Shown here piece after piece: positions 1-64,000 of a DNA stretch of 64,000 bases; the first letter of the stretch is position 1, and each line of letters opens with the position of its first letter. A program made the position numbers and the translations under genes. This stretch comes from Spirochaetota bacterium (GTDB taxonomy: Bacteria; Spirochaetota; Spirochaetia; CADAEX01). The stretch is taken from positions 88 through 64,087 of the forward strand of contig WQTU01000136.1 of NCBI GenBank assembly GCA_009786125.1. Reading direction: 5' to 3'. Under the pieces are notes generated by a model that was not told the origin of the DNA, did not search any database, and saw only the letters and a list, made by a program, of their open reading frames with translations.

Positions 1-1
1 C

Positions 2-598
2 GCCGGGGTTGCTCAGGCAACTTTTACAATGTACGGCGGCACCATATCAAACAATACTGTACGGGGTAACTCGATCGCATGGGGCGGCGGGGTAAATGGA
101 ATAACCACCATGCACGGCGGCACTATATCTGGTAATACTGCCTATGCCCACAATACAACAAGTAGTGTTGTTGTTGAAGCACGCGGCGGCGGGGTAAACG
201 GAGCCCTTACTATGCATGGGGGCGCCATATCGGGTAATCATGTCAGAGGCGGCACTACAAGTGGAACTGGTATTGAAGTTACCTCTCACGGCGGTGGTAT
301 GCATGGAGTTCTTACCATGCACGGCGGCACCATATCCGGTAATACTGTCTCTGCCAGCGCAGGTAATATAAGCAACAACCTTACTCTAAGAGGGGGTGGG
401 GTGTCTGTTTTATCCCCAATCGCCTTTACCAAAACTGGCGGAACCATTAATGGCAATGACGGAGGCTCTCCAAATACTGTTATTGGCTCCGGCGCTCAGG
501 GGCATGCTGTGTTCGAATTCGGTTTGAACGCTAGATGGAGAAATGCCACTGCTGGACCTGCAATGAACTCCGACACACCCGGTTTCTGGGAAAACTGA
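2..598 (+). CDS. C-terminal part of a Gly-rich beta-helix repeat protein (Pmp/PATR-like surface protein); 5' end outside window
   Basis: Frame 2 is open from nt 2 (AGVAQATFT precedes the first Met at 29). At least five iterations of '..GGGVNG.LTMHGGTISGNT..'. Stop at 596-598. Confidence 0.6.
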   Translation, partial: AGVAQATFTMYGGTISNNTVRGNSIAWGGGVNGITTMHGGTISGNTAYAHNTTSSVVVEARGGGVNGALTMHGGAISGNHVRGGTTSGTGIEVTSHGGGMHGVLTMHGGTISGNTVSASAGNISNNLTLRGGGVSVLSPIAFTKTGGTINGNDGGSPNTVIGSGAQGHAVFEFGLNARWRNATAGPAMNSDTPGFWEN

Positions 599-730
599 GG
601 AAACGGCAGAATGGCATTGTCAGAGTAAGGATATAAAAAGACAAGCAGTGAGCAATTGACAAAGGAAAACAATGTTTCCTGGCTTTGCTCACTGCTATTT
701 GATTAAACAACAATATAAGGAGAGTTAATC

Positions 731-868
731 ATGGCAATCGATTTTAAAGTAAAAGACGTAATGCACAACATAATAGCAAAGTTTGTGCACGCATTCCTGC
801 CGGAAGCAAAAAAACCCTACAACCTGCGCGCAGTACATCAGGAAGAACTCGACATTCACGGCTTTTAA
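731..868 (+). CDS. 45-aa ORF, possibly a truncated N-terminal fragment of an HU/HIG-like DNA-binding protein
   Basis: ATG 731 is preceded by AAGGAG (716-721). Translation MAIDFKVKDVMHNIIAKFVHAFLPEAKKPYNLRAVHQEELDIHGF. The stop lies 2 nt before the CRISPR-like repeat. Below the ORF-track size cutoff. Family guess is from motif memory only. Confidence 0.3.
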   Translation: MAIDFKVKDVMHNIIAKFVHAFLPEAKKPYNLRAVHQEELDIHGF

Positions 869-870
869 AA

Positions 871-902
871 GTCGCACCCATCGCGGGTGCGTGGATTGAA
901 AC
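871..902 (+). CRISPR. Solitary 32-nt CRISPR repeat of type I-C style (GTCGCACCCATCGCGGGTGCGTGGATTGAAAC)
   Basis: Matches the I-C repeat architecture: GTCGC start, internal 6-bp hairpin GCACCC/GGGTGC, and 3' handle GTGGATTGAAAC. No second copy at plausible spacer spacing on either side, or elsewhere in the window. Confidence 0.6.
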
Positions 903-933
903 TTTGGACTTCCCACGATAATGTGGACAATAA

Positions 934-1137
934 GCTAAGCTCATGCTAAACCTAAAAGAATATCATGGTATTTCCCGGACAAGAACTCCCGCGGGATGGG
1001 AATTATTTCGGCTTAGAAAAGAAGCTGCTGTTCTTCGGGAGGCAAATGAAGTCTTAAAAAAAGCAACGCTCTTATTTGCAACACAGAAGCCCCCTAAGCG
1101 GCGTTCAAATTATAGGGGTAAAATTATCACAGGCTAA
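934..1137 (+). mobile_element. IS3-family OrfA remnant (C-terminal leucine-zipper part), degraded
   Basis: 'ELFRLRKEAAVLREANEVLKKATLLFA' resembles the conserved end of IS3/IS911 OrfA. An A7G slippery run at 1056-1063 sits where the IS3 -1 frameshift site normally lies. No OrfB follows. Confidence 0.55.
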
Positions 1138-1142
1138 TCACA
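1115..1142. repeat. Left copy of 28-bp inverted repeat (GGGGTAAAATTATCACAGGCTAATCACA)
   Basis: Its reverse complement matches 1989-2016 at 27 of 28 positions. It overlaps the 3' end of the IS3 remnant ORF. Confidence 0.9.
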
Positions 1143-1285
1143 ATATCACTATCCATTCTTTCTACATATATAATAATCTGATATACTTAGTTTTTATTAT
1201 ATGTATATACAATTAGCGAGAAAAAACATAGACAGCTTAAAGAAAAACAGAGAAAATGATTATACAAGCCTGCGGAGATTATGTA

Positions 1286-1663
1286 TTAGGGTTTGAATTT
1301 CTGTATTTGTATGTTTAGTATAAATTTATAATGCTTGTCGTTTGCTGTCAACAAAGTCTCATTTCTTTCTAATACTGTTGCTGCTATCATGGCATCAGTT
1401 AACTCCAGTGAATGACTTAAGTTATAGTTTTCCACAAGATACATCGCGTAAGTTGATATAGTCTCATTAATCGGAATAATTTCTACACCCCATTTTTTTA
1501 ATTGCTTTTGCAAGATGCCCAGATCTTTCTTGTTTTGTAACCCTTGTATTAATTCTAAATATGTTATGACCGAAATTTTGAATGGAATATTATCGAAAAT
1601 TATTTTTTTGGCATGAGTGTTTCCTCGCAAGTACCAGATTAATACATCTGTATCAATTATCAA
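1286..1663 (-). CDS. vapC: PIN-domain toxin (VapC family)
   Basis: 125 aa. 'MIIDTDVLIWYLRG' N-terminus with acidic residues typical of PIN. Overlaps the upstream antitoxin gene by 11 nt. Confidence 0.85.
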   Translation of the reverse strand: MIIDTDVLIWYLRGNTHAKKIIFDNIPFKISVITYLELIQGLQNKKDLGILQKQLKKWGVEIIPINETISTYAMYLVENYNLSHSLELTDAMIAATVLERNETLLTANDKHYKFILNIQIQKFKP

Positions 1664-1910
1664 AATTTCTTCCTTTTCTCATATTTCGGACATATAAATC
1701 AACATTACTTATATCTTTTTTGTTTTTCCAGAGTCCAAAGAGCATATCTTCTGATTCAAGTTCTGCTATATCAACAGCTTGTTTTTTCATTATTGGAACT
1801 ATTTTTGCACTTGGTTTTCCTCTATAGGTTACAGTTATGTTCTGCCCGCTGTTTACCAGAGAAATGATCCTGCCTGGTTGATCTCTTAGCTGTTTTGCTG
1901 AAATTTCCAT
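1653..1910 (-). CDS. Phd/YefM-type antitoxin
   Basis: 85 aa. 'ISAKQLRDQPGRIISLVNSGQNITVTYRGKPSAKIVP' fits the prevent-host-death fold. Sits directly upstream of and overlapping the PIN gene. Confidence 0.8.
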   Translation of the reverse strand: MEISAKQLRDQPGRIISLVNSGQNITVTYRGKPSAKIVPIMKKQAVDIAELESEDMLFGLWKNKKDISNVDLYVRNMRKGRNFDN

Positions 1911-1925
1911 ACTACCCCCTCTAGT

Positions 1926-1943
1926 TTGTAGTGTACACTACAA
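1926..1943. promoter_or_regulatory. Candidate TA operator palindrome TTGTAGTG-TA-CACTACAA
   Basis: Perfect 8+8 palindrome 16 nt upstream of the antitoxin start codon. This is the usual place for antitoxin autoregulation. Confidence 0.45.
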
Positions 1944-1988
1944 GTGTGTACTTATCTCCTGCAGAAAGTCAAGTCCTGCGGGATAATA

Positions 1989-2016
1989 TGTGATTAGCCT
2001 GTGATAATTTCACCCC
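1989..2016. repeat. Right copy of 28-bp inverted repeat (TGTGATTAGCCTGTGATAATTTCACCCC)
   Basis: Reverse complement of 1115-1142 with one mismatch. Confidence 0.9.
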
Positions 2017-2302
2017 AAAAATAAAGTTAATCTCTTGTCTGCTTAGAGCTAAATTGCTATTATTGAATAATTAAGGAAGATATTTTTGGAAAATAATGCG
2101 GAACTAAGCCAAAGAATCAATGAAATTCGTAAAATCTTGGGAATAACCAAAAAAAAATGCCAGAAATCAATTTTTATGATTTGCCATTTTCATCGCACAA
2201 AGGCACCAAGACGCAAAGGAATAAATTCCATCAAAAGGACTAGTATCTCAAACCAAGGGGCAGAATATATATCGACTTAGTGCCTCTGTGCCTTAGTGCT
2301 AG

Positions 2303-2340
2303 GGAAGCACTGATTAAATTTGACTCTAATCAGTGCTTCC
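2303..2340 (+). terminator. Hairpin (14-bp perfect stem GGAAGCACTGATTA/TAATCAGTGCTTCC, 10-nt loop) followed by a T-rich tract
   Basis: Read directly from the sequence. Followed by ATATTTTTCTCGTTTTC. Confidence 0.35.
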
Positions 2341-2393
2341 ATATTTTTCTCGTTTTCTTGCAGAAAACTGCGAAAAAAGGATAATAAGGTAAA

Positions 2394-2434
2394 GCTGATT
2401 TATTCTCGATTGAATAAATCAGCGGTTCCCTAGA
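2394..2434. promoter_or_regulatory. Palindromic motif GCTGATTTATTC-TCGATT-GAATAAATCAGC + GGTTCCCTAGA (copy 1)
   Basis: Perfect 12-bp inverted repeat with a 6-nt spacer. The 33-mer 2402-2434 recurs at 62379-62411 with one substitution. Both copies lie upstream of + strand genes for exported proteins. Confidence 0.5.
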
Positions 2435-2534
2435 TATTGTGAGCAAAATTGATTTCCGCAGCCGCAGAGGCTTGCATATTGCATATAAGAGTTTTTTCCG
2501 GTAATATCTAAGCAGGTTGTAAGGAGGTTTAACT

Positions 2535-2726
2535 ATGTATGCAATAAAAGCTGTGTACAATGGTGTAAATTTTGAGCCAAAAGAACCCATACCTGTCAAT
2601 GAAAAATATGAAGTGATTATTACTTTTACAACTCCGTTGAAAAATATTACCCCTTCTCAAAAAATATTTTCCAAGGCGGAAAAAGATATTATTACGCCAG
2701 CCCAAGTCTATTGGAAAGGCTTATAA
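2535..2726 (+). CDS. DUF104/AF2212-like small antitoxin-family protein
   Basis: Strong RBS (AAGGAGG). 'MYAIKAVYNGVNFEPKEPIPVNEKYEVIITF' matches the characteristic N-terminus of this family. No cognate toxin gene is adjacent. Confidence 0.6.
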   Translation: MYAIKAVYNGVNFEPKEPIPVNEKYEVIITFTTPLKNITPSQKIFSKAEKDIITPAQVYWKGL

Positions 2727-2738
2727 GGAGAGTGAGAT

Positions 2739-3782
2739 ATGAAACAGGGAATATTTGTTTTTATTTTTGGTTTTATAGTAACGGTTTTTGGTTTTGCTCA
2801 GGCAGATTCGCGGTCTGCTGCTACTATCAATCTAATTAGGACCGAACAGATAACGGTTGGGCAGCTTCGTGCCGAAGTGGAACCTATGGAAAGATATGGC
2901 GGGCGGGCATTAACCCAAAGCGAGCGTCTTCAAATACTGGATGTAATGATCAATGAGCGGCTGGTTTTGCAAGCTGCTGAGCGGGACAGAGTTATAGTTT
3001 CAGAAAACGAAATTAATGGGCAAGTTCAAGAGTTGCGCAATAATATGGCTCAGCAGCTCGGGCGGCAACCTACTGATGCGGAATTTGCACAGGCAGTAAG
3101 GAATGAGAGCGGTCTGGAAGTGGCGGCTTTTAGGGAAGAGCTTCGCAGGCATATGACTCTGCAAAAATACTTATTTCATAAAAAGGGAGACTTGATTAAT
3201 TCCATAAGACCGCCCACGGAGCAGGAGATTCAAGCGCAGTTTAATCTGGTAAGAAGACATTTTGTTCGTCCGGAGACAATCCGCTTTTCAATGATTTTGG
3301 TTCCTCATGGTACGGATGAAGCTTCCAGAACCGGAGCCAGGGAATTGGCTAATCAGTTGGCCGCGGAAATTGGTACAAACCCTGCAAGGTTTGATGCGGT
3401 TGCAGCTCTCAGCGGACCTAATTCCGGCTTTCGGGCGGGTGACGCTGGTTTTCTTCCGCGGAATAATGAAGCGATGGCTGTTGTTGGCGCTGATTTTATG
3501 AATGCTGCTTTTAGGCTTCGGCATGGCGAAGTATCAGGATTAATCGAAGGTGCAGGCGGGTTTCAAATTATCAAGATTACTGAAAAATACGAAGCGAAAA
3601 ATCTGGAGCTGGGCGATATTTTCCAGCTTGGGACAAGAATTACGGTTAGGGATTATATTGGGCGCAGTATGTACTTTGAGAGGCAGCAGGCGATTTTAAA
3701 TCAGGCAACTCAGGAACTTGTTACAGAATTAAGAGCTGGCAGAGGAACTGTTCAGATACATGAAAGAAACATAAGCTGGTAG
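2739..3782 (+). CDS. SurA/PpiC-type periplasmic chaperone / peptidyl-prolyl isomerase
   Basis: Signal peptide. SurA-N-like 'INERLVLQAAERD'. C-terminal rotamase-like 'GDAGFLPRNN..GEVSGLIEGAGGFQIIKI'. RBS AAGGAG. Confidence 0.75.
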   Translation: MKQGIFVFIFGFIVTVFGFAQADSRSAATINLIRTEQITVGQLRAEVEPMERYGGRALTQSERLQILDVMINERLVLQAAERDRVIVSENEINGQVQELRNNMAQQLGRQPTDAEFAQAVRNESGLEVAAFREELRRHMTLQKYLFHKKGDLINSIRPPTEQEIQAQFNLVRRHFVRPETIRFSMILVPHGTDEASRTGARELANQLAAEIGTNPARFDAVAALSGPNSGFRAGDAGFLPRNNEAMAVVGADFMNAAFRLRHGEVSGLIEGAGGFQIIKITEKYEAKNLELGDIFQLGTRITVRDYIGRSMYFERQQAILNQATQELVTELRAGRGTVQIHERNISW

Positions 3783-3800
3783 TTTTTAGAGCAAGGGGAT

Positions 3801-5972
3801 ATGAGTAATATAGAAAAGAACAAGTTCTTTCCGGATTTAAAAGAACACGCAAGCGAGGGCAGCAAGCCTTTCCCGTATGGAGAATTCGCGGAAATACGGA
3901 ATCAGCAAACAGGGGTGCGATACAGAAACTCCAGGCAGCTTAAAAGCGAAGAAATCGAAATACTTAAACAAAACTTGTGCGAAGCAGATGACTGGTCTTT
4001 AATATCTGTTACAGATCCATTTGATCCTTTGTTAATAAAAAGAACTGTTTTTAAGGGCATTGTCCGCATCGGGCGCTTGGAGAAAGGCATTATAAAGGAT
4101 AAGGACAGGGAATGCTGCTGCGGAATTTCAGACAGCTTTATAATATCATCAGACATAGGAGATTACTGCGCTATTCATAACAACAGATATATTTCTGCTG
4201 TTATTGCAGGTAACTATGTTATTTTATCGGACAATAACGAAATATATACTACAGAAGATGCAAAGTTCGGTAACTGTATTTTAAAAGAAGGCGAAGCTGC
4301 GGCAACTTTGCGAAAAATCAATCTTGTGAACGAAAAAGGGGGCAGAGCTATTTCTGCTTTTAGCGGCATTACAGGCGCAGATGTTTATCTCTGGGTAAAA
4401 CAGCGGGAATCAAAAGAATTTGTTTCGCGGCTGGAATCTTTTACTTGCAAAAGCTTTGATGCCAAAAGAGGTTATTACAGTTTTATCGATGACCATACTG
4501 TTATAAAAGGAACATCTTTAATAAGAAATATTATGACAGGAAGGAGCTGCAGAATAGAGAGAGCCACATGCGTTGATGATGTTACCATAAATTCTTCTGC
4601 TTTAAAGCCTGTATTGCTGGCTAATAACGTTGTTGTAAAAAAGGGAATTATTGGGGAAGGGTGTAGAATCGCAAATTCTTCTGTTGCAGAAGATTTTATT
4701 CTTGAGCCCGGAAGCTCGCTCGACAAGGGCGCGCGGTTTATCCACTCTTTTCTTGGAAGCTGTTCCAATGTTGCCTGCTGCGAAGTCATTAGCAGCTTTA
4801 TATATCCGTCTCACCAGCAGCATCATAACAACTCGTTTCTTATTGCATCTGTTGTAATGGGGCAGAGCAATATTGCAGCAGGTGCAACTTTGGGGTCGAA
4901 TCATAATAGTCGGGCAAATGACTGCGAAATGTGGGCAGGAAGGGGTTTCTGGCCGGGTCTTTGTTCTTCGATAAAGTTTAATTCTAAATTCGCGTCTTAT
5001 TGCCTTTTGGCTAAATCTGATTTTCCTTATGAGCTTAACATCTTTCTGCCTTTTGCTCTGGTAAATAACAATGTGTATGAGGACTCTCTTGAGATAATGC
5101 CTGCTTACTGGTGGCTTTATAATATGTATTCGCTGTTTCGCAACTACTTTAAATTCAAGGACAGGAGCCAAGGGCTGGATTCCATAAAAGGAGTTGAGTT
5201 TGATTTTATGGCGCCTGATACCGCAGAAGAGATTCTGTCTGCCATCTCTTTTATCGAAGATATTTGCAAATCAAATACCGGTGAAACTTCTTGCATTAAA
5301 ATCCCTGCGACCGGAATCGAAAATTCAAAGCGAAAAGTAAAGATTCTTTATCCTGATAAATCAAAAGCTGCTTATATGGAAATGCTTACCTTTTACTGCG
5401 GCAGTGTAATTTTTGAATTTATCGGGAAGTCCGGCGTTGCCTTAATCACTGCACAAATTTTGGAACATGAGCCAGCAGGTGTAAACAAAACTGCCGGGAA
5501 GTTGGATGATAACATCAGTCTAATTTTAAAAAGTAATTGCTCACAAGAAAGGGAGACGGAGTGGGTTAATGCGTGCGGCAGGCTGCTTCCGAAAAAATCT
5601 ATTGCAAATGCAGTAAAAGCTGTTCTGGGCGAAACAGAAACTGTTATTGAATCTTGGGAAGATATGCACGATTATTTTAATGAAGAGTTTGAATTGTATG
5701 AATCGAGAAAACTTTTTCATGCGCTCTCTATAGCTATGATGCTTTATAAAAAAGAAAAACCGGACCATGATCTTTTGAGTAACTTAAAAGCAGATTATGA
5801 AAAACTGCTTTTAAAAATCGAACAAGAGATAATCAAGAGCAGAAAAAAGGATTACGATGACCCTATAAGAAAAGCTCTTTTTTCAAATGAACAAGAAATG
5901 GAAAATGTGCTTGGGGTTTTGGAAAAAGATCCGGTTCTCGGCAGGTTTAAAGCGAAGTTTTCCCTGCGCTAG
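3801..5972 (+). CDS. Large conserved hypothetical protein, probably DUF4954-type (left-handed beta-helix-like)
   Basis: 723-aa ORF 18 nt after the SurA-like gene. 'LKSEEIEILKQNLCEADDWSLISV' and 'GSNHNSRANDCEMWAGRGFWPG' resemble DUF4954 as I recall it. Family assignment not verifiable here. Confidence 0.7.
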   Translation: MSNIEKNKFFPDLKEHASEGSKPFPYGEFAEIRNQQTGVRYRNSRQLKSEEIEILKQNLCEADDWSLISVTDPFDPLLIKRTVFKGIVRIGRLEKGIIKDKDRECCCGISDSFIISSDIGDYCAIHNNRYISAVIAGNYVILSDNNEIYTTEDAKFGNCILKEGEAAATLRKINLVNEKGGRAISAFSGITGADVYLWVKQRESKEFVSRLESFTCKSFDAKRGYYSFIDDHTVIKGTSLIRNIMTGRSCRIERATCVDDVTINSSALKPVLLANNVVVKKGIIGEGCRIANSSVAEDFILEPGSSLDKGARFIHSFLGSCSNVACCEVISSFIYPSHQQHHNNSFLIASVVMGQSNIAAGATLGSNHNSRANDCEMWAGRGFWPGLCSSIKFNSKFASYCLLAKSDFPYELNIFLPFALVNNNVYEDSLEIMPAYWWLYNMYSLFRNYFKFKDRSQGLDSIKGVEFDFMAPDTAEEILSAISFIEDICKSNTGETSCIKIPATGIENSKRKVKILYPDKSKAAYMEMLTFYCGSVIFEFIGKSGVALITAQILEHEPAGVNKTAGKLDDNISLILKSNCSQERETEWVNACGRLLPKKSIANAVKAVLGETETVIESWEDMHDYFNEEFELYESRKLFHALSIAMMLYKKEKPDHDLLSNLKADYEKLLLKIEQEIIKSRKKDYDDPIRKALFSNEQEMENVLGVLEKDPVLGRFKAKFSLR

Positions 5973-5974
5973 AT

Positions 5975-6062
5975 TGCGCCCCGCAACAAGTCCGGGATAA
6001 TAACATCCGTGTCGCGGCGCAGGACGCGGCCTGCTTCGCAATGCCGCAGATCCCGGGAGTTT
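5975..6062. repeat. GC-rich repeat module (family member E1)
   Basis: Starts 3 nt after the stop codon. 6023-6049 (GACGCGGCCTGCTTCGCAATGCCGCAG) matches 23597-23623 at 24 of 27 positions. 6004-6030 resembles the 22562/60434 module. Confidence 0.75.
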
Positions 6063-6166
6063 ATAGATAGGTTTATATTTGTTCCATGCCGCCATCCGGG
6101 GAAGAAAGTATTTTTTGAGCCTTTTTTTAATTGACATAATTTACCTGTCTATTTACAATCTTCCGC

Positions 6167-6913
6167 ATGAAGTATAGAGATGTTTTTACAATTAATTCTT
6201 TTGATGTTGGCACAACAGGTTTTGCAACGCCTGTAGTGCTTTGCGCAATAATGCAGGAAACAGCTTCCAGGCAATGCTCAGATCTTGGCATAAGCATTGC
6301 TGACCTTGCAAAACATAATTTGACATGGATGCTTGCAAGACAATATGTAAAGTTTTCAAACTATCCTGCATGGAGAAGTGTTGTAACATCAGAAACATGG
6401 CCAAGAAATAAAACAGGTATACGCGCTCTTCGTGACTTTATTTTAAAAGATGAAGAAGGGCGGGAACTTGCGAAATCAGTCACAAATTGGATGCTTATAG
6501 ATCTCAATACAAGAAGGCTGTGTAAGACCGACGAAATTCTGAATGATATTGCAATAACGGAAGAATCAATAATGCCCGAAGATTTTAAAATCAGAGTTGA
6601 GAAATTTGACGGAGAAAAAACTACTGCGATTTTTAGGGTAGGGGCTTATGATTTTGATATGAACGCGCATGTTACAAGTATGTGTTATATAAAATGGATT
6701 TTGAATACAGTTCCGCTTGAATTTCATAAAACACATTCTCTCTCGGAGCTTTCTGCAGAATATATCGAAGAAGTATCATCCGAAGTTGATATTGAATCTG
6801 TAGCATATAGGAAGGATAATATTTTTTACCATGAGCTTAAAAACATGGAAACAGAAAAAATTGTTTTTCGGGGTCAGACAGCGTGGCAGGCGCATACCAA
6901 TATTTTACACTGA
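6167..6913 (+). CDS. Acyl-ACP thioesterase
   Basis: 248 aa. The N-terminal hot-dog region 'FTINSFDVG..PVVLCAIMQETASRQC..LTWMLARQYVKF' is typical of the FatA/B-like family. Confidence 0.8.
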   Translation: MKYRDVFTINSFDVGTTGFATPVVLCAIMQETASRQCSDLGISIADLAKHNLTWMLARQYVKFSNYPAWRSVVTSETWPRNKTGIRALRDFILKDEEGRELAKSVTNWMLIDLNTRRLCKTDEILNDIAITEESIMPEDFKIRVEKFDGEKTTAIFRVGAYDFDMNAHVTSMCYIKWILNTVPLEFHKTHSLSELSAEYIEEVSSEVDIESVAYRKDNIFYHELKNMETEKIVFRGQTAWQAHTNILH

Positions 6914-6924
6914 TGGCTTGGCGT

Positions 6925-6984
6925 GTTTTCGCCGGAAACTCGCTCGAAACTTCGTTGCGACGTGCGTTCGCAGTGCTCTCGATG
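6925..6984. repeat. GC-rich segment loosely related to the repeat family (E2)
   Basis: 'TGCGACGTGCGTTCGCAGTGCTCTCGATGAA' resembles 'TCGCGACGTGCTTGCACGCTCGTGACCGAGCGAATGA' at 61790-61826. The similarity is partial. Confidence 0.4.
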
Positions 6985-7015
6985 AACTTCACGCGTAAGG
7001 TAAACGCGTGAAGTT
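6985..7015. terminator. Bidirectional hairpin between convergent genes (12-bp stem AACTTCACGCGT/ACGCGTGAAGTT, 7-nt loop)
   Basis: Perfect stem read from the sequence. It overlaps the stop codon of the minus-strand ATPase gene. Confidence 0.5.
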
Positions 7016-8042
7016 ATCTGAGCCAGCATCTTATACGGTGCCCTGGTTTAACTTCTTTTAACAACGGATTTTCCTTAAAGCATCGATCTTCAACGTAGGG
7101 ACACCGATGAACAAACGCACAGCCTGTTTCGGTCTTTTCGGCGGTTTGGGATCTTACACTTTTTACTTCGCCTGCAAAAACTTTTGGGGTTTGTGCGTTT
7201 GGGTCACCGCTTTGCATAGACGAAAAAAGCAATTCAGTGTAAGGGTGGCTTTTGCCTGAGTCCTGCCGCCAAATCTCGTCTGCTTCGGCTTCTTCCATAA
7301 TTTCGCCGCGGTACATAACTCCAATTCTGTCGCAAAAATAACAGGCAACACGCAAGTTGTGTGCAATAAAAAGATAAGATATTTCCTGACCGCTTGCTTT
7401 ACGCGCATTGCGAAGTTCAAGCAAAAGATTGAGGATTTGCCCCTGTATCGATACGTCAAGTGCGGAAACTACTTCATCGCAAATAAGAACACTGGGCTTT
7501 TGCAAAAGGCCTCGGGCAATCGAAATGCGCTGGCGCTGTCCGCCGGAAAACTCCGTGGGCCGCCGCTCAAGGTCTTTTGCAGAAAGGCCGACTTCTTCCA
7601 GGATATTGGCAGCCTCTGCACGTAACACGCTGTCCGGTCTTTTATTTGTGGAGTATCTTGCGCCGGATGTTAATACTTCGTAAACAGTCATGCGGGGGTT
7701 AAGCGACTTGGCAGGGTCCTGGAAAACATAGCGCACCTTTTCTCGGTAATGTCTTAAATCCTGCCCTTTGATTTTACGCACATCGACATTTTCGCCGGTA
7801 ACAGGATCGCGAAAGATTATCTCGCCTTCGTTTGCGTCGAACATTCGTACCAAAAGTTTGGCAGTGGTACTTTTGCCGCAGCCAGACTCTCCTACAAGAC
7901 CGTAGGTTTCGTTTCTGCCGATAGAAAAAGAGACGCCGTTTACTGCATGAACAAACTTGCCAAAGCGGGCAAAAAAGCCTGCCTCTAAGTCAAAACGTTT
8001 GCGTAAATTGGTAATCGTAAGTACATTGTTTTCGTTTGTCAT
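7014..8042 (-). CDS. Peptide-type ABC transporter ATP-binding protein (OppF/DppF-like)
   Basis: Walker A 'GESGCGKST', signature 'FSGGQRQR', Walker B 'LICDEVVSALD'. C-terminal Cys-rich oligopeptide-type tail. Confidence 0.9.
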   Translation of the reverse strand: MTNENNVLTITNLRKRFDLEAGFFARFGKFVHAVNGVSFSIGRNETYGLVGESGCGKSTTAKLLVRMFDANEGEIIFRDPVTGENVDVRKIKGQDLRHYREKVRYVFQDPAKSLNPRMTVYEVLTSGARYSTNKRPDSVLRAEAANILEEVGLSAKDLERRPTEFSGGQRQRISIARGLLQKPSVLICDEVVSALDVSIQGQILNLLLELRNARKASGQEISYLFIAHNLRVACYFCDRIGVMYRGEIMEEAEADEIWRQDSGKSHPYTELLFSSMQSGDPNAQTPKVFAGEVKSVRSQTAEKTETGCAFVHRCPYVEDRCFKENPLLKEVKPGHRIRCWLR

Positions 8043-10171
8043 TCAGCAGCTCCCTTTATACAGCGGTAGAAACGGCCGTTTTCGGCGGCAGTCATAACAG
8101 GTATTGTTGCGCGGCACTCTTCGCTTGCAACAGAACAGCGAGGAGCGTAAGGGCAGCCCGGCTCAGGATAAGCAGGATCAGCCACCTGTCCGGGAATAAC
8201 CGCAAGAGGTGTATTGGTATAATGATTGCCAAACTTAGGGCTGGCAGCCAAAAGGTCTTTGGCGTAAGGGTGGATAGCGCTTGTCATAAACTGCTCGGAA
8301 CTTGCGCCTTCCATCATAAGGCCGCAGTACATTACAATCATGCGGTCGGAAATATCAGAAACCAAGTCGATGTCGTGGCTGATAAAAATAATCGACAGGC
8401 CGCGTGTTTTACGCAGATCTTTTAACAAGTCGATGATCTGTTTTTGCACGGTAACATCAAGCGCGGTTGTCGGCTCGTCTGCGATTAATAAATCACAGCC
8501 TTGTGCCAGCGACAAAGCAATTCCCACACGTTGAAGCTGTCCGCCGGAAAATTGATGCGGATAGTTGATTAAACGCTCTTTGGCATTGTCGATGCCAACT
8601 TCTTCAAGCAGCCTGGCAGCTCTTTCATCACTTTGCGCTCTTGTAATTTTAGGCTCGCTGTTACGGTAAGTTTCCCAAAAGGTTTTACTCATCGTGTACA
8701 GAGGGTCGTAGGAACGACCTGGCTCCTGGAAAATCATACCGATCTTTTTACCGCGGTACTTGCGCATTTCTTTGGCGGTAAGACCGACCAGCTCGTTTCC
8801 TTCGTACTTGATAGAGCCGGTTATTGTTGCGTTTAACGGCAAAAGGGCAGGAATGGCGTGAGTGCTGACACTCTTGCCGCTGCCGGACTCACCTACAATG
8901 CCCAAAATCTCGCCGCGGTTAAGGCTAAAGGAAACGCCGCGCACAGCTTGGTTAACCAGCGTTTCGGCTCCCCGTAATAGTCTGAACTTTACTTTCAGGT
9001 TTTTTACTTCGAGCAGGGGCTCTGCGCCGCTGCCTGTAATGGGAGCATCAACCGAAGCATCATGTTCGCAAGCGACAACTTCTTTAACCTTTTTGCGGAA
9101 TCTCTTTGGCAAAAACTTGTTAAAGTCTAATGTTTTGCGTGTGTGGAACGGGTCAAGGTAATCGCGCAAGGCATCGCCTAAAAAGTTAAAGCTAAAAGCA
9201 AAAGCTATCAAAAACCACATCGGGCTTAAGAGCCAGGGAAAATTACGAAGATTACTGATAGTGGTAATGTCGCGGTTAATGAGCGAGCCCCAGCTTACTG
9301 ACGGGTCCTGAATGCCAAGTCCCAGATAAGACAATATTACTTCGGTCATAACCATTGACGGAATACCAAGCACTGTAACTACAATAATTATGCTGGCTAT
9401 GTGCGGAATACAATACTTAAATATAATAACGAAACTTGGAATCATCTCTAACTTGGCATTTTGCACAAAATCTTCGCGTTTTATACTGTGGATCATGCCG
9501 CGATAAAGCCTTGCTCCGGTAGGCCAGGCAGTAAACGCCAAAATTAAAGTGATAGACATGAAAAGCTGCCCCGGGCTCATGTCAACGCCAAGCATAGAAC
9601 GAATAAACAAAATGAGATACAAGCCGGGTATCAAAATTATAAATTCGGCGCTGCGAATAATAATTGAGTCCAGTTTTCCGCCAAAAAATCCGGCTATACC
9701 GCCTAACAGCATCGCTATCAATGTTGAGATGGCTATCGCCACAAAGCCGATAATCATCGAAATGCGCGAGCCGTGAACAATTCGCGAAAAGATGCAACGC
9801 CCCAAAATGTCGGCTCCCATTAAAAAAACCGGCATTTGCGGGTCGCTGGAAACAAAAAGCCTGCGTTCCATTGGAATGAAGCCCCACAAATAAGTACGTT
9901 CGCCTTTGCCCAAAAACTGAATGGGAGTAAAACTGTTGCCGACAGCTCCGTATTGCCAGGCTACTGTATCAATAACCCTGTGTTCCTGGGCTTGCAACCG
10001 GCTGTTTACAAAACGCACGTTAGGCGGGTGATAACTGTAGGGGAACGCTGTTCTTGGGTTGTAAGGCGCGATAAACTCGGCAAAAATCATCATGATATAC
10101 ATGAGAATCAATACTATAAGTGAGGCCATGCCGACAGGTCTAGTTTTAAGATATACAAAAAACCTTTTCAC
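8039..10171 (-). CDS. Fused ABC transporter permease (OppC/DppC-like, N-terminal) and ATP-binding protein (OppD/DppD-like, C-terminal)
   Basis: 710 aa. The N-terminal ~345 aa is multi-TM with the permease EAA-like region. From ~aa 385: 'GESGSGKSV', 'FSGGQLQR', 'LIADEPTTALD'. 4-nt overlap with the downstream ATPase gene. Confidence 0.85.
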   Translation of the reverse strand: MKRFFVYLKTRPVGMASLIVLILMYIMMIFAEFIAPYNPRTAFPYSYHPPNVRFVNSRLQAQEHRVIDTVAWQYGAVGNSFTPIQFLGKGERTYLWGFIPMERRLFVSSDPQMPVFLMGADILGRCIFSRIVHGSRISMIIGFVAIAISTLIAMLLGGIAGFFGGKLDSIIIRSAEFIILIPGLYLILFIRSMLGVDMSPGQLFMSITLILAFTAWPTGARLYRGMIHSIKREDFVQNAKLEMIPSFVIIFKYCIPHIASIIIVVTVLGIPSMVMTEVILSYLGLGIQDPSVSWGSLINRDITTISNLRNFPWLLSPMWFLIAFAFSFNFLGDALRDYLDPFHTRKTLDFNKFLPKRFRKKVKEVVACEHDASVDAPITGSGAEPLLEVKNLKVKFRLLRGAETLVNQAVRGVSFSLNRGEILGIVGESGSGKSVSTHAIPALLPLNATITGSIKYEGNELVGLTAKEMRKYRGKKIGMIFQEPGRSYDPLYTMSKTFWETYRNSEPKITRAQSDERAARLLEEVGIDNAKERLINYPHQFSGGQLQRVGIALSLAQGCDLLIADEPTTALDVTVQKQIIDLLKDLRKTRGLSIIFISHDIDLVSDISDRMIVMYCGLMMEGASSEQFMTSAIHPYAKDLLAASPKFGNHYTNTPLAVIPGQVADPAYPEPGCPYAPRCSVASEECRATIPVMTAAENGRFYRCIKGAAE

Positions 10172-11266
10172 TTAGTCCTCCTTACCGTAGCGCACGCGCG
10201 GGTCAATAACGGCAACCAAAATATCACTTATAAGCATACCAATCAGGTTAAGCGCCGAAATTACCATCAAACTTGCCATTGCCAAATTGACATCTTGCTG
10301 TCTTACTGCAGCAAAAATTAACTGCCCCATACCTGGATACGCAAAGATTATTTCAAAAATTAACGCTCCGCCAAAAATCGCCCCCAGCATTGTAGCCATG
10401 GAAATAATGTAAGGGTTTAATGTGTTTCTAAAAGCGTGACAAAGATAAACTCTCCACTCGGCAATGCCGCGAGAGCGCAGGGCTATTATGTACGGCTTGC
10501 CAAGCTCGTCAAGCATAGCTGCCCTTACACGCCTTAAAGTGCCGCCCACGCCCATCAAAAACATGGAAAACAACGGTAAAAAGGTAAAGTGAATATATGC
10601 AAAGATAAAGGCAAGCGGGTCGCTTGCAAAAGTAAAGTGAGGGAACGCCGTTAAAGGAAACCAACCTGTCGCAGCAGCAAACATTTGCGCTAAAATCAAA
10701 AACAACATTCCAGGGAAACTGTGAAAACAAAGCGCTATAAACTGAATCGCCAAGTCGGAGTTTTTTCCGGCTTTGGAAGAAAAATAAACGCCCAGCAGGA
10801 ACGAAAATACAGTAACCATAGTCAAGTTTATTAAGGCAAGGACTACGGTGTTTGCAAGCCTGCTGGCAATTAAAAAGGAAACAGGCGCTTGTGTAATAAG
10901 GCTTACACCCAAATCACGGTATACCAAAACATTTCGCAGCCACCTAAAATATTGAACATAAAAAGGCTGATCAAGACCCAGTTCAGAGCGCATTTGTTCC
11001 GCCCATTCTGCGGTTATTTCCGCAGCCATTGGCGAGCCGTCTCCGGTCAATAACTGCTGCATCATTACCTGTGATACAATGTCGCCCGGGATAAGAGCCA
11101 TTAGTCCAAAGATACCAAAGCCCAGGACAAACAACATTGCCAGCATTAAAAAGAATCGCCCTATTATGTATGAGAAGAGCGGCATCTTTTTCTTGAAGGC
11201 AATAAACGGTCTTGCAACGGTAAAAGCCGCAAGCCTTAACCAGTTAATCACTTGAATAAAAATCAC
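10172..11266 (-). CDS. ABC transporter permease (OppB/DppB-like)
   Basis: Multi-TM protein ending '..VIDPRVRY', the canonical OppB C-terminus. The true start may be the internal Met at 11185 ('MPLFSYIIGRFF'). Confidence 0.85.
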   Translation of the reverse strand: MIFIQVINWLRLAAFTVARPFIAFKKKMPLFSYIIGRFFLMLAMLFVLGFGIFGLMALIPGDIVSQVMMQQLLTGDGSPMAAEITAEWAEQMRSELGLDQPFYVQYFRWLRNVLVYRDLGVSLITQAPVSFLIASRLANTVVLALINLTMVTVFSFLLGVYFSSKAGKNSDLAIQFIALCFHSFPGMLFLILAQMFAAATGWFPLTAFPHFTFASDPLAFIFAYIHFTFLPLFSMFLMGVGGTLRRVRAAMLDELGKPYIIALRSRGIAEWRVYLCHAFRNTLNPYIISMATMLGAIFGGALIFEIIFAYPGMGQLIFAAVRQQDVNLAMASLMVISALNLIGMLISDILVAVIDPRVRYGKED

Positions 11267-13209
11267 TCTCCTCCTTTACGCAGCCACATACGCGGAATTG
11301 CAGTTGGACTGCTTTGACCAAATCCACCCAGGCTCGTTACAATAGTCGCAGCAGAGGCATCGAAAAAAAAGTTTGTCATGTCCCAGCGGTTATTTACAGC
11401 AAGAAATGCTATCCCTCGATTAAGATATATCAGGGGCATTTCTTCCTGCAATAGGCGTTCAAACTCATCAGAGATTTCCTGTCTTCGTACAGGATTCATC
11501 TCGCGTGATTCGGCATTAAACAAATAATCTTTACGGCGGGTCCACTCATTTACAGGTGTTTCCTGAAAAGGATACCACATGTGCAAGTTACCATGCGACT
11601 GCCAGACATTTGTGCCTGAGCCTGGCAAGCTCGGTTGGGTTACACCAATTATCAAAGATTGCCAGTCGAAAGTTTCTGTAAGTTGATTCACCAAAAGCTG
11701 AAAATCCAGCGGGCTGACAGTAATGTTAATTCCAATTTGAGCGGCAGTAGAGGCAATTATGATTGCCGTATCTGAGGTGGCAGCAACAGCAGCAGGAATG
11801 GCAAGAGTAAATTCAATTGGTCTGCCTTCCCAATCCCGCATTACTCCCTGGTCATCGCGCCTAATATCAATGCTTTCCAGTAACTTCACAGCTCTATCAA
11901 GGCAAAAATCCCAAGGCAAAACAATATCCGGGTTAAAATGAGGGTGGCTAATCGCCCTAAAACTTGATGTAGGTACGGCAAGTCCGCGCGAAACCTGGCT
12001 GGCAATACGCTCCCGATTGACCAGGCTGCTCATGGCTTGCCTGAATTCGCGCCTGTTAAACCATTCGTACTGCGGTGTTCCGCGGTTAACGGAGTTCTGG
12101 TTGAATGTCCACAAAGTACCTGTCGCTGAGTTACCGCGATTGCTAAAGGCAGTCCAGCCGGTAACGGCGCTGCTCTGACCAACTATCATATCTATGAGAT
12201 CTTCTGGTCTTGCGCCAATAGCATCAAGCTGTCCGCTTCTGAACATCAGCCATTGGGTAGCCAACTCCGGAATAATGTGGACAACAATATGCTCTATATG
12301 GATTGAATCAGAATCAAAAAAACCTGGGTTGCGCTGAAGGGTTATCCTTTGCCCTGGCATATATTCGACAATATGAAAAGGTCCCATTGATGGTATTAGG
12401 CGCGGATCGTGAGCTATAGTAAAGGCAGCGTTGACAGCCGCAACCCCGCCTTTCACGTAGAGAGGCTCATAGATGTGGCGAGGACCTACAGTTTCATTGG
12501 TAGCCCAGGGCAAATTCCAGTGAGGCTGAGGTCTAATAAAATAAAACTGCCGATCGCTTACTCTGTGAATAGTAGTGCGTACAGACGTGCCGTCGGGCAT
12601 CAATACCCACTGACCTGGCCCGGCGATTGTGTTAAAGGCAGGATTGCCGTTAATCGTATCGTACCAGAATATAAAGTCATCGCTGGTTACAGGCACTTGC
12701 CTGCCATCAAGGTATGTCCAGAATAAATCATCACGCAAGGTATATAGTATTTTTACGCCGCCGTTTTCAAGTTCGGTAATTTCCCAGCTTTCCGCTGCCC
12801 AAGGCAATTGTTCTCTGGTAACCGGGCAAAAGTAAGTTAAAGGCGTCATTAAGTTGCCCAAAAGTCCGCCTGAGTCAGCTTCGCGTGTTCCAACTACTAA
12901 GTTAAAAGTGCGCACGTCTCCTATATTGGCGATGTGGAAAGTGCCGCCGCGCCTGTCCGGTCTTGCGACTATACTTTCCAAAAGCGGCTGATCTTGCGGC
13001 GGCGGTGCATAGTTGGCACGGGCTAACCATTCATCACGACCTATTGGCTTAAAACCTTCCCAGTTGTGAATTTCTATTCTCCTTGCACGGCCTGTGGGTT
13101 CAAAATCTTCCCAGTTGTAAATCACCACACGTCTTGTGCAGCCTGCAAGCCCTAAGGATACCAGTAAAACCAATACTATTTTGAAAAATTTCGATGCTTT
13201 TTTAATCAT
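11263..13209 (-). CDS. ABC transporter substrate-binding lipoprotein, family 5 (OppA-like)
   Basis: Start chosen at 'MIKKASKFF..LVSLGLAGC' (lipobox), with AGGAAG 7 nt upstream. The ORF track extends it to 13272. Size and position are typical of an SBP_bac_5 protein. Confidence 0.8.
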   Translation of the reverse strand: MIKKASKFFKIVLVLLVSLGLAGCTRRVVIYNWEDFEPTGRARRIEIHNWEGFKPIGRDEWLARANYAPPPQDQPLLESIVARPDRRGGTFHIANIGDVRTFNLVVGTREADSGGLLGNLMTPLTYFCPVTREQLPWAAESWEITELENGGVKILYTLRDDLFWTYLDGRQVPVTSDDFIFWYDTINGNPAFNTIAGPGQWVLMPDGTSVRTTIHRVSDRQFYFIRPQPHWNLPWATNETVGPRHIYEPLYVKGGVAAVNAAFTIAHDPRLIPSMGPFHIVEYMPGQRITLQRNPGFFDSDSIHIEHIVVHIIPELATQWLMFRSGQLDAIGARPEDLIDMIVGQSSAVTGWTAFSNRGNSATGTLWTFNQNSVNRGTPQYEWFNRREFRQAMSSLVNRERIASQVSRGLAVPTSSFRAISHPHFNPDIVLPWDFCLDRAVKLLESIDIRRDDQGVMRDWEGRPIEFTLAIPAAVAATSDTAIIIASTAAQIGINITVSPLDFQLLVNQLTETFDWQSLIIGVTQPSLPGSGTNVWQSHGNLHMWYPFQETPVNEWTRRKDYLFNAESREMNPVRRQEISDEFERLLQEEMPLIYLNRGIAFLAVNNRWDMTNFFFDASAATIVTSLGGFGQSSPTAIPRMWLRKGGE

Positions 13210-13515
13210 AATTCGTCTTCCTAAAGTTAAAGCATTGTAGATATATTTGCAAAAAATATCAATATTTTGCATCTTACCATCAGCAATTCGGAATTTAGAA
13301 AAAGTATGTTTTTATAACTTTTACAGAGCCCCATTGGCAAACTATTCAGGGGAAAATTAGTCAGCCCACACCATCAAATGCAATGGCAAAACTGAGAATT
13401 GCGAATTTCTGTGCAACAAAAACCCATGCAGAAAAGCGTAAAAGCATAGGTATCCCTTTCAAGCCTTATGCAAAACGAGTCTGGTAAAAACAGATATCAT
13501 GTATGGCTGCTACAG

Positions 13516-13851
13516 CTACCCAGGCTCCTCGCCGGCAACACATATGAGGAAAGAATCCCAGCTATCGTGAAGGACATACCACAGCCCACCACGCAGATGA
13601 ATGAAAAACTCTGTCCGGTGGCCATGGCGGTCGCGAGCCCTGCCGTACAGTTCATCTGTGTACGACAATATCCCATGAAACAAAAAAGCAAGCAAATTCA
13701 ATAAGCAATACATCTCGCTGGCATGCTCCTGTCCATGACCGAAATTATGTTCAAGGTTATAGCCGTGATTCTTCAAAACATTATTGTGCTCATTCTCTAT
13801 CTTCCAGCGAGAGCGCGCACACAGAGCAAAGGGCTCATAACATATCTTCAA
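13516..13851 (-). mobile_element. C-terminal fragment of a DDE transposase (IS4/ISAs1-like superfamily), 5'-truncated
   Basis: 'SRWKIENEHNNVLKNHGYNLEHNFGHG..LLNLLAFLFH' resembles the conserved RW-IEN block around the catalytic E of DDE transposases. No N-terminal part lies upstream. Confidence 0.55.
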
Positions 13852-14751
13852 AAAAACGGTTTTAATAATATAGTTATTCTGGAAGGCTCGTGGGTAGGGG
13901 ATTCAACCTCAAAAGCTTTTTCTGCCTGCGGATACACTTCTCTTGCAAAAGAAACAGGGGTTCAGCTTATTGACACACAAAAAGACTCTTGCGAAGTTGT
14001 AATTTGTAAAGGTTTAGAAATAGAAATATGTAAAAGCGCCCTAAACCTGGATTTTATGATCAATTTACCGGTGATGAAGGGACATTGCCAAACCAAGTTA
14101 ACTTGCGCGCTCAAGAACAACAAAGGCATTATAAGCGACAAGGAAAAGCAACGCTTTCATACCCTTGGCCTTACCAAACCAATTGCCCTTCTTAATACAG
14201 CAGTTCGCAATGATTTTATAGTAGTTGATGGTATTTGCGGAGACCTTGATTTTGAAGAAGGCGGAAACCCTGTATATTCAGGCCGAATGTTTGGAGCCAG
14301 AGACCCGGTACTTTGCGATGCTTGGGTTGCAGAGCTTATGGGTTACAAGGTAAGCGACATCCCCTACATAGGTCTTGCAGAAGAGCTGGGTGTGGGCTCT
14401 GCAGGTCCCGCTCAAATTCGGGAACTCAACCAAAACTCCGCTGTTCCGGCGCTGCCACGTCCGCAGCCCCAAGGGAAAGTAAAACAGCTTTCAAGTTCGA
14501 TAAACGAAGCCGGGGCGTGCAGCGCCTGTTACGCTGCATTGATTTTTGCCCTCTCCAGAATGAGCAGGTCTGAGCAAGAGCAGTTGGGGCAAGTAAATAT
14601 AGGGCAGGGGTTTAGAGCACAAAAACCAGCCGGAGCCGGAGGCAAAGTGGGTGTGGGGCAGTGTGCTTCGGGGTTTGATTCCTTTTGCCCCGGCTGCCCG
14701 CCAACAGGTGCAGAAGTTTTGTCTTTTCTTAAAAATATTTTAAAAAAGTGA
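13723..14751 (+). pseudogene. DUF362 domain protein, apparently 5'-truncated at the transposase remnant
   Basis: From ~13830 on: 'ITYLQKNGFNNIVILEGSWVGD..NLPVMKGHCQT..VVDGICG', which is DUF362-like. The first ~40 codons of the ORF are antisense to the transposase fragment, and the usual N-terminal 'KPN' segment is missing. Confidence 0.5.
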
Positions 14752-14787
14752 TCGGTTTTATGGAGTTGTCAAATTGGACAACTTCGA

Positions 14788-15366
14788 CTATTTCATCCTT
14801 TTATCATACCAGAGATATGCAAGAATTGTTATTGCATTCACATATTCGCCTGTTCCCATCTTATTTTCAAACTCTTTTACAGGAATTATCTTAACATCTA
14901 TAAGTTCATCTTCATCAAGAGATTGTTCAGTTGATTTTACAGGATTAACAGCAAAATATGTGTAGGAAGTATTGCTCATAAAAGCAGGATTCGGCTTTAT
15001 TGACCCAATGAGGACAAATTTTTCTGCACTGTACCCGGTTTCTTCGAGAAGTTCCCGCTGGGCTGCAATTACCGGCTCTTCGCCATTATTCACGAGTCCT
15101 GCGGGAAATTCCATTGTTATAGAATTGCTGCCATGTCTATATTGCCTTACCATTAAAAAAGCGTCCTCGTTGTTTTTATCTTTTACAACACATACAATAT
15201 TTACCCAATCCGGGGAATCAAGCCGGACAAAAGTGTTTTCCCTGCCATCCGGCGCAGTGCTTGTAACTTCACAAGCGCTAAATATTTTAAAATCTTTTAT
15301 AACTTCTTTTTTTTTCTCTACCCATTTAAGATTATCAGTTTTTTCCATATAATTATTATACCTCAT
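14788..15366 (-). CDS. NUDIX hydrolase (ADP-ribose pyrophosphatase-like)
   Basis: Nudix box 'GLVNNGEEPVIAAQRELLEETGY'. Confidence 0.85.
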   Translation of the reverse strand: MRYNNYMEKTDNLKWVEKKKEVIKDFKIFSACEVTSTAPDGRENTFVRLDSPDWVNIVCVVKDKNNEDAFLMVRQYRHGSNSITMEFPAGLVNNGEEPVIAAQRELLEETGYSAEKFVLIGSIKPNPAFMSNTSYTYFAVNPVKSTEQSLDEDELIDVKIIPVKEFENKMGTGEYVNAITILAYLWYDKRMK

Positions 15367-15460
15367 ATTTTATTCAACATTCTATAAATATCAAAAAAAA
15401 TAGTTTGATTTATTATTGTAGACACAATTTTTTCCAATTTAGTATATAATTTGGTATATT

Positions 15461-17674
15461 ATGGAAAGCATGGATTTGTTTTCATCTTCAATAAATAACA
15501 GAGAATTTCCCCTTGCAGCAAGAATGCGCGCCGAAACCCTTGATGATTTTATAGGGCAGGAACACCTTGTAGGAAAAGGCAGGCTTTTGCGCCGGGCAAT
15601 TCAGGCAGACCAGCTCTCATCTCTTATTTTTTACGGTCCGCCCGGGACAGGAAAAACAACCCTTGCCCAGATTATTGCAAAAACAACAAAGAGCGCATTT
15701 GTTACCATCAATGCTGTGTTATCCGGCGTAAAAGAGATAAGAGATGAAATTATCGAAGCGAAGAAGCGGCTCGAATTGCATGACAAAAAAACAATACTTT
15801 TTGTAGATGAAGTTCACAGGTGGAACAAAGCTCAGCAGGATGCCTTGCTTCCCTGGGTTGAAAACGGAACATTTATACTGATAGGAGCAACAACAGAGAA
15901 TCCTTTTTACGAGGTAAACTCTGCGCTCGTTAGCCGAAGCAGAATATTTCAGCTTCTGCCGCTTTCAAAAGAAAATCTCCTAAAAGCAGCAGCAAGAGCC
16001 CTTGCAGATAAAGAAAAAGGATATGGCAAATATAAAGTAGTATTTGAAGAAGGGGCGCTCGAACATATTGCAGACATTGCAAACGGAGATGCCCGAACCC
16101 TCTACAATGCTCTCCAGCTTGCAATCGAGACAACGCCAAAACAATTTCCACCGCCGGATGGCGAAATAATATATATAAGCATGGAGACAGCAGAAGACAG
16201 TATACAGCGGAAAGTTCTTCTTTATGACAAAGAAGGAGATTATCATTTTGACATTATAAGTGCATTTATAAAATCAATAAGAGGTTCTGACCCGGATGCA
16301 ACCTTGTACTGGCTTGCAAGAATGCTTGATGCAGGTGAAGATCCAAAGTTTATACTAAGGCGTTTGACTATTTCTGCAGCCGAAGACATAGGGCTTGCGG
16401 ATCCCAATGCGCTTGTAGTCGCCAATGCGGCAGCTCAGGCTTTTGAGCGCATTGGAATGCCGGAGGGGCAGATTATTCTCTCCGAAGCTGCTCTGTATCT
16501 TGCGTGCACAAAAAAGTCAAATTCTGTTCTGGCGATTTTTAATGCACTTAAAACAATAAAAGAAGAAAAGCACATGGAAGTACCGGCTAACATAAAGGAC
16601 TCTTCCAGGGACAAAGAAAGTTTTGGTCACGGCAAGAATTATCTCTACCCGCACGATTACAAAGAGCGCTGGGTTGCGCAGCAGTATTTACCCGATGCTC
16701 TAAAGGGCAAAGTTTTTTATGAGCCGGGCGACATAGGTTTTGAAGCAGAACTAAAGAAAGATATTTTCCGCAGAAGAGAAGCGCAAATAGAAGCCCAAAT
16801 GGAAAGAGATGATTTTAGCCAGGAAACCCTGACCTTTTCTCCTCCGGATAAAAAGAAAGATGAATGGTATAAACGAATCTCAGACAATAAAAATATAATT
16901 TTATCTGCTGTCCGTGAAAGAATTTTCTCGCAGGTTAATATAAACCGTCACGACAGAATTCTGATAACCAGCCGCGACAGGGGGCTTTTAATCTGGGAAG
17001 CAATAAGGCATGTGCCGGAAGGCGGAGTGTTTTATGTAAATAACGACAAACGCGACATAGAAATTATCGACAAGCACTCGATATATACCGAGAAAACAGA
17101 AAAACCAATATTGATTAACGAAAGCCCCGCAGATTACTTGCGTAACGAAAAAGAAACCGGAATCTATGATATTATAGCGGGGCGAAATCTGTTTTTAAAA
17201 CAGAGCAATGTCAAGCAAATATCAGAGAGGCTGTTTGCTCTTTTGGATGCAAAAGGCAGAATTTCGCTTGCAGAAAACCTGGCATCAAAATCTTCGAGAA
17301 TATCGCAATTTTTGGACAGGACTGTTTTTGAAGAAGGTGATTTTGATATTTTTTTGAATGCAGAAAAAACTGTTTATGAAGAAAGCAAATATGGAATATA
17401 TCTGGATACAGAGGGGCTGGAAAAAGTGCTCCATGAAACAGGGTTTAAAAAAATAAAATTCAGGGAAAAAGAGTGGTTTGAAACCCGTGTTATAAATAAA
17501 AACGACGTAGAAAAATGGTTTGACGAGTCGCTGGAAAGTTATGGCTCGATTCTTCTTTCTTTGGTCGAGGGGCATTTGTATGAGAGGGTAAAGGAGCAGG
17601 CATTAAAAACCCTGCCGGATAAAGAGATAAAGTGGAAAAGCACTTACCTTTTTGTCGCTGCGGGGAAGGAGTAG
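15461..17674 (+). CDS. rarA: Replication-associated recombination protein A (AAA+ ATPase) with ~290-aa C-terminal extension
   Basis: Walker A 'GPPGTGKTT', 'LFVDEVHRWNK', and the MgsA C-terminal block 'SDPDATLYWLARML..GEDP.FILRRL' up to ~aa 445. This is followed by an extra domain ('RILITSRDRGLLIWEAI..'). Confidence 0.85.
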   Translation: MESMDLFSSSINNREFPLAARMRAETLDDFIGQEHLVGKGRLLRRAIQADQLSSLIFYGPPGTGKTTLAQIIAKTTKSAFVTINAVLSGVKEIRDEIIEAKKRLELHDKKTILFVDEVHRWNKAQQDALLPWVENGTFILIGATTENPFYEVNSALVSRSRIFQLLPLSKENLLKAAARALADKEKGYGKYKVVFEEGALEHIADIANGDARTLYNALQLAIETTPKQFPPPDGEIIYISMETAEDSIQRKVLLYDKEGDYHFDIISAFIKSIRGSDPDATLYWLARMLDAGEDPKFILRRLTISAAEDIGLADPNALVVANAAAQAFERIGMPEGQIILSEAALYLACTKKSNSVLAIFNALKTIKEEKHMEVPANIKDSSRDKESFGHGKNYLYPHDYKERWVAQQYLPDALKGKVFYEPGDIGFEAELKKDIFRRREAQIEAQMERDDFSQETLTFSPPDKKKDEWYKRISDNKNIILSAVRERIFSQVNINRHDRILITSRDRGLLIWEAIRHVPEGGVFYVNNDKRDIEIIDKHSIYTEKTEKPILINESPADYLRNEKETGIYDIIAGRNLFLKQSNVKQISERLFALLDAKGRISLAENLASKSSRISQFLDRTVFEEGDFDIFLNAEKTVYEESKYGIYLDTEGLEKVLHETGFKKIKFREKEWFETRVINKNDVEKWFDESLESYGSILLSLVEGHLYERVKEQALKTLPDKEIKWKSTYLFVAAGKE

Positions 17675-17723
17675 AAAGTATCTATAAATTCTTGTATATT
17701 AGGTGCGGCAAATTCTAAAAAAA

Positions 17724-17745
17724 GCCCCGCTTAAGTACGCGGGGC
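17724..17745. terminator. GC hairpin GCCCCGC-N8-GCGGGGC between convergent genes
   Basis: Preceded by an A-run and followed by AAATATT. Lies between the rarA stop (17674) and the minus-strand OMP gene stop (17752). Confidence 0.5.
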
Positions 17746-17751
17746 GAAATA

Positions 17752-18324
17752 TTACCAAAGCCAAAAAGCATAGCCTACGCGAAACCCTATGGTGGAGCCA
17801 GAGGGAAACGCATGATAACGCTCATGGGTGCCTATGAGCCTAAATCTTAAATCAAAAATAAGATCCCCATTACCCACAGGAAGCGCATAGCCTATACCAG
17901 CAATAGCTCCAAACACTGACCTGTTATATGGAGGGAAGCTGGAGCTACCACCGTTCCATTCGACGTTTATATCCCCAAGTATAATTTGCATTGCCGGACC
18001 AAGGAAAACACTAAAATCCCCAAAATTAAATTTCGCAAGAACAGGAATTTCAAAGAATCTATATGTAGCTGTACCGTTCTGCAAGCCACCCATCCATATC
18101 TCGCGCCCGACTCTAAAATATATAAAATTAAATTCTGGCTGTATAGAAAATATTCTGCTTAGATATATATTTGCAAATGCGCCTACTTCAAACCCTGCTT
18201 TGGAAGATGATTCCCACTCGAAATGAGAGTTGCGATTAAGCCCAAAAGCGCCGCCAACCTGAATATCTGCAAAGAGAGATGCTGCAACCAGTAAAAATAT
18301 TAAAACCAATACTATCTTTTTCAT
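17752..18324 (-). CDS. Outer-membrane beta-barrel protein (OmpW/porin-like small barrel)
   Basis: Signal peptide. Alternating hydrophobic beta-strand pattern. C-terminal aromatic 'YAFWLW'. Confidence 0.65.
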   Translation of the reverse strand: MKKIVLVLIFLLVAASLFADIQVGGAFGLNRNSHFEWESSSKAGFEVGAFANIYLSRIFSIQPEFNFIYFRVGREIWMGGLQNGTATYRFFEIPVLAKFNFGDFSVFLGPAMQIILGDINVEWNGGSSSFPPYNRSVFGAIAGIGYALPVGNGDLIFDLRFRLIGTHERYHAFPSGSTIGFRVGYAFWLW

Positions 18325-18343
18325 CTAAATAAGCTTCCTTTTA

Positions 18344-18883
18344 TTATCTTCTGTTTCGCCGCTCTCGAGCATTTGCTTGCGGAGTTGCTCGCTGCTTGGG
18401 GCTGCTATCGTTGTTTACAATAAACTGGTCACTTGTTGTGGTAACAGTGCCGCCCGGAACAGTAGTTGTTGTAATAGTATTCCTTAGTGCAGTTGTGTAC
18501 CTTATTGCCAGCGCAGTTCCTAAATAGCGATGAACTGTTGTGGTTACTCCGCGCTCTGCTGACTTGGTTATTATTCTGTCGATGGTAACATTTATAATGG
18601 CATCTGCTCCGAGTCTTTGCGCTTCTCTAAGCAAAGCCTGGTATGTAAACGCTTCTCCGGTGGTTTCACCGCTACGGCCTGCTCTGGAAGTGACTCTATA
18701 TTCTATTTCTGTGAATACAAGCCCCCGGGACTCAAAATCTTTTGCAGGAATAATAACCTGCCTGCTAAATTCTCCCTCATTAACAACCTGCCTGCCGGGA
18801 GCAGCAGTCGCACACCCTGTAAACAAAAAAGCAATAAATGTTACAAAAGCAAAAAATCCAAATAACTTAAAACCCTTCTTCAT
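18344..18883 (-). CDS. Lipoprotein, function unknown
   Basis: Lipobox 'FLFTGC'. 179 aa with a basic C-terminal tail. Confidence 0.65.
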   Translation of the reverse strand: MKKGFKLFGFFAFVTFIAFLFTGCATAAPGRQVVNEGEFSRQVIIPAKDFESRGLVFTEIEYRVTSRAGRSGETTGEAFTYQALLREAQRLGADAIINVTIDRIITKSAERGVTTTVHRYLGTALAIRYTTALRNTITTTTVPGGTVTTTSDQFIVNNDSSPKQRATPQANARERRNRR

Positions 18884-19145
18884 AGAAAAACTCCTTTTTA
18901 TGACACATCGCCTTCTTTTTGGGAAAGCGTGTCATAGCTGATTAACCACCCACAAGGGCGGACAAGGCAAAAAAGCCGAAAAATTTAGTAAAACATGGTT
19001 TTAACCTATTTAAATTCTTGGAAACCTGTGTAAACTTACATACTTTCCGCGTTGTTTGCCTAAAAAAGACTAATGTCGTTTTATATCATGTAAAAAAGAA
19101 TAATGTCAATATTGTATTATCCTTTTTTAGCTAATCTGTAATTTC

Positions 19146-19496
19146 ATGGGATTTAAAGAGAATTTAAAATCAGAGTTAATTTACTCGGGGATTTTGGTAA
19201 AGGAACTTTCTGCAATAACAGGAATAAAAAGACATACTTTGGATAATTATCTTAATACGCATAATGCTATTCCCAATGCCGAAAATGCAGTAAAAATCGC
19301 CCGCGCTCTGGGGGTATCTGTTGAATATCTTATTACCGGAGAGGAAAATCAAAAACAACAAAAAACTATTTTTTCTCTATCGCCGGATATTCGGCTTTTG
19401 ATTGATATAGCTGACAAACTTAGTCCCAAAAGCCGCAGTCTTGCCATCAAGCTGGTTAAAGCCCTAAAAGAACAGGAAGACGAAGGGAAAAAATAG
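19146..19496 (+). CDS. XRE-family helix-turn-helix transcriptional regulator
   Basis: 'LSAITGIKRHTLDNYLN..NAVKIARALGVSVEYLITGEE' is a canonical HTH_3 pattern. Confidence 0.8.
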   Translation: MGFKENLKSELIYSGILVKELSAITGIKRHTLDNYLNTHNAIPNAENAVKIARALGVSVEYLITGEENQKQQKTIFSLSPDIRLLIDIADKLSPKSRSLAIKLVKALKEQEDEGKK

Positions 19497-19569
19497 TGTT
19501 CGGGCTATCCATCGAAATTTTGCTAACAATTGGTTCTTTGCATAAGCACAAGAATTAATCACAGGTTTC

Positions 19570-19600
19570 TTGACAAAAAAGTGCAAATCATCCATTATAA
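19570..19600 (+). promoter_or_regulatory. Candidate sigma70-type promoter for the tRNA-His/Arg pair (TTGACA ... CATTAT)
   Basis: TTGACA at 19570-19575. A-T rich -10-like hexamer ~17-18 nt downstream. The tRNA starts at 19616. Confidence 0.35.
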
Positions 19601-19615
19601 ACATACAAAAATCAT

Positions 19616-19688
19616 GGTGGGTGTAGTTCAAAGGTAGAGCACCAGATTGTGGTTCTGGTTGTTGCGGGTTCGAGTCCCGTCATCCACC
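19616..19688 (+). tRNA. tRNA-His (GTG)
   Basis: Cloverleaf folded by hand. The extra G-1 pairs with discriminator C. Anticodon loop TTGTGGT. T-loop TTCGAGT. Confidence 0.9.
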
Positions 19689-19699
19689 CAATTTTTTGA

Positions 19700-19773
<74 letters not shown>

Positions 19774-19882
19774 AGACACATTTCTTTGCACAAGCTGTTT
19801 TTGTTAAAACTGCTTGACAGCGCTATCTATTTATTACTTGAAACTTATCCAATATTCTGCTAGTGTATATTTGAATAATCTG

Positions 19883-19955
19883 GGGCCGTTAGCTCAGCTG
19901 GTAGAGCAGCAGACTCTTAATCTGCGGGTCGATGGTTCGACTCCATCACGGCTCA
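19883..19955 (+). tRNA. tRNA-Lys (CTT)
   Basis: GGGCCGT acceptor, anticodon stem-loop GCAGA-CTCTTAA-TCTGC, T-loop TTCGACT. Confidence 0.9.
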
Positions 19956-20007
19956 AGAATATGAGAATACTAATAGATAGGCAAAATAGAGCGCCCCAGC
20001 GTGATTT

Positions 20008-21123
20008 ATGACTTTTTTGGAACATGAAATCTTGACTTATCAAAAACTTAAAGAGCTCTCTTTTTTTACCAAAGAAGAAATATCTTATATAGAAAGCAAC
20101 TTTAATTTAGAGCGAATTGCAACAACAACTTTTTATCTGCAACTCGCAGCGAATAGCGCAAAAAGCCGGAAAAGCATCAGTACAAATACCCCAAAAGAAA
20201 ATTCCAGCAAAAGCAGCAGTGCAGAAAATCCCCTTCGCAGACAATTTGTCCCATCAGTACAAGAGCTTAAAATACTTGACTACGAAAAAACAGACCCGCT
20301 TTGCGATAAAAAATTCTCAATTTCGGACAGAATAATCCACAGGTACCGCGATAGAGTCCTTTTTATTGCCACAGGCCAATGCGCGCTTTACTGTCGCCAC
20401 TGCTTTAGGCGGTATCTCGACAAAACCCAGGTCAAAGCCCCAACTAAAGCAGAGATAAAAACCTTAACTGACTACCTAAAAGCCAACAAAAATATTAGAG
20501 AAGTTTTAATCTCCGGCGGCGACCCGCTTGTGCTCGACAACAGCCTTCTTGAGTACCTTTGCAAATCAATAAGAGAAGTATCGAAAAACATCGTAATAAG
20601 AATAGGCACAAGAGTCCCGGTCGTCCTGCCATCAAGAATCGACAGTGCGCTTGTAAATAATTTACAAAAATACCGGCCGCTCTATATTTTTACGCAATTT
20701 AACCATTCAGATGAAGTCGCTGAACAGAACAGCGAAGCTATTGATTTGCTGGTAAAATCCGGGATACCTGTTTTTAATCAAACAGTTCTGCTGCGCGGAA
20801 TAAACAATTTGAAAGATCAGCTTAAAGAGCTTTTCTACAAACTTGTTTCGATTTCTGTAAAGCCGTACTACTTTTTTCAGGGAGATATTGCAGCAGGCAC
20901 TTCGCATTTTCGGACAAACCTTATGCAGGGCATAGAAATCATGGAAGAATTAAAAACAGAAATGTCTAGCCTTTCGCTCCCGCTTCTTGCCGTCGACCTT
21001 CCGGACGGCGGCGGAAAAATTATGCTCGACAGAAATTCTATTGTAAAAAGAGAGAACGGGTTTTATTATCTAAAAAACAGCGAAGGGAAAGTATTTAAAT
21101 ATCCTGATGAAAACCAGGAGTAA
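20008..21123 (+). CDS. KamA-family radical SAM enzyme (lysine 2,3-aminomutase-like)
   Basis: 'HRYRDRVLFIATGQCALYCRHCFRR' (CxxxCxxC cluster) and 'ISGGDPL' are hallmarks of the family. The true start may be downstream of 20008. Confidence 0.85.
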   Translation: MTFLEHEILTYQKLKELSFFTKEEISYIESNFNLERIATTTFYLQLAANSAKSRKSISTNTPKENSSKSSSAENPLRRQFVPSVQELKILDYEKTDPLCDKKFSISDRIIHRYRDRVLFIATGQCALYCRHCFRRYLDKTQVKAPTKAEIKTLTDYLKANKNIREVLISGGDPLVLDNSLLEYLCKSIREVSKNIVIRIGTRVPVVLPSRIDSALVNNLQKYRPLYIFTQFNHSDEVAEQNSEAIDLLVKSGIPVFNQTVLLRGINNLKDQLKELFYKLVSISVKPYYFFQGDIAAGTSHFRTNLMQGIEIMEELKTEMSSLSLPLLAVDLPDGGGKIMLDRNSIVKRENGFYYLKNSEGKVFKYPDENQE

Positions 21124-21268
21124 CTTTTTTATCAAATTTTGCGCAAAAAAGAGTTTTTTTCATTCGTTTTTGTTTGTAATCCATACAATTATTTGCTATA
21201 CTATTTACTCTGATTTGAATTAGTGTTTTATCAAAGTAAACTAATGACCACACAAGCTGAGGTAAAAA

Positions 21269-22540
21269 ATGTATTTTTCAAGGCCAATGAATCTAGGCAT
21301 TATTGGTTGTCCGGGGGCGGATCATTTTACGAATGATATTGTTCACAATCTTAAGAGATATTACAGCCGCAAACACCAGCAGCATATTGATCTTATATCA
21401 AAAACGTATGGAATTGAAAAAAATGAGATCGAAAGAAAGATCAATTTATTAAAAGATATTCAAAATGCCAATCTTTGGGAAGATCTCAATAGATATCCGG
21501 ATATTGAAAAATATCGAGTCCCTGAGTTTAAAGTTCCTGTAAAATATACAAGATTTGCCAATGGCGAATACAAAGCAGATATAAAAAAATCTGTAAGAGG
21601 AATGGATGTTTACATTGTCCAGGATGTTGAAAATCATTATGGCATAGATATAAATGAGGACGGCAAAGAACATAAACTCTCTGTAAACGACCATGTTTTT
21701 ATGCTGTTTGCGACAATTGATGCAGTAATACAATCCGGAGCAAGCTTTGTATCTGTTGTTGTGCCTGCTTATCCGTATGCGCGCCAGCATAAACGCAAAG
21801 GAAGAGAAGCTCTTACAGCAGCTCTTTTTGGAAGAATAATCGAAAACATGGGAGTCGCCCGAATAATCACTCTAGATATACACTCCAAAGAAATAGAAAA
21901 CTGTTTTAACAAGTGCAGAATGGAAGATCTTCATGCATCATATCAGATAATAAAAATGCTTTTTAACTTTATTGATGTAGAGAAATCAAATTTAGTTATT
22001 GTTTCGCCTGACTCAGGAGCTGTTGAAAGAAACAAGTTTTTTGCTGATAACCTCAAAAAACCGCTTGCCATGCTTTACAAAGAAAGAGACTATTCCAAAA
22101 TTTCCAGCGATGCAAAAGCAAGCAATATTACAGAGATGAAGCTGCTGGGAGATGTAAAGGGAAAAACAGTTTTTATGGCAGACGATATGGTAGGGACCGG
22201 CGGAACAATGATTGAAGCAATGCGGCGTCTTCGGGAACTTGGCGCAGAAAAAATTATTTGCGCAATAAGCCTTCCGCTTTTTACAGGCAATGCTATTGAA
22301 AATTTTGATAAAGCTTACAGAGACGGTTACTTCGATAAAGTAATAGGAACAAATGCCGTGTATCATACAGATGCGCTTTACGCAAAAGAGTGGTATGTAA
22401 GCGCCCCGATATCAAACCTCTTTGCCCGTGTTATTTCAAGATTGCATCAGCAGAGAACTTTAACTCCATTGATTGACAACAGCGAAATAATTCAGCGCCT
22501 GTTAAGCGACCCTCAAATTACTTTTTCTTATGGCTTATAA
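21269..22540 (+). CDS. prs: Ribose-phosphate pyrophosphokinase (long form)
   Basis: 'RFANGEY', 'PAYPYARQHKR', 'ITLDIHS', and PRPP-binding loop 'MADDMVGTGGT'. Confidence 0.85.
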   Translation: MYFSRPMNLGIIGCPGADHFTNDIVHNLKRYYSRKHQQHIDLISKTYGIEKNEIERKINLLKDIQNANLWEDLNRYPDIEKYRVPEFKVPVKYTRFANGEYKADIKKSVRGMDVYIVQDVENHYGIDINEDGKEHKLSVNDHVFMLFATIDAVIQSGASFVSVVVPAYPYARQHKRKGREALTAALFGRIIENMGVARIITLDIHSKEIENCFNKCRMEDLHASYQIIKMLFNFIDVEKSNLVIVSPDSGAVERNKFFADNLKKPLAMLYKERDYSKISSDAKASNITEMKLLGDVKGKTVFMADDMVGTGGTMIEAMRRLRELGAEKIICAISLPLFTGNAIENFDKAYRDGYFDKVIGTNAVYHTDALYAKEWYVSAPISNLFARVISRLHQQRTLTPLIDNSEIIQRLLSDPQITFSYGL

Positions 22541-24077
22541 AGTTCTTCCCGGCGCTTCATTGCGACATCTCTGTCGCTGCGCCGGGCGCAACGTCCATGT
22601 TGCAGGCGTTGATATTGGAACCTCTTCGATAAAAGCCGGTATAATAGATAAAAAAGGAATTCTTGCATCGTACCGGAAAATTCGCTACGAAGAAATTGGC
22701 GGAGATATTTATAACTGGAAAACTGATTTTTGGGTTAATTCCCTTAAAAAAGCGCTAAAAGAGCTCCCGCTGCTCGAAAAAGCAGAAGCAGTTGTTTTTA
22801 GCGGAAGCGGCCCTTCTGTGATACCTATATGCCGGGACGGCAATTATATGGCCGAGTCTCTATTGTGGCTCGATAATAAAAAAACTGATATAGCCGATAA
22901 CATTTCTTTTTTTCTTCCCAAAATAGCCTGGTATAAAGAAAACAGAAAAGATATTTATGCGAATGTTTCTTGCTTTCTTACGCTATCCGGCTTTTTTCCC
23001 TATTTGCTGACAGGAGAATTAAAAGAACCGCTTCCGAATAAAGAATTTACTCCTTATATATGGACAGAAGATTCCATAAAAAAAGCAGGGCTTGAGCTTA
23101 CTCTTTTTCCGCAATTTGTATTTGCCGGGAATCTTGTGGGTTATGTCTCCGAAAAAAGCAGCAGGGAATTTTATTTGCGAAAAGGGATTCCTGTGTTTGC
23201 CGGAGCCAGCGATTACCTTATGGCTCTTTTGGGAACAGGCGCGCTTTTTGAAGGAGCTGTCTGCGATAGGGCAGGAACTTCAGAGGGTATTAATTATTGC
23301 ACAAAAAAAAATGTAAAAGCAGATACCCTTAGAATACTACCGCATATAATAGAAGATTTTTATAATGTTTCCGGAGTAATTGATTCTTCCGGAAAAAATT
23401 TTAGCTGGTTTAAAAAAATATCAGGACAGGAAGAAAAGTCTTATTCAGAACTTATTGGGGAAATATCTAAGGTTATACACAATGACGACTCGCTCTATTT
23501 TTTACCCAGCGCTCGCTTTGCACGTGCTTTGCACGTTTCGCGGCGCGCCAAGGCACTGCGTCCGTACTCACAAGGGGCACTTTGCCACTGCGCCGGGACG
23601 CAACCTGCTTCGCAATGCTGCAGTCCGGATCTGGGAAGAAATTCTTTGTGGAAGTATAACAACGGCGCATTCACAGGGCTTGAGGTAATGCCGGAAGCAG
23701 GTGCTGCTGTTTTAAAAGCAATTGGTTTTTCTGTATGCGAGGTTATAAGAATTATGGAATCACATTCTCTTGCTGTGGAAGAAATAAGGCTGTCCGGCGG
23801 ACAGGCGGAAATCCCTTTGTGGAACCAGGTAAAAGCAGATATGACAGGAAAAAAACTGCTTGCCCCAGAGGTAAAGGATAGCGAGCTTATAGGGTGTGCG
23901 TGCGTTGCATTTACAGGACTTGGCGTATACAACTCCCTGACGCAAGCATCGCAGGAAATGGTGCGTATAAAAGATGTCTATACGCCTGATGCAAAAGCTT
24001 ATTCCGGGTTCTGTAAGCTCTTTGAAGATTATTCTGATATTTTGCGCAAGTTTGAGCTTTTTGCAAATTCTTTGTAG
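22530..24077 (+). CDS. FGGY-family carbohydrate kinase carrying two in-frame GC-rich repeat insertions
   Basis: 'GVDIGTSSIKAGI' N-terminal motif and C-terminal 'RLSGGQAEIPLWNQVKADMTG'. Start at ATG 22530 or TTG 22560. Confidence 0.8.
   Translation: MAYKVLPGASLRHLCRCAGRNVHVAGVDIGTSSIKAGIIDKKGILASYRKIRYEEIGGDIYNWKTDFWVNSLKKALKELPLLEKAEAVVFSGSGPSVIPICRDGNYMAESLLWLDNKKTDIADNISFFLPKIAWYKENRKDIYANVSCFLTLSGFFPYLLTGELKEPLPNKEFTPYIWTEDSIKKAGLELTLFPQFVFAGNLVGYVSEKSSREFYLRKGIPVFAGASDYLMALLGTGALFEGAVCDRAGTSEGINYCTKKNVKADTLRILPHIIEDFYNVSGVIDSSGKNFSWFKKISGQEEKSYSELIGEISKVIHNDDSLYFLPSARFARALHVSRRAKALRPYSQGALCHCAGTQPASQCCSPDLGRNSLWKYNNGAFTGLEVMPEAGAAVLKAIGFSVCEVIRIMESHSLAVEEIRLSGGQAEIPLWNQVKADMTGKKLLAPEVKDSELIGCACVAFTGLGVYNSLTQASQEMVRIKDVYTPDAKAYSGFCKLFEDYSDILRKFELFANSL
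22562..22608. repeat. GC-rich repeat module (E3) inside the FGGY kinase N-terminus
   Basis: The 47-mer GCGACATCTCTGTCGCTGCGCCGGGCGCAACGTCCATGTTGCAGGCG matches the reverse complement of 60434-60480 at 41 of 47 positions, counted by hand. Confidence 0.85.
23508..23633. repeat. GC-rich mosaic repeat (E4) inserted in frame in the FGGY kinase
   Basis: 23512-23537 resembles the 3' module of 61775-61897 (TCGCTTTGC.CGTGCTTTGCACGT). 23597-23623 matches 6023-6049 at 24 of 27 positions. It encodes about 41 atypical Cys/Arg/Ala-rich residues. Confidence 0.8.
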
Positions 24078-24179
24078 TCGGTGATTGGCCCCGGACGAAC
24101 TCTGGAGTGAAAAAAGTAATTTTTGGATATGGAAAAAAATTACGCCAAAATATATATTTTAAAATATTATATAATCTTA

Positions 24180-24208
24180 TTGACAAAAATTTTCAAATTT
24201 GTTACTCT
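24180..24208 (+). promoter_or_regulatory. Candidate sigma70 promoter (TTGACA-17-TACTCT) ahead of tRNA-Thr/rpmG
   Basis: Hexamers and 17-nt spacing read from the sequence. The tRNA starts at 24247. Confidence 0.4.
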
Positions 24209-24246
24209 TTGCTCTCGTTCTCCGTTCGACTTGTCGGGACAGGTAT

Positions 24247-24319
24247 GCCCTTGTAGCTCAGTCGGTAGAGCACCTCCATGGTAAGGAGGGGGTCTCCGGT
24301 TCAAGTCCGGTCGAGGGCT
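24247..24319 (+). tRNA. tRNA-Thr (GGT)
   Basis: GCCCTTG acceptor, anticodon stem-loop CCTCC-ATGGTAA-GGAGG, T-loop TTCAAGT. Confidence 0.9.
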
Positions 24320-24374
24320 CAAAATTACGAAATACCGGTTTGCCGGTTAATCCATAAACTTAGGGGATTCTAGT

Positions 24375-24551
24375 ATGGCATCTAAAAAAAAGGGAAATGT
24401 AGAGCTTATTGCTCTGCAGTGTACTGAATGTAAAAGAAGAAACTATACAACTTCTAAAAATAGAAAAAATTCACAGGCAAAGTTTGAATTTAGTAAGTTT
24501 TGCAAGTTTGACAGAAAGCACACTGTGCATAAAGAAACCAAAATTAAATAA
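24375..24551 (+). CDS. rpmG: 50S ribosomal protein L33
   Basis: Hand translation gives [58 protein letters not shown] (58 aa), below the ORF-track cutoff. Classical position before secE. Confidence 0.9.
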
Positions 24552-24557
24552 AGTTTT

Positions 24558-24631
24558 AGGTCAGTAGCTCCAACGGCTAGAGCGTCGGTCTCCAAAACCG
24601 AATGTTGCAGGTTCGAATCCTGCCTGGCCTG
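24558..24631 (+). tRNA. tRNA-Trp (CCA)
   Basis: AGGTCAG acceptor, anticodon stem-loop TCGGT-CTCCAAA-ACCGA, T-loop TTCGAAT. Confidence 0.9.
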
Positions 24632-24700
24632 TATAAATTTCAATATGTGCCGCAAGTCGATGTTTTGGAATCTGCTCGATATGCGGGAACAGGAGTTTTT

Positions 24701-24898
24701 ATGAAAAAAATGGGTAAAATTGCCAAAATTGGACTTTTTTTTAAAGAAAGCTACTCTGAGCTTAGAAAAGTTGTTTGGCCCAGCAGAGCTGATATTGCTG
24801 CATCTACGAAAGTAGTTATTGTTTCGGTAGTTATTATTTCTTTGTTTCTTGGCGCTGTAGATTTCTTGCTAATTATAGGAATGGATATTATTTTCTAG
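24701..24898 (+). CDS. secE: Preprotein translocase subunit SecE
   Basis: ATG 24701 follows AGGAG. 'ESYSELRKVVWPSR' plus a single C-terminal TM. The ORF-track start (24602) overlaps tRNA-Trp, so it was rejected. Confidence 0.85.
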   Translation: MKKMGKIAKIGLFFKESYSELRKVVWPSRADIAASTKVVIVSVVIISLFLGAVDFLLIIGMDIIF

Positions 24899-24931
24899 CC
24901 ATAGGGAAGGCAAACAGGGTATGGGATATAA

Positions 24932-25486
24932 ATGGTAAAAGGTTGGTATGTTCTTCACGCTTACTCAGGTTATGAGGGCAGAATCGAGAAACATATAAGA
25001 AAGTTGATGACAGATCAGAACTTCTCCGAATATATTATCGATATAAAAACTCCTTCAGAGGAAGTTGTTGAAATAAAAGATGGTAAAAAGAAAATCACTT
25101 CGAGAAAATTTTTACCCGGATATATATTGCTTGAAATGAATTTGCCTGATAAAGGCTGGAAAAATGTATGCGCAGAAATCAGGAAGATCAAGGGCGTAAC
25201 AGGTTTTGTTGGAGCTTTGGGGAGCTTAAAGCCAAGCCCAATTTCTCCCGACGAAATGAGAGCAATTTTACAGAAAACAGGAGAGCTTAAAGCTTCAAGG
25301 CACGTTAAATCTAAACAAGTATTTAATGTTGGGGAATCAGTCAAGATTATTGGCGGTCCGTTTGATACTTTTACAGGAAAAATTGATGAAGTTAATGCCG
25401 AAAAAGGAAAGTTAAGAGTAGTTGTAGGCATTTTTGGAAGAGCAACGCCTGTAGAAGTTGATTTTGCACAAGTTGAGCAGATATAA
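24932..25486 (+). CDS. nusG: Transcription termination/antitermination factor NusG
   Basis: 'WYVLHAYSGYE' NGN start and a KOW motif near the C-terminus. Follows secE. Confidence 0.95.
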   Translation: MVKGWYVLHAYSGYEGRIEKHIRKLMTDQNFSEYIIDIKTPSEEVVEIKDGKKKITSRKFLPGYILLEMNLPDKGWKNVCAEIRKIKGVTGFVGALGSLKPSPISPDEMRAILQKTGELKASRHVKSKQVFNVGESVKIIGGPFDTFTGKIDEVNAEKGKLRVVVGIFGRATPVEVDFAQVEQI

Positions 25487-25509
25487 AAGATAAAATTATT
25501 TTTTATTTA

Positions 25510-25676
25510 CCGATGAAGCGAGAACCGCGGACAAGCGAAGCTTGCACATGGTCGAGCGAGGAGGTAAACAAAAGGTTCGCGTGAGCGTACCTCGCTGCAA
25601 GCAGCGGAATCCGCGCCAAAGGCGCGGTGGGCGCAGGGCAAGCCCTGCGGTCGCTTTGCACGTAATACCTTTTATT
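25510..25676. repeat. Full-length GC-rich repeat element (E5), intergenic nusG-rplK
   Basis: The 5' end CCGATGAAGCGAG, the middle GAGCGAGGAGGTAAACAAAAGGTTCGCG, and the 3' end GGTCGCTTTGCACGTAATACCTTTTAT are shared with 61775-61897 and partly with 52216-52282 and 36969-37212. Contains several perfect 7-bp hairpins. Confidence 0.85.
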
Positions 25677-25830
25677 CTGATAATTATCAAAATAATTTGT
25701 TTTTTTCGGTAAGTTTTACCGTTTAACGATGGGAGTTTTCAAATGAGAGGTTGTCAATAATGTAGACACATTACTGACAAGCAACTTTAGCTTGGCGCAT
25801 TTTTGCAGCTTTTAAGCGAAAAAATGCTAT

Positions 25831-25876
25831 CCGTCCGCAAAGTCGGTTACAAGGTAACCGTGACTTTGTGAGACGG
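25831..25876 (+). promoter_or_regulatory. Long imperfect hairpin in the rplK 5' leader (candidate L11-operon autoregulatory structure)
   Basis: CCGTC-CG-CAAAGTCGGTTAC-AAG-GTAACCG-TG-ACTTTG-TGA-GACGG, about 45 nt upstream of the rplK ATG. Function inferred only. Confidence 0.3.
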
Positions 25877-25918
25877 GCACCCTCATGGGAAACGCTTTAC
25901 CACATTTTGGAGAAATAA

Positions 25919-26350
25919 ATGGCCAAAAAAAGAATAATAGCTGTTATTAAGCTACAGGTTCCGGCCGGAAAAGCGACTCCTGCGCCTCCTGTAGGACCCG
26001 CACTTGGTCCTCATGGCGTTAGCGCTCCGCAGTTTGTTCAGCAGTTTAATGACAGAACAAAAAATTTGGAGCCAGGGCTTACAATTCCGGTTGTTATTAC
26101 AGTTTATGGTGATAAAACATTTACGTTTATCACAAAAACACCTCCTGCTGCTGTTTTAATTAAAAAAGCATGCAGCATAGAAAAAGGTTCTGCAGAGCCG
26201 CACAAAGCAAAAGTTGCAAAAATGTCAAAAGCAGCTTTACAGAAAGTAGCGGAAACAAAAATGCCGGATTTAAATGCAAACGATGTTGATGCAGCAATGA
26301 AAATTATAGCAGGGACTGCAAGAAGCATGGGCGTGGAGGTGGAAGCATGA
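25919..26350 (+). CDS. rplK: 50S ribosomal protein L11
   Basis: '[24 protein letters not shown]' is a hallmark motif. Operon position fits. Confidence 0.97.
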
Positions 26351-27024
26351 AGAAGGGGAAAAAATACCTCGAAGCAGTAAAGCAATATGATAAAACAGCG
26401 TTCTATCCCTATGAAGAAGCTGTAAAGATTGTTAAAAAAGTTGCTTTTGCAAAATTTGATGAAACTGTTGAAGTTTCCATCAGGCTTAAGCTTAAAAAAG
26501 CTCAGGGCATAAGAGATACTCTTGTTCTGCCTCATCAGTTTACGGGCGAAAAGAAGATTCTTGTTTTTGCAAAAGGCGATAAAGCAGAAGAAGCAAAAGC
26601 TGCCGGAGCTGCGTACGTCGGAGATGTTGATCTTGTTGAAAAAATCAAAAACGGCTGGCTTGATTTTGATGTTGCTGTTGCTACGCCGGATATGATGAAA
26701 GATGTTGGCCGGCTTGGTCCTGTTCTTGGAAGAAGGGGGCTAATGCCTAACCCGAAAACGCAAACAGTTACTTTTAATATAAAAGAAGCGTTGTCTGAAC
26801 TTAAAAAGGGTCGTGTTGAATTCAGGTCTGACAAGGGAGGAGTTCTCCACCTTGCAGTAGGCAAAGTTTCAAGCGAAGTGAATCAGATTGTAGAAAATAT
26901 CAAAGCAGTTGTTGCTGAGGTTGAAAGAAAAAAACCGGCAGATACGAAGGGAGATTTTTTCCTTTCAGTTGCTGTTTCTTCTACAATGGGCCCAGGCGTT
27001 AAAGTAGATTTTAAGACTGCGTAA
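26347..27024 (+). CDS. rplA: 50S ribosomal protein L1
   Basis: L1-like sequence ('[11 protein letters not shown]', '[25 protein letters not shown]'). 4-nt overlap with rplK. Confidence 0.97.
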
Positions 27025-27036
27025 AAGGATTGAGAT

Positions 27037-27573
27037 ATGGCAGAATATGTAACAAAGGTACAGCCATCCAAAGTAGAGGCTGTTGCTGAGATAAAAGATA
27101 AAATTGAAAATGTAAATGATTTTGTTGTAACTGACTACAGGGGGCTTACTGTAGAGCAAATAACAGGTTTAAGAAGAAAATTAAGAGAATTAAGCACAGA
27201 GTACAAAGTTGTTAAAAACAGATATGCAAAAATTGCTTTTAACAATAAGGGTATTGCAGGTCTTGATAATCTTCTTGTTGGTCCTTCTGCGATTGCAATG
27301 GTAAAAGGCGATGCTAGTTCTGCGGTGAAAGCAATTTTTGATTTTACTAAAGAGGCGCCTGTGCAGGTAAAGGGCGGCTATATAGACGGCAATATATTTG
27401 ATATGCAGCAACTTGAGGCTTTTTCTAAGCTTCCTACGAAAATGGAGCTTATATCGAGCCTTATGGGTACTATGAAGGCGCCTATACAAAATCTTGTTTT
27501 TGTTCTTAATGCTCCTATGCAAAAGCTTGTTAGAACAATACAGGCTGTTGCTGACCAGAAGGAAGGAAAGTAA
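27037..27573 (+). CDS. rplJ: 50S ribosomal protein L10
   Basis: 'VVTDYRGLTVEQITGLRRKLRE' and operon position. Confidence 0.95.
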   Translation: MAEYVTKVQPSKVEAVAEIKDKIENVNDFVVTDYRGLTVEQITGLRRKLRELSTEYKVVKNRYAKIAFNNKGIAGLDNLLVGPSAIAMVKGDASSAVKAIFDFTKEAPVQVKGGYIDGNIFDMQQLEAFSKLPTKMELISSLMGTMKAPIQNLVFVLNAPMQKLVRTIQAVADQKEGK

Positions 27574-27670
27574 GCGCTTCGAAGTCCCCTTCGCTGGCGA
27601 AGAGGTGGCGACGAAGTCGGCGGGGTAGTGGAGCCCCGGTTAATTCGGTAAAAGGCAAAAGCCTTTGTTT
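27574..27670. repeat. GC-rich structured segment (E6), intergenic rplJ-rplL, loosely related to the repeat family
   Basis: Begins right after the rplJ stop. 'GGCGACGAAGTCGGCGGGG' resembles the family 5' motif CGACGAAGCGAGGG. Hairpins CTTCGC/GCGAAG, CGGGG/CCCCG and AAAGGC/GCCTTT. Confidence 0.45.
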
Positions 27671-27763
27671 GGGGAATAAAAAGTTTATACTTTTTACAAA
27701 TATTCAGCATTAGTCTTCTGTTTGCCATGCTACTGCTGAAATAAAAGATAAGGAGAAGATAAT

Positions 27764-28150
27764 ATGGCTAAAAAAGATGAAATTTTAGAAGCAATTGCTA
27801 ACATGACTGTTCTTGAAGTATCAGAACTCATTAAAGCAATGGAAGAAAAGTTTGGCGTTACAGCAGCAGCTCCGGTAGCTGTTGCAGCTCCTGCAGCAGC
27901 AGGCGGCGGCGCAGCAGCAGAAGCAGCTGAAGAACAAACTGAATTTGATGTTATTCTTGCGAAATTTGATGATTCCAAGAAAATTCCTATTATTAAGGAA
28001 GTAAGAGCAATTACAGGTCTTGGTCTTAAAGAGGCAAAGGATATGGTTGAGGGTGCTCCTCAAAAAGTTAAAGAAGGTGTTTCTAAAGAAGAAGCAAAAA
28101 CAATTAAAGAAAAGCTGGAAGCAGCTGGCGCAGTTGTTGAAGTTAAATAA
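27764..28150 (+). CDS. rplL: 50S ribosomal protein L7/L12
   Basis: '[26 protein letters not shown]', an Ala-rich hinge, and '[15 protein letters not shown]'. Confidence 0.97.
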
Positions 28151-28266
28151 TTCTTGTTTTAAGACAACTTATTTTTCTCATATTGCACCTCTATATAACT
28201 ATAGGGGTGTAAGTTTTGCCGACAGTTTAAGGCTGCCGGTATGTTTGTTGCAGGGGGGTATGATTA

Positions 28267-31200
28267 ATGCTTGATAGATATAAGGCTATTAAGCGGCGGT
28301 ATATTGGAGAAGACTATCAGGAAGTAATGGAAATTCCAGGACTTGTTGATGTTCAGTTGTCTTCGTATGAAAAATTTCTTCAGCGCGAGAGGCTTAAAAA
28401 CGGAGAGTCTTTGCTTGAGCAAGGTTTGGAAGAGGTTTTTCAAAGTGTTTTTCCAATAGAGAGCCCAAACGGCGATATGCTTTTGGAATATACGCAGTAT
28501 GTTCTGGATGAAGAGGGTGTTAAACTCGACGAGTTTGAGTGCAAGCAGAAAGGCGTAACATATGCTATCCCCCTTAAGGCGAAAATCAATCTGATTTTTC
28601 AGGAAACAGGCGAGATTCGGCAAAAGTTAATTTATATTGGCGATATTCCTTTAATGACAGAGCGGGGAACATTTATTGTAAATGGCGCAGAACGAGTTGT
28701 TATAAGCCAGATACACAGGTCTCCGGGTGTTATTTTTTCCTATGATAAAGGAGTTTTTTCTTCGAGGATAATTCCTTATAAAGGCTCCTGGCTTGAATTT
28801 GAGATTGAGCATAAAAGAGACTTAATATATGCAAAGATAGACAGAAAAAAAAGAATTCTGGGTACAATTTTCCTAAGAGCTTTGGGGTTTGATACTCGTG
28901 AACAGATAATATCGCTTTTTTATAAAACAAAAAAAGTTAAAATAAGCGGTACAGCCGAAGAAAAAGAAAAACTTATTGGTTCTATAACTACAAAAGCAAT
29001 TTTTGTAAAAAATGAATTTGATGAGGATAAAAAACTTTATCGTGCCGGAGAAAAAATCCTTCTGCATGATATTGATGAGCTTGTTCATTCAGGTGTAGAA
29101 GAAATTGAAATAATAGACTTTGAAAATGAAAACTCTCTCCACTCAAGTATAATTCTTAATTGTTTTGAGATGGAAGATATTAAATATGTGAAAGATGATT
29201 CAGCGACAGATGAGCCCACAAAAGAAGAGGCGCTCGCTGCTGTTTATGCTGTTCTTCTTCCCGGAGAACCCATAACCGTAGAAAGCGCAGAAAAAGATCT
29301 TAAAATGATGTTTTTCTCTGCCAGAAGATATGATCTGGGAAGAGTTGGTCGCTACAAGTTAAACAAAAAATATGATTACAATCCTCCGGTTGAAGATCAG
29401 ATTCTCACAAAAGATGATGTTATAAATACTATGCGCTTTTTAATAAAAGTGTATATAGAAGAAGAAAATGTTGATGACATAGATCATCTTGGAAACAGAA
29501 GAGTGCGCTCTGTCGGCGAGCTTCTTGCAAATCATTTAAAAACTGCTTTTGTAAGAATGGAAAGAATTGCAAAAGAGAGAATGTCTTTAAAAGAAACCGA
29601 TACAATAAAGCCGCAGGATATTGTTTCTATTAAGCCTATTGTGGCTGCGATAAAAGAGTTTTTTGGTTCGAGCCAGCTTTCGCAGTTTATGGATCAGGTT
29701 AATCCTCTGGCAGAGCTTACTCATAAAAGAAGGCTTAATGCTCTTGGACCAGGAGGTCTTTCAAGAGACAGGGCAGGCTTTGAAGTAAGAGATGTTCACT
29801 ATACTCATTACGGCAGAATGTGTCCTATAGAAACTCCTGAAGGACCAAACATTGGTCTTATTGTTTCACTTGCAAACTACACAAAAGTAAATGATTATGG
29901 TTTTCTTGAGTCACCATATCGCAAAGTTATTAATGGAATTGTTACAAAAGATGTAGAATATCTTTCTGCAATTGATGAAGAAAAATATTTTATTGCGCAG
30001 GCAAATGCCCAAATTAGCAGCAAGGGAGAATTTGTTTCAGACCATGTTTCTGTAAGAAAGGCAGGAAGTTATACAACACAAGAACCTGCCAAGATTCAAT
30101 ATATGGATGTTTCTCCAAAGCAGGTAATTTCTGTTTCAACATCGCTTATTCCGTTTCTTGAACATGATGATGCTAACAGAGCTCTTATGGGTTCAAACAT
30201 GATGCGCCAGGCAGTTCCTCTTCTTTTTCCGGAATCTCCTATTGTTGGTACAGGAATGGAAGAAAGAACAGCGTATGACTCCGGTGTTGTAAAAAAAGCA
30301 AGAGAAGCTGGTGTTGTAACTTATGTGAGTTCGGAAAAAATTATTATAGAAGGCGAAAATAAAAAAAGCGAAACCTATAAACTGCTTAAGAATCAGAGAA
30401 CAAATCAGGACACTTGTTTTACTCAAAAGCCTCTTGTAAAAGTGGGGCAAGAAATTACAAAGGGCGAGGTTATTGCAGATGGTCCTGCCACATTTTTTGG
30501 TGAGCTTGCACTTGGCCGCGATGTTCTTGTGGCTTTTCTCCCCTGGAATGGTTACAACTACGAAGATGCTATTCTAATATCTGAAAAAGTGATTAAGGAA
30601 GATACTTTTTCTTCTATTCATATAAAAGAGTTTATTATAGAAGTAAGGGAAACAAAGCTTGGTACGGAAAAGCTTACAAGAGATATTCCAAATACAGGGG
30701 AAAAAGCTCTTGAGCAGCTTGATGAAGAAGGCATTATAAGAATCGGCGCTGCAGTAAAATCCGGCTATATTCTGGTTGGAAAAGTTACTCCTAAGTCTGA
30801 AACAGAAACTACTCCGGAATTCAAGCTTTTAAATTCAATCTTTGGAGAAAAAGCAAAAGAAGTCAGAGATACTTCGCTAAGAGTTCCCCACGGAGTAGAA
30901 GGAACTGTAATAGATATACAAAGACTCAAACGCACAGAAGGCGATGATCTTAATCCTGGAGTTGATGAGGTTGTAAAGATACTTATTGCAACAAAAAGAA
31001 AGCTTCAGGAAGGAGATAAAATGGCTGGCCGTCATGGAAATAAAGGGGTTGTGGCAAGGGTTCTGCCGGAAGAAGATATGCCATATATGGCGGACGGCAC
31101 GCCCATAGATATTTGTCTTAATCCTCTTGGGGTTCCGTCGCGTATGAACCTTGGGCAGCTCATGGAAGCAAGTCTTGGCTGGGCAGGCTGGGTTCTTGGC

Positions 31201-31758
31201 GAAAAATATGCAGCTCCTGTGTTTCAGGCAGCATCGAATGAGATGATTTCGAAAATACTTGAAGGCGCGGGTCTTCCGGGAACATCAAAAACAGTATTAT
31301 ATGATGGACTTACAGGCGAAGCATTTGAAAACCCTGTAATGGTTGGGTGTGTTTATATGCTTAAACTGCATCATCTTGTTGACGACAAGATGCACGCAAG
31401 GTCTACAGGTCCTTACTCGCTTGTTACACAGCAGCCTCTTGGCGGAAAAGCGCAGTTTGGAGGTCAGAGGCTTGGAGAAATGGAAGTTTGGGCGCTTGAA
31501 GCTTATGGCGCAGCAAATACACTCCAGGAATTCATCACTATTAAGTCTGATGATATGGCTGGAAGAGCGAAAATATATGAAAGCATTGTAAAAGGCGAGC
31601 CAAACTCTGCTGCAGGTATTCCCGAAGCATTTAATGTAATTGTTCAGGAGTTAAGGGGATTGGCGCTTGATATCTCTATTTGGGATTCCAGAGCCAGACA
31701 GGTTCCTCTTACAGAGCGCGACGAAGAGCTTATAAACAAACAGGGAACCAATTTCTAG
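28267..31758 (+). CDS. rpoB: DNA-directed RNA polymerase subunit beta
   Basis: 1163 aa. Conserved blocks such as '[12 protein letters not shown]', '[13 protein letters not shown]' and '[11 protein letters not shown]'. Confidence 0.98.
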
Positions 31759-31770
31759 GAAGGGTGTTTA

Positions 31771-34700
31771 ATGAGAGAAATACAAGATTTCGACAATATA
31801 ATGATTAAGCTTGCTTCGCAGGATCAGATAAGAGCATGGTCTTACGGCGAAGTAAAGAAACCGGAAACAATAAATTACAGAACCCTTAGACCGGAAAAGG
31901 AAGGTCTTTTCTGCGAAAGAATTTTCGGCACAACCAAGGAGTGGGAGTGCTACTGCGGAAAATTTAAATCAATCAGGTACAAGGGAGTAATTTGCGACAG
32001 GTGCGGTGTAGAAGTAACTCACTTTAAAGTAAGAAGAGAGAGAATGGGGCATATTGAACTTGCTTCGCCTGTATCTCATATATGGTACTACAGGGCTATT
32101 CCTTCAAGAATGGGGCTTCTTCTTGATCTTACATTAGCTTCGCTCAGGTCTATTCTTTATTATGAGAAATATATTGTAATTGATCCGGGTGATACTGAGC
32201 TTAAGAAATATGAACTTCTGTCTGAAGAAGATTTTAATACAGCGACCGAAAGATATGGGATGAGTTTTACTGCAGGAATTGGCGCAGAGGCTATAAGAAC
32301 GCTTCTGGAAGGTCTTGATCTGGATATGCTTTCTGCTGAACTCAGAATAAAAATGGTGGAAAAGGGCGCAAAATCTGATCGCAGGCTGCTTAAGAGAATA
32401 GAAATTGTTGAGAATTTCAAAGAATCCGGAAATAAACCGGAATGGATGATTCTTGATGTAATTCCTGTAATACCGCCGGAACTTAGACCTATGGTTCAGC
32501 TTGAGGGCGGAAGATTTGCAACATCAGACCTTAATGACCTTTACAGAAGGGTTATAAACAGAAACAACAGGCTTAAAAGGCTTATGGGGCTGAATGCTCC
32601 GGATATAATTATCAGAAACGAAAAGAGGATGCTTCAGGAAGCTGTTGATGCTCTTTTTGACAACTCAAAGAAAAAGAAGGTTGTAAAAGGTTCTGCAAAC
32701 AGGCCTCTTAAGTCTCTTTCAGATATGCTTAAGGGTAAGCAGGGAAGGTTCAGGCAGAATCTTCTTGGAAAAAGGGTTGACTACTCCGGCCGTTCGGTAA
32801 TTGTTGTTGGGCCGGAGCTTAAGCTGCATCAGTGCGGCTTGCCTGCGAAAATGGCGCTTGAGCTTTACAAGCCTTTTATAATGAAGAAACTTGTTGAAAA
32901 AGATGTTGTATATAATATTAAAAAAGCGAAAACACTTGTGGAACAGGAAACAACTGAGGTGTGGTCTGTTCTTGATGAGGTTGTGAAAGAGCACCCGGTG
33001 TTATTGAACAGGGCGCCAACTCTTCACAGGCTGGGTATTCAGGCTTTTGAGCCGGTGCTTGTGCAGGGGAAAGCGATAAAGCTGCACCCGCTTGTGTGTC
33101 ATGCGTACAACGCAGACTTTGACGGGGACCAGATGGCTGTGCATGTGCCTCTTACGCAGGCTGCACAGATTGAGTGCTGGACCCTTATGCTTTCTGTAAA
33201 TAATCTTTTGAACCCAGCTAACGGAAACCCGATTGTGTTTTCGTCTCTTGATATGGTACTTGGAATAAATTATTTAACTGTTGCGAAGCAGGGAGCAAAA
33301 GGAGAGGGTCGCTATTTCCACTCTTTTGATGAAGTTTTAATGGCGCTCGATGCGAAATCCCTTGATTATCAGGCTATATGTAAAATAAAAATAAAAGACA
33401 AGTATATTGAAACAACTCCGGGAAGGGTTATTTTTTACGAAGAGATGCCCGAAGAAATAGAGTTTATTAATGCTCCGCTTGCAGATAAAGAACTAAAAGC
33501 TCTTATTGCGAAGTGTTACAGTAAGTTTGGCGCTTACACAACAGTAAAAATGCTTGATTCCATAAAAGCGCTTGGCTTTAAATATGTTACAAAATTTGGC
33601 GCCACTATAAGTATGGAAGATGTTGTAATTCCGGGAGAAAAGAAAAAACTTATTGAAGATGCGAACAAGCAGGTTTCTGTTATTCAGAATCAGTATCTCC
33701 AGGGACACATAACTCAGGAAGAAAGGTATAACAGAGTTATAGAAGTATGGAGTAAGACAAACGAAGATCTTACAAATGTGCTTATGAAAACTCTTAAAGA
33801 AGACCGCCAGGGATTTAACCCTATCTATATGATGGCAAACTCCGGAGCAAGGGGTTCAAGAACCCAGCTTAGGCAGCTTGCGGGAATGAGGGGTCTTATG
33901 GCCAAGCCATCAGGTGATATTATAGAACTTCCGATAAGGTCGAACTTCAAAGAAGGTCTTTCGATTATCGAATTTTTTATCTCTTCTAATGGTGCGCGAA
34001 AAGGTCTTGCGGACACAGCATTAAAAACAGCCGAAGCAGGATACCTCACAAGGCGTCTTATAGATATTGCTCAGGATGTTGTAATAAATGAAGATGACTG
34101 CGGAACTATAAATGGTATTCAAATAAGCGCTTTGAAAGACGGCGAAGAAATTGTACAGGCTCTTGCAGACAGAATTGTAGGAAGCTACACCCTTGAAAGA
34201 GTAAAACACCCTATTACAGGCGAAATACTTCTTAATGTTAATCAGGGAATTACTGAAGATATGGCAAAGATAATAGAAGAAGTTGGCATTGAAACAGTAA
34301 GAATAAGAAGCGTTCTCACCTGCGACTCGCGCTTTGGGGTTTGCCAGAAATGCTATGGCAGAAACTTGGCAACCAACAAAACTGTTGAGATTGGAGAAGC
34401 TGTGGGTATAATAGCTGCGCAGTCAATTGGTCAGCCCGGAACACAGCTTACAATGAGAACCTTCCACATCGGCGGAGCTGCAACAAAAGCAAGCGAAGAA
34501 AACAAAGTCTATCTAAAATACCCTGTTCTTGTACAAAAGATAACAGGTAATACTTTAAAAATAGACAATGATATTACTCTTTTTACAAGAAAAGGATATA
34601 TTCTTGTAAATAAGATACTCGATTCTGTTGACCTTAAAGAAGGCGATAAAATTCTTGTAAATAATGGCGACAAAGTAATCCCTGGAAATCCTATTGTAAA

Positions 34701-36000
34701 AAGGGAAGAACAGGATATTGTTGCAAAAGAGATCGCATATATTGTGATCCAGGAAAAAGTGCTTTACCTTGTAGCGCAGGAGCAAAAGGTTGAAATCAGA
34801 AATGGTGCAGAGCTTCTTGTCCAGGAAGGAGAAGCTGTTCCTCCGGAAGCATCAATCGCAAGATTTGACCCATTTTCTGAGCCAATTATTGCTGAATATC
34901 CAGGTATAGTAAAATATCATGATATTATTCTTGGCACTACGCTAAAAGAAGAAATCAACGAAGATAGCGGCAATATCGAAAAGAAGATTGTGGAATATAC
35001 TCTTGAGACGCTGCAGCCGCGAATTGTTATAGAAGATGAAGATGGCATTGAGCTCGCGGTTTACTATTTGCCTGGATCTTCATATATAAATGTAGATGAT
35101 GGAGCAAAGATAGAAGCAGGGAGAACTCTTGCAAAGCTTCTTAAAGAAAGCGTTAAAACAAGAGATATTACCGGAGGTCTTCCAAGGGTAGGCGAGCTTT
35201 TTGAAGCAAGAAAACCCAAAAGTATTGCTGTGCTTGCTCAGATTACAGGAAAAGTTAAATTTGGCAGCATAATTAAGGGTAAAAGGCTTATTGTAATAAC
35301 AGATGACAGAGAAATAGAGTTTAAGCATCTTGTGCCTATGGGAAAACATCTTCTTGTGCGCGATGGAGATATTGTTGAAGCAGGTGAGCCTCTTTGCGAA
35401 GGCGATTTGGACCCGCACGATATTCTTGATATACTTGGAGAAAATGTTCTTCACCGTTTTCTTATGGACGAAGTGCAGGAGGTTTACAGGCTTCAGGGTG
35501 TAAGTATAAACGATAAGCACATAGGTGTAATTGTCAGGCAGATGATGAGAAAAGTTGAAATTACCCATGTTGGGGATACCAACTTTATCCACGGACATCA
35601 GGTTGATAAGTATAAATTCCATGAGGAAAACATAAAAGTAATTAGGGAAGGCGGCGAGCCGGCTATAGCAAAACCCCTTCTTCTTGGAATTACAAGAGCT
35701 TCTCTTAATATAGACTCATTCCTCTCTGCTGCATCGTTCCAGGAAACAACAAGAGTTCTTACAAACGCTGCAATTGCAGGAAAAGTGGATAATTTAAGAG
35801 GTCTTAAGGAAAACATTATTATTGGACACCTTATTCCTGCGGGAACAGGGCAAAGAATGTATAGAAACATAAAGCTGTATGATGAATCCAGTGAAGACCT
35901 TGATGCGTCAATACAGGAAATAATTGAGGCAAGAAAGAAAGAAGAAGCTGAGGCAGCCGCAAATCAGCCAAAGCAGCATAATATTGATGAACTCTACTAA
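31771..36000 (+). CDS. rpoC: DNA-directed RNA polymerase subunit beta'
   Basis: 1409 aa. Zn-finger '[20 protein letters not shown]' and catalytic '[12 protein letters not shown]'. Confidence 0.98.
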
Positions 36001-36018
36001 AATAGAGTAGAAAACCTA

Positions 36019-36047
36019 TTGACTTTTTTGAATGGGGTTGTTAATCT
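36019..36047 (+). promoter_or_regulatory. Candidate sigma70 promoter TTGACT-17-TAATCT upstream of rpsL
   Basis: Hexamers and spacing read from the sequence, 60 nt upstream of the rpsL ATG. Confidence 0.45.
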
Positions 36048-36106
36048 TCATTCACTTAGGGCAGTGTGGGCTGCCAAAGAAATTTTATTAGGAGATAATT
36101 TGGTAA

Positions 36107-36481
36107 ATGCCAACGATTAATCAATTAATTAGAAAAGGTAGAGATAAGGTTACTAAAAAGACAAAATCTCCTGCGCTTAATAGCTGTCCTCAAAAAAGAG
36201 GTGTTTGCACAAGAGTTATGACCGTAACTCCTAAAAAACCTAATTCAGCTTTGAGAAAAGTAGCAAGGGTTAGATTGTCAAATGGTATTGAGGTTACTGC
36301 ATATATTCCGGGTATTGGTCACAACCTTCAGGAACACTCAGTAATACTTTTAAGAGGCGGAAGAGTAAAAGACCTTCCGGGTGTTAGATATCACATTGTC
36401 AGGGGTACTAAAGATACTCTTGGTGTTGAAGGCAGAAAAAGATCAAGATCTAAATATGGTACAAAAAGGCCAAAGGCGTAA
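36107..36481 (+). CDS. rpsL: 30S ribosomal protein S12
   Basis: '[12 protein letters not shown]' and '[16 protein letters not shown]'. Confidence 0.98.
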
Positions 36482-36495
36482 TAGGGGTTTGATAT

Positions 36496-36966
36496 ATGTC
36501 TAGAAAAATTACTTCAAAGAAGTCCGGAATTATTCCTGATCCAAAATATAACAGTACATCTATTGCCAAATTTATTACAAGAATGATGGTAAGCGGAAAA
36601 AAATCCGTAAGCAAAACCATAATGTATGGGGCGCTTGATGTATTGAGTTCTAAAACCCAAAAAGGAGCTGTTGAAGCATTCGGCGAAGCAATGGATAGGA
36701 TAAAACCTCTTGTCGAGGTAAAGTCGAGAAGGGTTGGCGGCTCTACTTATCAGGTTCCTGTTGAAATAAGGGAGTCAAGAAGAGAAGCTCTTGCAACCCG
36801 CTGGATAATTCAGGCAGCAAGGTCGAGAAGCGGCAGGTCAATGAGTGAAAAGCTTGGAGCAGAGCTGGTGGATGCTTTTAACTCTACAGGAACAGCTTTC
36901 AAGAAAAAAGAAGATACACATAAAATGGCAGAAGCAAATAAAGCTTTTTCTCATTATAGGTGGTAA
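36496..36966 (+). CDS. rpsG: 30S ribosomal protein S7
   Basis: 'PDPKYNS..', '[12 protein letters not shown]', C-terminal 'AFSHYRW'. Confidence 0.98.
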
Positions 36967-36968
36967 TC

Positions 36969-37212
36969 ACGACGAACGAGGGTCGCGGGCAAGCAGAGCT
37001 TGCACATGACCGAGTGAGGAAGTGATTGAAAAGCTGAAAGGCTTTTTCTGTTCTCCGACGAAGCGAGGGTCGCGGGCAAACGAAGTTTGTACATCCGCCG
37101 AATAAGTGAGAGTCGCGGGCAGCTTGCTTGCACACAAAGTACCCCTTGCGGGTGTGATCGAACGATGAGGTGGACAAAGGGGCTATGCTCCTTGTGAATC
37201 GGGCTAGGAGGA
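36969..37212. repeat. Cluster of GC-rich repeat units (E7) directly after rpsG
   Basis: Two or three tandem units: CGACGAACGAGGGTCGCGGGCAAGCAGAGCTTGCACATGACCGAGTGAGGAAG (36970-37022), CGACGAAGCGAGGGTCGCGGGCAAACGAAGTTTGTACAT (37057-37095), and GAGAGTCGCGGGCAGCTTGCTTGCACA (37109-37135). Confidence 0.85.
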
Positions 37213-37300
37213 GATAAAAATAAAAAAACTGCAAAGTTTTTTTATTTTCTGTGAAATTTTGTAAGTTTTTAATAAAATTTCTCTGTTTTTCACAGAGGGA

Positions 37301-37329
37301 TTGCATAAAAAACTAATTTTGTATATGAT
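37301..37329 (+). promoter_or_regulatory. Candidate sigma70 promoter TTGCAT-17-TATGAT for tuf/S10 operon
   Basis: Good hexamers with 17-nt spacing. Followed by an 11-bp AT-rich hairpin (37341-37382) in a ~250-nt leader. Confidence 0.4.
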
Positions 37330-37587
37330 TTAACTTGTATTTTGGTTAAAATCAAAATACATATAATTTGGTTTTAACCAAACCAATCATTCTGAGAGAT
37401 TTAGCGTCCGAATGTTATATCTCGTTATAAGGGTGGTAAGGTGGTGAGACTTTTTATCTTTTAATTTTTTTAAAATTTCAAGATCAGAAAATCATCATTT
37501 TACCTCATGTTATATAAAGTATAGTTTTATGGGTGTTTCCATGCCTATACAGTTGTTTAAAATGAATGTATTTAAAAGGAGAAGCTG

Positions 37588-38772
37588 ATGGCTAAAGAAA
37601 AGTTTGAACGGACTAAGCCGCACATTAATGTTGGTACTATTGGACATGTTGACCACGGAAAGACAACACTTACCGCTGCTCTTTCGATGTATTGTGCAAA
37701 GAAGCAGGGCGGAAAAGTTATGAAGTATGAGGATATTGATAATGCACCGGAAGAAAAAGCACGTGGTATAACAATTAACACAAGGCATGTTGAGTATGAA
37801 ACAGAAAACAGGCACTATGCGCATGTAGACTGTCCTGGGCACGCTGACTATATAAAGAACATGATTACAGGCGCTGCTCAGATGGATGGGGCAGTAATTC
37901 TTGTTGCCGGAGACTCAGGTCCCGAGCCGCAGACAAGAGAGCATATTCTTCTTGCAAAACAGGTAGGGGTTCCAAAGCTTGTTGTTTTTCTTAACAAGAT
38001 GGATATCGCAGATCCGGAACTTGTTGAGCTTGTAGAAGTGGAAGTGCAGGAACTTCTTGAATCTTATGGTTTTGATTCCAAATGTCCTATTATTAAAGGA
38101 TCTGCTTTTAAAGCTTTGTCAAACCCAGATGATCCGGAAGCTACGAAATGTATTCAGGAACTTCTTGATGCAATGGATACTTATTTTCCAATTCCGGAAA
38201 GAGCAATTGATAAGCCATTTCTTATGCCTGTAGAAGATGTTTTCTCTATTCAGGGCAGAGGTACTGTAGTAACAGGAAGAGTTGAAAAAGGTGTTGTGAA
38301 AGTAGGTGAAGAAATCGAAATTGTAGGTATCAGGGATACAAAAAAGACAACTTGTACGGGCGTTGAGATGTTTAACAAGATACTCGACCAGGGGCAGGCA
38401 GGCGATAATATAGGCGCTCTTCTTAGAGGTATTGATAAAAACGATGTTGAAAGAGGGCAAGTTCTTGCCAAGCCGGGTTCGATAAAGCCGCACAAAAAAT
38501 TCAAAGGCACTATTTATTGTCTTACAAAAGAAGAGGGCGGAAGGCATAATCCATTCTTTACAGGATACAGGCCCCAGTTCTATTTCAGAACTACAGACGT
38601 TACAGGGTCGGTAACGCTTCCTGCTGATAAGCAGATGGTTATGCCTGGCGATAACACAGAGCTTGATGTTGAGCTTATCAATCCAATTGCTATGGAAAAA
38701 GGATTAAGATTTGCTATTCGAGAAGGCGGAAGAACAGTTGCTTCAGGTCAAGTAATCGAGGTATTGGAATAA
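37588..38772 (+). CDS. tuf: Elongation factor Tu
   Basis: '[10 protein letters not shown]', 'DCPGHADY', 'NKMD'. 394 aa. Confidence 0.98.
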
Positions 38773-38783
38773 TTTGGAAAAGT

Positions 38784-38818
38784 CTCCTGTTTTTTATAAG
38801 CAGGGGGCTGATTTTTTT
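38784..38818 (+). terminator. Weak hairpin plus T-run after tuf (possible attenuating terminator)
   Basis: CTCCTG/CAGGGG stem with one G-U pair and an 11-nt loop, followed by GCTGATTTTTTT. Confidence 0.25.
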
Positions 38819-38829
38819 CAGGAGGAAAA

Positions 38830-39138
38830 ATGGCTGAAGAGCGAATTAGGGTTAGGCTTAGAGGATTTGATGTTGAGCTCATAGATCAAAGTGCTAAATC
38901 AATAGTTCAGACAGTTGTAAAGGCCGGATCAAAAGTAGCTGGTCCAATACCATTGCCTACAAAAATTAGCAAATATACAGTTTTGAAATCGCCATTTGTA
39001 AATAAAAAATCAAGAGAACAGTTTGAGATGAGAACGCATAAGCGGCTGATTGATATACTGGAACCAACATCAGCGGTAATGGATGCGTTAATGAAGCTGG
39101 AACTTCCGGCTGGTGTTGATGTTGAAATAAAACAGTAA
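38830..39138 (+). CDS. rpsJ: 30S ribosomal protein S10
   Basis: '[14 protein letters not shown]' and '[12 protein letters not shown]'. Confidence 0.97.
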
Positions 39139-39153
39139 GTTTTGGGGTGGAAA

Positions 39154-39771
39154 ATGATTGGGGTGATTGCTGAGAAAATTGGAATGACTCAGATTTTTGA
39201 TGATAAAGGTGTGCTTACGCCTGTAACTGTTATAAAAATAGATGAAAATCTTGTGGTAGAGCAGAGAACACCCGAAAAAAATGGTTATAGTTCTGTTGTC
39301 CTCGGTTATGGTGAAGTTAAAAAAAGCAGATTAACAAAGTCGGTGTTAGGGCAATTTGAAGAAGGATTCGATCCTAAAAAGCATCTGAAGGAAATGAGAG
39401 ACTTTGAAGTTGAATGTAAGGCTGGTGACAAAATAGGTGTTGAGATATTTAAAGATGCTGATACTGTAGATGTTACTGGAATGTCAAAAGGCAAGGGTTT
39501 TCAGGGTGTAATGAAGCGTCATAACTTTGGCGGCGGAAGAGCATCGCATGGTTCTAAATTTCACAGAGAGTCGGGCTCGACCGGACAAAACACATATCCC
39601 GGCAAGACATTTAAAAACAAAAAGATGCCAGGCAGAATGGGGCACGAGAAAGTAACGATTCAGAATCTTAAAGTTGTAAAAGTAGATGTTGAAAATAAAG
39701 TTTTATTAGTAGCTGGTGCGGTGCCTGGTGTTAATAAAAGTATTGTAATGGTGCGGAAAAGTATAAAATAG
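39154..39771 (+). CDS. rplC: 50S ribosomal protein L3
   Basis: Start moved to ATG 39154 ('[15 protein letters not shown]', the canonical L3 start). The ORF track used TTG 39142. Confidence 0.95.
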
Positions 39772-39784
39772 GCAGAGGAATAAA

Positions 39785-40429
39785 ATGGAAGCTAAGGTCT
39801 TTTCGATAAAAGGCGAAGAGATAAAAACAATTAATCTTGATGACGCAGTTTTTAATTGTGAAGTGAGTGAAGGTACGATATATTACGCAATCAATAATGA
39901 GCTTGCAAATATGAGAGTCGGAACTGCTTCGACAAAAGGCAGGGCAGAGGTTAGGGGCAGCGGTGCAAAGCCGTGGTCGCAGAAAGGTATGGGTCGTGCA
40001 AGAGCAGGGCATAGAAGAAGCCCTATCTGGGTTCATGGCGGTGTAGTGTTTGGACCAAAGCCAAGGGATTACAGCTATAAAATGCCAAAAACCATGAAGC
40101 AAAGTGCTATGAAATCTGTATTAAGCCTTAAAAATAAAAATAACAGCTTAAAAGTTGTTGAAGATTTTACTATTGAAAGCGGGAAAACTAAAGATATTGT
40201 TTCAATTTTAAAAAATCTTGTTAAAGACGAAAGAACAGTTCTTATTCTTAAAGATAATGACAATATAATTAAAAGAGCAGGAAGAAATATTCCGTGGCTC
40301 TCTTTTCTTTCCTATAACAGGTTGCGCGCTCATGATTTGTTTTATGGGAAAAATATTTTACTTATGGAATCAGCAGCTCTTAAGCTTAATGATTTTTATG
40401 GTAAGAAACAGCAGGGGGCAGCGGAATGA
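39785..40429 (+). CDS. rplD: 50S ribosomal protein L4
   Basis: 'RGSGAKPWSQKGMGRARAG..RSPIWVHGGVVFGPKPR'. Confidence 0.97.
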   Translation: MEAKVFSIKGEEIKTINLDDAVFNCEVSEGTIYYAINNELANMRVGTASTKGRAEVRGSGAKPWSQKGMGRARAGHRRSPIWVHGGVVFGPKPRDYSYKMPKTMKQSAMKSVLSLKNKNNSLKVVEDFTIESGKTKDIVSILKNLVKDERTVLILKDNDNIIKRAGRNIPWLSFLSYNRLRAHDLFYGKNILLMESAALKLNDFYGKKQQGAAE

Positions 40430-40728
40430 AATTAGAAAGTATTCTTATTGAACCTGTTGTTACGGAAAAAACAAATGCAATGAAAGAAGATAAACGCATT
40501 AAATATGCTTTCAGAGTTATGCCGGAAGCAAATAAGTTTCAGGTTATGGATGCAGTAAGAAAACTATTTAATGTAAAACCAGTGTCATGCAATATTGCAT
40601 GGGTAAAAAGTAAAAAGAAAACTTCAAGAACAAAGTCCGGATTTAGAGAAGGTGAAAGAGCTGGTTGGAAAAAAGCGATTGTAACTCTCTCCCCCGGTGA
40701 AAAAATAGATATTTTTGAAGGTGTTTGA
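40426..40728 (+). CDS. rplW: 50S ribosomal protein L23
   Basis: '[11 protein letters not shown]' start and operon position. Confidence 0.95.
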
Positions 40729-40745
40729 GTAGGGGGCTTTTAAAA

Positions 40746-41570
40746 GTGGGCATTAAGAAGTATAAACCCAGCACGCCGGGTTTGCGAACAAAGACAACAC
40801 TTACTAAAGATGAAATAACATCTGAAAAACCAGAAAAAGGTCTTGCGAAAGGGCTTTCCTCCAAGGCTGGGCGCGGTGCAAGCGGAAGAATAAGTGTAAG
40901 AAGAAGAGGCGGCGGTCATAAAAGAAAATATAGATTTATTGATTTTAAAAGAGATAAATTAAATGTGCCCGGAAAAGTAGCGCAAATTGAATATGATCCA
41001 AACAGAAGCGCTAACATTGCGTTAATTTATTATGTTGACGGAGAAAAAAGATATATCCTTGCTCCCAAAGGACTTAATGTTGGAGATACAATTCAAAGCG
41101 GAGATTCTTCGCCAATAAAGCCGGGAAATGCTCTGCCTTTAGAAAAAATACCTCTAGGTATTGAGATTCATAATGTTGAGCTTCAGCTTGGAAGAGGCGG
41201 GCAGTTGGTAAGATCCGCAGGGACAAGCGCAATGCTTGTTGCCAAAGAGGGCGATTATGTTACGATAAAATTTCCATCCGGCGAAGTGAGAATGGTTTTC
41301 CGCAAATGTTGTGCGACAGTAGGCGCTGTGGGTAATGAGGATCACATGAATGTTTCAATTGGAAAAGCAGGAAGGTCAAGATGGCTTGGAAAAAGGCCTA
41401 AAGTTAGAGGTGTTGTAATGAATCCGATTGATCATCCTCATGGTGGCGGCGAAGGAAGAACTTCCGGCGGACGGCATCCGGTTACTCCTTGGGGTACGCC
41501 AACTAAAGGTTATAAAACAAGAAGTAAAAGAAAGCTATCCAGTAAATATATAGTAAAAAGGCGAAAGTAG
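40746..41570 (+). CDS. rplB: 50S ribosomal protein L2
   Basis: Start set at GTG 40746 ('[14 protein letters not shown]'), with AGGGGG ~9 nt upstream. '[10 protein letters not shown]' motif. Confidence 0.95.
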
Positions 41571-41579
41571 GAGATAAAT

Positions 41580-41861
41580 GTGTCTAGATCAGTAAAAAAA
41601 GGACCTTTCATAGAAAAAAGACTTTATAAAAGAGTTGTTGAAATGGCAAAAGCTGGAGACAGGAAGATGATTAAATCTTACTCCAGGTGTTCAACAGTTA
41701 TACCTGAAATGGTTGGTTTTACAATATCTGTATATAACGGAAAAACATGGATTCCTGTTTATATTACAGAAAATTTGGTTGGACATAAGTTGGGCGAATT
41801 TGCACCTACTAGGTTTTACAGAGGTCATTCAGCTTCTGATAAAAAAGCTAAAAAAGGTTGA
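41580..41861 (+). CDS. rpsS: 30S ribosomal protein S19
   Basis: GTG start. 'SRSVKKGPF' and '[25 protein letters not shown]'. Confidence 0.97.
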
Positions 41862-41888
41862 TTTTGATTAAGGAGATAGGTGTTTAAT

Positions 41889-42272
41889 ATGGGAGCTAAA
41901 AAAGGATATAAAGCTATAGCTAAATATCTTATGGTTTCACCAAGAAAAGTAAGACCTGTTGCAGATGTAGTAAGAAATATTCAGTATACAGAGGCTCTTG
42001 CAAGGCTTGATGCAATACCAAATAAGGGAGCAAGAATTCTTAAAAAAGTTATTCAATCTGCGGCAGCAAATGCTCTTTTTCAAAACAAAAAACTTGATGA
42101 AGAGATGCTTTATATAAAAGAACTTCAGGTTAGCGATGGGCCAAGGCTTAGAAGACTTTGGGCCAGGGCTCGCGGAAAAAGAGACATTCTCTTAAAAAGA
42201 ATGAGTCATATATCTGTTGTTGTAGATGAAATAGCAGAGATGGGGGAGAAGAAAGTTGGGACAAAAAGTTAA
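41889..42272 (+). CDS. rplV: 50S ribosomal protein L22
   Basis: ATG 41889 is preferred over GTG 41880, which is only 4 nt from AGGAG. 'AKYLMVSPRKVRPVADVVR'. Confidence 0.93.
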   Translation: MGAKKGYKAIAKYLMVSPRKVRPVADVVRNIQYTEALARLDAIPNKGARILKKVIQSAAANALFQNKKLDEEMLYIKELQVSDGPRLRRLWARARGKRDILLKRMSHISVVVDEIAEMGEKKVGTKS

Positions 42273-42960
42273 TCCAATAGGTTTAAGGCTTGGCATAAAC
42301 AAAACCTGGAAGTCAAAATGGTATGTAGACCCCAGAGAATATGCCGCTACGCTTCATGAAGATCTTCGGCTTAGAAAGGTTTTAATAGAAATTCCTGAAA
42401 CCAAAAGTGCTGAAATCGCAAGTATTGAGATTGTAAGACAGCCGCAAAGAATAACAGTGGTAATCGAAAGTGCCAAACCTGGAATATTGATTGGAGCAAA
42501 AGGCGCCACTATAGAAAAAATCGGTGAAAAACTTCAGAAAGAAGCCGGTAAGAAAATACAGCTTAAGATAAAAGAGCTAAAAAAATCTGAAACAAATGCG
42601 CAGATAATATCAGAGAATATTGCAAAGCAATTGAAATCAAAAGGGTCTTTTAGAAAAGTGCTTAAATCCGCAATTAACAATGCTATGAAAGGCGGAGCTC
42701 AGGGTATAAAGATAAGAATAGCAGGGCGCTTAGCTGGCGCAGAAATGGCAAGGGTACAGCAGTACAAAGAAGGTCGTGTTCCTCTTCATACTTTTAGAGC
42801 AAATATTGATTATGGTTTTTCTGAAGCATTTACAACTTTTGGTGCGATAGGAGTAAAGGTTTGGGTCTTTCATGGTGAAGTTTATAAAAAAGACATGAAA
42901 GAAGATGCCGGCGTACTGGTAAAAAAGAAAAAGACTAAAACCGGCGACAAGGAGTGGTAA
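42256..42960 (+). CDS. rpsC: 30S ribosomal protein S3
   Basis: TTG start. 'GQKVNPIGLRLG' and a KH domain. Confidence 0.97.
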   Translation: MGQKVNPIGLRLGINKTWKSKWYVDPREYAATLHEDLRLRKVLIEIPETKSAEIASIEIVRQPQRITVVIESAKPGILIGAKGATIEKIGEKLQKEAGKKIQLKIKELKKSETNAQIISENIAKQLKSKGSFRKVLKSAINNAMKGGAQGIKIRIAGRLAGAEMARVQQYKEGRVPLHTFRANIDYGFSEAFTTFGAIGVKVWVFHGEVYKKDMKEDAGVLVKKKKTKTGDKEW

Positions 42961-42963
42961 AAG

Positions 42964-43386
42964 ATGCTTAGTCCTAAAAGAACGAAATTCAGAAAAAAGA
43001 TGCGAAATGCCAGAGCTCTTACTATAGTAGCATCACAAAGAAATACAGTTGCATTTGGCGAATTCGGGCTTGTTGCGCTTGAACCAAAGTGGATTACAAA
43101 CAGACAAATTGAAGCAGCTAGAATAGCAATGACAAGAAAGATAAAAAGAGGCGGTAAGGTCTGGATTAGAATTTTTCCGGATATGCCATATACAAAAAAA
43201 CCTGCTGAAACAAGAATGGGAAAGGGAAAAGGAAATCCTGAGCACTGGGTTGCTGTTGTAAAGCCCGGTACCGTAATGTTTGAAATGGGCGGCATCCCAA
43301 AAGAACTTGCGTTTGAGGCAATGACGCTTGCAGGAAGCAAGCTTCCGATAAAGACAAGATTTGTTGCACGAAGGGACCTGGAGTAG
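42964..43386 (+). CDS. rplP: 50S ribosomal protein L16
   Basis: '[11 protein letters not shown]' and '[19 protein letters not shown]'. Confidence 0.97.
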
Positions 43387-43389
43387 TAT

Positions 43390-43590
43390 ATGAAAGATAA
43401 TTTTAAGGATTTAACATACGAAGAGCTTAAATCCAAATATAATGAGCTTACAAAAAAATATATGGATTTAAGGTTTAAATCAGTGCTTGGGCATATTGAA
43501 AATCCGCTGGAAAGAAGAAATGTAAGGCGAAAAATAGCGCGGCTTAAGACTTTAATTCATGAAAATGATCTTGGAATTAGAAAGGTTTAG
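43390..43590 (+). CDS. rpmC: 50S ribosomal protein L29
   Basis: 66 aa. 'ELKSKYNEL..LRFKSVLGHIENP'. Position after rplP. Confidence 0.93.
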   Translation: MKDNFKDLTYEELKSKYNELTKKYMDLRFKSVLGHIENPLERRNVRRKIARLKTLIHENDLGIRKV

Positions 43591-43599
43591 GAGATCAAA

Positions 43600-43872
43600 G
43601 TGGAAAATAGCCAGGAAAATAAGAAAATAAACAAGAAAATTTATAGCGGTATTGTTGTCAGCGATAAGATGGATAAAACAATTGTTGTAGCAATCGAACA
43701 AAGAAAGCTTCATAGGTTGTATAAAAAATATGTTATTAACACAAAAAAGGTTAAGGCTCATGATGAAAAAAATGAGGCGAAATCCGGAGATAAAGTGAAA
43801 GTAATCCAGTCTAGACCTATAAGTAAGGAAAAATGCTGGCAGCTTCTTGAAATAGTGGAAAAAGCTAAATAA
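43600..43872 (+). CDS. rpsQ: 30S ribosomal protein S17
   Basis: GTG start. '[31 protein letters not shown]'. Confidence 0.95.
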
Positions 43873-43917
43873 ATAGGCTGATGAAAATATGGTGAAGCTG
43901 GAAGGAGTTGGAAAGAT

Positions 43918-44286
43918 ATGATACAGATGCAAACATATCTTAATGTTGCAGATAATAGTGGTGCCAAGATTGTGCAGTGTATAAAAGTTCTTGGTGGAAG
44001 TAAAAAAAGAACTGCAAAAATCGGCGATATTATTGTGGTAGCAGTAAAAGATGCTATTCCAAATGCGCCTGTAAAAAAGGGCGATGTTCATAAAGCGGTT
44101 ATAGTTCGTACTATAAATAAGGTTAAAAGGTCTGACGGAACACATATAAGGTTCGATGATAATGCTTGTGTTATTCTTGATCAGGCCATGAATCCGAGAG
44201 GAAAAAGAATTTTTGGACCTGTTGCCAGAGAGCTCAGAGATACCAATTATATGAAGATTATTTCTCTTGCTCCGGAAGTTCTTTAA
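43918..44286 (+). CDS. rplN: 50S ribosomal protein L14
   Basis: '[17 protein letters not shown]'. Confidence 0.98.
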
Positions 44287-44297
44287 AGGATTTAGAT

Positions 44298-44615
44298 ATG
44301 GAAAAAGTTAAATATAAACTTAAAAAGAATGATCTTGTAAAAGTTGTTACGGGAAAAGAGAAAGGTAAAACCGGAACAATTGTTAAAGTTGACAGCAGCA
44401 AAGGCGGCGTTATTGTTTCCGGCATTAACATGGTTAAGAAATGCAAGAAGCCCAAAAAACGGGGTGAAAAGGGCGGAATAATTGAAATAGAAGCGTTAAT
44501 AAACATTTCGAATGTAATGATAATGTGTAAAAAATGCGGTCCTACGCGCGTCGGTATTGAGGTGTCCGGTAACAATAAAACCAGAAAATGTAAAAAATGC
44601 GGGGAAACACTGTAA
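44298..44615 (+). CDS. rplX: 50S ribosomal protein L24
   Basis: KOW motif '[15 protein letters not shown]'. C-terminal Cys pairs (CKKCG..CKKCG). Confidence 0.95.
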
Positions 44616-45163
44616 TGAGTAAAAAACAACCAAATTTGAAAACCAAGTATGCTGGAATAAAAAAAGAGTTTTTTGACGAATTTGGATTTAAGTCAATAAT
44701 GCAGGTTCCCACTCTTGAAAAGGTAATTGTAAGCGTTGGTGTTGGTGAAGCTATTCAAAACAAAAAACTTCTTGAGGCAGCAGTTCAGGAACTTGCACTT
44801 ATTACAGGGCAGCGTCCAATAAAAACAAAGGCAAGAAAATCGATTGCAAACTTTAAGCTTAGAGAAGGTTATGAAATAGGCGCTAAAGTTACTTTGCGTC
44901 AGGATAGAATGTGGGAATTTTTGGACAGATTTATCAATGTGGCGTTACCTCGTGTAAAAGACTTCAGGGGCGTTAACCCCAATGCTTTTGACGGACATGG
45001 AAACTATTCTATCGGGATTAAGGAGCAGATAATTTTTCCAGAGATAGATTATGATAAAATAGAAAGAGTTAGCGGCTTAAATATTGCTATTATTACTACA
45101 ACAGATAGTGATAAAGAAGCAAGAAGTTTGCTTAAAAAACTCGGAATGCCGTTCCGGAAATAG
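44615..45163 (+). CDS. rplE: 50S ribosomal protein L5
   Basis: Start set at ATG 44615, overlapping the rplX stop by 1 nt. '[16 protein letters not shown]' and '[19 protein letters not shown]'. Confidence 0.95.
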
Positions 45164-45174
45164 GGGTGCAATAG

Positions 45175-45360
45175 ATGGCAAAGAAATCAATGATAATTAA
45201 AGCACAGCGGAAGCCTAAATTTAAAACCAGAAGGGTAAACCGATGTAAAGTTTGCGGAAGGCCCAGAGGTTATATGAGAGATTTTCAGATGTGTAGAATA
45301 TGTTTTAGAAAACTTGCAAGCCAGGGCTTAGTGCCTGGTGTAACAAAATCAAGCTGGTAG
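45175..45360 (+). CDS. rpsN: 30S ribosomal protein S14, type Z (zinc-binding)
   Basis: 61 aa. '[22 protein letters not shown]'. Confidence 0.97.
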
Positions 45361-45370
45361 GGAGAAGTAA

Positions 45371-45769
45371 ATGGCAGTATCAGATCCTGTTGCAGATATG
45401 CTTACAAAAATAAGAAATGCCAGTCGTGCAGGTTTTGACAGAGTTGATATAATTCCTTCAAAACTTAAGCTGGAAATCATTAAAGTTATGAAAAATGAGG
45501 GCTATATAAAGAACTTTAAGAAAATCCAGCAGGATGGCAAAAATTATATAAGGCTGTTTCTCAAATATGATGAAGCAGAGAAACCAATTATTCATGGTAT
45601 TGAAAAGATATCCACTCCTGGCAGGAGAATTTACTCAGGCTATAAAGAGATGCCCAGGGTTAGGAATGGATATGGTACAATAGTTGTTTCAACATCATCA
45701 GGTGTAACAACAGGTAAGAAAGCGGCTGAGAAGAAAATCGGCGGCGAGCTTATTTGTTCAATTTGGTAA
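45371..45769 (+). CDS. rpsH: 30S ribosomal protein S8
   Basis: '[14 protein letters not shown]'. Confidence 0.97.
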
Positions 45770-45780
45770 GGAGTTGTTTT

Positions 45781-46320
45781 ATGTCTCGTATAGGTAAATT
45801 ACCGATAGCTGTTCCAAAAGATGTTAAAGTAACTATTGATGGCGATAACATTATAGTTGAAGGGAAAAAAGGAAAACTAACAAGAAAATTCAGACCGGAA
45901 GTTTCTGTTACAAATGCAGACAACCTGATTCATGTTAAAGCTAATGAAGATACTAAAGAAGCAAGAGCTTATCATGGTCTTTACAGAACTCTTTTAAATA
46001 ACATGGTTAAGGGAGTTTCGGAAGGTTTTAAGAAAACGCTTGTTATAACCGGAGTAGGCTACAAAGCTGAAGTTGTTGGAAAATCACTTTTTCTTAACCT
46101 TGGATATTCTACGCAATTTGAATATCCGATTTTAGATGGGCTTACAATAGCTACAGAAGGTCCTACTAAACTTGTTGTTTCTGGCATTGATAAAGAAGTA
46201 GTTGGGCAGACTTGTGCCGAAATTAGATCATTCAGAAGACCTGAGCCTTACAAGGGTAAAGGTATAAAATATGAAAATGAAGTTGTGAAAAGAAAAGTTG
46301 GAAAGTCAGGTGCAAAATAG
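45781..46320 (+). CDS. rplF: 50S ribosomal protein L6
   Basis: Start set at ATG 45781 ('MSRIGKLPIAVP'). The ORF-track start 45754 overlaps rpsH. Confidence 0.95.
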   Translation: MSRIGKLPIAVPKDVKVTIDGDNIIVEGKKGKLTRKFRPEVSVTNADNLIHVKANEDTKEARAYHGLYRTLLNNMVKGVSEGFKKTLVITGVGYKAEVVGKSLFLNLGYSTQFEYPILDGLTIATEGPTKLVVSGIDKEVVGQTCAEIRSFRRPEPYKGKGIKYENEVVKRKVGKSGAK

Positions 46321-46331
46321 GATAGGATGAA

Positions 46332-46691
46332 ATGAAAAGACTAATTGAAATGGAAAAGCGAAGAACCCGAAGAAAAAAGGGTATTCGCGGAAAAATATCA
46401 GGAACTCTGGAAATACCAAGACTTACTGTGTATAAAAGTAATTTATATATTTATGCGCAGGCTATAGATGATGCTGGCGGTACTACAATAGTTGCGATTT
46501 CCAATAAAGAGGAAAAACTTTCGAGTATTAAGTCTAACATTGAAGGCGCTGGAAAACTTGGTGAAGAGATGGGAAAGAGGCTTAAAGAAAAAAATATTGA
46601 AAAAATAGTTTTCGACAGAAACGGTTATATTTTTCATGGAAAAGTAAAGGCTTTAGCCGATGGCATCAGAAAAGCAGGCCTGGTATTTTAG
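46332..46691 (+). CDS. rplR: 50S ribosomal protein L18
   Basis: 'PRLTVYKSNLYIYAQAIDD' and 'VFDRNGYIFHGKVKALADGIR'. Confidence 0.96.
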   Translation: MKRLIEMEKRRTRRKKGIRGKISGTLEIPRLTVYKSNLYIYAQAIDDAGGTTIVAISNKEEKLSSIKSNIEGAGKLGEEMGKRLKEKNIEKIVFDRNGYIFHGKVKALADGIRKAGLVF

Positions 46692-46700
46692 GGGGAAACA

Positions 46701-47195
46701 GTGGAGCATGATAAAGATAAAGGATTAGTTGAAAAATTAATTAAACTTAACAGGGTTGCTAAGGTTGTGAAAGGCGGAAGAAGATTTTCTTTTTCTGCTT
46801 TGGTTGTTGTTGGCGATCAGAATGGCTCTGTAGGATATGGTTTTGGCAAGGCTAATGATGTTTCTGAAGCAATTAGAAAGGGAATGGATAAAGCAAAGAA
46901 AAGTATGATCAAAGTTCCTGTTAAAAATAAAACAATTCCGCATGAAGTGCTTGCGAGATTCAAGAGCGCGAAAATTGTAATGAAGCCGGCTGCTCCTGGT
47001 ACCGGTGTTATTGCAGGCGGCGCTGTAAGAGCTGTTATGGATGCTGTTGGAATAAATGATATTCTTAGTAAGTCACTTGGCTCTAAAAACAGTATAAATA
47101 TTGTAAAGGCAGTTTTCGATGGATTTGGTGAATTAATGGATGCTAAAAAAGTGTCAATCGATAGAGGCAAACCAATAAACGAGATGTGGGGATAA
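46701..47195 (+). CDS. rpsE: 30S ribosomal protein S5
   Basis: GTG start. '[24 protein letters not shown]'. Confidence 0.96.
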
Positions 47196-47200
47196 TGGTA

Positions 47201-47386
47201 ATGGCTGGAAGAATAAAAATTAAACTTGTGAGAAGCACTATAGGCAAGAAACCTTATCAGAGAAGAACTGTAAAAGCTCTGGGTCTTGGTAAAATTAACT
47301 CTTCGGTAGAAAAGGAAGCTAATCCGGCAATACTTGGAATGGTTAAAGCCGTAGAGCATCTTGTCGTTGTTGAGGAGATAAAATAA
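47201..47386 (+). CDS. rpmD: 50S ribosomal protein L30
   Basis: '[29 protein letters not shown]'. ATG 47201 is preferred. ATG 47195 and 47186 are in-frame alternatives. Confidence 0.9.
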
Positions 47387-47388
47387 AT

Positions 47389-47856
47389 ATGAGTGAGCTT
47401 GTACTTAATGCGCCAGTTGGTGCAAACAGAAGCCGAAAAAGACTTGGAAGAGGCAGCGGCTCAGGACTGGGTAAAACATCCGGAAAAGGACATAAGGGGC
47501 AGAATGCAAGATCCGGCGGCGGAGTAAAACCTGGATTTGAAGGCGGGCAGATGCCTTTATATAGAAGACTTGCTGCCAGAGGTTTTTCAAACTACCCTTT
47601 TAAGAAAATAAATAGAATAATTAATATAGCTGATATTGAAACAGCTTATAATAATGGCGAAAAAGTGAATATGGAAACATTGCTTGAGAAAGCGCTTATA
47701 AGAAAAAGCGACAAAAATGTAAAACTTTTAGGAAATGGAGAACTTACGAAAAAGCTCGATGTTTATCTTAAAAGTATTTCTGCCAGTGCAAAGGAGAAAA
47801 TAGAGAAAGCTGGCGGCAGTATAGTACCTATAAATGAAGCCAATGGGGACAGGTAA
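47389..47856 (+). CDS. rplO: 50S ribosomal protein L15
   Basis: 'RKRLGRGSGSGLGKTSGKGHKGQ'. Confidence 0.97.
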   Translation: MSELVLNAPVGANRSRKRLGRGSGSGLGKTSGKGHKGQNARSGGGVKPGFEGGQMPLYRRLAARGFSNYPFKKINRIINIADIETAYNNGEKVNMETLLEKALIRKSDKNVKLLGNGELTKKLDVYLKSISASAKEKIEKAGGSIVPINEANGDR

Positions 47857-47862
47857 TCGGAT

Positions 47863-49185
47863 ATGACAGGAAACCCGATATTAGAAGTTTTTAAAATAAA
47901 AGACTTACGTGAAAGAATTATCTTTACTGTTTCTCTTCTGGTTGTATTCAGAATTGGAACAATTATTCCTATCCCAGGGATTAATATCAATGCTCTTAGA
48001 CTCTATTTTTCATCTTTGAGAGAAACTGGCGGCGCGGTTTTAACAGAATATATTGATTTTTTTACAGGCGGCGGATTTTCCAATTTTTCTGTGTTTATGC
48101 TTGGCATTATGCCATATATATCTATGTCTATTATTATGCAGCTTCTTATTCTTGTTTTTCCGAAGTTGAAAAAGATTTCGCAGGCAGAAGGCGGCAAGAA
48201 AAAGATACAGAAATATACAAGATATGGAACAGTAGTTGTGTGTCTTTTGCAGTCTTATGTAGTTACTATATATGCCAGACACATACCTGACGCTATTATG
48301 ATGTCTCACTTGGCATATTCAATTATTGCAATTATTACCGTAACAACAGGAACCATGCTGCTTATGTGGATGGGAGAGCAGATAACGCAAAGAGGTGTTG
48401 GTAACGGGATTTCGCTGATAATCTTCGCAGGGATTGTTGCAAGATTACCCGCAGCTTTTTACCAGCTTTTTTCTATGGTAAGAGCAAGAGAACTTAATGT
48501 TGTATTTGTAATAATAGTTCTTGCAATGTTTGTCGGTGTTATTGCTCTTGTAATATATGAACAGCAAGGGCAGAGAAAAATTCCTGTAAATTATGCAAAA
48601 AGAGTAATTGGCAGAAAAATGTATGGCGGGCAGAATACTTATATTCCATTTAAGATAAATCCATCAGGTGTAATTCCTGTTATCTTTGCATCATCTGTTA
48701 TGGCGTTTCCGCTTCAGATGTTTGGAACTCTTGGGGTACAATATAGGTGGATGTCTGATCTTGCATATTGGTTTAGGCCTACAGGCGCTCTTTATCTTTC
48801 TGTTTATTCGATGTTGATAGTGTTTTTTGCATATTTTTATACTCAGGTTACTCTAAATCCTACAGAGATCACAAAGCAGATAAGGGAAAACGGGGGTTCG
48901 ATACCGGGAATAAGAACAGAAAAAATAGAATCATACCTTACAAGAATATTAAGCAGAATTGTTCTTCCGGGAGCGCTTTTTCTGTCAGCTATAGCAATAA
49001 TGCCTACGATAATACAGATATTATTTGGTTTTCCTGCCGAGCTTTCCATGTTAATGGGCGGCACATCTCTTTTGATTATGGTAGGTGTTGATCTTGACAC
49101 AATGGCGCAGATTGAAGGTCACTTAAAAATGCACCATCGTGATGGTATTGTACGAAAAGGTAAAATAAGATCCAGGAATCTTTAG
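47863..49185 (+). CDS. secY: Preprotein translocase subunit SecY
   Basis: 440 aa, 10-TM pattern. '[15 protein letters not shown]' and '[12 protein letters not shown]'. Confidence 0.97.
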
Positions 49186-49198
49186 GAGTTATAAGACA

Positions 49199-49312
49199 AT
49201 GAAAGTACGGGCTAGTATAAAACCTATGTGTGAAAAGTGTAAAATAATAAAAAGAAGTGGGGTTTTACGAATTATATGTCAGAACCCTAAACATAAGCAG
49301 AGGCAAAGGTAG
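49199..49312 (+). CDS. rpmJ: 50S ribosomal protein L36
   Basis: Hand translation gives [37 protein letters not shown] (37 aa), below the ORF-track cutoff. Confidence 0.95.
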
Positions 49313-49321
49313 GGGGACTAA

Positions 49322-49687
49322 ATGGCAAGAATTGCGGGTATAGACCTGCCAAATAAAAGTGCAAAAATAGCGTTAACGTATATTTATGGTATAGGCAGGA
49401 CATCGGCATTAAAAATTTGTGAAACAACCGGAGTTGATCCGGATAAGAAAATCAATGATCTGACAGCCGAAGAAGTAAATAGTTTAAGAAAAGAAATAGA
49501 AAATGAATTTAAAGTAGAAGGTCGGTTAAGAACTGAAGTTTCACTTAGCATAAAAAGACTTATGGATATTGGAAGCTATAGAGGGCTTAGGCATAGAAAA
49601 GGGCTGCCTGTAAGGGGACAGCGAACAAAAACAAACGCGAGAACCAGAAAAGGTAAAAAGAAGACTGTAGCTGGTAAGAAGAAGTAA
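49322..49687 (+). CDS. rpsM: 30S ribosomal protein S13
   Basis: '[10 protein letters not shown]' and '[23 protein letters not shown]'. Confidence 0.98.
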
Positions 49688-49702
49688 TGCTGGAGGTTGT
49701 AA

Positions 49703-50083
49703 TTGGCTAATCTGAAAAAGAAGAAAGAGAAAAAAAGCGTATTTAGTGGCAATGTATATATACAGGCTACGTTTAATAATACAATAGTTACCATTACCGA
49801 CTTAAACGGAAATGCTATCTCATGGGCAAGCGCTGGTGGACTTGCTTTTAAAGGTGCAAAAAAATCCACCCCATATGCTGCTCAGACAACAGCAGAAGCT
49901 GCTATAAAAAAAGCAATGGATATTGGACTTCGGGAAGTAAATGTTTTTGTTAAGGGTCCCGGAGTTGGAAGAGAATCTGCTATAAGGTCTATAGGGGTTC
50001 TTGGAGTAAAGGTTATGAGTATTAAGGATGTTACTCCAATACCTCATAATGGGTGCAGACCAAAGAAAACAAGAAGAGTTTAA
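49703..50083 (+). CDS. rpsK: 30S ribosomal protein S11
   Basis: '[14 protein letters not shown]' and '[14 protein letters not shown]'. Confidence 0.98.
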
Positions 50084-50101
50084 TAACGAGGTATATATTA
50101 A

Positions 50102-50737
50102 ATGGCAAGATATTTAGGACCAAAATGCAGGCTATGCAGAATAGAAAAGAAAAAACTTCTTCTAAAAGGAGAAAGATGTAATTCTCCAAAATGTGCGATT
50201 ACAAAGAAAAAAAATATGCCTGGCAAGTCTGCAAAATCAAGAGTAGGAAAGATGTCTGACTACGGTCTCCAGCTTAGAGAAAAGCAGAGACTTAAAAGAA
50301 TATATGGTATGCTTGAAAAGCAGTTTAAGCTTACATTTGTTGAAGCAGCAAGAAGACCAGGGAAAACAGGTGAAAACCTTATAAGGCTTCTTGAATCAAG
50401 ACTTGACAATGTTGTCTTTAGAATGAGATTTGCTACTTCCCGCGATCAGGCAAGGCAGCTTGTAAACCATGGTCATGTACTGGTAAATGGAAAAAAAGTA
50501 GATATACCATCATATCTTTTAAAACAGAATGATGTTATAGAAGTAAAAGACAAAAGCAAAAAAATGATCTTGGTTAAAGAAAGCCTTAAAGAATATACAC
50601 GCTCCGGTGTTGTTCCCTGGATTGAAGTTAATCCTGATGAAATGAAAGGTACTTTAAAAGCTGTTCCATTAAGAAGTGAAGTTATTGATCTTACAGATAT
50701 CAACGAGCAGTTAATAGTTGAACTATATTCGAGGTAA
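50102..50737 (+). CDS. rpsD: 30S ribosomal protein S4
   Basis: 'MARYLGPKCRLCR' and an S4 RNA-binding domain ('RLDNVVFRMRFA.SRDQARQLVNHGHVLVNG'). Confidence 0.98.
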   Translation: MARYLGPKCRLCRIEKKKLLLKGERCNSPKCAITKKKNMPGKSAKSRVGKMSDYGLQLREKQRLKRIYGMLEKQFKLTFVEAARRPGKTGENLIRLLESRLDNVVFRMRFATSRDQARQLVNHGHVLVNGKKVDIPSYLLKQNDVIEVKDKSKKMILVKESLKEYTRSGVVPWIEVNPDEMKGTLKAVPLRSEVIDLTDINEQLIVELYSR

Positions 50738-50741
50738 TTAA

Positions 50742-51797
50742 ATGGCGAGAAAAAATCTTTTGAGAGGATTTAAAAGGCCTAAAGGTATTTCATTTGAGCA
50801 AAGTGAAACTTCCAAAAACTATGGGAAATTTGTTGCTTATCCATTTGAAAGAGGCTTTGGTACAACTATTGGAAATACTTTGCGCAGAATCCTTCTTTCC
50901 TCATTACAGGGTTATGCAATAACTGCTGTAAAAATTACAAGTTATGATAGTGACGGGAATCCGCACCAAATATCCAGTGAATTTGAATCAATACCTGGTG
51001 TTGTGGAAGATACTCCGGAGATTATCAACAACTTGAAACAACTTAAAATTAAGCTTGAAGATGATCTTGAACAAAAAATAATTTTTCTTGAAAACAAAAA
51101 AGAAGGAGAGCTTCTTGCCAAAGACTTTGAAGTAGACACACAAATAACTGTTTCCAATAGTAATTTTAAAGTTGCTACACTAATGAATGATGCAAATATT
51201 GATATTGAACTTCAAATTGATCTCGGAAGAGGTTATATACCCGCTGAGGCAAATGAGAAATATATTGATATTATAGGAACAATTCCAATAGATGCAATAT
51301 TTTCTCCTATAAGTCGCGTAAAATACTCAATTGAAAATACCAGAGTTGGCTATAGAAATGATTATGATAAACTTATTCTTGAGGTCTGGACCGATGGTAC
51401 AATAACTCCGGAAGATGCAATTGCAGAAGCTGCAAAAATTGCAAAAGATCACTTTACAATCTTTATTAATTTTGATGAAGATATGGTAAGCGGAGAAGAT
51501 GATATTGATGAAGAAGAGGAAAGGATAAGAAAAATTCTTGAAACCCCGGTAGATGAGCTTGAACTTTCCGTCAGATCAAGTAATTGTCTTAAGAATGCCA
51601 ATATCAGGTCTATCGGAGAACTTACTTCAAAAACCGAAGATGATATTGCAAAAACAAGAAATTTTGGAAAAAAATCTCTGCAAGAGATAAAAGAAAAGCT
51701 TAAGGAATGGGGTCTTGAGCTTGGTATGATTGATTACAGTTCATTAAGGCTTAAACCAACCCCGCTTAGCCAGAAGGAAGACGAAGATGAAGCATAA
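50742..51797 (+). CDS. rpoA: DNA-directed RNA polymerase subunit alpha
   Basis: '[15 protein letters not shown]' and the C-terminal domain '[19 protein letters not shown]'. Confidence 0.97.
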
Positions 51798-52206
51798 AAT
51801 TGGTTTTAATAGATTAGGTAGAAAATACAGCCATAGAAAAGCTATGACCAGAAATATGGTTACATCTGTATTTAAATATGAAAGAATTAAAACAACAAAA
51901 GCAAAAGCTCTTGAAATTCGCAAAAAAGCAGAAAAAATGATTACACGAGCAAAAGTTGATTCTGTTCATAACAGAAGAATTATTGCAAAAGATATAACAG
52001 ATAAAGCTGTTCTTGCAAAGCTTTTTACAGATATAGCTCCAAGATTTAGTAAAAGAAACGGCGGTTATACAAGAATTTTGAAGCTTGGAAGAAGAGTTGG
52101 GGATGCGGCAGAAATAGTTTTTCTCGAACTCGTAGAAAGAAAAGAGAAAGAATCCAGGAAAAAGAAAAAAGAAGGCAAAGAAAAAACAGAAGTTGCTACC
52201 AAATAG
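51787..52206 (+). CDS. rplQ: 50S ribosomal protein L17
   Basis: '[15 protein letters not shown]' and '[13 protein letters not shown]'. Confidence 0.97.
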
Positions 52207-52215
52207 AGTTTATTT

Positions 52216-52282
52216 GCCGACGAAGCGAGGGATGTGTTAAACAAAAGGTTGCGAAAAAAGGTTACGAAGCATACCTTTTATA
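52216..52282. repeat. Short variant of the GC-rich repeat element (E8) after rplQ
   Basis: It keeps the 5' end GCCGACGAAGCGAGGG, the middle TAAACAAAAGGTTGCG and the 3' end CATACCTTTTAT of the 25510-25676 element. Most of the interior is missing. Confidence 0.75.
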
Positions 52283-52284
52283 TA

Positions 52285-52318
52285 TAAAAAAAGAGAGGTA
52301 AATACCTCTCTTTTTTTT
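52285..52318 (+). terminator. Rho-independent terminator of the ribosomal superoperon
   Basis: AGAGAGGT-AAAT-ACCTCTCT hairpin flanked by an A-run and T8. Confidence 0.8.
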
Positions 52319-52453
52319 GCTGATTTGCCGATAATTAATCAGTGTTATTTGCTGACTCCGGCTTTTGCCGGGATAAACTACTCCGCGAGAGTCGCAGGTA
52401 GTCATAGGTTAAAGACATCAATGGGTGTTTACAAGGAGATAAATAACCATTAA

Positions 52454-55366
52454 ATGACAATTATAAAAAAAGCTGCAATAAGTTTAGTTATTACTCTGAT
52501 CGTATTCTCAGCTTTCACAATAATATCTTTTTTTACTCTCTTTGATCTTATAGAATCAAGATTCTATAACAAAAAAGTGCTTACCGAAGTAGAAAACAGA
52601 ATTGAAAACATCATAATTGGGATAGAAGAATATAAAAATGATCGCATTGAAATACTTACTGCAGTTTCAAATGAAGCAGCCATAAGAAACAGTTTTCTTA
52701 TAAATCAAAGCAGAGAAGACATCTTTCAGAGAGAAAATATAATAAAATCCTTGATTGAGCGAAGAGTGGATTTTGATTTTATCAGAGTTATTGATGATGC
52801 CGGGAGAATCCACTACAGCAGCAATCCTATTGACCTGCAATCTGCTGACCCCACAAGAATATCTTATAGAATACTGGATGCGCAGTCTATTGAAAGATAT
52901 AGAGAAATTATCGAGCGCGCAGGTGATATCCCGGCCATTTTTTTTGACATTCAAGACCACAATCTGTTTGTAGCTTCTGTTTACAGCCATATAGGAATAA
53001 GAAGAGGCACAATTTTAGTATATCTTGCACCAAATGATTTAAGAAGTTTTCTTGCCCGAAAAAATGTTATTGAAAGAAATATTGTTATAAGGTATTTGGC
53101 TCATAATAAAATTGTTTTTAATATACTTGATGGCAACATCTCTATTCTGGAAGAACTAAAAGCTTATTGGACAGCCGGAGAAATAAGAAACCCTCATAAT
53201 CTCTATTCTGATGCTGCCGGAACTGCCTTTTCTGTTGTTACAAAAAGATGGGGCGATGGCTTTATAGGATATGTTATCCCCGATCATCTTATAAAAATTA
53301 ATGCTATTTATAAATATATTCTTCTCTTTTCGGTATTTTCAATTACATTTATACTTTCTTTCCTGCTGATGAATATAAGGCAGGATCAGGTAGTTGTTAT
53401 AGCTGACAGGGTAAAACGATTCCAGATAAATTTTCTTATTGAATATCTTGAAAATAAAAGCGAAGTCGAATGGAGAGTATGGAAAAAAGAACTGGAAAGC
53501 CGCAAAGAAGAATTACGCAGGGAATTTAAGAAAGGTATAAGAAGATTAGACGAAGATAAAGATAAGATTGTAAATGATCTTGTTGATAAAAGCTGGGACG
53601 AGATAATAAGCCTTCTCGCAGGACATCTGGAAAAAAAATCTGAAAGTAAAAATTTAGTTACAAATCTCCAGGTTGATAATATTGAAGAAATAATCAGAAA
53701 AATTATTGCAAGTGAAAATAATATACGAAGAAAAGATATCAATACTGTTTCAAGCCCGCAAGTTGTTGCACAAGTTGCCGAGGTCGCAGGCGCGGATGCG
53801 GAAGAAGAACTTGAGGAAATAGAGGAAGCGGATGAGGTCGCAGACGCGGTTGAGGAAGCAGAGGAACTCGAAGACGCGGACTTAGAAGAAATAGAGGAAG
53901 CGGAAGCGGTCGAAGTCGCAGTAGAAGAAGAGCTGGAAAGAATCGAAGAAGCTGCAAAAGTTTCAGTTAGGGAAGCAGACAAAGAATCTGCAACAGCAGA
54001 ACCTTTATTGGATGAAAATAAAAAATTCGAAGAGCTTATAACTACTTATAAAGATTATGGCGAAGAAATTGCAAACGCAAAAGAAATTCAAAATACTGTT
54101 GAAGAAATTGAAAGGACTATTGTTCCAATTACCGATGACCAAGATGAAGCAGATCTGAAAAAACTTACATCATTCAGAGATGGATTAGAAAACGATGATA
54201 CAAACATTCCTGAATTAATAGAAGAAGAACTTCTGGACGAAGAAGATATGGCAGATCTCGAAGATCTTGACATTGAAGAAGCAGAAATGCTGGAAGAAAA
54301 ATCAGTATATGAAAAAGTACCTAAAAAATATGTTTCTGAAACTGAAAAAATAGAAAACCTTGAAACAATAGGGGATTTTAAACCACTTGTTATAGACAGT
54401 GAATTCGAAGAGCTTGAAGTTCTTGAAAAAACTGAAGCAGATGAAGATGATGACGATAAAGCCAGAATAGTAGAATACATAAGAAATGACATAGTTGGTG
54501 TATATAAGCCGAATTATATGCCTGATTTTTTTTATTCCAGGAAAAAAACAGAAAAAAAAGAAGAAGATTTTGCAGGCGAAATTTCAGAGGAAAAAATCGA
54601 AACTTGCGGCAGCCCTAAAGCATCTTCTGCAAAACATCTTGAAACATTAAAAAAAGAAGGGCTTCTGGAAATATGGACAATAAAAGATGTTATTAAAATA
54701 ATAGAAGAAAAAAAAGAATCTCCTGTAATAGAAAAAGATGGAATTCTTAAAATAAGTGAAAATCTGTATAACGATGGCAATACTTCAAAAAATGCTGACG
54801 AAGATAACGAAATAGGTATTTCAGATATCTTTTTTGATGATGCAATAGATTTACCTGTCTTTTCAGATGCATCTGCAGATGCTCCTGTTGCTGACGAAAA
54901 ATATGCTGATATAAAAATTAGTGAAGAATATGGTTTCTATGCTGATATTTTCTATGATCACAATGAAAATAACCCTATTGAAATTATAAAAATTTTATTT
55001 GAAATAACAAAAAAAATGGGTTCTTCTTTCGGTGTTATATTAGTACAAAATGATAAAAAGTATTATCCGGAAGTATCTGTAGGGCTTTTTAACAAAGATT
55101 ACCCGGAACTACTTAGGATAAATAAAGATTCTTATCTTTTTAGAGAATTTCTTGCAGAGAGAAAAATTTTCTTTATAAAGACCGATATTACTGAACTAGA
55201 AGAGCTTAATACCAAATTTTCACCGAATGATCTTAAAAAAATCAATGGTCTTCTGTTTGCTCCAATGAGATATAAAGGAAAGCAAGCCTATTTTGTGGCT
55301 GCCCCGGACGCAAAAGACTTCTATCTGGATAGCGTTATACTAAAAGTTAAAAATTTCCAAAAATGA
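52454..55366 (+). CDS. Large membrane-anchored acidic protein: TM, extracytoplasmic domain, TM, Glu/Asp-rich region, and possible GAF-like C-terminus
   Basis: 970 aa. TM segments near aa 8-30 and ~285-305. Extreme acidic low-complexity region aa ~435-700. The C-terminal ~170 aa looks globular, and the GAF-like guess is weak. Confidence 0.75.
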   Translation: MTIIKKAAISLVITLIVFSAFTIISFFTLFDLIESRFYNKKVLTEVENRIENIIIGIEEYKNDRIEILTAVSNEAAIRNSFLINQSREDIFQRENIIKSLIERRVDFDFIRVIDDAGRIHYSSNPIDLQSADPTRISYRILDAQSIERYREIIERAGDIPAIFFDIQDHNLFVASVYSHIGIRRGTILVYLAPNDLRSFLARKNVIERNIVIRYLAHNKIVFNILDGNISILEELKAYWTAGEIRNPHNLYSDAAGTAFSVVTKRWGDGFIGYVIPDHLIKINAIYKYILLFSVFSITFILSFLLMNIRQDQVVVIADRVKRFQINFLIEYLENKSEVEWRVWKKELESRKEELRREFKKGIRRLDEDKDKIVNDLVDKSWDEIISLLAGHLEKKSESKNLVTNLQVDNIEEIIRKIIASENNIRRKDINTVSSPQVVAQVAEVAGADAEEELEEIEEADEVADAVEEAEELEDADLEEIEEAEAVEVAVEEELERIEEAAKVSVREADKESATAEPLLDENKKFEELITTYKDYGEEIANAKEIQNTVEEIERTIVPITDDQDEADLKKLTSFRDGLENDDTNIPELIEEELLDEEDMADLEDLDIEEAEMLEEKSVYEKVPKKYVSETEKIENLETIGDFKPLVIDSEFEELEVLEKTEADEDDDDKARIVEYIRNDIVGVYKPNYMPDFFYSRKKTEKKEEDFAGEISEEKIETCGSPKASSAKHLETLKKEGLLEIWTIKDVIKIIEEKKESPVIEKDGILKISENLYNDGNTSKNADEDNEIGISDIFFDDAIDLPVFSDASADAPVADEKYADIKISEEYGFYADIFYDHNENNPIEIIKILFEITKKMGSSFGVILVQNDKKYYPEVSVGLFNKDYPELLRINKDSYLFREFLAERKIFFIKTDITELEELNTKFSPNDLKKINGLLFAPMRYKGKQAYFVAAPDAKDFYLDSVILKVKNFQK
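53775..53950 (+). repeat. Imperfect tandem coding repeats (period ~72 nt) encoding EEIEEA(D/E)-type acidic units
   Basis: GAGGAAATAGAGGAAGCGGATGAGGTCGCAGACGCGG (53813-53849) versus GAAGAAATAGAGGAAGCGGAAGCGGTCGAAGTCGCAG (53885-53921). Confidence 0.7.
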
Positions 55367-55526
55367 TATTTTTTTAGAATAATTCGCCGAAAATCCATGA
55401 CTTAAAAGCAAAGAATATGATAAAATTACTATTCTCTTATGAAAATTACTCATGTAAGGATTACGTATTGACATCTTTCATAAAAAATAGGTACTATTTT
55501 TATGAAAGATAAAATGGAGGAAGATT

Positions 55527-57056
55527 ATGCAAATTATTTTATATCTCATTCTTCCTCTCATTGGTTTGATATTAGGTTGGATAATTAGGTGGCTATATGC
55601 AAGAGTTCAGCTATCATCATCTGAGCAGAAAGCTGAGCGTATAAAACAAGAAGCTGTTAAAGAGGCTGAGGCGAAAAAAAAGGAGCTGGTTTTAGAGACA
55701 AAAGATCAGCTTCTTAAGGAGAGAAATCAGCAGGAAAAGGAATTTAGGGAAAGAAGAAGCGAATTACAGCGTTTTGAGAGAAGATTGCTTCAAAAAGAAG
55801 ATAATCTCGATAGTAAAATAGCTCTGTTAGAGAAACAAACACAGGCAGTTTCAGACCGTGAGAGTGGTATAGAGAAAAAAGAAGTTATACTAGGTGAACA
55901 GAAGAAAGAATGGCAGAGAAAACTGGAAGAAGTTTCGGGCTTATCTGTTGCAGATGCAAAAAAGCTTATAATTGAATCGCTTGAAAGCGAAGCAAAGCAT
56001 GATGCACAGACGCTTTTGAATAAAATTGAGCAGGAAGCACAGTTTGCCGCAGAAAAGAAAGCAAGAGAGATACTGGTTGCAATTATTCAGAGAATAGCAA
56101 CAGATGTAAGTTCAGAAGTAACAATAGCATCTGTAAACCTTCCAAATGATGAGATGAAAGGAAGGATTATAGGGCGCGAAGGTAGAAATATAAGAACGCT
56201 TGAAACCCTTACAGGCGTAGATATTATTATAGATGATACTCCCGAAGCAGTTGTTATATCCTGTTTTGACCCTGTTAAAAAGGAAATTGCAAAAATAGCC
56301 CTTGAAAGGCTGATAATTGACGGAAGAATACATCCGGCAAGAATAGAAGAAATTGTTCAAAAAGTAAAAAAAGAGATAAATCAGACTATTTTTGAAGAAG
56401 GTGAAAAAGTTCTGTTTGATCTTGGAATTCATAATATGAGTCCCGAAGGAATAAGAAGCCTTGGCAGGCTCCACTTTAGAACAAGTTATGGGCAAAATGT
56501 ACTGCAACATTCAAAAGAGGTTGCTATAATTGCAAGCCTTATTGCATCGGAAGTTGGCGCCAACAAAGCAATTACAAGAAGAGCAGCGCTGCTTCATGAT
56601 ATTGGCAAAGGGATTGAGACAAACGGCGACGGCAACCATGCGGAGCTTGGCATGGAAGCAGCTAAAAAGCTTGGGGAAGATGCAAGAATTATAAATGCAA
56701 TTGGTTCCCATCACAGCGATATTGAGCCTTCATGTATTGAATCAATAATTGTGCAGATTGCAGACGCAATATCTGCTGCACGGCCGGGTGCAAGACGCGA
56801 AACAATTGATAATTACATAAAGCGGCTTGAAAATCTCGAAAAAATTGCAGTTGATTTTCCGGGAGTTGACAAAGCTTATGCTATACAGGCAGGCAGGGAG
56901 TTAAGAATCATTGTAAACAATGAGGCTGTAAACGACGAACAGGCATCTGAATTGTGCAAAGCTATTGCAAAGAAAATTGAATCAGAATTGCGTTATCCCG
57001 GCAGGATAAGAGTTACGATTATAAGAGAAACACGTATTGTAGAGTATGCACGATAA
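55527..57056 (+). CDS. rny: Ribonuclease Y
   Basis: N-terminal TM, coiled coil, KH ('GRIIGREGRNIR'), and HD domain ('LLHDIGK'). Confidence 0.95.
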   Translation: MQIILYLILPLIGLILGWIIRWLYARVQLSSSEQKAERIKQEAVKEAEAKKKELVLETKDQLLKERNQQEKEFRERRSELQRFERRLLQKEDNLDSKIALLEKQTQAVSDRESGIEKKEVILGEQKKEWQRKLEEVSGLSVADAKKLIIESLESEAKHDAQTLLNKIEQEAQFAAEKKAREILVAIIQRIATDVSSEVTIASVNLPNDEMKGRIIGREGRNIRTLETLTGVDIIIDDTPEAVVISCFDPVKKEIAKIALERLIIDGRIHPARIEEIVQKVKKEINQTIFEEGEKVLFDLGIHNMSPEGIRSLGRLHFRTSYGQNVLQHSKEVAIIASLIASEVGANKAITRRAALLHDIGKGIETNGDGNHAELGMEAAKKLGEDARIINAIGSHHSDIEPSCIESIIVQIADAISAARPGARRETIDNYIKRLENLEKIAVDFPGVDKAYAIQAGRELRIIVNNEAVNDEQASELCKAIAKKIESELRYPGRIRVTIIRETRIVEYAR

Positions 57057-57852
57057 TAAATTTAAAGTTCTGCTGCTCGGCGATGTCTATGGACAAGCTG
57101 GGTGCAGAGCTCTTTTTTTCAATCTAAAAAGTCTAATTAAAAAGAAAAAAGCAGACCTCGTAATAATTAACGGAGAAAATGCTGCAGATGGTTTGGGGAT
57201 TAATTCCAAAACTATGGAGCAGCTTATGCAAAGTGGCGGAGATGTTATTACCACAGGCAACCATGTGTGGCAAAAGCCCGAAGGCGTACAGCTCTTAAAA
57301 GAAACTCCGCATCTGCTGCGGCCTGCAAATTACCCAGACTTTCCCGAAAGTGCTCCGGGAAGCGGAGTTTTTATTATTGAGAAATCAGGGGTTAAGGCTG
57401 CTGTTATAAACCTTGAAGGCCGGGAAAGTATGTCAAACCTTGACTGTCCTTTTAGAAGTGTTACAGAAATTATAAAAAAAATAAAAAAAGATAAATCTGT
57501 GAATATAATTATTATAGATTTTCATGCAGAATCTGCGATGGAAAAAGAAGCGCTTGCACTGTTTCTTGATGGACAGGTAAGTCTTCTGGTTGGTACGCAC
57601 ACCCATGTTCAAACTGCGGATGAAAAAATATTGCCCAAAGGCACAGGTTATATAACAGATGTTGGCATGACAGGTCCGGAAGATTCGGTTATAGGAAGTG
57701 AAAAAAACACAGCATTAGAAAAATTCTTAACACAAATGCCTCTAAAAATGGAAATAGCAGAGACGCCCCTTATGATTAATGGCGTGTTTGCGGAAATAGA
57801 TACAGAAACAGGGAAAACCATTTCAATAGAGCGGATTTATGAAAGAGTATGA
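57046..57852 (+). CDS. ymdB: YmdB-family metallophosphoesterase (TIGR00282)
   Basis: 'KVLLLGDVYGQAG', 'INGENAADGLGI', 'TTGNHVW', 'DFHAE'. Conserved pairing downstream of rny. Confidence 0.9.
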   Translation: MHDNKFKVLLLGDVYGQAGCRALFFNLKSLIKKKKADLVIINGENAADGLGINSKTMEQLMQSGGDVITTGNHVWQKPEGVQLLKETPHLLRPANYPDFPESAPGSGVFIIEKSGVKAAVINLEGRESMSNLDCPFRSVTEIIKKIKKDKSVNIIIIDFHAESAMEKEALALFLDGQVSLLVGTHTHVQTADEKILPKGTGYITDVGMTGPEDSVIGSEKNTALEKFLTQMPLKMEIAETPLMINGVFAEIDTETGKTISIERIYERV

Positions 57853-58616
57853 GCGCTACTTCTTTACTTGCCTTGCTTAATAAGACATTTGGCAGCGATA
57901 AAAAAGAAGAAAACTATGCGCTTATTCTTTGCGGCAATGTATTTGTAAATGGCGAAAAAATTAAAAATCCCGCAGAAAAAGTCGATAAAAACTCCAAAAT
58001 TACGATAAATAAGAAAAAATATGTCTCACGAGGCGGTTTTAAACTTGAATACGCGCTTGATTTTTGGAAAATTCCAATAGAAGGAAAAATACTTATTGAT
58101 GCAGGCAGCTCTACAGGCGGTTTTACAGACTGTCTTCTTAAAAGAGGCGCACAATTTGTCCATTCTGTTGATGTTGGTTATAATCAGATAGATTATTTAC
58201 TAAGAAATAATAAAAGAGTAATTCTTCATGAAAAAACAAATATCATGGATATAGAATCTCTTTTGCCGCCTGCTGATATAGGTGTAGCTGATCTTTCTTT
58301 TCGCTCAATAACAAATGCTGCTTCAAAAATTCTTGATTTAACCAAGGAAAAAAAGCTAATTGCCTTGATAAAACCACAGTTTGAAACAGAAAAATCTAAT
58401 CTTGAAAAAGGAGTTCTAGAAAGCTCTTTGGCACTTGGAGAAACACTTTTTGCAGTAATAGATAAGTTATTTAATGAAAAATCTTATGTTTGGGACCTTG
58501 TTCAATCGCCTATAAAAGGCACAAAAGGCAACCGCGAATTCTTTTTTTTAATAACAAGAGAAGAGACTGAAAAAAGTAAAATTAAGGAAAAACTGGCGCT
58601 CCTACTGCCGGATTAG
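57849..58616 (+). CDS. tlyA: TlyA-family rRNA 2'-O-methyltransferase (hemolysin A-like)
   Basis: S4-like N-terminus. 'YVSRGGFKLEYAL' and SAM motif 'DAGSSTGGFTDCLL'. Confidence 0.9.
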   Translation: MSATSLLALLNKTFGSDKKEENYALILCGNVFVNGEKIKNPAEKVDKNSKITINKKKYVSRGGFKLEYALDFWKIPIEGKILIDAGSSTGGFTDCLLKRGAQFVHSVDVGYNQIDYLLRNNKRVILHEKTNIMDIESLLPPADIGVADLSFRSITNAASKILDLTKEKKLIALIKPQFETEKSNLEKGVLESSLALGETLFAVIDKLFNEKSYVWDLVQSPIKGTKGNREFFFLITREETEKSKIKEKLALLLPD

Positions 58617-58623
58617 ACCCTAA

Positions 58624-58650
58624 AAACATACCATTGGTATATTTTTGGCA
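58624..58650. terminator. AT-rich hairpin after tlyA (AAAAACATACCA-T-TGGTATATTTTT, one mismatch)
   Basis: Read from the sequence between the convergent tlyA and metH genes. Weak because the stem is AT-rich. Confidence 0.3.
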
Positions 58651-58747
58651 AGGGTCCTCGACTGTTATCTATGGTGTACGCACAATCCCTAGACATGCTA
58701 CTTGGATAATAGCCGTGTGAGGCTACATGTTATTCCGCTGCCGCAGA

Positions 58748-61396
58748 TTATAGGTTACATTTTCCCGCAAGACTTGATGCAGTTTTTACAGCTTCAACGC
58801 CATCCTTCGAGTAAGCTGCGCCTATTGATTCTGCCCACTCTTTTGTAACAACTGCTCCGCCAACCATAAAGCTGGCTGTTATGCCTTCTTTTTTTGCAAG
58901 TTCAATAACTTCCGGCATTTTTACCATTGTTGTTGTCATAAGCGCAGAGAGCGCAATTATGTCCGGCTCAAACTCTTTTGCATTTTTTATAATCTCGTCT
59001 GCTGGTACAGATTTACCTAGGTCTTTTACATCAAAGCCATAATTGCGCAGCATGAGTATTACAATATTTTTTCCAATGTCGTGTATATCTCCCTCGACAG
59101 TTGCAAAAAGTATTTTGCCTTTTGCACCGGCATTCTTGTCTTCGAGTTTGGGCTCAAGGACAGTGAAGCCTTTTTTCATTGTCTCTGCGCTTGCAATGAG
59201 CTGCGGCAAAAAATACTTTTTCTTGTCGTAAAGCTCGCCCACATGCATAATTGCGGGAATCATTATTTTTTCGAGAATATCTTTTGGCGCTGTGTTGAGC
59301 TCAAGTGTTTTCTGCACATGAGTTATTATGTCATCGCGGTTGCCGGAAACAATGCAGTCGAAGACTGGGCTTGTTGCTGCGTTTGCACCAGCGCTTGCGT
59401 CTGCGTCTGCGGCTGTGTCTGCACTTGCGTCCGGGCTTGCGCCAGCGCCTTTCGCAGCAGGGTGGGGCATGGGCTGTATGCTGTTGGGCATAATGCCGGG
59501 GTCCGGGTTTGCCGAAGCAAATTTAAGATACGCCAGCGCATCAACATCTTTGCCGGTTAGCAGGTCGGATGCATGTTTTGCCCACATTAGCTCGATTTCT
59601 CCGGGATTTGCAATTACATGGGTCATTCCATACGCAGCAGCCATTGAAAGAAAAGCAGAGTTTATTCTTTTTCTCTCCGGCAGCCCGAAAGAAACATTAG
59701 AAAGCCCGGCTAACGAAGAAAAGCCGTTTTCTGCAGCCCATTTTATTGTTTTAAGTGTTTCCAGCGGAGCCTGCTGGTTCGATGAGACAGTCATAACAAG
59801 CCCGTCTATAATTATATCGTTTTTTGTAAAGCCCAGTTTTTCTGCCTCATTATAAACTTCTTTTATAATTTCGATTCTTCGTTCTGCTGTCTCGGGGAGT
59901 TCGTTGTCCGCAAGAGGCAGCAGAACGAACATTGCGCCGTATTTTGCCGCAACAGGCAGGAGTTTTTCGATTTTTTCTTTTTCCCCGGATATTGAATTTA
60001 TTAAAGCTCTTCCGGGATATTTTCTGAGAGCTGCTTCTACTACTTCTGGCGACGCAGAATCTATTACAAGCGGCAGTTTGCACCAAGGCGCAAGCATGTC
60101 GATTATTTTAATTACTGTATTTTTTTCGTTAATGCCGGGCATCCCTGCGTTTATGTCTAACATGCTTGCGCCGGAGGCTTCCTGTTCCATTGCCATTTTG
60201 CGTACCAGCGACAGTTTGCCCTCAAGCATTTCTGATTGAAGCCTTTTCTTGCCCGTAGGATTTATGCGCTCGCCGATAACCTGCAGCCCTGACTTTTTGT
60301 TTACGATAAGGGCTTCGGTTGCGCTCGAAAGTGCAACAATATCTTTGGCAAAAAAGCAGTTCTTCCTGGTTTTGACCTTGACTTCGCCGCGGGCTTCGGT
60401 TTGGGTTTGCGGAGCTGCGGCTTGGGGTAAAAGCGGCTGCAACACGGATGTTGCGCTCGGCGCAGCGACATGGATGTCGCAATAAGGCTCCGGTTTGTAT
60501 TGCGCAAGCTCTTTTGCAAGCAGTTTTATGTGCTGCGGAGTTGTGCCGCAGCAGCCGCCCATAAGATTGATTCCCGCGCTTGCAAAAGATTCTGCGAAGG
60601 ATGCAAATTCTTCCGGTCCCATTGGAAAAATGGTTTTGCCGGATTCTATTCTTGGCATTCCGGCATTTGGCTTTGCAACCAGAGGAACTTTCGAAATAGG
60701 TTTAAGACGTTCTATTATTTTTAGCATTTCTGCAGGGCCGGAAGAGCAATTGCAGCCAACAGCATCTGCTCCAAGGCTTTGAAGCGTTATTAGCGCAGCT
60801 TCCGGCGATGTTCCGTTAAGCGTTCTGCCTTCCGGCTCATAAGTCATTGTTACTATCGTAAAAGCATCAGTGAGTTCTTTAACGGCGATTAACGCTGCAC
60901 GCGCTTCCTGAATATCCATCTGCGTTTCTATTACAAAAAGATCGCAGCCGCCGTCCAGCAATCCTCTTGCCTGACGCTTAAACATTTTTACAGCATCTTC
61001 AAACCTGATTTCCCCAAAAGGCTCGATAAAATGCCCTATGGGTCCAATATCGCCTGCAACAAGCGTATTTTCTCCTCCTGCTTTTTTTGCCGCCTGCGCA
61101 AGAATCGAATTTATATTTTCTACATCGTCCCGGCCGTATAACGCAAGTTTATAAAAATTCGCCCCAAATGTGCATGTATAAATTATGTCCGACCCTACCT
61201 CGGAATAGCTTTTATAAATTGCCCTTTGGATTTCCTTGTTCTCGCTTGCCCATATTTCCGGGCACACTCCTGCGGGCATTCCTTTTTTCTGGAGTTCTGT
61301 TCCTGTTGCTCCGTCGAGCACAAGAATTTTGTTTTTAAGCAATTCCGAAATTACTTTTTTATCTGTCATATATTCCCTTCTTAGTTTATTAAACAA
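58748..61396 (-). CDS. metH: Cobalamin-dependent methionine synthase lacking the AdoMet activation domain
   Basis: 882 aa. Hcy-methyltransferase N-terminus ('LDGATGTEL', 'GGCCGTTP'), pterin-binding domain, and B12-binding domain ('GDIHDIGKNIV'). Two GC-rich low-complexity linkers. Confidence 0.92.
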   Translation of the reverse strand: MFNKLRREYMTDKKVISELLKNKILVLDGATGTELQKKGMPAGVCPEIWASENKEIQRAIYKSYSEVGSDIIYTCTFGANFYKLALYGRDDVENINSILAQAAKKAGGENTLVAGDIGPIGHFIEPFGEIRFEDAVKMFKRQARGLLDGGCDLFVIETQMDIQEARAALIAVKELTDAFTIVTMTYEPEGRTLNGTSPEAALITLQSLGADAVGCNCSSGPAEMLKIIERLKPISKVPLVAKPNAGMPRIESGKTIFPMGPEEFASFAESFASAGINLMGGCCGTTPQHIKLLAKELAQYKPEPYCDIHVAAPSATSVLQPLLPQAAAPQTQTEARGEVKVKTRKNCFFAKDIVALSSATEALIVNKKSGLQVIGERINPTGKKRLQSEMLEGKLSLVRKMAMEQEASGASMLDINAGMPGINEKNTVIKIIDMLAPWCKLPLVIDSASPEVVEAALRKYPGRALINSISGEKEKIEKLLPVAAKYGAMFVLLPLADNELPETAERRIEIIKEVYNEAEKLGFTKNDIIIDGLVMTVSSNQQAPLETLKTIKWAAENGFSSLAGLSNVSFGLPERKRINSAFLSMAAAYGMTHVIANPGEIELMWAKHASDLLTGKDVDALAYLKFASANPDPGIMPNSIQPMPHPAAKGAGASPDASADTAADADASAGANAATSPVFDCIVSGNRDDIITHVQKTLELNTAPKDILEKIMIPAIMHVGELYDKKKYFLPQLIASAETMKKGFTVLEPKLEDKNAGAKGKILFATVEGDIHDIGKNIVILMLRNYGFDVKDLGKSVPADEIIKNAKEFEPDIIALSALMTTTMVKMPEVIELAKKEGITASFMVGGAVVTKEWAESIGAAYSKDGVEAVKTASSLAGKCNL
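60434..60480. repeat. GC-rich repeat module inside the metH Hcy/pterin linker
   Basis: The reverse complement GCGACATCCATGTCGCTGCGCCGAGCGCAACATCCGTGTTGCAGCCG matches 22562-22608 at 41 of 47 positions. It is translated in a different frame from that copy. Confidence 0.85.
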
Positions 61397-62150
61397 TTCC
61401 TGTTAATGCAATAACTGATTTTTGCGGTATAAGCAAAAAGCTTTCTGTTATATTAACTTCTATTTTTTTCATTTCAAGCAAATTGTAAAAGATTTTTTGT
61501 GTTTCAAGCGATAGGTCTCCGTATCCGGGAGAAAATCTTTTGGAAAAAAGCTTTTCTGATTTTCTTATAAGCTCTTTGCTGTAAAGAGACATAATGTAAT
61601 CCAGCCCCCTGTCTGCAATTTCGCCTGCTGCTGCGTCAAGAACAACAGCTTTGGTCATGTTTTCCTTCTGTTCTTTCTCTATAAAATCCGCTATTTCTTT
61701 GCCGCATGTTATTCCCATCAGCAGAATTTTATTCGCTCCGGAGATGAATTTGCATAATGAGCTGCTTATTATTTCCGAATGAAGCGAGTGTCGCGACGTG
61801 CTTGCACGCTCGTGACCGAGCGAATGAGGAAACAAAGGGTCGCGCAGGGCTCTGCCTTGCGGTCGCTTTGCGCGTGCTTTGCACGTAATACCCTTTATCT
61901 CAATTTTTTCTGATGGGGCTGCCTGACTTGCAGCAGGATATATCAGAATTTTATCCTGATCCGCGACTTCAAAATTACTTTCCAGCATTACGCCTTTTAA
62001 GTTTACAAGAGAGGCTGTCTCATCAATCCATGCTACAATCTCTTTTCTGCTTGATTCAGCAAGTTCTGTTTCTTTTTGTCTATACCCCAGCCGAGAGAAA
62101 ATAACTCTATAATCTGGCTTGGGCAATATATTATTGATAAACCTGAGCAT
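61389..62150 (-). CDS. Stand-alone methionine synthase activation-domain protein with in-frame GC-rich element
   Basis: The C-terminal 'RFSPGYGDLSLETQKIFYNLL' is typical of Met_synt_B12. 8-nt overlap with metH. Carries a 41-codon foreign-looking insert. Confidence 0.8.
   Translation of the reverse strand: MLRFINNILPKPDYRVIFSRLGYRQKETELAESSRKEIVAWIDETASLVNLKGVMLESNFEVADQDKILIYPAASQAAPSEKIEIKGITCKARAKRPQGRALRDPLFPHSLGHERASTSRHSLHSEIISSSLCKFISGANKILLMGITCGKEIADFIEKEQKENMTKAVVLDAAAGEIADRGLDYIMSLYSKELIRKSEKLFSKRFSPGYGDLSLETQKIFYNLLEMKKIEVNITESFLLIPQKSVIALTGIV
61775..61897. repeat. GC-rich repeat element (E9), 123 nt, in frame within the activation-domain gene
   Basis: CCGAATGAAGCGAG...GGTCGCTTTGCGCGTGCTTTGCACGTAATACCCTTTAT. 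Both termini and the central AAACAAAGGGTCGCG are shared with 25510-25676. Confidence 0.85.
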
Positions 62151-62350
62151 AAGGCATTATAGCAGAAAAAAAGTAATGTGGAATGGAGTAATGATTGTCT
62201 TGCTAAAAAAGAATTGCCGGCGATGGTTTCTTTTTCGGTAAAGCTGCCTGCCGCCAGTTCATCAGTCTAAAATTTAGAAACGAAACGGCTATTTTTTTTC
62301 CTTGCTTAATTTCTCTAAAAAATGATAAAATATTGCAATAATAATGTATT

Positions 62351-62411
62351 GCTGATTGCCCATTCGGGATGCTTTGCGATTCTCGATTGAATAAATCAGC
62401 GGTTTCCTAGA
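62351..62411. promoter_or_regulatory. Copy 2 of the palindromic motif, left arm split by a 21-nt GC-rich insertion
   Basis: 62379-62411 ATTCTCGATTGAATAAATCAGCGGTTTCCTAGA matches 2402-2434 at 32 of 33 positions. The left-arm remnant GCTGATT lies at 62351-62357, followed by GCCCATTCGGGATGCTTTGCG. Confidence 0.5.
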
Positions 62412-62463
62412 AAATATAGGAAGATAGTGGCTTTTTTATGAAAACAACAAGGAGGAGTTTTTT

Positions 62464-63168
62464 ATGAACAAGTTGAAAGCAGTATTTATTTTTGCGGTGC
62501 TTACTATTGCGGCAGCGGCAACCGCTTTTGCTCAAACAGAGAGTGACTTTTTGGTCGAATTGACGCCGGACGGCAGAGGCGCTAGAATTATTGGATATAC
62601 TGGCTCGGTTCGGGATGTAGTAATTCCAGCGACAATACAGGGCTTGCCTGTAAGAGAAATAGGGAGAATAGCATTTCAGGGAAATACGACCATTACCAGT
62701 GTGGTAATCCCCGAAGGTGTTACTGCTATTGGTTTCCAGGCATTTATTGATTGTATTAATCTGCATACTGTTAATATCCCAAATTCTGTTAGAACAATAG
62801 GAGATGGAGTGTTTTCCGGTACAGGTCTTACTACTATTACCTGGCCTGCCCGTTTTACTACTATCCCGCCGCGCACATTTGCCCGAACCAAAAATTTTCA
62901 GAGTATAGTAATTCCGGAAGGTGTTACGCATATAGGCGAAAATGCTTTTGCTGAATCAGGCGTAACCAGTGTTACCTTGCCTTCAACTATTAGAGAAATA
63001 GGGGTTGGGGCGTTTGGAAACTGTGCTTCGTTAACTGCATTGACGATTCCGGATTCTGTAAGGAATCTAGGCTTTGGAAGAGCTCATAATCAATTTGAGG
63101 GAGCTTTCGGTCTTAATTTGGGCTCGCAGGCAAGGTTAAGGCAGCTCGGCTATACAGGCAGATTTTAA
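62464..63168 (+). CDS. BspA-type leucine-rich-repeat secreted protein
   Basis: Signal peptide ending AFAQ. Repeats of 'IPxxVxxIGxxAFxxCxxLTxxxIP' (LRR_5-like). Confidence 0.8.
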   Translation: MNKLKAVFIFAVLTIAAAATAFAQTESDFLVELTPDGRGARIIGYTGSVRDVVIPATIQGLPVREIGRIAFQGNTTITSVVIPEGVTAIGFQAFIDCINLHTVNIPNSVRTIGDGVFSGTGLTTITWPARFTTIPPRTFARTKNFQSIVIPEGVTHIGENAFAESGVTSVTLPSTIREIGVGAFGNCASLTALTIPDSVRNLGFGRAHNQFEGAFGLNLGSQARLRQLGYTGRF

Positions 63169-63178
63169 GCAAAATTAC

Positions 63179-63199
63179 CGCAGGGCAACTTGCCCTGCG
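63179..63199. terminator. Bidirectional hairpin CGCAGGGCA-ACT-TGCCCTGCG between convergent genes
   Basis: Perfect 9-bp GC-rich stem read from the sequence. Confidence 0.6.
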
Positions 63200-63203
63200 T
63201 CTA

Positions 63204-64000
63204 TTAATTACCTATAACAATTCCGGTTAAATAAGCGTTAATACCCCTTGCCAGTTCCGCAGAGAGCTGTCTTTGAAATTCTCTGAAAGCAACTGTTTCT
63301 GCCTGTGTTTCTGTTAAGCCATTTTCGCGCGCATCTCTGAAGAATGTTGCAATAGTTGTATCTGCTTCATCAAAAAGAGATATATTTGCTATCCAGTTCA
63401 CAGATCTAAAATTGGGATTTACGGTAACAGGAGTAACAGACCATGTTCCACGGAAAACCATGCTGCCGTTGGGGCTGTAAGATATTGCCTGCCCGCTCAT
63501 TGCTTCCCGCACAATTCCTGCAATTCTTCCGTCTGTATCTCCGTCGATTGCTATGCGGTAAGACAAGTTTGCCGCTTCCCTGTCTCTTGCTGCAGTAAAT
63601 TTTCTTAAATCAAGTTCCATTTCCATCATGGCTGCCATTGGCGGAAAAATAATGCGAAGCTGATCAATCATTCGTTCTGCATTAAGCGCCATAATATATG
63701 CAGCATCGAAAAACGCATAACGTCTAAGCGAGCCAACTGCAGTATTTGCTCTGCGGAAATAATCTTCTGCTTTTTCCAAATCTCTTCTTATTAAGTCTCT
63801 GTAGATTAAGGCTGTTGGCTGCCTTTCGAGATAAGCAACAACATGAGTTGTTCCTGTTCTGTCTATATAGGGGTCAGAAAATTTCAAATTTATAAATGTT
63901 TGATCTGCTTGCGTGCCTATTGTGTGGTTAAGCATTGTCATTATTTCCCTGTAACGCTGATCCCCTCTGATAAGTTCTGCATATCTTTCCTGAGCAACGG
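63204..64000 (-). CDS. Hypothetical protein, N-terminus beyond the window edge
   Basis: By hand translation, the minus-strand frame stays open upstream of the Met at 63941 all the way to nt 64000 (..VAQERYAELIRGDQRYREI-MTML..). No family recognised. Confidence 0.6.
   Translation of the reverse strand, partial: VAQERYAELIRGDQRYREIMTMLNHTIGTQADQTFINLKFSDPYIDRTGTTHVVAYLERQPTALIYRDLIRRDLEKAEDYFRRANTAVGSLRRYAFFDAAYIMALNAERMIDQLRIIFPPMAAMMEMELDLRKFTAARDREAANLSYRIAIDGDTDGRIAGIVREAMSGQAISYSPNGSMVFRGTWSVTPVTVNPNFRSVNWIANISLFDEADTTIATFFRDARENGLTETQAETVAFREFQRQLSAELARGINAYLTGIVIGN

What the first reader, a model, noticed from the sequence alone, without database searches (positions are those of the whole stretch)
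5975..61897. Mosaic family of GC-rich repeat modules scattered through an AT-rich core-genome region
At least ten GC-rich segments share recombining sequence modules. They lie at 5975-6062, 6925-6984, 22562-22608, 23508-23633, 25510-25676, 27574-27670, 36969-37212, 52216-52282, 60434-60480 and 61775-61897, with a possible fragment near 52405-52425.

The shared modules are:
- a 5' motif CGAYGAAGCGAGGG(TCGCGGGCAA)
- a core (T)AAACAAA(A)GG(T)TCGCG
- a 3' motif GGTCGCTTTGC(GCGTGCTTTGC)ACGTAATACCTTTTAT
- a GCGACATC..TGTCGCTGCGCCG.GCGCAAC module
- a GACGC..CCTGCTTCGCAATGC.GCAG module

The segments are rich in short perfect hairpins. They begin within a few nucleotides of stop codons of highly conserved genes, or sit inside ORFs. 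No terminal inverted repeats or transposase are associated. This behaviour resembles REP/RPE-like selfish or structural elements, but I do not recognise the sequence family.
Basis: seen in the sequence. Interest (0 to 1): 0.85.

Follow-up and report, generated by a model that had tools for sequence, protein, structure and literature searches.

The report
Mobile GC-rich hairpin repeats in spirochaete
A termite-gut spirochaete genome is peppered with an undescribed family of small, GC-rich, hairpin-forming mobile DNA repeats that land just after the sequence TTAT, sit behind conserved genes, and are even written in-frame into proteins such as RecF and methionine synthase.

Summary
The repeats are real. 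Eight of the eleven listed segments share similarity far above chance, one is weakly supported, and two are not supported.

The basic unit is 70-190 nt with no terminal inverted repeats. It starts directly 3' of a TTAT and ends in (T)TTAT. Its 5' part is a 65-nt irregular hairpin held by strong covariation, with three regularly spaced GA/GA doublets. Its 3' part is an A-tract, a hairpin and a T-tract, which looks like a terminator. Short GC-rich hairpin modules nest in the loops of both hairpins and also occur alone. This nesting produces the mosaic.

Close relatives, all termite-gut Spirochaetaceae MAGs, have clean empty sites at five window positions and carry their own copies elsewhere. Copies or modules lie in-frame in an FGGY kinase (twice), MetH and a MetH-activation protein. 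On other contigs they lie in-frame in RecF and a uracil-DNA glycosylase.

No match was found in Rfam, plasmids, phages or viral contigs, and no transposase lies nearby.

Verdict: this is a new member of the small non-autonomous repeat kind, behaving like RPE, bcr1 or PATE elements. It is probably moved in trans as a folded single strand, but that mechanism is not shown.

The parts
5975..6062 (+). Cluster of GC-rich hairpin modules starting 2 nt after the stop codon of the DUF4954 gene (3801-5972).
   Evidence: A 45-nt stretch is 95.6% identical to L013 1892-1936, where the same module is nested inside a core element. It is 80% identical to 23583-23623. A Logan contig breaks inside it at 6014.
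6925..6984 (+). Doubtful member: a GC-rich stretch after the acyl-ACP thioesterase stop codon, just before the convergent terminator hairpin at 6985-7015.
   Evidence: The only match is 36 nt at 86% to the gyrA-gyrB spacer at L032 4698-4730. Nothing matches within the window.
22547..22603 (+). 'H module', three short hairpins (GCGACATC..TGTCGC / TGCGCC..GCGCA / CAAC..GTTG). It is inserted in-frame as 19 codons at the N-terminus of the FGGY kinase (22530-24077).
   Evidence: L003 and L005 have a clean 57-nt gap at this site. The ten closest FGGY homologues lack it. It is 85% identical to the MetH copy, which is read in a different frame. More copies lie at L016 9778-9821 and L020 6232-6288.
23510..23629 (+). 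Composite of the long-form 3' motif (GCTCGCTTTGCACGTGCTTTGCACGT) and the GACGC..CCTGCTTCGCAATGC.GCAG module. It is inserted in-frame as 40 codons inside the FGGY kinase. Boundaries are uncertain by about 2 nt.
   Evidence: It is absent from L003 and L005 DNA and from ten homologous proteins. It matches 61859-61886 at 93% and 6010-6049 at 80%, and L013 8499-8525.
25507..25675 (+). Long-form core element in the nusG-rplK spacer, preceded by TTAT at 25503-25506 and ending in TTTTAT. GC-rich hairpins are nested in the loop of its 3' hairpin.
   Evidence: The covariance model scores it 93.6 bits, E=9e-22. Relatives carry a short-form copy at a different site in the same spacer. A Logan contig breaks inside it at 25544.
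27574..27670 (+). Possible degenerate relative, starting right after the rplJ stop codon. It contains GGCGACGAAG and ends in an A-tract/hairpin/T-tract.
   Evidence: It is absent from L005, which has 9 nt there, and L003/L004 hold unrelated DNA at this site. No similarity or model hit was found. Membership is not established.
36969..37054 (+). Short-form core element beginning 2 nt after the rpsG stop codon. It lacks the usual TTAT left flank.
   Evidence: The covariance model scores it 75.3 bits, E=5e-17. The whole 36969-37245 block is absent from L005.
37055..37245 (+). Nested double element. The 5' half of one core element is followed by a complete inner copy of the CCRCCGAATAAGTGAG subfamily, then a degenerate 3' half and an A/T-rich hairpin ending in TTTAT.
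   Evidence: Model hit at 37091-37181/37183, scoring 34-42 bits. The same nested arrangement occurs at L016 5030-5260. The block is absent from L005.
52214..52281 (+). Internally deleted core element between the rplQ stop codon (52206) and the native terminator at 52286-52317. It is preceded by TTAT and ends in TTTTAT.
   Evidence: The covariance model scores it 21.8 bits, E=0.005. The alignment is and the native terminator hairpin.
60363..60491 (-). A 129-nt in-frame insertion (43 codons) in the linker of MetH (called gene 58748-61369) between its homocysteine-binding and pterin-binding domains. It begins with an H module. Boundaries are uncertain by about 4 nt.
   Evidence: It is absent from 11 aligned MetH homologues and from L027/L029 DNA. 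The Pfam domains lie on either side of it. It is 85% identical to 22549-22608.
61773..61898 (+). Long-form core element (126 nt, 42 codons) lying antisense and in-frame inside the Met_synt_B12-like ORF 61389-62150 (- strand). TTAT lies at 61769-61772 and the element ends in TTAT.
   Evidence: The covariance model scores it 68.6 bits. The L027 orthologue is 208 aa against 253 aa in the window. The junction is exact: the empty site reads CTTGTTAT|CTCGATTTT and the filled site reads CTTATTAT[...CCCTTTAT]CTCAATTTT.

Best explanation
**What it is**

This is a lineage-specific family of small, non-coding, non-autonomous mobile DNA repeats in termite-gut Spirochaetaceae.

**Anatomy**
- The basic unit has no terminal inverted repeats. 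It starts immediately 3' of a TTAT in the target and ends in (T)TTAT.
- Domain 1 is a 65-nt irregular hairpin: helix P1, then three GA/GA doublets separated by 1-2 Watson-Crick pairs, then P2 and an apical hairpin.
- Domain 2 is an A-tract, a hairpin and a T-tract, which looks like an intrinsic terminator.
- Short GC-rich hairpin modules nest inside the apical loops of either domain and also occur alone. This nesting produces the mosaic.

**What is shown**
- The repeats are real.
- Copies are present or absent between close relatives.
- Two insertion junctions are known to the nucleotide.
- The structure covaries across copies.
- Copies lie in-frame inside proteins.
- The family was found only in this lineage.

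**What is inferred**
- The element is moved in trans while one strand, the strand written here, is folded.
- The most likely agent is an HUH/Y1 enzyme of the IS200/IS605-TnpA or RAYT type, acting by 'peel and paste' 3' of TTAT.
- Copies persist where they do little harm: between a stop codon and the native terminator, or in loops and linkers of proteins. In-ORF core copies survive only in the antisense orientation, where one frame is open and the terminator-like end points the other way.

**Rough sub-probabilities:** mobile non-autonomous repeat family 0.9; single-strand/HUH route 0.35-0.4.
For: **Repeats beyond chance:**

**Further copies**
- 18 distinct core copies (model E<0.01) were found in about 161 kb of this clade. 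They include the same contig beyond the window (L020 2050-2123) and another contig of the same assembly (L032).
- No copies were found in 92.8 kb from five other relatives with filters off.

**Gain and loss**
- Five window sites are empty in L003/L005.
- The relatives have copies where the window has none, upstream of rplK and between tRNA-Trp and secE.

**Exact junctions:** two are known, and in both the insertion lies directly 3' of (T/C)TAT and the element ends in TTAT.
- The left flank is TTAT in about 10 of 13 copies, against a background frequency of 0.008.
- There are no terminal inverted repeats.

**Structure**
- 95.9% of cells are paired across 16 copies.
- 15 of 19 pairs show changes on both sides, against at most 4 when partners are slid and 0 of 500 shuffles.
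- One G-U pair is invariant.
- Three conserved GA/GA doublets make the fold specific to one strand.

**Nesting:** modules sit in the apical loops of both domains.

**In-frame insertions**
- FGGY kinase, twice.
- MetH.
- Met_synt_B12-like ORF.
- RecF, where a 31-aa insertion falls between residues that are adjacent in PDB 5Z67.
- UDG C-terminus.

**Literature**
- IS200/IS605 elements have no terminal inverted repeats and make no target-site duplication. They insert 3' of a fixed tetra- or pentanucleotide, need a hairpin at each end, and give rise to ends-only PATEs (PMC7290912).
- bcr repeats are associated with a TTTAT motif (PMC6542083).
Against: - No Y1/HUH transposase, TnpB or any other transposase appears in the gene tables of the roughly 200 kb for which gene tables were returned. 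The whole genome could not be searched.
- TTAT on both sides is equally what a 4-bp target-site duplication would look like.
- The left hairpin abuts the junction. From my own knowledge, IS608 has a spacer of about 19 nt there.
- Orientation relative to replication is mixed. The window copies lie on the leading-strand sequence, but the RecF copy lies on the other strand, right of oriC.
- Solo GC-rich modules in ORFs have no TTAT at their junctions, so they may spread by another route.
- Only two clean empty/filled pairs exist for the core, and the relatives are 75-89% identical at protein level. The direction of change (gain rather than loss) therefore rests on parsimony.
- The simple terminator scan did not flag domain 2.
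Confidence: 0.6

Rival explanations
1. The element is a MITE-type derivative of a DDE-transposase insertion sequence that duplicates a 4-bp TTAT target. On this reading the hairpins are incidental, or serve expression or stability.
For: TTAT is present on both sides of the two exact junctions. Most bacterial small repeats with target duplications are of this kind (PMC10969869).
Against: There are no terminal inverted repeats. The terminal TT of the right-hand TTAT is paired inside the conserved domain-2 stem, so it looks like part of the element rather than duplicated target. Strong covariation and strand-specific GA/GA and G-U features point to a folded single strand. No IS was found nearby.
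Confidence: 0.2
2. The units are host-useful RNA modules, such as portable terminators, 3'-end stabilisers or a cis-regulatory RNA. They would be spread and kept by selection and recombination rather than by a dedicated transposition system.
For: Intergenic copies in operons are mostly in the sense orientation, directly after stop codons. Domain 2 resembles a terminator. The structure is conserved by covariation. SPRITE and BOX are precedents (PMC10969869).
Against: Copies lie antisense inside RecF, UDG and the MetH-activation ORF, and antisense between genes at L020 2050. Gene contexts are unrelated. Junctions next to TTAT are precise. Positions differ between close relatives within the same spacer. 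No Rfam family matches. This reading is not exclusive of mobility.
Confidence: 0.12
3. The element is mobile through an RNA intermediate, with domain 1 acting as a ribozyme or as a binding site for a reverse transcriptase.
For: Domain 1 has a conserved structure with invariant purine-rich loop strands. A terminator-like 3' end would define a transcript.
Against: No ribozyme or intron family matches, even at E<=10. There is no promoter or RT gene nearby and no poly-A or 3'-truncation pattern. Antisense copies are not transcribed in the folding sense by their host genes.
Confidence: 0.05
4. The similarities are chance matches between GC-rich low-complexity stretches, or an assembly or chimera artefact.
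For: GC-rich 40-nt islands are common in this window (75 at >=62.5% GC). Two of the listed segments have no support.
Against: E-values reach 1e-13 by BLAST and 1e-21 by covariance model. The pattern gives zero hits in shuffles. Copies occur in independent assemblies and samples. The ORFs that carry copies stay in frame.
Confidence: 0.01

Closest known systems
Rickettsia palindromic elements (RPE)
   Same: Both are short palindromic or hairpin repeats, without a transposase of their own, found in intergenic DNA and inserted in-frame into unrelated housekeeping ORFs so that they are translated as extra peptide segments (PMC10969869). Here the hosts are FGGY kinase, MetH, a MetH-activation protein, RecF and UDG.
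   Different: The host phylum differs: free-living gut spirochaetes rather than obligate intracellular alpha-proteobacteria. No sequence relation is known. These elements show a defined TTAT junction, a two-domain architecture and nested modules. The fraction of copies inside ORFs appears lower here.
bcr1-type repeats of the Bacillus cereus group
   Same: Both are interspersed structured repeats of about 100-400 bp in an AT-rich genome. Neither has a transposase, and both are associated with a TTTAT motif at their ends (PMC6542083). From my own knowledge, bcr1 is reported to be bounded by TTTAT and co-transcribed with its neighbours.
   Different: bcr repeats are restricted to B. cereus sensu lato. 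I could not compare sequences because no bcr1 sequence was available. The elements here are GC-rich and mosaic, and they insert in ORFs.
IS200/IS605-derived ends-only elements (PATE), and REP/REPIN mobilised by RAYT
   Same: All have no terminal inverted repeats, insert 3' of a fixed tetranucleotide, and carry hairpins near both ends on the same strand whose shape rather than sequence is conserved (PMC7290912).
   Different: No cognate TnpA or RAYT was found. The left hairpin starts at the junction. TTAT occurs on both sides. The elements are not confined to extragenic space. No clear replication-strand bias is seen.
Pneumococcal BOX / RUP / SPRITE repeats
   Same: These are modular small repeats that cluster and insert into one another. 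SPRITE resembles a rho-independent terminator (PMC10969869).
   Different: The sequences are unrelated. BOX modules are arranged in tandem rather than nested in hairpin loops. RUP has terminal inverted repeats and a TA target.
GC clusters of yeast mitochondrial DNA (from my own knowledge)
   Same: Both are GC-rich palindromic mobile modules that invade an AT-rich genome, including coding sequence in-frame.
   Different: Those are organellar and eukaryotic, have different target motifs, and have no two-domain core unit.

Membership tests
Any Rfam 15 RNA family | A covariance-model match at the gathering score, or any match overlapping the elements at E<=10. | tested here: not met
   The gathering scan of the whole window found only 5 tRNAs. 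The E<=10 scans of 25400-27800 and 36900-37650 gave only weak noise-level hits (snoRNA and miRNA models, a tmRNA fragment), none coherent with the element.
Classical MITE | Terminal inverted repeats. | tested here: not met
   The 5' end (TTCCGAATGAAGCG / TCGCCGACGAAGCG) and the reverse complement of the 3' end (ATAAAGGGTATTACG / ATAAAAGGTATGC) are not complementary.
Classical MITE | Target-site duplication. | tested here: inconclusive
   TTAT is found on both sides. However, the right-hand TTAT overlaps the conserved stem, and it stays TTAT where the left flank is TGAT or TTAC.
IS200/IS605-derived PATE | No terminal inverted repeats, and insertion 3' of a fixed tetra- or pentanucleotide. | tested here: met
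   Two exact empty/filled pairs place the insertion directly 3' of (T/C)TAT. The left flank is TTAT in about 10 of 13 copies, against a background of 0.008.
IS200/IS605-derived PATE | Hairpins near both ends on the same strand. | tested here: met
   A two-domain fold appears in every full copy. Covariation in domain 1 reaches 15 of 19 pairs.
IS200/IS605-derived PATE | A cognate Y1 (HUH) TnpA in the same genome, with matching ends. | not testable with these tools
   None appears in the gene tables of the contigs fetched.
IS200/IS605-derived PATE | Orientation bias relative to replication, towards the lagging-strand template. | tested here: inconclusive
   Window copies at 25-52 kb are all on the strand with positive GC skew. 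The RecF copy right of oriC is on the opposite strand. There are too few independent sites to judge.
REP/REPIN-RAYT | Short imperfect palindromes present in many copies. | tested here: met
   GC-rich hairpins with 6-9-bp stems recur inside the elements and on other contigs, with compensatory changes such as GCAAC..GTTGC to GCGGC..GCCGC.
REP/REPIN-RAYT | Confined to extragenic space, and flanking a RAYT gene. | tested here: not met
   Six in-frame ORF insertions were found. No RAYT was seen in the fetched DNA.
Rickettsia palindromic elements | In-frame insertion into unrelated ORFs without disrupting them. | tested here: met
   Insertions of 19, 40, 43, 42 and 31 aa are absent from homologues, with the reading frames kept open. 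Translation itself has not been shown.
Rickettsia palindromic elements | Sequence homology to RPE families, and a Rickettsia host. | not tested
   No RPE sequences were available. The host here is a spirochaete, so this is a functional resemblance, not membership.
bcr1 (B. cereus group repeats) | A TTTAT motif at the element ends. | tested here: met
   The left flank is TTAT and the right end is (T)TTAT in most copies. The bcr property is taken from PMC6542083.
bcr1 (B. cereus group repeats) | Restriction to the B. cereus group, and sequence homology. | tested here: not met
   All copies come from termite-gut Spirochaetaceae contigs. BLAST against plasmids and phages, which include Bacillus replicons, found nothing. 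No bcr1 sequence was compared directly.
Intrinsic-terminator-like repeats (SPRITE-like) | A stable hairpin followed by a T-run, in the sense of transcription. | tested here: inconclusive
   Folds show an A-tract, a hairpin and TTTTAT(TTT). The consensus terminator scan did not flag them because the loops exceed 8 nt or the stems are AT-rich. No transcript data are available.

The most novel reading that the evidence does not exclude
Domain 1 may be the recognition structure of a mobilisation system that has not been described. Domain 1 is an invariant arrangement of three GA/GA doublets between short Watson-Crick steps, plus a conserved G-U pair.

On this reading a trans-acting enzyme, or a catalytic or protein-binding nucleic acid, would be involved. 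It would not be the known IS200/IS605 geometry and not a DDE MITE. It would paste a portable terminator cassette 3' of TTAT and use hairpin loops as landing pads for further GC hairpins. It would be able to write new peptide segments into essential proteins.
Probability: 0.15. Interest if true: 0.8.

Novelty: new member of a known kind. Interest (0 to 1): 0.55.

Why it matters
- **A second case of ORF-invading repeats.** Small repeats that enter ORFs in-frame are best known from Rickettsia. A clear example in free-living gut spirochaetes, with exact junctions, shows the phenomenon is broader. It also offers natural insertion experiments in RecF, MetH, a sugar kinase and UDG.
- **A testable mechanism.** The TTAT rule and the strand-specific fold give a concrete handle for finding the mobilising enzyme. 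If this is an IS200/IS605-type system, its TnpB/IscB partner would be expected to use the same motif as its target-adjacent motif.
- **Practical effects on assembly and annotation.** The elements break assemblies of termite-gut MAGs, create long spurious antisense ORFs such as 36899-37306, and inflate protein lengths. Annotation pipelines should therefore mask them.
- **Strain markers.** Presence/absence differences between close relatives make the elements useful markers for strain tracking in termite guts.

Tried and rejected
- **Rfam.** Gathering and E<=10 scans found no family. Ribozyme, riboswitch and known 'Termite' or 'TD' motif identities were dropped.
- **Viral contigs.** The core pattern gave 0 hits. 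The H-module pattern gave 2 hits in phage DNA of about 60% GC with no flanking similarity, which I judged to be chance.
- **Plasmid and phage BLAST.** No match.
- **Metagenome pattern scan.** It returned 8 loci, of which 2 were chance hits in high-GC DNA. The pattern was probably too strict to measure abundance.
- **Exhaustive peptide search with the 42-aa in-frame peptide.** Apart from the window's own protein, it found only unrelated tandem-repeat proteins. The six-frame word-index search was the one that found RecF and UDG.
- **GC-island listing.** It did not discriminate, giving 75 islands, mostly coding.
- **Simple terminator scan.** It did not flag domain 2.
- **Replication-strand bias.** Inconclusive.
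- **Top versus bottom strand DNA folding energies.** They differ only slightly (-21.7 against -18.7 kcal/mol).
- **Integron attC and CRISPR readings.** These were considered from the anatomy and dropped. The copies sit in core operons, have no GTTRRRY core site, and form no arrays.
- **Segments 27574-27670 and 52405-52425.** Neither could be tied to the family.

Full report
**Source and setting**

The window is part of a 122.6-kb metagenome contig, ENA ERZ27257345 k141_4582885. It is 39.9% GC. It carries a core-genome stretch: prs, an FGGY kinase, rpmG-secE-nusG, rplKAJL, rpoBC, rpsLG, tuf, the S10/spc/alpha operons, and metH.

The closest genomes in the species-representative collection are Spirochaetaceae MAGs from the soil-feeding higher termite Labiotermes labralis. 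These are L003, L004 and L005, with L10 protein 88-89% identical (sample code Lab288 in PMC7024585). L006 and L007 are more distant, at about 50%.

Yes, for most of it.
- A sensitive self-BLAST of the listed segments against the window gave these matches:
  - 22549-22608 against 60434-60493 in reverse complement, 85% over 60 nt, E=4e-13;
  - 25511-25565 against 36970-37023 and 37055-37094;
  - 25631-25675 against 61842-61898;
  - 23509-23536 against 61859-61886, 93%;
  - 6010-6049 against 23583-23623.
- A 25-nt degenerate pattern from the shared core occurs twice in the window and never in 100 shuffles.
- 5975-6062 has a 95.6% match over 45 nt in another termite-gut contig.
- 6925-6984 has only one weak outside match.
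- 27574-27670 and the fragment at 52405-52425 have no support.
- Logan contigs assembled independently from run SRR5247064 are identical to the window across both FGGY insertions. They terminate inside two of the elements, at 25544 and 6014, which is what multi-copy repeats do to assemblers.

**Anatomy of the core unit**

Aligning window copies with copies from relatives gave a canonical unit of about 95 nt:

TTAT|TCGCCGACGAAGCGAGGGTCGCGGGCAAGCAGAGCTTGCACATGACCGAGCGAGGAGGCGAACAAAAGGTTGCGGTAGCATACCTTTTAT|

- RNAalifold on eight copies predicted a long irregular hairpin (domain 1), followed by a second hairpin (domain 2). Domain 2 is flanked by an A-tract and a T-tract.
- A covariance model (R1) recovered five window copies, all on the + strand. 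With the other sequence held, it recovered 18 distinct copies at E<0.01.
- On 16 copies aligned to the model, 95.9% of cells form standard pairs. Fifteen of 19 pairs show changes on both sides. The same counts with partners slid by 1-3 columns reach at most 4, and 0 of 500 shuffles reach the observed values. That alignment was fitted to the model, which favours the structure. The independent MAFFT/RNAalifold alignment already showed 9 of 19 compensated pairs.
- Read in register, the two conserved 'loop' strands, GA-C-GAA-GC-GA-G and C-GA-GC-GA-G-GA, face each other as three GA/GA doublets separated by one or two Watson-Crick pairs. One G-U pair is invariant.
- Sheared tandem G-A pairs are my interpretation and are not shown. 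Together with the G-U pair, they make the fold specific to the strand as written.

**Why the family looks mosaic**

- The long forms (25507-25675, 61773-61898, L016 9657-9822, L032 6883-7085) differ from the short form by GC-rich hairpins nested in the loop of domain 2.
- In L013 1740-2000 and L016 9739-9822, the 'H module' and the 5975-type module are nested in the apical loop of domain 1.
- 37055-37245 and L016 5030-5260 share an arrangement in which a complete inner copy sits inside an outer one.
- The same modules also occur alone, in ORFs and in spacers.
- Hairpins keep their pairing through double changes. One example is GCAACGTCCATGTTGC changing to GCGGCGTCCATGCCGC at L020 6232-6288.

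**Presence and absence**

Compared with L003/L005, the window has extra DNA at these sites:
- 22547-22603 (57 nt);
- about 23510-23629 (120 nt);
- 27574-27670;
- 36969-37245.

In the nusG-rplK spacer, the window copy and the relatives' copy sit at different positions. The relatives also have copies that the window lacks, between tRNA-Trp and secE and just upstream of rplK.

Five other relatives' loci, 92.8 kb in total, contain no core copy even with filters off. Two of them (L027, L029) are about as close as L003-L005, so density is uneven between genomes.

In the unbiased sequence of the window's own contig (about 79 kb) there are six sites, roughly one per 13 kb. Extrapolating this to a few hundred copies per genome is inference only.

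**The insertion rule**

Two empty/filled pairs are exact to the nucleotide.
- In the Met_synt_B12-like ORF, the L027 orthologue reads ...CTTGTTAT|CTCGATTTT. The window reads ...CTTATTAT[TTCCGAATG...ACCCTTTAT]CTCAATTTT.
- Upstream of rplK, the empty sites read AACGCTTT|ACCACA in the window and AACGCTAT|ACCACA in L021. The filled sites in L003/4/5 read AACGTTAT[TCGCTGACG...CCTTTTAT]ACCACA.

The left flank is TTAT in about 10 of 13 copies where it can be read, and the right end is (T)TTAT in about 12 of 15. TTAT has a background frequency of 0.008 per position.

There are no terminal inverted repeats.

The terminal TT of the right-hand TTAT pairs with the A-tract inside the conserved domain-2 stem. 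Two copies with TGAT or TTAC on the left still end in TTTAT. This makes me lean towards 'insertion 3' of TTAT, with the right TTAT belonging to the element' rather than a true 4-bp duplication. The data do not settle it.

**In-frame ORF insertions**

- **FGGY kinase.** The window protein is 515 aa and its closest homologues are 459 aa. Both extra segments, 19 aa at the N-terminus and 40 aa internally, are unique to the window.
- **MetH.** It has 43 extra residues in the linker between the homocysteine and pterin domains, absent from 11 aligned homologues. The FGGY and MetH copies of the H module are 85% identical in DNA but are read in different frames. The repeat is therefore a DNA repeat, not a protein domain.
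- **Met_synt_B12-like ORF.** The 253-aa ORF reads through the core element antisense and in-frame. The orthologue is 208 aa.
- **RecF and UDG.** I built a query by concatenating the six-frame peptides of the elements. It found two more host proteins.
  - RecF is on another contig of the same assembly, which also carries gyrBA-dnaA-dnaN. Alignment to PDB 5Z67 shows a 31-aa insertion between residues that are adjacent in the structure.
  - A uracil-DNA glycosylase takes its last 25 residues from the element.
- All three in-ORF core copies are antisense. Of the six frames of this subfamily, only one sense and one antisense frame are open.

**Comparison with what is known**

- No Rfam family matches. 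Nothing similar was found in plasmids, phages or viral contigs.
- The literature searches found no description of such repeats in treponemes. A census paper reports many MITEs in Spirochaetes genomes in general (PMC11602168).
- In behaviour the family resembles four known groups:
  - Rickettsia palindromic elements, through in-frame ORF invasion (PMC10969869);
  - bcr repeats of Bacillus cereus, through the TTTAT-associated ends (PMC6542083);
  - pneumococcal BOX, RUP and SPRITE, through modular, nested and terminator-like features;
  - ends-only derivatives of IS200/IS605, which have no terminal inverted repeats, insert 3' of a fixed tetranucleotide and carry a hairpin at each end (PMC7290912).
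- Membership in any of these cannot be claimed. Terminal inverted repeats are absent (against MITE). The elements are not extragenic-only and no RAYT was seen (against REP). No TnpA was seen, and the hairpin geometry differs from what I recall for IS608 (PATE unproven). The host lineages differ (against RPE and bcr1).

**Mechanism and what remains open**

I commit to a selfish, non-autonomous element moved in trans while its top strand is folded. The most likely agent is an HUH-type enzyme acting 3' of TTAT. Copies would survive where they are harmless or mildly useful as terminators.

The weak points are these:
- No enzyme has been found.
- Orientation relative to replication is mixed.
- TTAT on both sides is ambiguous between an element end and a target-site duplication.
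- Solo GC modules in ORFs lack TTAT junctions and may spread by another route, such as recombination or template switching between copies.

A complete genome, junction-spanning reads and transcript 3'-end mapping would decide between the alternatives.

**Verdict**

This is a real, lineage-restricted and apparently undescribed family. It belongs to a kind that is already known, the small structured non-autonomous repeats. It has several unusually clean features: exact TTAT junctions, strong covariation, nesting in hairpin loops, and in-frame invasion of essential genes. It is of moderate interest.

Noticed in passing
window 1109-1142 and 1989-2022: A 34-nt inverted repeat, 91% complementary, brackets a PIN toxin gene (1286-1663, - strand) and a PhdYeFM antitoxin gene (1653-1910, - strand). 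It could be a mobile toxin-antitoxin cassette.
   Followed up: no
window ~25745-25895: About 150 nt are inserted in the loop of a hairpin upstream of rplK, GGGAGTTTYCC..GGGAAACG. That hairpin is intact in L003/4/5, L021, L024 and L007. The insert shares a 37-45-nt module with the rplJ-rplL spacer of L003 and L004. This is a second, different repeat family, and the hairpin may be a conserved rplK leader motif.
   Followed up: partly
L032 6883-7085 (- strand): A long-form element lies in the gyrB-dnaA spacer, exactly at the GC-skew minimum. This is within the presumed replication origin region of a contig from the same assembly.
   Followed up: partly
L002 and L019 (window 21932-25544 and 2408-6014); L016 contig end: Independently assembled Logan contigs are identical to the window but end inside elements. 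The JGI contig behind L016 also ends inside an element. The repeats fragment termite-gut assemblies.
   Followed up: yes
L029 8822-9601; protein P0008 / L026: The loop of the Met_synt_B12-like protein that holds the window's element holds a different 51-aa tandem repeat, (DDVVGNQ)n, in L029. An FGGY homologue, P0008, has an unrelated 33-aa insertion 13 residues downstream of the window's. These loops appear to be hot spots for insertions.
   Followed up: no
window 63179-63199: A perfect 9-bp GC hairpin, CGCAGGGCAACTTGCCCTGCG, lies between convergent ORFs.
   Followed up: no
L020 2023-2039 and 6319-6335; L013 3102-3118; window 5980-5996 (variant): A further hairpin module, CCCGAACTTGTTCGGGG, recurs next to core copies and H modules. 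It often has a neighbouring AT-rich hairpin, GCTGATTTATTC..GAATAAAT, which is also seen at window 2394-2423.
   Followed up: partly
window 36966-37588: There is no fusA between rpsG and tuf, so the usual str-operon order is broken. The spacer instead holds the element cluster and an AT-rich leader.
   Followed up: no
window 59365-59519 (MetH, - strand): The second MetH linker is a 65% GC, Ala/Asp/Pro-rich low-complexity stretch that is hypervariable in length among homologues. It shows no similarity to the repeat family.
   Followed up: no
window 53759-53930 and 1-355: Tandem in-frame coding repeats occur in two places. One is an acidic repeat with irregular 12-54-nt spacing in the 970-aa TP_0593_N-domain protein. 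The other is a repeat of about 102-105 nt in the ORF at the window's start.
   Followed up: no

Follow-up and report, generated by a model that had tools for sequence, protein, structure and literature searches.

The window, by which we mean the whole stretch of DNA that was analysed (64,000 nt), is part of a 122.6-kb contig (ENA ERZ27257345:k141_4582885). It was extended along this source contig by 7.3 kb and 8.2 kb, and about 79 kb of the contig were examined. Two genes of the window are of concern here. The first, at 22530-24077 on the plus strand, encodes an FGGY-family carbohydrate kinase of 515 aa (459 aa in orthologues) with the Pfam domains FGGY_N and FGGY_C. Its ATG at 22530 overlaps the end of prs; the same overlap is present in all three genomes, and the position of the ATG is conserved. 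The second, at 58748-61369 on the minus strand, encodes a cobalamin-dependent methionine synthase (MetH) without the activation domain. On the source contig, the called MetH protein has 873 aa (the ORF taken mechanically is 58748-61396), and Pfam recognizes S-methyl_trans (residues 25-296), Pterin_bind (375-595), B12-binding_2 and B12-binding in it.

Each of the two genes contains a copy of the same short sequence. The preliminary description had reported a 47-nt module common to 22562-22608 and the reverse complement of 60434-60480, with 41 of the 47 bases identical, and a script count returned the same number. The shared stretch is real, but the unit to which it belongs is longer. A repeat finder extends the similarity to 60 nt at 85% (22549-22608 vs. 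60434-60493), and the unit itself is a covarying two-hairpin structure of 57 nt, 5′-CCGG...GCAG-3′. It is located at 22549-22605 on the plus strand in the kinase gene (copy K) and at 60437-60493 on the minus strand in metH (copy M), and 49 of its 57 bases are identical in the two copies. A 31-nt pattern, with three mismatches allowed, matched only at these two places. Both copies are in the sense orientation of their host gene, as had been stated, but the significance of this cannot be judged from two examples, and a third copy, described below, is antisense.

Copies K and M are both exactly 57 nt, or 19 codons, in-frame and free of stop codons. The peptide at the shared stretch is RHLCRCAGRNVHVAG in the kinase ORF (...PGASLRHLCRCAGRNVHVAG... 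in a wider reading) and DIHVAAPSATSVLQP in the MetH ORF (...PEPYCDIHVAAPSATSVLQP...). The entire unit encodes residues P7-A25 of the kinase (PGASLRHLCRCAGRNVHVA) and P302-Q320 of MetH (PEPYCDIHVAAPSATSVLQ). By the coordinates, the first base of the unit is the second of a codon in the kinase and the first of a codon in MetH; the ORFs thus confirm the peptides given earlier and their different codon phases in the two host proteins. Reading of the same unit in two phases indicates that the constraint is on the structure of the nucleic acid and not on the peptide. The proposal that conservation is at the level of DNA or RNA is therefore sustained, by the two phases and by the covariation of the hairpins. 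We infer from the reading frames that both copies are translated, the predicted peptides of the translated inserts being SLRHLCR, LRHLCRCAGR, DIHVAAPSATSVLQ, NVHVAGVDIGTSSIK and PEPYCDIHVAAPSATSVLQPLLPQ.

Could the similarity be due to chance, to base composition or to a protein motif that the two enzymes share? The genome has about 40% GC, and both repeat-bearing regions stand out in it as GC-rich islands, which would favor such an explanation. However, the 31-nt pattern had no match in 100 dinucleotide-preserving shuffles, the peptides are not shared since the frames differ, and more than 20 copies of the architecture occur, all in one clade. The shuffles, the pattern search and the covariation together already refute chance, the probability of which we take to be practically nil.

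Copy K sits between residues 6 and 7 of the kinase, six codons into the gene and directly ahead of the first β-strand and the DIGTSS phosphate-binding motif. Residues 7-25 are missing from all ten of the closest kinase homologues (alignment A1), and also from loci L012 and L013. The orthologues begin MNDKVLAVDIGTSS and have nothing at the insertion site. At the DNA level, ATGGCTTATAAAGTTCTT, the 57-nt insert and G(G)CGTTGATATTGGA are aligned with ATGAATGATAAAGTTCTGGC(T/A)GTTGATATTGGA. The segment had been called an N-terminal extension of the kinase; it exists, but as an insertion behind a start that is conserved. That the real start might lie downstream of the module, after 22608, was a reasonable concern. 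Between 22608 and the essential DIGTSS motif, the frame offers neither an ATG nor a GTG nor a TTG, and ATG 22530 aligns with that of the orthologues, which together exclude a downstream start. The only other in-frame candidate is a TTG at 22560, inside the unit itself. An AlphaFold2 model of the kinase, made from an 11-sequence alignment, has a mean pLDDT of 47 and is usable for the N-terminal domain only. Residues 1-19 are below pLDDT 50 in this model and the first strand consists of residues 23-29 (HVAGVDI), a faint suggestion that the 3′ end of the unit may supply the start of β1.

Copy M occupies the linker between the homocysteine-binding and pterin-binding domains of MetH. It is missing from all 17 MetH orthologues examined (16 aligned, plus the fragment L031), where KYKP-[VI]LP-K... 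comes directly after the homocysteine-binding domain. When the 57 nt from CCGG to GCAG are removed from metH, AAA is joined to CCGCTTTTA, matching AAACCTATTTTA of L019; over a wider stretch of DNA, the junction of AAA with CCGCTTTTACCC matches AAACCTATTTTACCA of the same locus. The alignment of orthologues that the preliminary description had recommended thus finds the segment absent at both places. The boundaries of the insertions are uncertain by 1-3 nt, the relatives available for comparison having at most 77% protein identity. Both the extreme N-terminus of the kinase and the inter-domain linker of MetH are plausibly permissive sites.

Contigs with these copies are also found in Logan and JGI, where they are 100% identical to the ENA contig. 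All three probably come from one data set and so do not replicate the sequence independently. As repeats are also classic sites of misassembly, the insertions could be suspected of being assembly artefacts, short-read chimeras that placed the repeat in genes. This is very improbable in our judgement. Each insert measures exactly 57 nt, keeps the reading frame and has no stop codon, and the gene continues correctly on both sides of it. The contig name (k141_...) suggests an assembly k-mer of probably 141, which exceeds the 57-nt repeat. The three assemblies agree, and a misjoin at a repeat would switch the locus rather than add one unit.

A real insert might still be kept out of the protein if the ribosome skipped it through matched flanking codons. 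Such programmed translational bypassing is known in gene 60 of phage T4 and in the byp elements of yeast mitochondria. Matched codons are found here (GGC at 22551 and 22605 in the kinase, CCG at 60493 and 60436 in MetH), stable hairpins lie inside the inserts, and the junction peptides expected would be KVL-GVDIG in the kinase and KYK-PLLPQ in MetH. However, the matched codons are explained by the CCGG start of the unit together with its (G/C)CG flank, and the putative take-off codon is not followed by a stop codon. Since the sense frames are open and the length is divisible by three, ordinary translation would suffice to read through the inserts. Translational bypassing is also very rare in bacteria, and we consider it exceedingly improbable for these two genes.

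The unit is made of a 7-bp outer stem around hairpin A, a 2-nt spacer, hairpin B and a final AG. Hairpin A is GCGACA-TCCA-TGTCGC and hairpin B is GCRRCR-TCCR-TGYYGC; the two are in direct orientation, with the same polarity of the TCCR loop. In copy K, the outer stem is formed by 22549-22555 with 22579-22585, hairpin A by 22562-22577 and hairpin B by 22588-22603. In copy M, hairpin A is at 60480-60465 and hairpin B at 60454-60439, and the outer stem has one A-G mismatch. One common architecture is obtained when K, M, the third copy and a nested unit (see below) are each folded by minimum free energy, and both hairpins are recovered independently by RNAalifold. The stretch with copy K has a folding energy of -31.9 kcal/mol (z = -3.3), and this strong fold is located 19 nt past the start codon of the kinase.

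The pairing is conserved across copies. In 17 aligned copies (alignment A2), 91% of the pair cells are standard pairs, vs. 82.8 ± 0.9% when shuffled, and sliding the partners lowers the value to 23-52%. In hairpins A and B, pairing is complete (100%) in the 17 copies, with GC/AU double changes and without any A-C mismatch, which the search pattern behind A2 would have permitted. The outer stem was not part of that pattern, and double changes are seen in all seven of its pairs. The ends of the unit are not inverted repeats (4 of 11 positions match by eye), and no run of T follows the hairpins in the aligned copies. In searches with Rfam 15, only tRNAs reach the gathering score in the window, and the region 22450-22700 has no match at E up to 1. 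Over the 20 codons translated, no stop occurs in any sense frame of K, M or the third copy. Across the 17 aligned copies, stops rarely fall within the unit, and one antisense frame usually has a stop.

The third copy is just outside the window on the same contig, at the window-equivalent positions 65863-65919 (6232-6288 of L101) on the minus strand, and is 75-77% identical. It is intergenic and antisense to both neighbouring genes. Relative to K and M, GCAAC/GTTGC of its hairpin B is changed to GCGGC/GCCGC, and GCGC/GCGC of the outer stem to GTGT/ACAC, both changes being compensatory. The full copies in the 79 kb of the source contig number only three, and there is one diverged relative at 5954-6052 on the plus strand. 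The latter is 99 nt long because of an internal expansion, scores 29.1 bits with a covariance model of the family (E = 0.001), and is intergenic except that it overlaps the end of a DUF4954 gene at the stop codon (5970-5972).

Searches elsewhere place the family in a single clade. The pattern GCRRCRTCNNTGYYGC-N10-GCRRCRTCCRTGYYGC, a degenerate form of the two hairpins in which mismatched R/Y combinations are allowed, was run against 185,579 species-representative genomes (596 Gb). It had 14 matches, all of them in the four closest related Spirochaetaceae MAGs (Lab288P1bin105, Lab288P3bin165, Lab288P4bin6, and EPI_MAG_00173; 67-77% protein identity to the window). We take the Lab288 MAGs to be of termite-gut origin. 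In the JGI metagenomes, a 23-nt pattern had 19 matches, of which three are relevant: L106 is identical to the source contig, L107 is a true relative on another low-GC contig, and L118 is partial. The remaining matches were GC-rich chance matches. A strict 21-nt core pattern found only high-GC chance matches in the genome contig collection, which does not contain the source genome. The covariance model (R1) found further copies in related loci; copy K, which is in the training set, scores 74.3 bits. By blastn-short, the unit had no copies in about 58 kb of orthologous loci of the relatives. A six-frame peptide profile run against a set of 5.8 billion proteins gave no other carriers, in a search so underpowered that a 20-residue match cannot reach significance and that even the window's own proteins were not returned.

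The pair is thus not unique, a point that had been put forward for checking: in addition to the third copy on the contig, there are at least 17 in the related MAGs. If ORFs of at least 110 aa are taken as genes, every copy checked in relatives (17 in number) is intergenic. For several of them a stop codon is no farther than -7 to +7 nt away, and convergent genes flank some. Besides single units there are tandem arrays, of two and three units in the loci L123 and L132, which are direct repeats of a 57-58-nt unit with a period of about 58 nt. The mainly extragenic location in relatives makes the unit REP-like. Readings of it as a tRNA-like cloverleaf, an intron, an intein or a CRISPR were dropped on size and architecture.

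One locus of a relative provides a view of insertion itself. At L124 3265-3319, a 55-nt segment with the stem, hairpin, and hairpin-AG architecture is nested in another unit, where it interrupts hairpin B at the stem-loop junction. With the nested segment removed, the host unit is identical to its neighbour at 57 of 58 positions, and the ambiguity of the boundary is at most 1 nt. Together with the two empty orthologous sites, the nested insertion indicates that the unit inserts as a discrete piece, without target duplication or terminal inverted repeats. A 3-bp target duplication (CCG) was considered at the MetH copy and rejected, since it is not seen at the kinase, third or nested copies. The preliminary description had suspected a mobile or recombinogenic nucleotide element that proteins accept where they are permissive, and the empty sites in orthologues and the discrete nested insertion support this. 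Most likely, the copies represent a lineage-specific, REP-like mobile palindromic repeat. The family is apparently undescribed, the literature consulted having nothing on repeats of this kind in the spirochaete clade.

How would the unit move? The lack of target duplication and of terminal inverted repeats fits an IS200/IS605- or RAYT-like single-strand route better than the cut-and-paste route of MITEs. The unit may travel as a discrete piece of single-stranded DNA, with its hairpins recognized by an enzyme acting in trans, for which an HUH/Y1 transposase of the RAYT or IS200-IS605 type is our best guess. Among the genes called in the 79 kb of the source contig there is no transposase of any kind. 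A weak test, tblastn of IS200 and IS608 TnpA sequences against about 280 kb of the clade, had no match. Two copies have landed in coding sequence in this organism, the copies checked in relatives being between genes. Those inside genes probably ride along as neutral or mildly deleterious passengers, transcribed and translated with their hosts, and the extragenic copies may serve as hairpins at the 3′ ends of mRNA.

The absence of a transposase in these searches is also compatible with a different origin. The unit could be a selected structural motif of RNA or DNA, such as an mRNA-stabilizing or terminator-like pair of hairpins, that is spread by recombination, gene conversion or template switching, the intragenic copies regulating translation or mRNA decay of the kinase and MetH. 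The covariation of the hairpins would be expected of such a motif, and copies in relatives adjoin stop codons or sit between convergent genes. In the kinase, moreover, the strong fold is only 19 nt from the start codon. However, homologous recombination would hardly produce insertions of precisely one unit at three sites that are not related, including the one within another unit. The orientation of the third copy is antisense to the genes on either side of it, and the hairpins are without a T run and match no Rfam family. These features make a selected motif decidedly unlikely, and we prefer a mobile REP-like repeat.

A mobile repeat of this form has a simple consequence for genes. Since the unit is 3 × 19 nt and its sense frames are stop-free, a sense insertion adds 19 residues in any phase. 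Such phase-independent read-through allows one DNA unit to specify two unrelated peptides without selection at the protein level. Only the structural tolerance of the site would therefore limit insertion in the sense strand. It is tempting to go further and suppose that the family represents a hairpin transposon of a type not yet described, which moves as a single strand in Spirochaetes by means of an unrecognized enzyme, and that its length of 3 × 19 nt and stop-free frames are adapted to coding sequence. This we regard as speculative and rather unlikely. If true, such transposons would be a standing source of 19-residue segments in conserved enzymes of a gut bacterium that is not intracellular.

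In-frame palindromic repeats in genes are not new. The Rickettsia palindromic elements (RPEs) are found in-frame in unrelated, intact housekeeping genes (Ogata et al., 2000, 2002, as summarized in PMC10969869 and PMC3733652). The RPE-1-type elements are about 100-150 bp long, and a conserved peptide is ascribed to each family (PMC10969869). The spirochaete unit resembles RPEs in behaviour only: it is in-frame in intact genes, at sites that are empty in orthologues and plausibly compatible with the fold of the host protein, and also occurs between genes. Unlike RPEs, it is 57 nt long and is read in two phases into unrelated peptides. Its host, with about 40% GC in the genome, is a spirochaete of the gut and not an obligate intracellular alphaproteobacterium. 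As the degenerate pattern matched only Spirochaetaceae MAGs, membership in an RPE family is unlikely, the RPEs having been compared by their description.

The REPs of the GTAG and CGTC superfamilies are short GC-rich stem-loops, located mostly downstream of coding regions and between convergent genes (PMC3733652). Their intragenic members, single or dimeric, encode 20-30 residues, often in linkers, loops or N-termini (Di Nocera et al., 2013; PMC3733652). The CGTC REPs have no dedicated transposase and are reported in Spirochaetes; their stem of 8-9 bp starts with A/T and is followed by a CCA tail, and the loop is 4-5 nt (PMC3733652). Among known REP dimers in general, most are head-to-head, and the head-to-tail form is described as negligible (PMC3733652). 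Like intragenic REPs, the spirochaete unit forms hairpins, lies near stop codons or between convergent genes, and is in some cases inside ORFs. It also has the generic features of a REP-like repeat, namely, conserved stem-loop pairing and dispersed, mostly intergenic copies. However, it has no unpaired GTAG/CGTC tag (TGTC and CCTC included) and no CCA tail. In alignment A2, hairpin A comes after TTTATC/TTCATT and hairpin B after AT/AC/GC. In further contrast to CGTC REPs, the stems are of 6 bp and start with GC, the loop is TCCR, and the hairpins are head-to-tail inside a larger stem.

REPINs are inverted doublets of REPs, and a cognate RAYT gene is flanked by REPs (PMC3116915, PMC2817692). 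Like REPINs and BIMEs, the spirochaete units are discrete, non-autonomous and hairpin-forming, have neither terminal inverted repeats nor target duplications, occur in clusters or arrays, and are restricted to a lineage. A difference is that the two hairpins are direct rather than inverted REPs in one long hairpin. No RAYT gene is found among the called genes of the 79 kb or by the weak tblastn of about 280 kb. The BIMEs of E. coli alternate the orientation of their units, whereas the spirochaete arrays are direct tandem repeats. Without GTAG/CGTC tags and with direct hairpins, the analogy to RAYT systems is a loose one.

MITEs, too, can form in-frame fusions, as is known from intragenic ERIC, BOX and Nezha-type elements (PMC10969869). 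The likeness is that of a small non-autonomous repeat which is sometimes inside genes and is read through. However, the defining features of MITEs are terminal inverted repeats and target-site duplications; the spirochaete unit has no terminal inverted repeats, and the nested insertion is without a duplication of more than 1 nt. In sum, the unit is RPE-like and intragenic-REP-like in behaviour, and it is not a GTAG/CGTC REP, a REPIN or a MITE.

What appears to be new, then, is the repeat family of this spirochaete clade. It extends selfish palindromic DNA in genes from Rickettsia and a few REP-rich bacteria to an uncultured lineage of gut spirochaetes. Such units inflate or distort gene calls: they can create false N-terminal extensions, spurious ATG starts within a hairpin (MDVAI...) and what look like novel linkers. 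The copies also show where an ASKHA kinase and MetH are permissive, and the strict restriction to one clade makes the repeat a possible lineage marker.

Three more insertions that are lineage-specific, GC-rich and in-frame are present in the window, two of them built from other repeat families. They hint that repeats could have colonized the genes of this organism unusually often. The kinase gene has a second insertion, and the 3′ half of the diverged relative at 5954-6052 resembles a part of it, 6022-6049 being 89% identical to 23596-23623.

The FGGY kinase gene (22530-24077, plus strand) carries, besides its in-frame copy of the 57-nt REP-like unit, a second in-frame insertion. Aligning its product with the 10 closest homologues revealed a GC-rich segment of about 40 aa, ARFARALHVSRRAKALRPYSQGALCHCAGTQPASQCCSPD, encoded by window positions 23514-23633 on the plus strand and missing in all 10. 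When compared with repeats elsewhere in the source contig, this insertion turned out to be a mosaic of segments resembling them: the 5′ part (23509-23536) resembles repeats at 61859-61886 and 25636-25663, and the 3′ part (23596-23623) an intergenic element at 6022-6049. One of the homologues (P0008, 490 aa) has an independent insertion of its own, of about 33 aa (EKQFAGEEQFAVEESLQLNYTPVQLNCTPGNPD; alignment columns 382-414), about 11 residues downstream of the site in the window's kinase. Because a homologue has been interrupted there independently, the alignment marks this region of the kinase as a permissive site.

There is a second GC-rich repeat family, distinct from the 57-nt unit, whose 5′ end reads CGAWGAAGCGAG..GTCGCG..GCTTGCAC and whose 3′ end reads ..GCGGTCGCTTTGCACGTAATACC. 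One copy (61775-61890, plus being the family strand) lies within a minus-strand ORF of 253 aa (61389-62150), where it forms an in-frame insertion of about 45 aa in a small MetH-activation-like protein. The insertion site is hypervariable, and the orthologue at L019, a locus from a relative, has its own DDVVGNQ tandem repeat there. The intergenic copies (25510-25675 and 36970-37140 in the window and, in window-equivalent coordinates, 70036-70100 of the extended contig) sit within ribosomal-protein and transcription operons; the sites are the gap between nusG and rplK and that between rpsG and the EF-Tu gene, the latter with three tandem-like copies.

MetH, too, has more than one insertion. Comparison with orthologues showed that the 57-nt unit is followed, after 15 nt, by another in-frame insertion, this one of 72 nt, or 24 aa (AAAPQTQTEARGEVKVKTRKNCFF; 60350-60421, minus strand). 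All orthologues compared lack it, and no second copy of it was found in the 79 kb of source contig. The linker preceding the B12-binding cap domain contains a GC-rich, low-complexity stretch of Ala, Asp, Ser and Pro (PAAKGAGASPDASADTAADADASAGANAATSP; 59373-59484, minus strand), of which most orthologues have a shorter version.

The 57-nt unit itself can be interrupted by its own kind. At locus L124 of the related MAG Lab288P4bin6, hairpin B of one unit contains a second, nested unit that has this architecture and is 55 nt long (3265-3319); when the nested unit is taken out, the host unit is identical to the adjacent unit at 57 of 58 positions. A locus in Lab288P3bin165 (L127) has a unit and downstream flank near-identical to those of L124, the unit being preceded by remnants like the 3′ end of the L124 nested segment. 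The two loci may be orthologous.

The repeat also affects gene calling. Since the antisense strand of hairpin A includes ATGGATGTCGC, mechanical ORF calls begin with MDVAI... inside the 57-nt repeat, as at 60470-60724 (plus strand) in the window and 4503-5378 (minus strand) of L128, another locus from a relative. Such starts probably give rise to spurious N-terminal extensions in the clade's annotations.

Copies of a 33-nt motif, ATTCTCGATTGAATAAATCAGCGGTTYCCTAGA, occur at 2402-2434 and 62379-62411 in the window and at about 6350-6385 of L101, a locus on the extended source contig. The copies are 97% identical, and at two sites the similarity extends to 55 nt at 96%. The motif reached the gathering score of no family in an Rfam scan. 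The genes at 62464 and at L101 6428 carry the motif about 50 nt before their start codons, and the third site is about 100 nt upstream of a called 63-aa ORF; the motif may be a common promoter or leader element.

Finally, GC skew in the window stays positive between about 14 kb and 58 kb, then drops to around zero or just below. The drop, at about 58000-59000, coincides with a switch in gene orientation, and the change could reflect either a replication-related switch or a mere gene-strand effect.

Follow-up and report, generated by a model that had tools for sequence, protein, structure and literature searches.

The window, the whole 64,000-nt stretch of spirochaete DNA analysed here, shares with its relatives the gene order prs-FGGY-rpmG-secE-nusG. 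The second gene of this series encodes an FGGY-family carbohydrate kinase (Table 1), whose nearest homologues are named as Spirochaetaceae metagenome-assembled genomes. Both Pfam domains of the family are recognised in the protein, FGGY_N at 53.6 bits (cut-off 28.8) and FGGY_C at 44.9 bits (cut-off 27). Its AlphaFold model (pLDDT 87, pTM 0.87) has the two-domain actin-like ATPase fold of FGGY kinases, and Foldseek matches the model to LsrK, XylB and GlpK, with E values of 1e-30 to 1e-24 and TM scores of ~0.7. The protein fails the NCBIfam equivalog cut-offs by which a specific enzyme is assigned, XylB (the best) scoring 126 bits against 380 and LsrK 120 bits against 528. The FGGY_C match leaves the first 111 domain positions unmatched, and the 90% cluster that contains the 515-aa protein has a 29-aa fragment as its representative.

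Table 1. The kinase gene, its insertions and modules, and other copies of the repeat family, in window coordinates
Feature	Position	Strand	Description
Host ORF, FGGY-family carbohydrate kinase	22530..24077	+	515 aa; orthologues ~459 aa
Second in-frame insert, same kinase, N-terminus	22548..22604	+	57 nt, 19 codons, PGASLRHLCRCAGRNVHVA; type II unit
In-frame GC-rich mosaic insert	23511..23630	+	120 nt, 40 codons, residues 328-367
Module alpha	23509..23536	+	(G)CGCTCGCTTTGCACGT, then tandem duplicate GCTTTGCACGT; also terminates long type I elements
Middle stretch of insert	23537..23574	+	38 nt, without convincing copy in the sequence available
Type II-like unit	23575..23636	+	hairpin 1 (GGCA-CTT-TGCC), linker CTGCGCCGGG, hairpin 2 (GCAAC...GCTGC), GCAG
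9-nt in-frame deletion in kinase gene	23685..23690, between 23687/23688	+	from DNA alignment
In-frame insert in MetH, homocysteine-pterin linker	60353..60493	-	about 130 nt, 43-46 aa; contains type II unit F (60434-60493)
In-frame type I element G in 253-aa MetH-activation-domain-like protein	61773..61895	-	123 nt, 41 aa, KGITCKARAK...HSLHSE
Intergenic copy A	5975..6062	+	directly after stop of ORF 3801..5972; type II unit 5996-6062
Intergenic copy D, nusG-rplK spacer	25505..25680	+	long type I element, ends in GGTCGCTTTGCACGTAATACCTTTTAT
Intergenic cluster E, rpsG-fusA spacer	36970..37157	+	two to three type I-like units

The insertion and its empty site

The kinase gene carries an insertion at a position that is empty in its relatives. 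In a DNA alignment, a precise gap of 120 nt falls here in four syntenic orthologous loci, and the inserted segment is present in 0/120 homologues. The original prediction had placed an insert of ~41 codons at 23508-23633; an insert does lie there, but the four-locus alignment sets its exact bounds at 23511-23630 (40 codons) and assigns the flanking Ser and Leu codons to the host. The inserted peptide runs ARFARALHV...CCSPD. At the DNA level the junctions read CCCAGC|GCTCGC...CCGGAT|CTGGGA, fall exactly on codon boundaries and preserve the frame. The insertion is lineage-specific, as had been proposed. The stretch from P326 to L384 is accordingly 59 aa long in the window kinase and 19 aa long in 117/121 sequences.

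The sequence is as first quoted, and its composition sets it apart from its surroundings. The insert has a GC fraction of 0.633; that of the preceding 111 nt is 0.342, that of the following 110 nt 0.445, and that of the whole window 0.399. The insert is stop-free in 5/6 frames, so a reading frame survives its arrival easily. No target-site duplication or direct repeat is found at the insert junctions. Terminal inverted repeats are also absent from the kinase junctions, the flanks showing only a 5-nt inverted match, CCCAG/CTGGG.

The original prediction had allowed that related FGGY kinases might generally carry a homologous segment here, or that the segment might be an artefact of assembly. 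The former is answered by the 120 homologues, none of which has it. As to the latter, the 515-aa protein is identical and the DNA 100% identical on a 122.6-kb ENA contig (k141) and on unitig-based Logan contigs of SRR5247064 (2 samples), and NCBI and JGI also hold the identical kinase protein. Recovery of the same gene in independent assemblies means that the insert is not an artefact; the insertion is real. A population variant with an empty site was looked for, and none was found.

Modules of the insert and their other copies

The insert is built as a mosaic: its short, GC-rich hairpin modules belong to a repeat family with dispersed copies. At its 5' end, module alpha has two matches of 28 nt at 93% identity, 61859-61886 and L048 8498-8525, and two of 20 nt at 90%, 25644-25663 and L050 9670-9689. 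At its 3' end, the type II-like unit aligns with five other type II copies, and within it 23596-23623 is 89% identical to 6022-6049. The two recurrences first noted from the sequence hold up: TCGCTTTGCACGTGCTTTGCACGT recurs with 1 mismatch, at 61863-61886 rather than at 61866-61887, and GACGCAACCTGCTTCGCAATGCTGCAG recurs with 3 mismatches at 6023-6049, the position originally given. Neither pattern had a match in 100 dinucleotide-preserving shuffles each, so chance does not account for these recurrences. The claim that the insert was assembled from modules found elsewhere thus stands for the 5' and 3' modules, but the 38-nt middle is without an identified copy. The best match touching it, 23566-23584 against the reverse complement of 37135-37153, is weak (84% over 19 nt, E = 3.6).

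In the two type II hairpins, partners pair in 87% of cells, against 17-58% with slid partners, and three pairs have changed on both sides, these figures coming from six sequences. The insert as a whole folds no better than shuffled sequence (z = -0.78 as RNA, +0.29 as DNA), which rules out that it is one long palindrome.

The insert does not stand alone. In three genes of the window, the repeat family accounts for four in-frame insertions, of which this insert is one, and one more lies in the same gene. The latter, at the kinase N-terminus, sits between MAYKVL and GVDIGTSS, where orthologues read M(N/x)DKVLAVDIGTSS. Its DNA matches the reverse complement of 60437-60483 at 89% identity and L050 9778-9821 at 91%, and in the AlphaFold model strand beta-1 is rebuilt from the 3' residues of the insert (E23-29). 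The MetH insert is missing from 17 orthologues in an alignment. The insert in the 253-aa protein is missing from 18, lies in a hypervariable loop, and shares the duplicated alpha module with the FGGY insert. All four intragenic copies have lengths that are multiples of three and are without stops in the host frame.

Most other copies are intergenic, often just after stop codons and in operon spacers. The 3' part of copy A is the closest relative of the 3' module of the insert, and another stretch of this copy, 5976-6020, is 96% identical to L048 1892-1936. The nusG-rplK spacer that holds copy D has a related unit in the relative L004 also (15394-15431). Other metagenome contigs carry the same modules at 90-100% identity, for the most part in intergenic DNA. 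Over the ~80 kb covered by the analysis, ~4/10 clusters are intragenic. The modules encode no conserved peptide. The reading frames of units B and F differ by one base, and the alpha module is read from one strand in the kinase and from the other in the 253-aa protein. The repeat has no identity at the protein level. The insert and repeats in other parts of the window are related, the reading frame is intact, and in-frame copies of the same family lie in other genes.

Searches beyond the window returned little. The insert peptide, as a 43-aa query, has no relatives among 1.84 billion representative proteins. A domain relationship to a 2240-aa protein, suggested by one weak match (E = 3e-4) with six matched stretches, was rejected, and an intein or intron is ruled out by size (40 aa, 120 nt) and by the Ala...Asp ends. 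No transposase or RAYT was found in ~80 kb of contig, covered by Pfam on 25 ORFs of the window and by precomputed labels for the flanking genes. Rfam at gathering thresholds returned only tRNAs, and a promoter and terminator scan found nothing within the insert. A genome collection searched with the pattern of the type I 3' end yielded 34 isolated matches, all unrelated and due to chance (Mesorhizobium and others), and four module patterns gave nothing, or one unrelated match, in viral contigs. A metagenome scan with the type I core pattern found four loci only, too few for a census. No account of such repeats in treponemes, from termite guts or elsewhere, came up in a literature search.

Fate of the kinase

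We think it likely that the segment is a dispersed, GC-rich, modular hairpin repeat that landed in the FGGY kinase gene, keeping the frame and adding a disordered loop. The repeat family, of short hairpins and with a build like that of REP/BIME or MITE elements, would reside in the AT-rich genome of an uncultured member of the Spirochaetaceae. One copy would have inserted into the kinase gene, and ordinary translation would then yield a kinase with an extra 40-residue loop. A second member of the family would likewise have inserted at the N-terminus. The reading frame would have survived because the element is almost stop-free and of a length divisible by three, and selection may keep only those insertions that are in frame, free of stops and in tolerant loops.

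The site of insertion is the FLPS / ...W...GAF.GL hairpin of the FGGY kinase, as originally identified. The original prediction also spoke of the core of the kinase; the insert is indeed inside an FGGY kinase, but in a loop between two strands of domain II. In the AlphaFold model the insert has a pLDDT of 25-42, while the rest of the kinase fold is above 90. In the model of an insert-free orthologue, the same loop is the block of lowest confidence, with a pLDDT of 62 against more than 85 elsewhere. The insert is thus probably a disordered surface loop, as judged from these models. However, the host loop is fixed at 19 aa in 117/121 homologues, so tolerance of a longer one cannot be assumed.

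A different fate of the gene is unlikely but carries real weight, namely that the kinase is dead or dying. The repeats, together with a 9-nt deletion downstream of the insert, would have inactivated it, and its frame would be open because the events are recent and the repeats poor in stops. Indeed, this one gene has three unusual indels, two of them in segments whose lengths are fixed in 117-119/121 homologues. The 9-nt deletion takes out K-H-G, including a His found in 93% of homologues, and shortens the stretch from L384 to A393, which is 13 aa in 119/121 sequences, to 10 aa. A further change in the kinase, G276D, affects a position with 97% Gly. The adjacent gene for a PAS histidine kinase, present in 4/4 relatives, is missing from the window, which indicates that the locus has lost genes. 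Moreover, since the repeats are stop-free in 5/6 frames, an open frame is weak evidence of selection.

Several observations speak against such decay. The lengths of the three indels are all divisible by three, and the frame stays open over 515 codons although 5.1% of the genome's trinucleotides are stop codons. The kinase retains 81/88 of the positions that are conserved in at least 90% of homologues, as do its nearest orthologues (78-83 of 84-86). Its divergence is not accelerated: identity to relatives is 73-76.5% for the kinase, 75-80% for the neighbouring Prs and 75-79% for the neighbouring radical-SAM protein. The whole fold is kept at high AlphaFold confidence, and MetH, which is likely to be needed, bears the same kind of insert. 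With conserved positions kept and divergence no faster than in the neighbours, the kinase is probably still functional. These conservation tests favour tolerance of the loop over inactivation.

It is quite improbable that the insert has been co-opted as a functional module, for example as a Cys/His-rich regulatory loop that binds metal or senses redox state. The insert does have 4 Cys and 2 His in 40 residues, with a CHC-x9-CC arrangement, and the 19 residues of the N-terminal insert include 2 Cys and 2 His, with H-x-C-x-C; both inserts are kept identically in independent samples. However, Cys codons follow trivially from repeat palindromes rich in TGC and GCA, the peptide has no homologues and its region is predicted to be disordered, and other copies of the modules are in other frames, on other strands or between genes.

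Even less credit is due to the idea that the insert is removed or skipped in expression, by excision from RNA or by translational bypass, so that the mature protein would be without it. GC-rich 'byp' elements are skipped in some yeast mitochondria, and a GC-rich, hairpin-prone element in an AT-rich gene may be said to resemble that situation. However, the four intragenic copies are all multiples of three and stop-free, which would be needless if they were skipped, and the insert has no Rfam family match, no features of an intein or intron, and a fold no better than shuffled. An artefact or chimera of assembly deserves as little belief: short GC-rich repeats can mislead assemblers and all the data are metagenomic, but different assemblers and sources gave identical DNA, and the junctions fall on codon boundaries with the frame preserved.

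Known repeats of similar build

Rickettsia palindromic elements (RPEs) appear by description to be the closest known case (Ogata et al., 2000, Science 290:347; Ogata et al., 2002, Genome Res 12:808; summarised in PMC10969869). The repeats described here resemble them, in a bacterial group new to such elements. RPEs and the spirochaete repeats alike are short (about 100-150 bp) and prone to form hairpins, lie between genes and also inside unrelated metabolic genes, and keep the frame. RPE peptides are placed where the host fold is predicted to accommodate them. Of the spirochaete copies, the one in MetH is in an interdomain linker and the one in the 253-aa protein in a hypervariable loop, whereas the kinase loop is fixed in length in 117/121. 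There are other differences. Within an RPE family, frame and orientation are fixed and the encoded peptide is conserved, while the spirochaete modules are read in multiple frames and on both strands. The spirochaete elements are mosaics of smaller modules, variously duplicated and combined. The hosts also differ, Spirochaetaceae against Rickettsiales, and the two systems were compared by description, not by sequence.

The REP and BIME elements of enterobacteria and pseudomonads are likewise GC-rich imperfect palindromes of 15-40 nt, joined by linkers in mosaic clusters. They share with the repeats described here a location after stop codons and in operon spacers, and the hairpins here may likewise be kept by compensatory changes, as judged from six sequences. 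However, REPs are by definition extragenic, unlike the four intragenic spirochaete copies. In addition, no RAYT, a Y1 transposase of the IS200/IS605 type, was seen in the ~80 kb of contig, and the genome background here is AT-rich. Bacterial MITEs, among them ERIC, BOX, Correia, QMITE1 and those of Anabaena, provide cases of in-frame fusion (PMC10969869; PMC3184786). They too are small non-autonomous repeats, sometimes fused in frame within genes or at their ends, but the kinase junctions are without terminal inverted repeats and without a target-site duplication.

A parallel is also found outside the bacteria. The mobile GC clusters of yeast mitochondria are GC-rich palindromic modules in a very AT-rich genome, which nest and are occasionally in frame, as in var1. 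These are organellar elements of a eukaryote and serve as an analogy only; we know of no sequence relationship between them and the spirochaete repeats.

On a broader and more tentative level, the window's spirochaete is presumably of the termite-gut type, to judge from the sample series. It is possible, if doubtful, that such spirochaetes harbour an undescribed family of stop-poor, GC-rich hairpins that can be read in any frame and colonise genes about as often as RPEs do. Were this true, the family would be a general source of new enzyme loops, often rich in Cys and His. If the kinase is active, it would be a natural test of the size of insertion that an FGGY domain II hairpin can bear, and stop-poor, GC-rich repeats would be seen to add loops in AT-rich genomes without a conserved peptide. 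In-frame repeats also inflate protein lengths and break Pfam matches, and can lead annotation and clustering astray. Rickettsia provides the best documentation of small repeats that colonise enzyme genes in frame, and cases from elsewhere are anecdotal; here, three genes on one 64-kb stretch from an uncultured spirochaete hold four such insertions, and one kinase accounts for two of these.

Insertion into an FGGY kinase gene

The host of the GC-rich segment is an FGGY-family kinase, as the original prediction had it, and the DNA reads as quoted there. No NCBIfam equivalog model reaches its cut-off with the protein (126 bits against the 380 needed for XylB, 120 against 528 for AI-2 kinase), so the kinase is placed at the family level without a substrate assignment. 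In Foldseek, LsrK, XylB and GlpK structures match its model. The orthologues recovered from among 5.8 billion proteins are about 459 aa long and bear the names of Spirochaetaceae metagenome-assembled genomes. Four orthologous loci of relatives (L004, L007, L010, L011) share the gene order radical-SAM, prs, FGGY, ..., rpmG, secE, nusG, rplK; in L007 an FGE-sulfatase gene also lies between FGGY and rpmG.

GC content is 0.63-0.70 across 23500-23636, against a window mean of 0.399. The segment is inserted relative to orthologues, as predicted: ARFARALHVSRRAKALRPYSQGALCHCAGTQPASQCCSPD occurs in no other kinase of the 18-sequence and 121-sequence alignments, and the stretch from P326 to L384, of 59 residues here, has 19 in 117 of 121 sequences. 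The only other long case, orthologue P0008, has an unrelated 33-aa tandem-duplication insert 11 residues further on. In DNA alignment with the four loci, an exact 120-nt gap stands opposite 23511-23630. The flanks are host codons, TTA CCC AGC (L-P-S) before the insert and CTG GGA AGA (L-G-R) after it, and with both junctions at codon boundaries the frame is preserved. An assembly artefact is very unlikely, since a 122,618-bp ENA contig and Logan contigs (run SRR5247064, two samples) encode the identical 515-aa protein in DNA 100% identical to that of the window, and the protein sequence is present also in NCBI, JGI and MetaClust.

The same gene has a second insert, at its N-terminus. Orthologues begin MNDKVLAVDIGTSS, whereas the window kinase reads MAYKVL-PGASLRHLCRCAGRNVHVA-GVDIGTSS. 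This unit matches the reverse complement of 60437-60483, in MetH, at 89% identity, and 9778-9821 of L050, a metagenome contig, at 91%. In the AlphaFold2 model (121-sequence alignment; pLDDT 87.2, pTM 0.87), its last residues, VHVAG, take the place of KVLA as strand beta-1 (E23-29), just before the phosphate-1 motif. The unit is in effect an N-terminal extension.

The dispersed repeat family

Both modules named in the original prediction were found elsewhere, within three bases of the coordinates proposed: TCGCTTTGCACGTGCTTTGCACGT at 61863-61886 with one mismatch and GACGCAACCTGCTTCGCAATGCTGCAG at 6023-6049 with three. Neither pattern matched in 100 dinucleotide-preserving shuffles each. Comparison of the GC-rich islands of the window with one another and with contigs that a pattern search recovered from JGI metagenomes reveals a dispersed family of short modules. 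The basic type I unit is about 95 nt, TTATTCGCCGAC..AGCGAGGGTCGCGGGCAAGCAGAGCTTGCACATGACCGAGCGAGGAGGCGAACAAAAGG-loop-CCTTTTAT; long versions, which end in GGTCGCTTTGCACGTAAT, have extra GC-rich modules enclosed by the AAAAGG and CCTTTT arms. The last 30 nt of the rpsG-fusA cluster are 100% identical to L050 3927-3956. The nusG-rplK copy is either old or functional at that position, because the relative L004, whose syntenic proteins are about 73-92% identical to those of the window, has a type I element in the same spacer.

The type II consensus is ..GCGACATCCGTGTCGC-TGCGCCGGGC-GCAACGTCCATGTTGC-AG, with two small hairpins (alignment A6). Among six sequences, 87% of the cells in the hairpin columns are paired, compared with 17-58% with partners slid, and three pairs are changed on both sides (e.g., GCAAC/GTTGC to GCGGC/GCCGC). 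With only six sequences, these compensated changes are suggestive of pairing, not proof.

The kinase insert is a chimera of type I and type II parts. Positions 23509-23536 correspond to alpha, the module with which long type I elements end. It contains a tandem duplication of GCTTTGCACGT, as do the copies at 61859-61886 and on contig L048 (93% over 28 nt). Positions 23575-23636 align as a type II unit, whose second hairpin is a variant seen also at 5996-6062. For the 38 nt in between, neither the window nor the retrieved contigs offer a convincing copy. The term mosaic used in the prediction is therefore accurate. The parts are combined differently on L050, where a truncated type I element is joined directly to a type II unit.

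In all, the family accounts for four in-frame insertions across three genes in 64 kb. In MetH, about 43-46 linker residues are without counterpart in 17 orthologues (alignment A4). In the adjacent 253-aa protein, 41 residues lack a counterpart in 18 orthologues, at a loop that holds other inserts in other orthologues (alignment A2): P0131 has DDVVGNQ repeats, P0138 a 57-aa triple repeat, and P0126 also an unrelated insert. Because these three and P0008 carry their own unrelated inserts, loop expansion at or near the FGGY and 253-aa protein sites is recurrent in the group. The remaining copies are intergenic, often beginning directly after a stop codon. They form three clusters within the window and two more in the 16 kb of contig next to it, with others on L048 and L050.

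Genes, repeat copies and insertions in the window, in loci of relatives and on metagenome contigs
Feature	Position	Strand	Remarks
FGGY-family kinase	22530..24077	+	515 aa; FGGY_N and FGGY_C above Pfam cut-offs
Second in-frame insert, same kinase	22548-22604	+	57 nt, 19 aa, type II unit
Type I copy	25505-25680		nusG-rplK spacer; ends in terminator-like AAAAGG...CCTTTTAT hairpin
Type I-like units, two to three in tandem	36970-37157		rpsG-fusA spacer
MetH	58748..61396	-	hosts type II unit 60434-60493
MetH in-frame insert	60353-60493	-	homocysteine-pterin domain linker
In-frame insert, 253-aa MetH-activation-domain-like protein	61773-61895	-	adjacent to MetH
Type I element	L004 15394-15431		nusG-rplK spacer of relative
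Type I copies	contigs L047-L050
PAS-domain histidine-kinase gene	L004 11518-13827, L007 8915-11314, L010 7454-9910, L011 6234-8672		FGGY-rpmG interval of relatives

The window also holds another repeat and further GC-rich tracts. A separate AT-rich 33-nt dispersed repeat, ATTCTCGATTGAATAAATCAGCGGTTYCCTAGA, occurs at 2402-2434, 62379-62411 and L048 8614-8644 (copies 97-100% identical). An 87-nt island in the rplJ-rplL spacer (27565-27651) reaches 70% GC and has no second copy in the sequence examined. The pterin and B12-cap domains of MetH are joined by a low-complexity, GC-rich linker (..PDASADTAADADASAGANAATS..; 59354-59519, minus strand). Its length is hypervariable from one orthologue to another, and no repeat copy of it turned up.

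Tolerated loop or inactivated enzyme

Orthologue alignment and modelling, as the original prediction had proposed, place the insert in a predicted loop between two strands of domain II. The model of the window kinase is confident except at residues 1-7 and 337-377. That of orthologue P0002, which lacks the insert, has pLDDT 92.5, and its least confident ten-residue block (311-320, at 62) is the loop corresponding to the insert site. The equivalent segment of E. coli glycerol kinase, VVPAF-TGLGAPYWD, is not known to include any of the listed ligand-contacting residues.

The prediction had left two outcomes, a tolerated loop or inactivation. Recent inactivation is consistent with insertion into a loop otherwise fixed in length, and with other changes. 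A unique 9-nt in-frame deletion at 23687/23688 takes away K-H-G, among them a His shared by 93% of 120 homologues, from a loop that is 13 aa long in 119 of 121 sequences and shorter here; G276D alters a position that is 97% Gly; and the PAS-domain histidine-kinase gene found between FGGY and rpmG in all four relatives is lost from the window (24078-24240). However, 81 of 88 positions conserved in at least 90% of 120 homologues are kept, much as in the ten nearest orthologues (78-83 of 84-86), and all three indels are multiples of three in length. Identity to the four relatives (73-76.5%) is alongside that of the neighbouring Prs (75-80%) and radical-SAM protein (75-79%); between the relatives themselves, counted as three because L010 and L011 are nearly identical genomes, each of the three proteins shows 82-85% identity. 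On sequence and model, recent inactivation is rather unlikely and a tolerated loop is probable. The observation itself is confirmed, and its interpretation is supported.

Frame survival and related systems

Of the six frames, five lack a stop codon in the insert, and likewise in the N-terminal unit; in the window as a whole, 5.1% of trinucleotides are stops. A search of 1.84 billion representative proteins gave no credible relative for the 43-aa peptide of the insert. The type II units of the kinase N-terminus and MetH are read in frames offset by one base, and alpha is read from opposite strands in the kinase and the 253-aa protein. The modules conserve no protein-level identity. Insertions may arise regardless of frame, with only those of 3n length in tolerant places persisting.

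In functional terms, the closest case is the Rickettsia palindromic elements (RPEs), repeats of about 150 bp found in frame in many unrelated genes at sites judged fold-compatible (Ogata et al., 2000, 2002, summarised in PMC10969869; also PMC3184786). Like RPEs, the window repeats are inserted in frame into unrelated genes; unlike RPEs, one defining feature of which is that each family encodes a conserved peptide in one frame, they encode none. REP/BIME elements have a similar mosaic architecture, but REPs are extragenic whereas this family is also inside genes, and about 80 kb of contig showed no RAYT gene. The terminal inverted repeats and target-site duplication of MITEs are both wanting at the kinase junctions. 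Rfam has no family for the elements, and no paper describing repeats like these in treponemes was found. The kind of phenomenon is already known, here with a new member in a new host group. What stands out is the recurrence, two insertions in one enzyme and four in 64 kb, one of them in a normally length-invariant loop.

The window holds further features. A PIN-toxin ORF (1286..1663, minus strand) and a PhdYeFM-type antitoxin gene lie within 1109-2022, flanked by 34-nt inverted repeats (1109-1142, 1989-2022) that are 91% complementary. In the 737-aa MgsA-type AAA+ protein (15461-17674), Pfam domains stop at residue 435, and the C-terminal extension beyond, about 300 aa, matches no family. ORF 52454..55366 encodes a 970-aa protein with TP_0593_N in precomputed Pfam hits and an acidic tandem-repeat tract at 53759-53930 (6-24-nt periodicity, GAGGAAG/GACGCGG units).

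What the first reader, a model, noticed from the sequence alone, without database searches (positions are those of the whole stretch)
60434..60480. Repeat module embedded in the MetH Hcy/pterin inter-domain linker
This is the sister copy of the module at 22562-22608 (41 of 47 positions identical). It sits in a GC-rich linker (..CDIHVAAPSATSVLQPLLPQAAAPQTQTEARG..) between two conserved domains. That placement is consistent with insertions surviving only in structurally permissive sites.
Basis: seen in the sequence. Interest (0 to 1): 0.7.

Follow-up and report, generated by a model that had tools for sequence, protein, structure and literature searches.

The report
Tiny hairpin repeat inserted into MetH
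A 57-base, GC-rich double-hairpin repeat scattered through this spirochaete genome has landed in frame in the flexible linker of methionine synthase, adding 19 disordered residues, as the palindromic elements of Rickettsia do, and its hairpin loops resemble a known but unexplained RNA motif (TwoAYGGAY).

Summary
Each copy lies in the sense direction of its host gene but is read in a different frame, so the similarity is at the DNA level.

Compared with orthologues, both host genes carry exactly +57 nt: MetH in the Hcy-pterin linker, and an FGGY kinase after codon 6.

The 78.6 kb of this genome that I could reach holds five copies: two in genes and three between genes, two of which are decayed. 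Related copies occur on other low-GC metagenome contigs. About 114 kb (partly overlapping) fetched around the same two genes in relatives holds none.

The module is two hairpins 10 nt apart. Their stems show compensatory changes. It has no stop codon in any sense frame.

On the strand complementary to the mRNA the loops read AYGGAY (CANGGANG), the CsrA-type hairpin. Three of four full copies have Rfam TwoAYGGAY as best match, but below threshold.

AlphaFold gives pLDDT below 50 across the insertion.

Verdict: an RPE-like small repeat riding as a passenger in a permissive linker. How it moves is unknown. It is a new variant of a known kind and moderately interesting.

The parts
60437..60493 (-). 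Copy B of the 57-nt module (CCGG...GCAG on the - strand), the finding itself. It is translated as residues 293-311 of MetH (PEPYCDIHVAAPSATSVLQ).
   Evidence: 85% identical to copy A over 60 nt. Net +57 nt against the orthologous DNA in L035 and L037. Covariance model R1 scores 80.4 bits.
60465..60480 (-). Hairpin GCGAC-ATCCAT-GTCGC on the mRNA strand. On the + strand it reads GCGAC-AUGGAU-GUCGC.
   Evidence: Sequence. Stem pairing and covariation across 10 units. It aligns to the second AYGGAY hairpin of Rfam TwoAYGGAY.
60439..60454 (-). Hairpin GCAAC-ATCCGT-GTTGC on the mRNA strand. On the + strand it reads GCAAC-ACGGAU-GUUGC. It lies 10 nt from the other hairpin.
   Evidence: Sequence. The compensatory variant GCGGC/GCCGC occurs in copies C, D and F. 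It aligns to the first AYGGAY hairpin of TwoAYGGAY.
60350..60424 (-). Second, unrelated GC-rich insertion in the same linker: 25 codons, QAAAPQTQTEARGEVKVKTRKNCFF, replacing one ancestral codon.
   Evidence: Codon-level comparison with L035 and L037. No match in the window or in any fetched locus.
58748..61369 (-). Host gene: cobalamin-dependent methionine synthase (Hcy, pterin, B12 cap and B12-binding domains), 873 aa as called.
   Evidence: Pfam domains, matches to solved structures, orthologues. The identical protein was assembled in two independent samples.
22549..22605 (+). Copy A, the sister copy, inserted after codon 6 of an FGGY carbohydrate kinase (22530-24077). It is translated in a different frame as PGASLRHLCRCAGRNVHVA. 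One of its loops is mutated (AGAGAU on the complementary strand).
   Evidence: Orthologues are 459 aa and start MNDKVLAVDIGT; the window has 19 extra residues there. DNA comparison. R1 scores 78.7 bits.
5992..6049 (+). Copy E, a decayed intergenic copy. The 5' stem of one hairpin is lost and the loop of the other is expanded.
   Evidence: nhmmer E 3e-4, R1 27.5 bits and E 8.5e-8, sequence. It sits between ORFs that end at 5972 and start at 6167.

Best explanation
The module is one copy of a small, non-autonomous, GC-rich dispersed repeat of 57 bp. It consists of two 16-nt hairpins 10 nt apart plus a 13-nt arm, and it has spread in this spirochaete lineage. One copy landed in the codons for the Hcy-pterin linker of MetH. 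Its length is a multiple of three and it has no stop codon in any of its three sense frames, so it is simply read through and adds 19 residues to an already flexible, disordered linker. Copies survive only where they do no harm: an inter-domain linker, an N-terminal tail, and intergenic DNA. In MetH it is most likely a neutral passenger. Shown here: it is repeated, it is an insertion, it forms hairpins with compensatory changes, and the inserted peptide is predicted to be disordered. Inferred: that it is, or was, mobile, and that it is neutral. How it moves is unknown.
For: (1) It is a DNA-level repeat and not protein homology. The copies share 51 of 60 bases at E 5e-14 and are read in different frames. 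(2) Both genic copies are exactly +57 nt relative to orthologues. (3) Five copies lie in 78.6 kb of the same genome: A, B, C at L012:5451-5507, E, and F at L014:2138-2184. Two are genic and three intergenic. Two are decayed, as expected without local selection. (4) Related copies occur on other low-GC metagenome contigs: L021 has a full copy plus a solo hairpin, and L032 has a solo hairpin. (5) No copy was found in about 114 kb (partly overlapping) fetched around MetH and FGGY in relatives, so the spread is lineage-specific. (6) The hairpin stems pair in 100% of cells. Two pairs show compensatory changes (G-C to A-U and A-U to G-C, 5 cells). None of 500 shuffles reached the observed value. (7) There is no stop codon in any sense frame of copies A-D. 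(8) pLDDT is below 50 for residues 297-340, between confident domains. In solved MetH the linker is about 9 residues. (9) It is not an assembly artefact, because the identical MetH occurs in ENA ERZ27257345 and Logan SRR5247064. (10) There is precedent: Rickettsia palindromic elements insert in frame into metabolic genes (PMC10969869).
Against: I found no transposase, terminal inverted repeats or clear target-site duplication. Only about 3% of a typical genome could be examined, so copy number and orientation statistics are weak. No strain lacking the insertion was found, so recent mobility is not shown. The strict conservation of the loop sequence (GGA/TCC in 9 of 10 units) is more than a purely structural or selfish element needs. 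It points to recognition by some protein, which this explanation leaves unnamed.
Confidence: 0.65

Rival explanations
1. The module is a functional RNA element of the TwoAYGGAY / CsrA-binding type. Transcribed from the strand complementary to the MetH mRNA, it folds into two hairpins that present A(U/C)GGA(U/C) loops. These could bind a CsrA dimer, acting as a sponge or as local regulation. The copies inside genes would be by-products or antisense sources of such RNA.
For: On the complementary strand, 9 of 10 hairpin units read GCNNC-AYGGAY-GNNGC (one has G at the first Y). The conserved bases match CANGGANG and variation falls mostly at the two N positions. This matches the CsrA/RsmE consensus hairpin as I recall it from the literature. 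The two hairpins are 26 nt apart centre to centre. Rfam's best family for copies B, C and D is TwoAYGGAY, with both loops aligned at high posterior probability: 16.5, 28.1 and 26.1 bits. TwoAYGGAY was predicted to bind CsrA (PMC4333381). Treponema denticola has a CsrA homologue in a fliW-csrA cluster (PMC9481697). Copies C and F have the GGA strand in the sense of the flanking genes, and F lies roughly 75 nt upstream of a start codon.
Against: All scores are below the Rfam gathering score of 43 bits, and copy A does not hit the family at all. In MetH, FGGY, E and D the GGA strand is antisense to local transcription, which is 4 of 6 copies. No copy overlaps a Shine-Dalgarno site. The copies are not conserved at the orthologous sites of relatives, and two are decaying. 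CsrA was not found in the 78.6 kb available, so its presence in this organism is unverified.
Confidence: 0.2
2. The module is moved as single-stranded DNA by a tyrosine HUH transposase (REP/REPIN with a RAYT, or a minimal derivative of an IS200/IS605 element). Its two similar hairpins on one strand would be the recognised ends.
For: Two similar subterminal hairpins lie on the same strand. No target-site duplication or terminal inverted repeats are present. Stem covariation together with a conserved loop fits recognition of a folded single strand by a protein.
Against: There is no conserved 4-5 nt target next to the left end; the flanks read CTTC, CAAA and GCAG. The GTAG motif typical of REPs is absent.
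Confidence: 0.12
3. There is no element. The similarity arose by chance, by gene conversion between two loci, or by independent expansion of GC-rich linkers.
For: Linkers do vary in length among MetH orthologues: P0004 and P0009 have small extra segments at the same site.
Against: The match has E 5e-14. Five copies are present, three of them in non-coding DNA. The two genic copies are in different reading frames. Related copies occur on other contigs.
Confidence: 0.03

Closest known systems
Rickettsia palindromic elements (RPE)
   Same: Both are small palindromic dispersed repeats that insert in frame into unrelated housekeeping genes, are translated, and persist at structurally tolerant sites (PMC10969869).
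   Different: RPEs are about 100-150 bp, are reported from Rickettsia, and each family encodes a conserved peptide in one frame. This module is 57 bp, comes from a spirochaete, and its two genic copies are read in two different frames. I did not test sequence relatedness.
TwoAYGGAY RNA motif (Rfam RF01731; Weinberg et al. 2010)
   Same: Both have two neighbouring hairpins whose terminal loops carry AYGGAY, with the same ACAUGGAUGU core as the Psychromonas members. Both are present in many copies per genome.
   Different: Scores are 16.5-28.1 bits against a gathering score of 43. The stems are much shorter (5 bp against 10-15). The large closing P1 stem is missing. The spacer is 10 nt in place of 1. 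The taxon (a spirochaete) is new, and two copies sit inside genes on the opposite strand.
CsrA/RsmE binding hairpins (CsrB, RsmZ, hcnA leader)
   Same: Both have GGA in a hexaloop closed by C-G, matching CANGGANG, and occur in pairs at a spacing that a CsrA dimer could bridge. The consensus is from my own knowledge; the general description is in PMC4333381.
   Different: Here the motif is on the antisense strand in the genic copies, does not overlap ribosome-binding sites, and is not arranged as a multi-site sRNA. Binding is untested.
REP / REPIN elements with RAYT transposases
   Same: Both are short GC-rich imperfect palindromes, dispersed, doubled, and without target-site duplication.
   Different: REPs are extragenic and carry a conserved GTAG. 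Here two of five copies are inside genes, there is no GTAG, and no RAYT could be looked for genome-wide.

Membership tests
TwoAYGGAY (RF01731) | Two adjacent hairpins with AYGGAY in both terminal loops | tested here: met
   On the + strand, copy B reads GCAAC-ACGGAU-GUUGC and GCGAC-AUGGAU-GUCGC. Eight of 10 hairpin units fit AYGGAY exactly. L032 has AGGGAU and copy A's second hairpin has AGAGAU.
TwoAYGGAY (RF01731) | Covariance-model score at or above the Rfam gathering score (43 bits) | tested here: not met
   16.5 bits for copy B, 28.1 for copy C and 26.1 for copy D. Copy A gave no hit. Nothing was found in the window at gathering threshold except tRNAs.
TwoAYGGAY (RF01731) | P1 stem that closes the two hairpins, often about 24 bp | tested here: not met
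   cmscan marks the P1 columns as non-standard pairs. Only 3-6 bp could pair, partly from the flanks. Weinberg's supplement notes that some members have very small P1 stems.
Rickettsia palindromic elements | Palindromic repeat inserted in frame in protein-coding genes and read through | tested here: met
   +57 nt in both MetH and FGGY relative to orthologues, with the ORFs intact.
Rickettsia palindromic elements | About 100-150 bp, with a family-specific conserved peptide | tested here: not met
   The module is 57 bp and its two genic copies use different frames. Sequence similarity to RPE families was not tested.
REP / REPIN | Short GC-rich imperfect palindromes dispersed in many copies | tested here: met
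   Five copies in 78.6 kb, about 61-65% GC in a roughly 40% GC genome.
REP / REPIN | Extragenic location | tested here: not met
   Copies A and B are inside coding sequences.
REP / REPIN | A cognate RAYT (Y1 HUH transposase) in the genome | tested here: inconclusive
   tblastn with an approximate IS200 TnpA found nothing in 78.6 kb plus the related loci. The rest of the genome could not be reached.
MITE | Terminal inverted repeats and target-site duplication | tested here: not met
   The ends CCGGAGC... and ...GTTGCAG are not inverted repeats. The only repeat at the junctions is an ambiguous 3-nt CCG in MetH and GCAG in copy C.
CsrA binding site | GGA in a hairpin loop within CANGGANG, in pairs | tested here: met
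   Met on the strand complementary to the MetH mRNA. The consensus itself is taken from my own knowledge and from PMC4333381.
CsrA binding site | Lies on the regulated transcript, typically over the ribosome-binding site, and is bound by CsrA | tested here: not met
   The motif is antisense in MetH and FGGY. Copies C and F are in the sense direction but upstream of, not over, the ribosome-binding site. Binding cannot be tested with these tools.

The most novel reading that the evidence does not exclude
Compact TwoAYGGAY-type modules (two CsrA-style GGA hairpins) are a mobile DNA family in gut spirochaetes. The long-unexplained TwoAYGGAY motif would then be the recognisable core of a repeat element. 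Its copies, where transcribed on the GGA strand, would together titrate CsrA. Copies inside genes would be tolerated only in the orientation that puts UCC, not GGA, into the mRNA.
Probability: 0.15. Interest if true: 0.75.

Novelty: new variant of a known kind. Interest (0 to 1): 0.5.

Why it matters
This is a clear, datable case, outside Rickettsia, of a tiny palindromic repeat being absorbed into an essential enzyme without breaking it. It illustrates how inter-domain linkers and N-terminal tails take up selfish DNA and can grow.

The unexpected part is the loop signature. The same ACAUGGAUGU hairpin core defines the TwoAYGGAY motif, whose function has been open since 2010 and which was predicted to bind CsrA. 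If the link is real, it gives two concrete tests. One is orientation bias of the copies inside genes. The other is CsrA binding by the 57-nt RNA. Together they would show whether TwoAYGGAY-like sequences are mobile DNA, protein-binding RNA, or both.

Tried and rejected
(1) I scanned the GTDB representative genomes for the 21-nt core TGTCGCTGCGCCGNGCGCAAC. It gave 11 hits, all in high-GC unrelated taxa and matching only the core. These are chance hits, and the source genome is not in that collection.

(2) I searched a profile of the six-frame translations of four copies against 5.8 billion proteins to find other in-frame copies. Nothing reached E <= 10. The peptides are too short for this method.

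(3) A scan of viral contigs for the double-hairpin pattern gave 0 hits.

(4) A plasmid search by distant blastn gave only chance matches of 22-33 nt in alpha-proteobacteria.

(5) The neighbouring GC-rich 60330-60440 had no match in the window or in any locus. The idea that it is another family module is therefore unsupported, though it could not be tested genome-wide.

(6) tblastn for CsrA and IS200 TnpA in the available DNA found none. With so little of the genome sampled this says little.

(7) The three-hairpin reading, with a middle TGCGC/GCGCA stem, was rejected because copies C and D do not keep that stem.

(8) I considered whether the module is an intrinsic terminator. No T-run follows the hairpins on the mRNA strand in MetH.

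(9) The weak R1 hit at 23562-23623 (12.4 bits) lies inside the other repeat family and was not accepted.
Full report
OBSERVATION. The reverse complement of window 60434-60480 and the + strand of 22562-22608 agree at 41 of 47 positions. The similarity extends to 60 nt at 85%. It is the only significant match of the region inside the window, with blastn E 5.1e-14. No shuffle of the window gave a match with 3 or fewer mismatches. The copy at 60.4 kb lies in a gene on the - strand with Hcy S-methyltransferase, pterin-binding, B12-cap and B12-binding domains, which is cobalamin-dependent methionine synthase. The copy at 22.5 kb lies at the 5' end of an FGGY carbohydrate kinase gene on the + strand. 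Each copy is in the sense orientation of its host gene. They are translated in different frames, CDIHVAAPSATSVLQP versus LRHLCRCAGRNVHVAG. The resemblance is therefore a property of the DNA and not of the proteins.

IT IS AN INSERTION, EXACTLY 57 NT, IN BOTH GENES. The window's MetH is 873 aa where its relatives are about 800-830. In an alignment with 17 orthologues (58-82% identity), every one has a short linker (..YK-PVLP-KAKDI..) where the window has 48 residues. Codon by codon against the two closest loci fetched, relatives read AAA CCT ATT TTA CCA AAG GCC AAA GAT. The window reads AAA CCG [57 nt] CTT TTA CCC [75 nt in place of one codon] GCC AAA GAT. So the linker took two separate insertions. 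The first is the module (60437-60493). The second (60350-60424) is separated from it by the ancestral codons. It matches nothing in the window or in any fetched DNA.

The sister copy behaves the same way. FGGY orthologues are 459 aa and begin MNDKVLAVDIGT (ATG AAT GAT AAA GTT CTG GCT GTT GAT). The window has 19 extra residues, +57 nt, after the sixth codon. The exact junctions are ambiguous by 1-3 nt, and I see no convincing target-site duplication.

IT IS A DISPERSED FAMILY. The source contig is ENA ERZ27257345 k141_4582885. The identical MetH was also assembled from Logan SRR5247064, so this is not an assembly artefact. By fetching the flanks of the window I could read 78.6 kb of this genome. 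nhmmer and a covariance model built from four copies find five members in that stretch. These are:
- A (22549-22605) and B (60437-60493), both inside genes.
- C, at L012:5451-5507, which is intergenic and about 5.4 kb beyond the MetH gene, outside the window.
- E, at window 5992-6049, which is intergenic and decayed.
- F, at L014:2138-2184, which is intergenic and half decayed.

A scan of JGI metagenomes with a 19-base pattern returned three low-GC contigs that carry the family. L020 is the same species, identical to C. L021 has a full copy plus a solo hairpin inside a GC-rich intergenic block. L032 has a solo hairpin. The other 16 hits were chance matches in high-GC DNA. About 114 kb (partly overlapping) fetched around MetH and FGGY in relatives contain no copy. 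So the family spread after this lineage split from relatives whose MetH is about 80% identical.

ANATOMY. Written on the mRNA strand of MetH, the module has four parts:
- a 13-nt arm, CCGGNGYYTNATT;
- a first hairpin, GCGAC-ATCCAT-GTCGC;
- a 10-nt spacer;
- a second hairpin, GCAAC-ATCCGT-GTTGC, followed by AG.

Across 10 distinct hairpin units from all copies, the five stem pairs are standard pairs in 100% of cells. Two pairs show changes on both sides (GCAAC/GTTGC, GCGAC/GTCGC and GCGGC/GCCGC; 5 cells), and none of 500 shuffles reached the observed value. The substitutions between A and B fall almost entirely in the loops. A middle stem (TGCGC/GCGCA) seen in A and B is not kept in C and D, so I dropped it. 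None of the three sense frames of copies A-D contains a stop codon. One antisense frame usually does. With a length of 3 x 19, the module can be read through wherever it lands in this orientation.

THE LOOP SIGNATURE. On the complementary strand each hairpin reads GCNNC-AYGGAY-GNNGC. The conserved bases match CANGGANG, and variation falls mostly at the two N positions. A permissive Rfam scan returned TwoAYGGAY (RF01731) as the top family for copies B, C and D, always on that strand. Both loops aligned at high posterior probability, but the scores were only 16.5, 28.1 and 26.1 bits against a gathering score of 43. Copy A, which has one mutated loop, did not hit. TwoAYGGAY was described in 2010 as two hairpins with AYGGAY loops, usually closed by a long P1 stem, in the human gut, Clostridia and gamma-proteobacteria (PMC2864571 and its supplement). 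Its Psychromonas members are multi-copy, share the same ACAUGGAUGU core, and share similarity well beyond the motif. In 2015 it was predicted to bind CsrA (PMC4333381). Treponema denticola has a CsrA homologue in a fliW-csrA cluster (PMC9481697). So the module works like a stripped-down TwoAYGGAY core but fails the family's score threshold and lacks P1. I do not file it as a member.

WHAT IT DOES IN MetH. Solved MetH structures align to the query up to residue 305 and again from 357, which correspond to residues 344 and 354 in 8g3h. The natural linker is thus about 9 residues. An AlphaFold2 model built on the 18-sequence alignment has mean pLDDT 80.9 and pTM 0.80. Only two segments fall below pLDDT 50: residues 297-340, which correspond to the two insertions, and 626-665, the second linker. 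The inserted peptide is therefore predicted to be a floppy extension between two well-folded domains. In the FGGY kinase, the 3' end of the module supplies ..VHVAG before VDIGT. This mimics the displaced KVLA of the first strand and pushes the old N-terminus out as a tail. Both placements fit survival at permissive sites.

MECHANISM AND RIVALS. My best reading (0.65) is a small non-autonomous repeat that is a neutral passenger in MetH. The decayed copies E and F, the lack of conservation at orthologous sites, and the mixed orientation relative to transcription all argue against each copy being individually functional. (The GGA strand is sense in C and F and antisense in A, B, E and D.) How it moves is unknown. 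The absence of terminal inverted repeats and target duplications, plus two like hairpins on one strand, would suit a single-strand HUH transposase. But I see no conserved target, no GTAG, and no transposase in the DNA at hand.

The main rival (0.2, not exclusive) is that the GGA strand is a CsrA-binding RNA. The loop conservation is stronger than a purely structural element needs, which keeps this alive. But the genic copies are antisense, and none overlaps a ribosome-binding site. Chance or gene conversion is excluded by the intergenic copies.

LIMITS. I saw only about 3% of a typical spirochaete genome. A rate of one copy per roughly 16 kb would extrapolate to more than 100 copies, but that is inference. 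A peptide-profile search for other in-frame copies found nothing. I did not verify that this organism has CsrA. The CsrA consensus I quote rests partly on my own knowledge.

VERDICT. The object is a new, very small, RPE-like in-frame repeat in a spirochaete with a TwoAYGGAY/CsrA-like loop signature: a new variant of a known kind. Interest is moderate (0.5). It would rise if the link to TwoAYGGAY or CsrA proves real.

Noticed in passing
window 23509-23640, 25500-25675, 36970-37094, 61766-61898 (weaker: 52207-52416): A second, unrelated GC-rich repeat family of about 130-180 nt. Two copies are also in-frame insertions. One adds about 40 aa to the same FGGY kinase, and orthologues lack it. The other sits inside ORF 61389-62150, the MetH activation-domain-like protein. 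Other copies are intergenic, between nusG and rplK and as a tandem pair near 37.0 kb. This genome seems to absorb GC-rich repeats into genes often.
   Followed up: partly
window 60350-60424: A second insertion in the same MetH linker: 25 codons, QAAAPQTQTEARGEVKVKTRKNCFF, replacing one codon. It has no match in any DNA I could reach, and its origin is unexplained.
   Followed up: partly
window 59375-59494: The pterin-to-B12-cap linker of MetH is also GC-rich, low in complexity (AAKGAGASPDASADTAADADASAGANAATS) and predicted to be disordered. This linker varies in length in all orthologues.
   Followed up: no
L021:5354-5640: In another low-GC metagenome contig the module sits in a roughly 290-nt GC-rich intergenic block made of several different short repeats. 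For example, CTTTATCGCACGCTTCGCAGTCC occurs twice. This suggests composite arrays of small elements.
   Followed up: no
L014:2138-2184 (about 5.1 kb upstream of the window start): The half-decayed copy F keeps one GGA hairpin in the sense orientation, roughly 75 nt upstream of the start codon of a flavodiiron/rubredoxin-type gene. This is the only copy placed like a possible leader element.
   Followed up: no
window 24078-24600 compared with L038, L039 and L040: Relatives carry a PAS/HATPase sensor kinase gene (about 770-820 aa) between the FGGY kinase and rpmG-secE-nusG. The window genome has only tRNA genes there.
   Followed up: no
window 53759-53930: Degenerate tandem repeats (periods of 12-54 nt) that encode an acidic E/A/D-rich stretch inside the large TP_0593_N-domain protein gene.
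   Followed up: no
window 1-355: About 102-nt repeats at the window start, encoding repeated GGG..TMHGGTISGNT units of a surface-protein-like gene cut by the window edge.
   Followed up: no
window about 58000: Cumulative GC skew rises steadily from 14 kb to 58 kb and then flattens or reverses. This coincides with the switch from + strand to - strand genes at the MetH locus.
   Followed up: no
Supplement of PMC2864571 (TwoAYGGAY.sto, Psychromonas ingrahamii NC_008709): The five Psychromonas TwoAYGGAY loci shown share extended similarity far beyond the motif, over hundreds of nt of flanks. That fits the published motif itself sitting inside a larger repeated element.
   Followed up: partly
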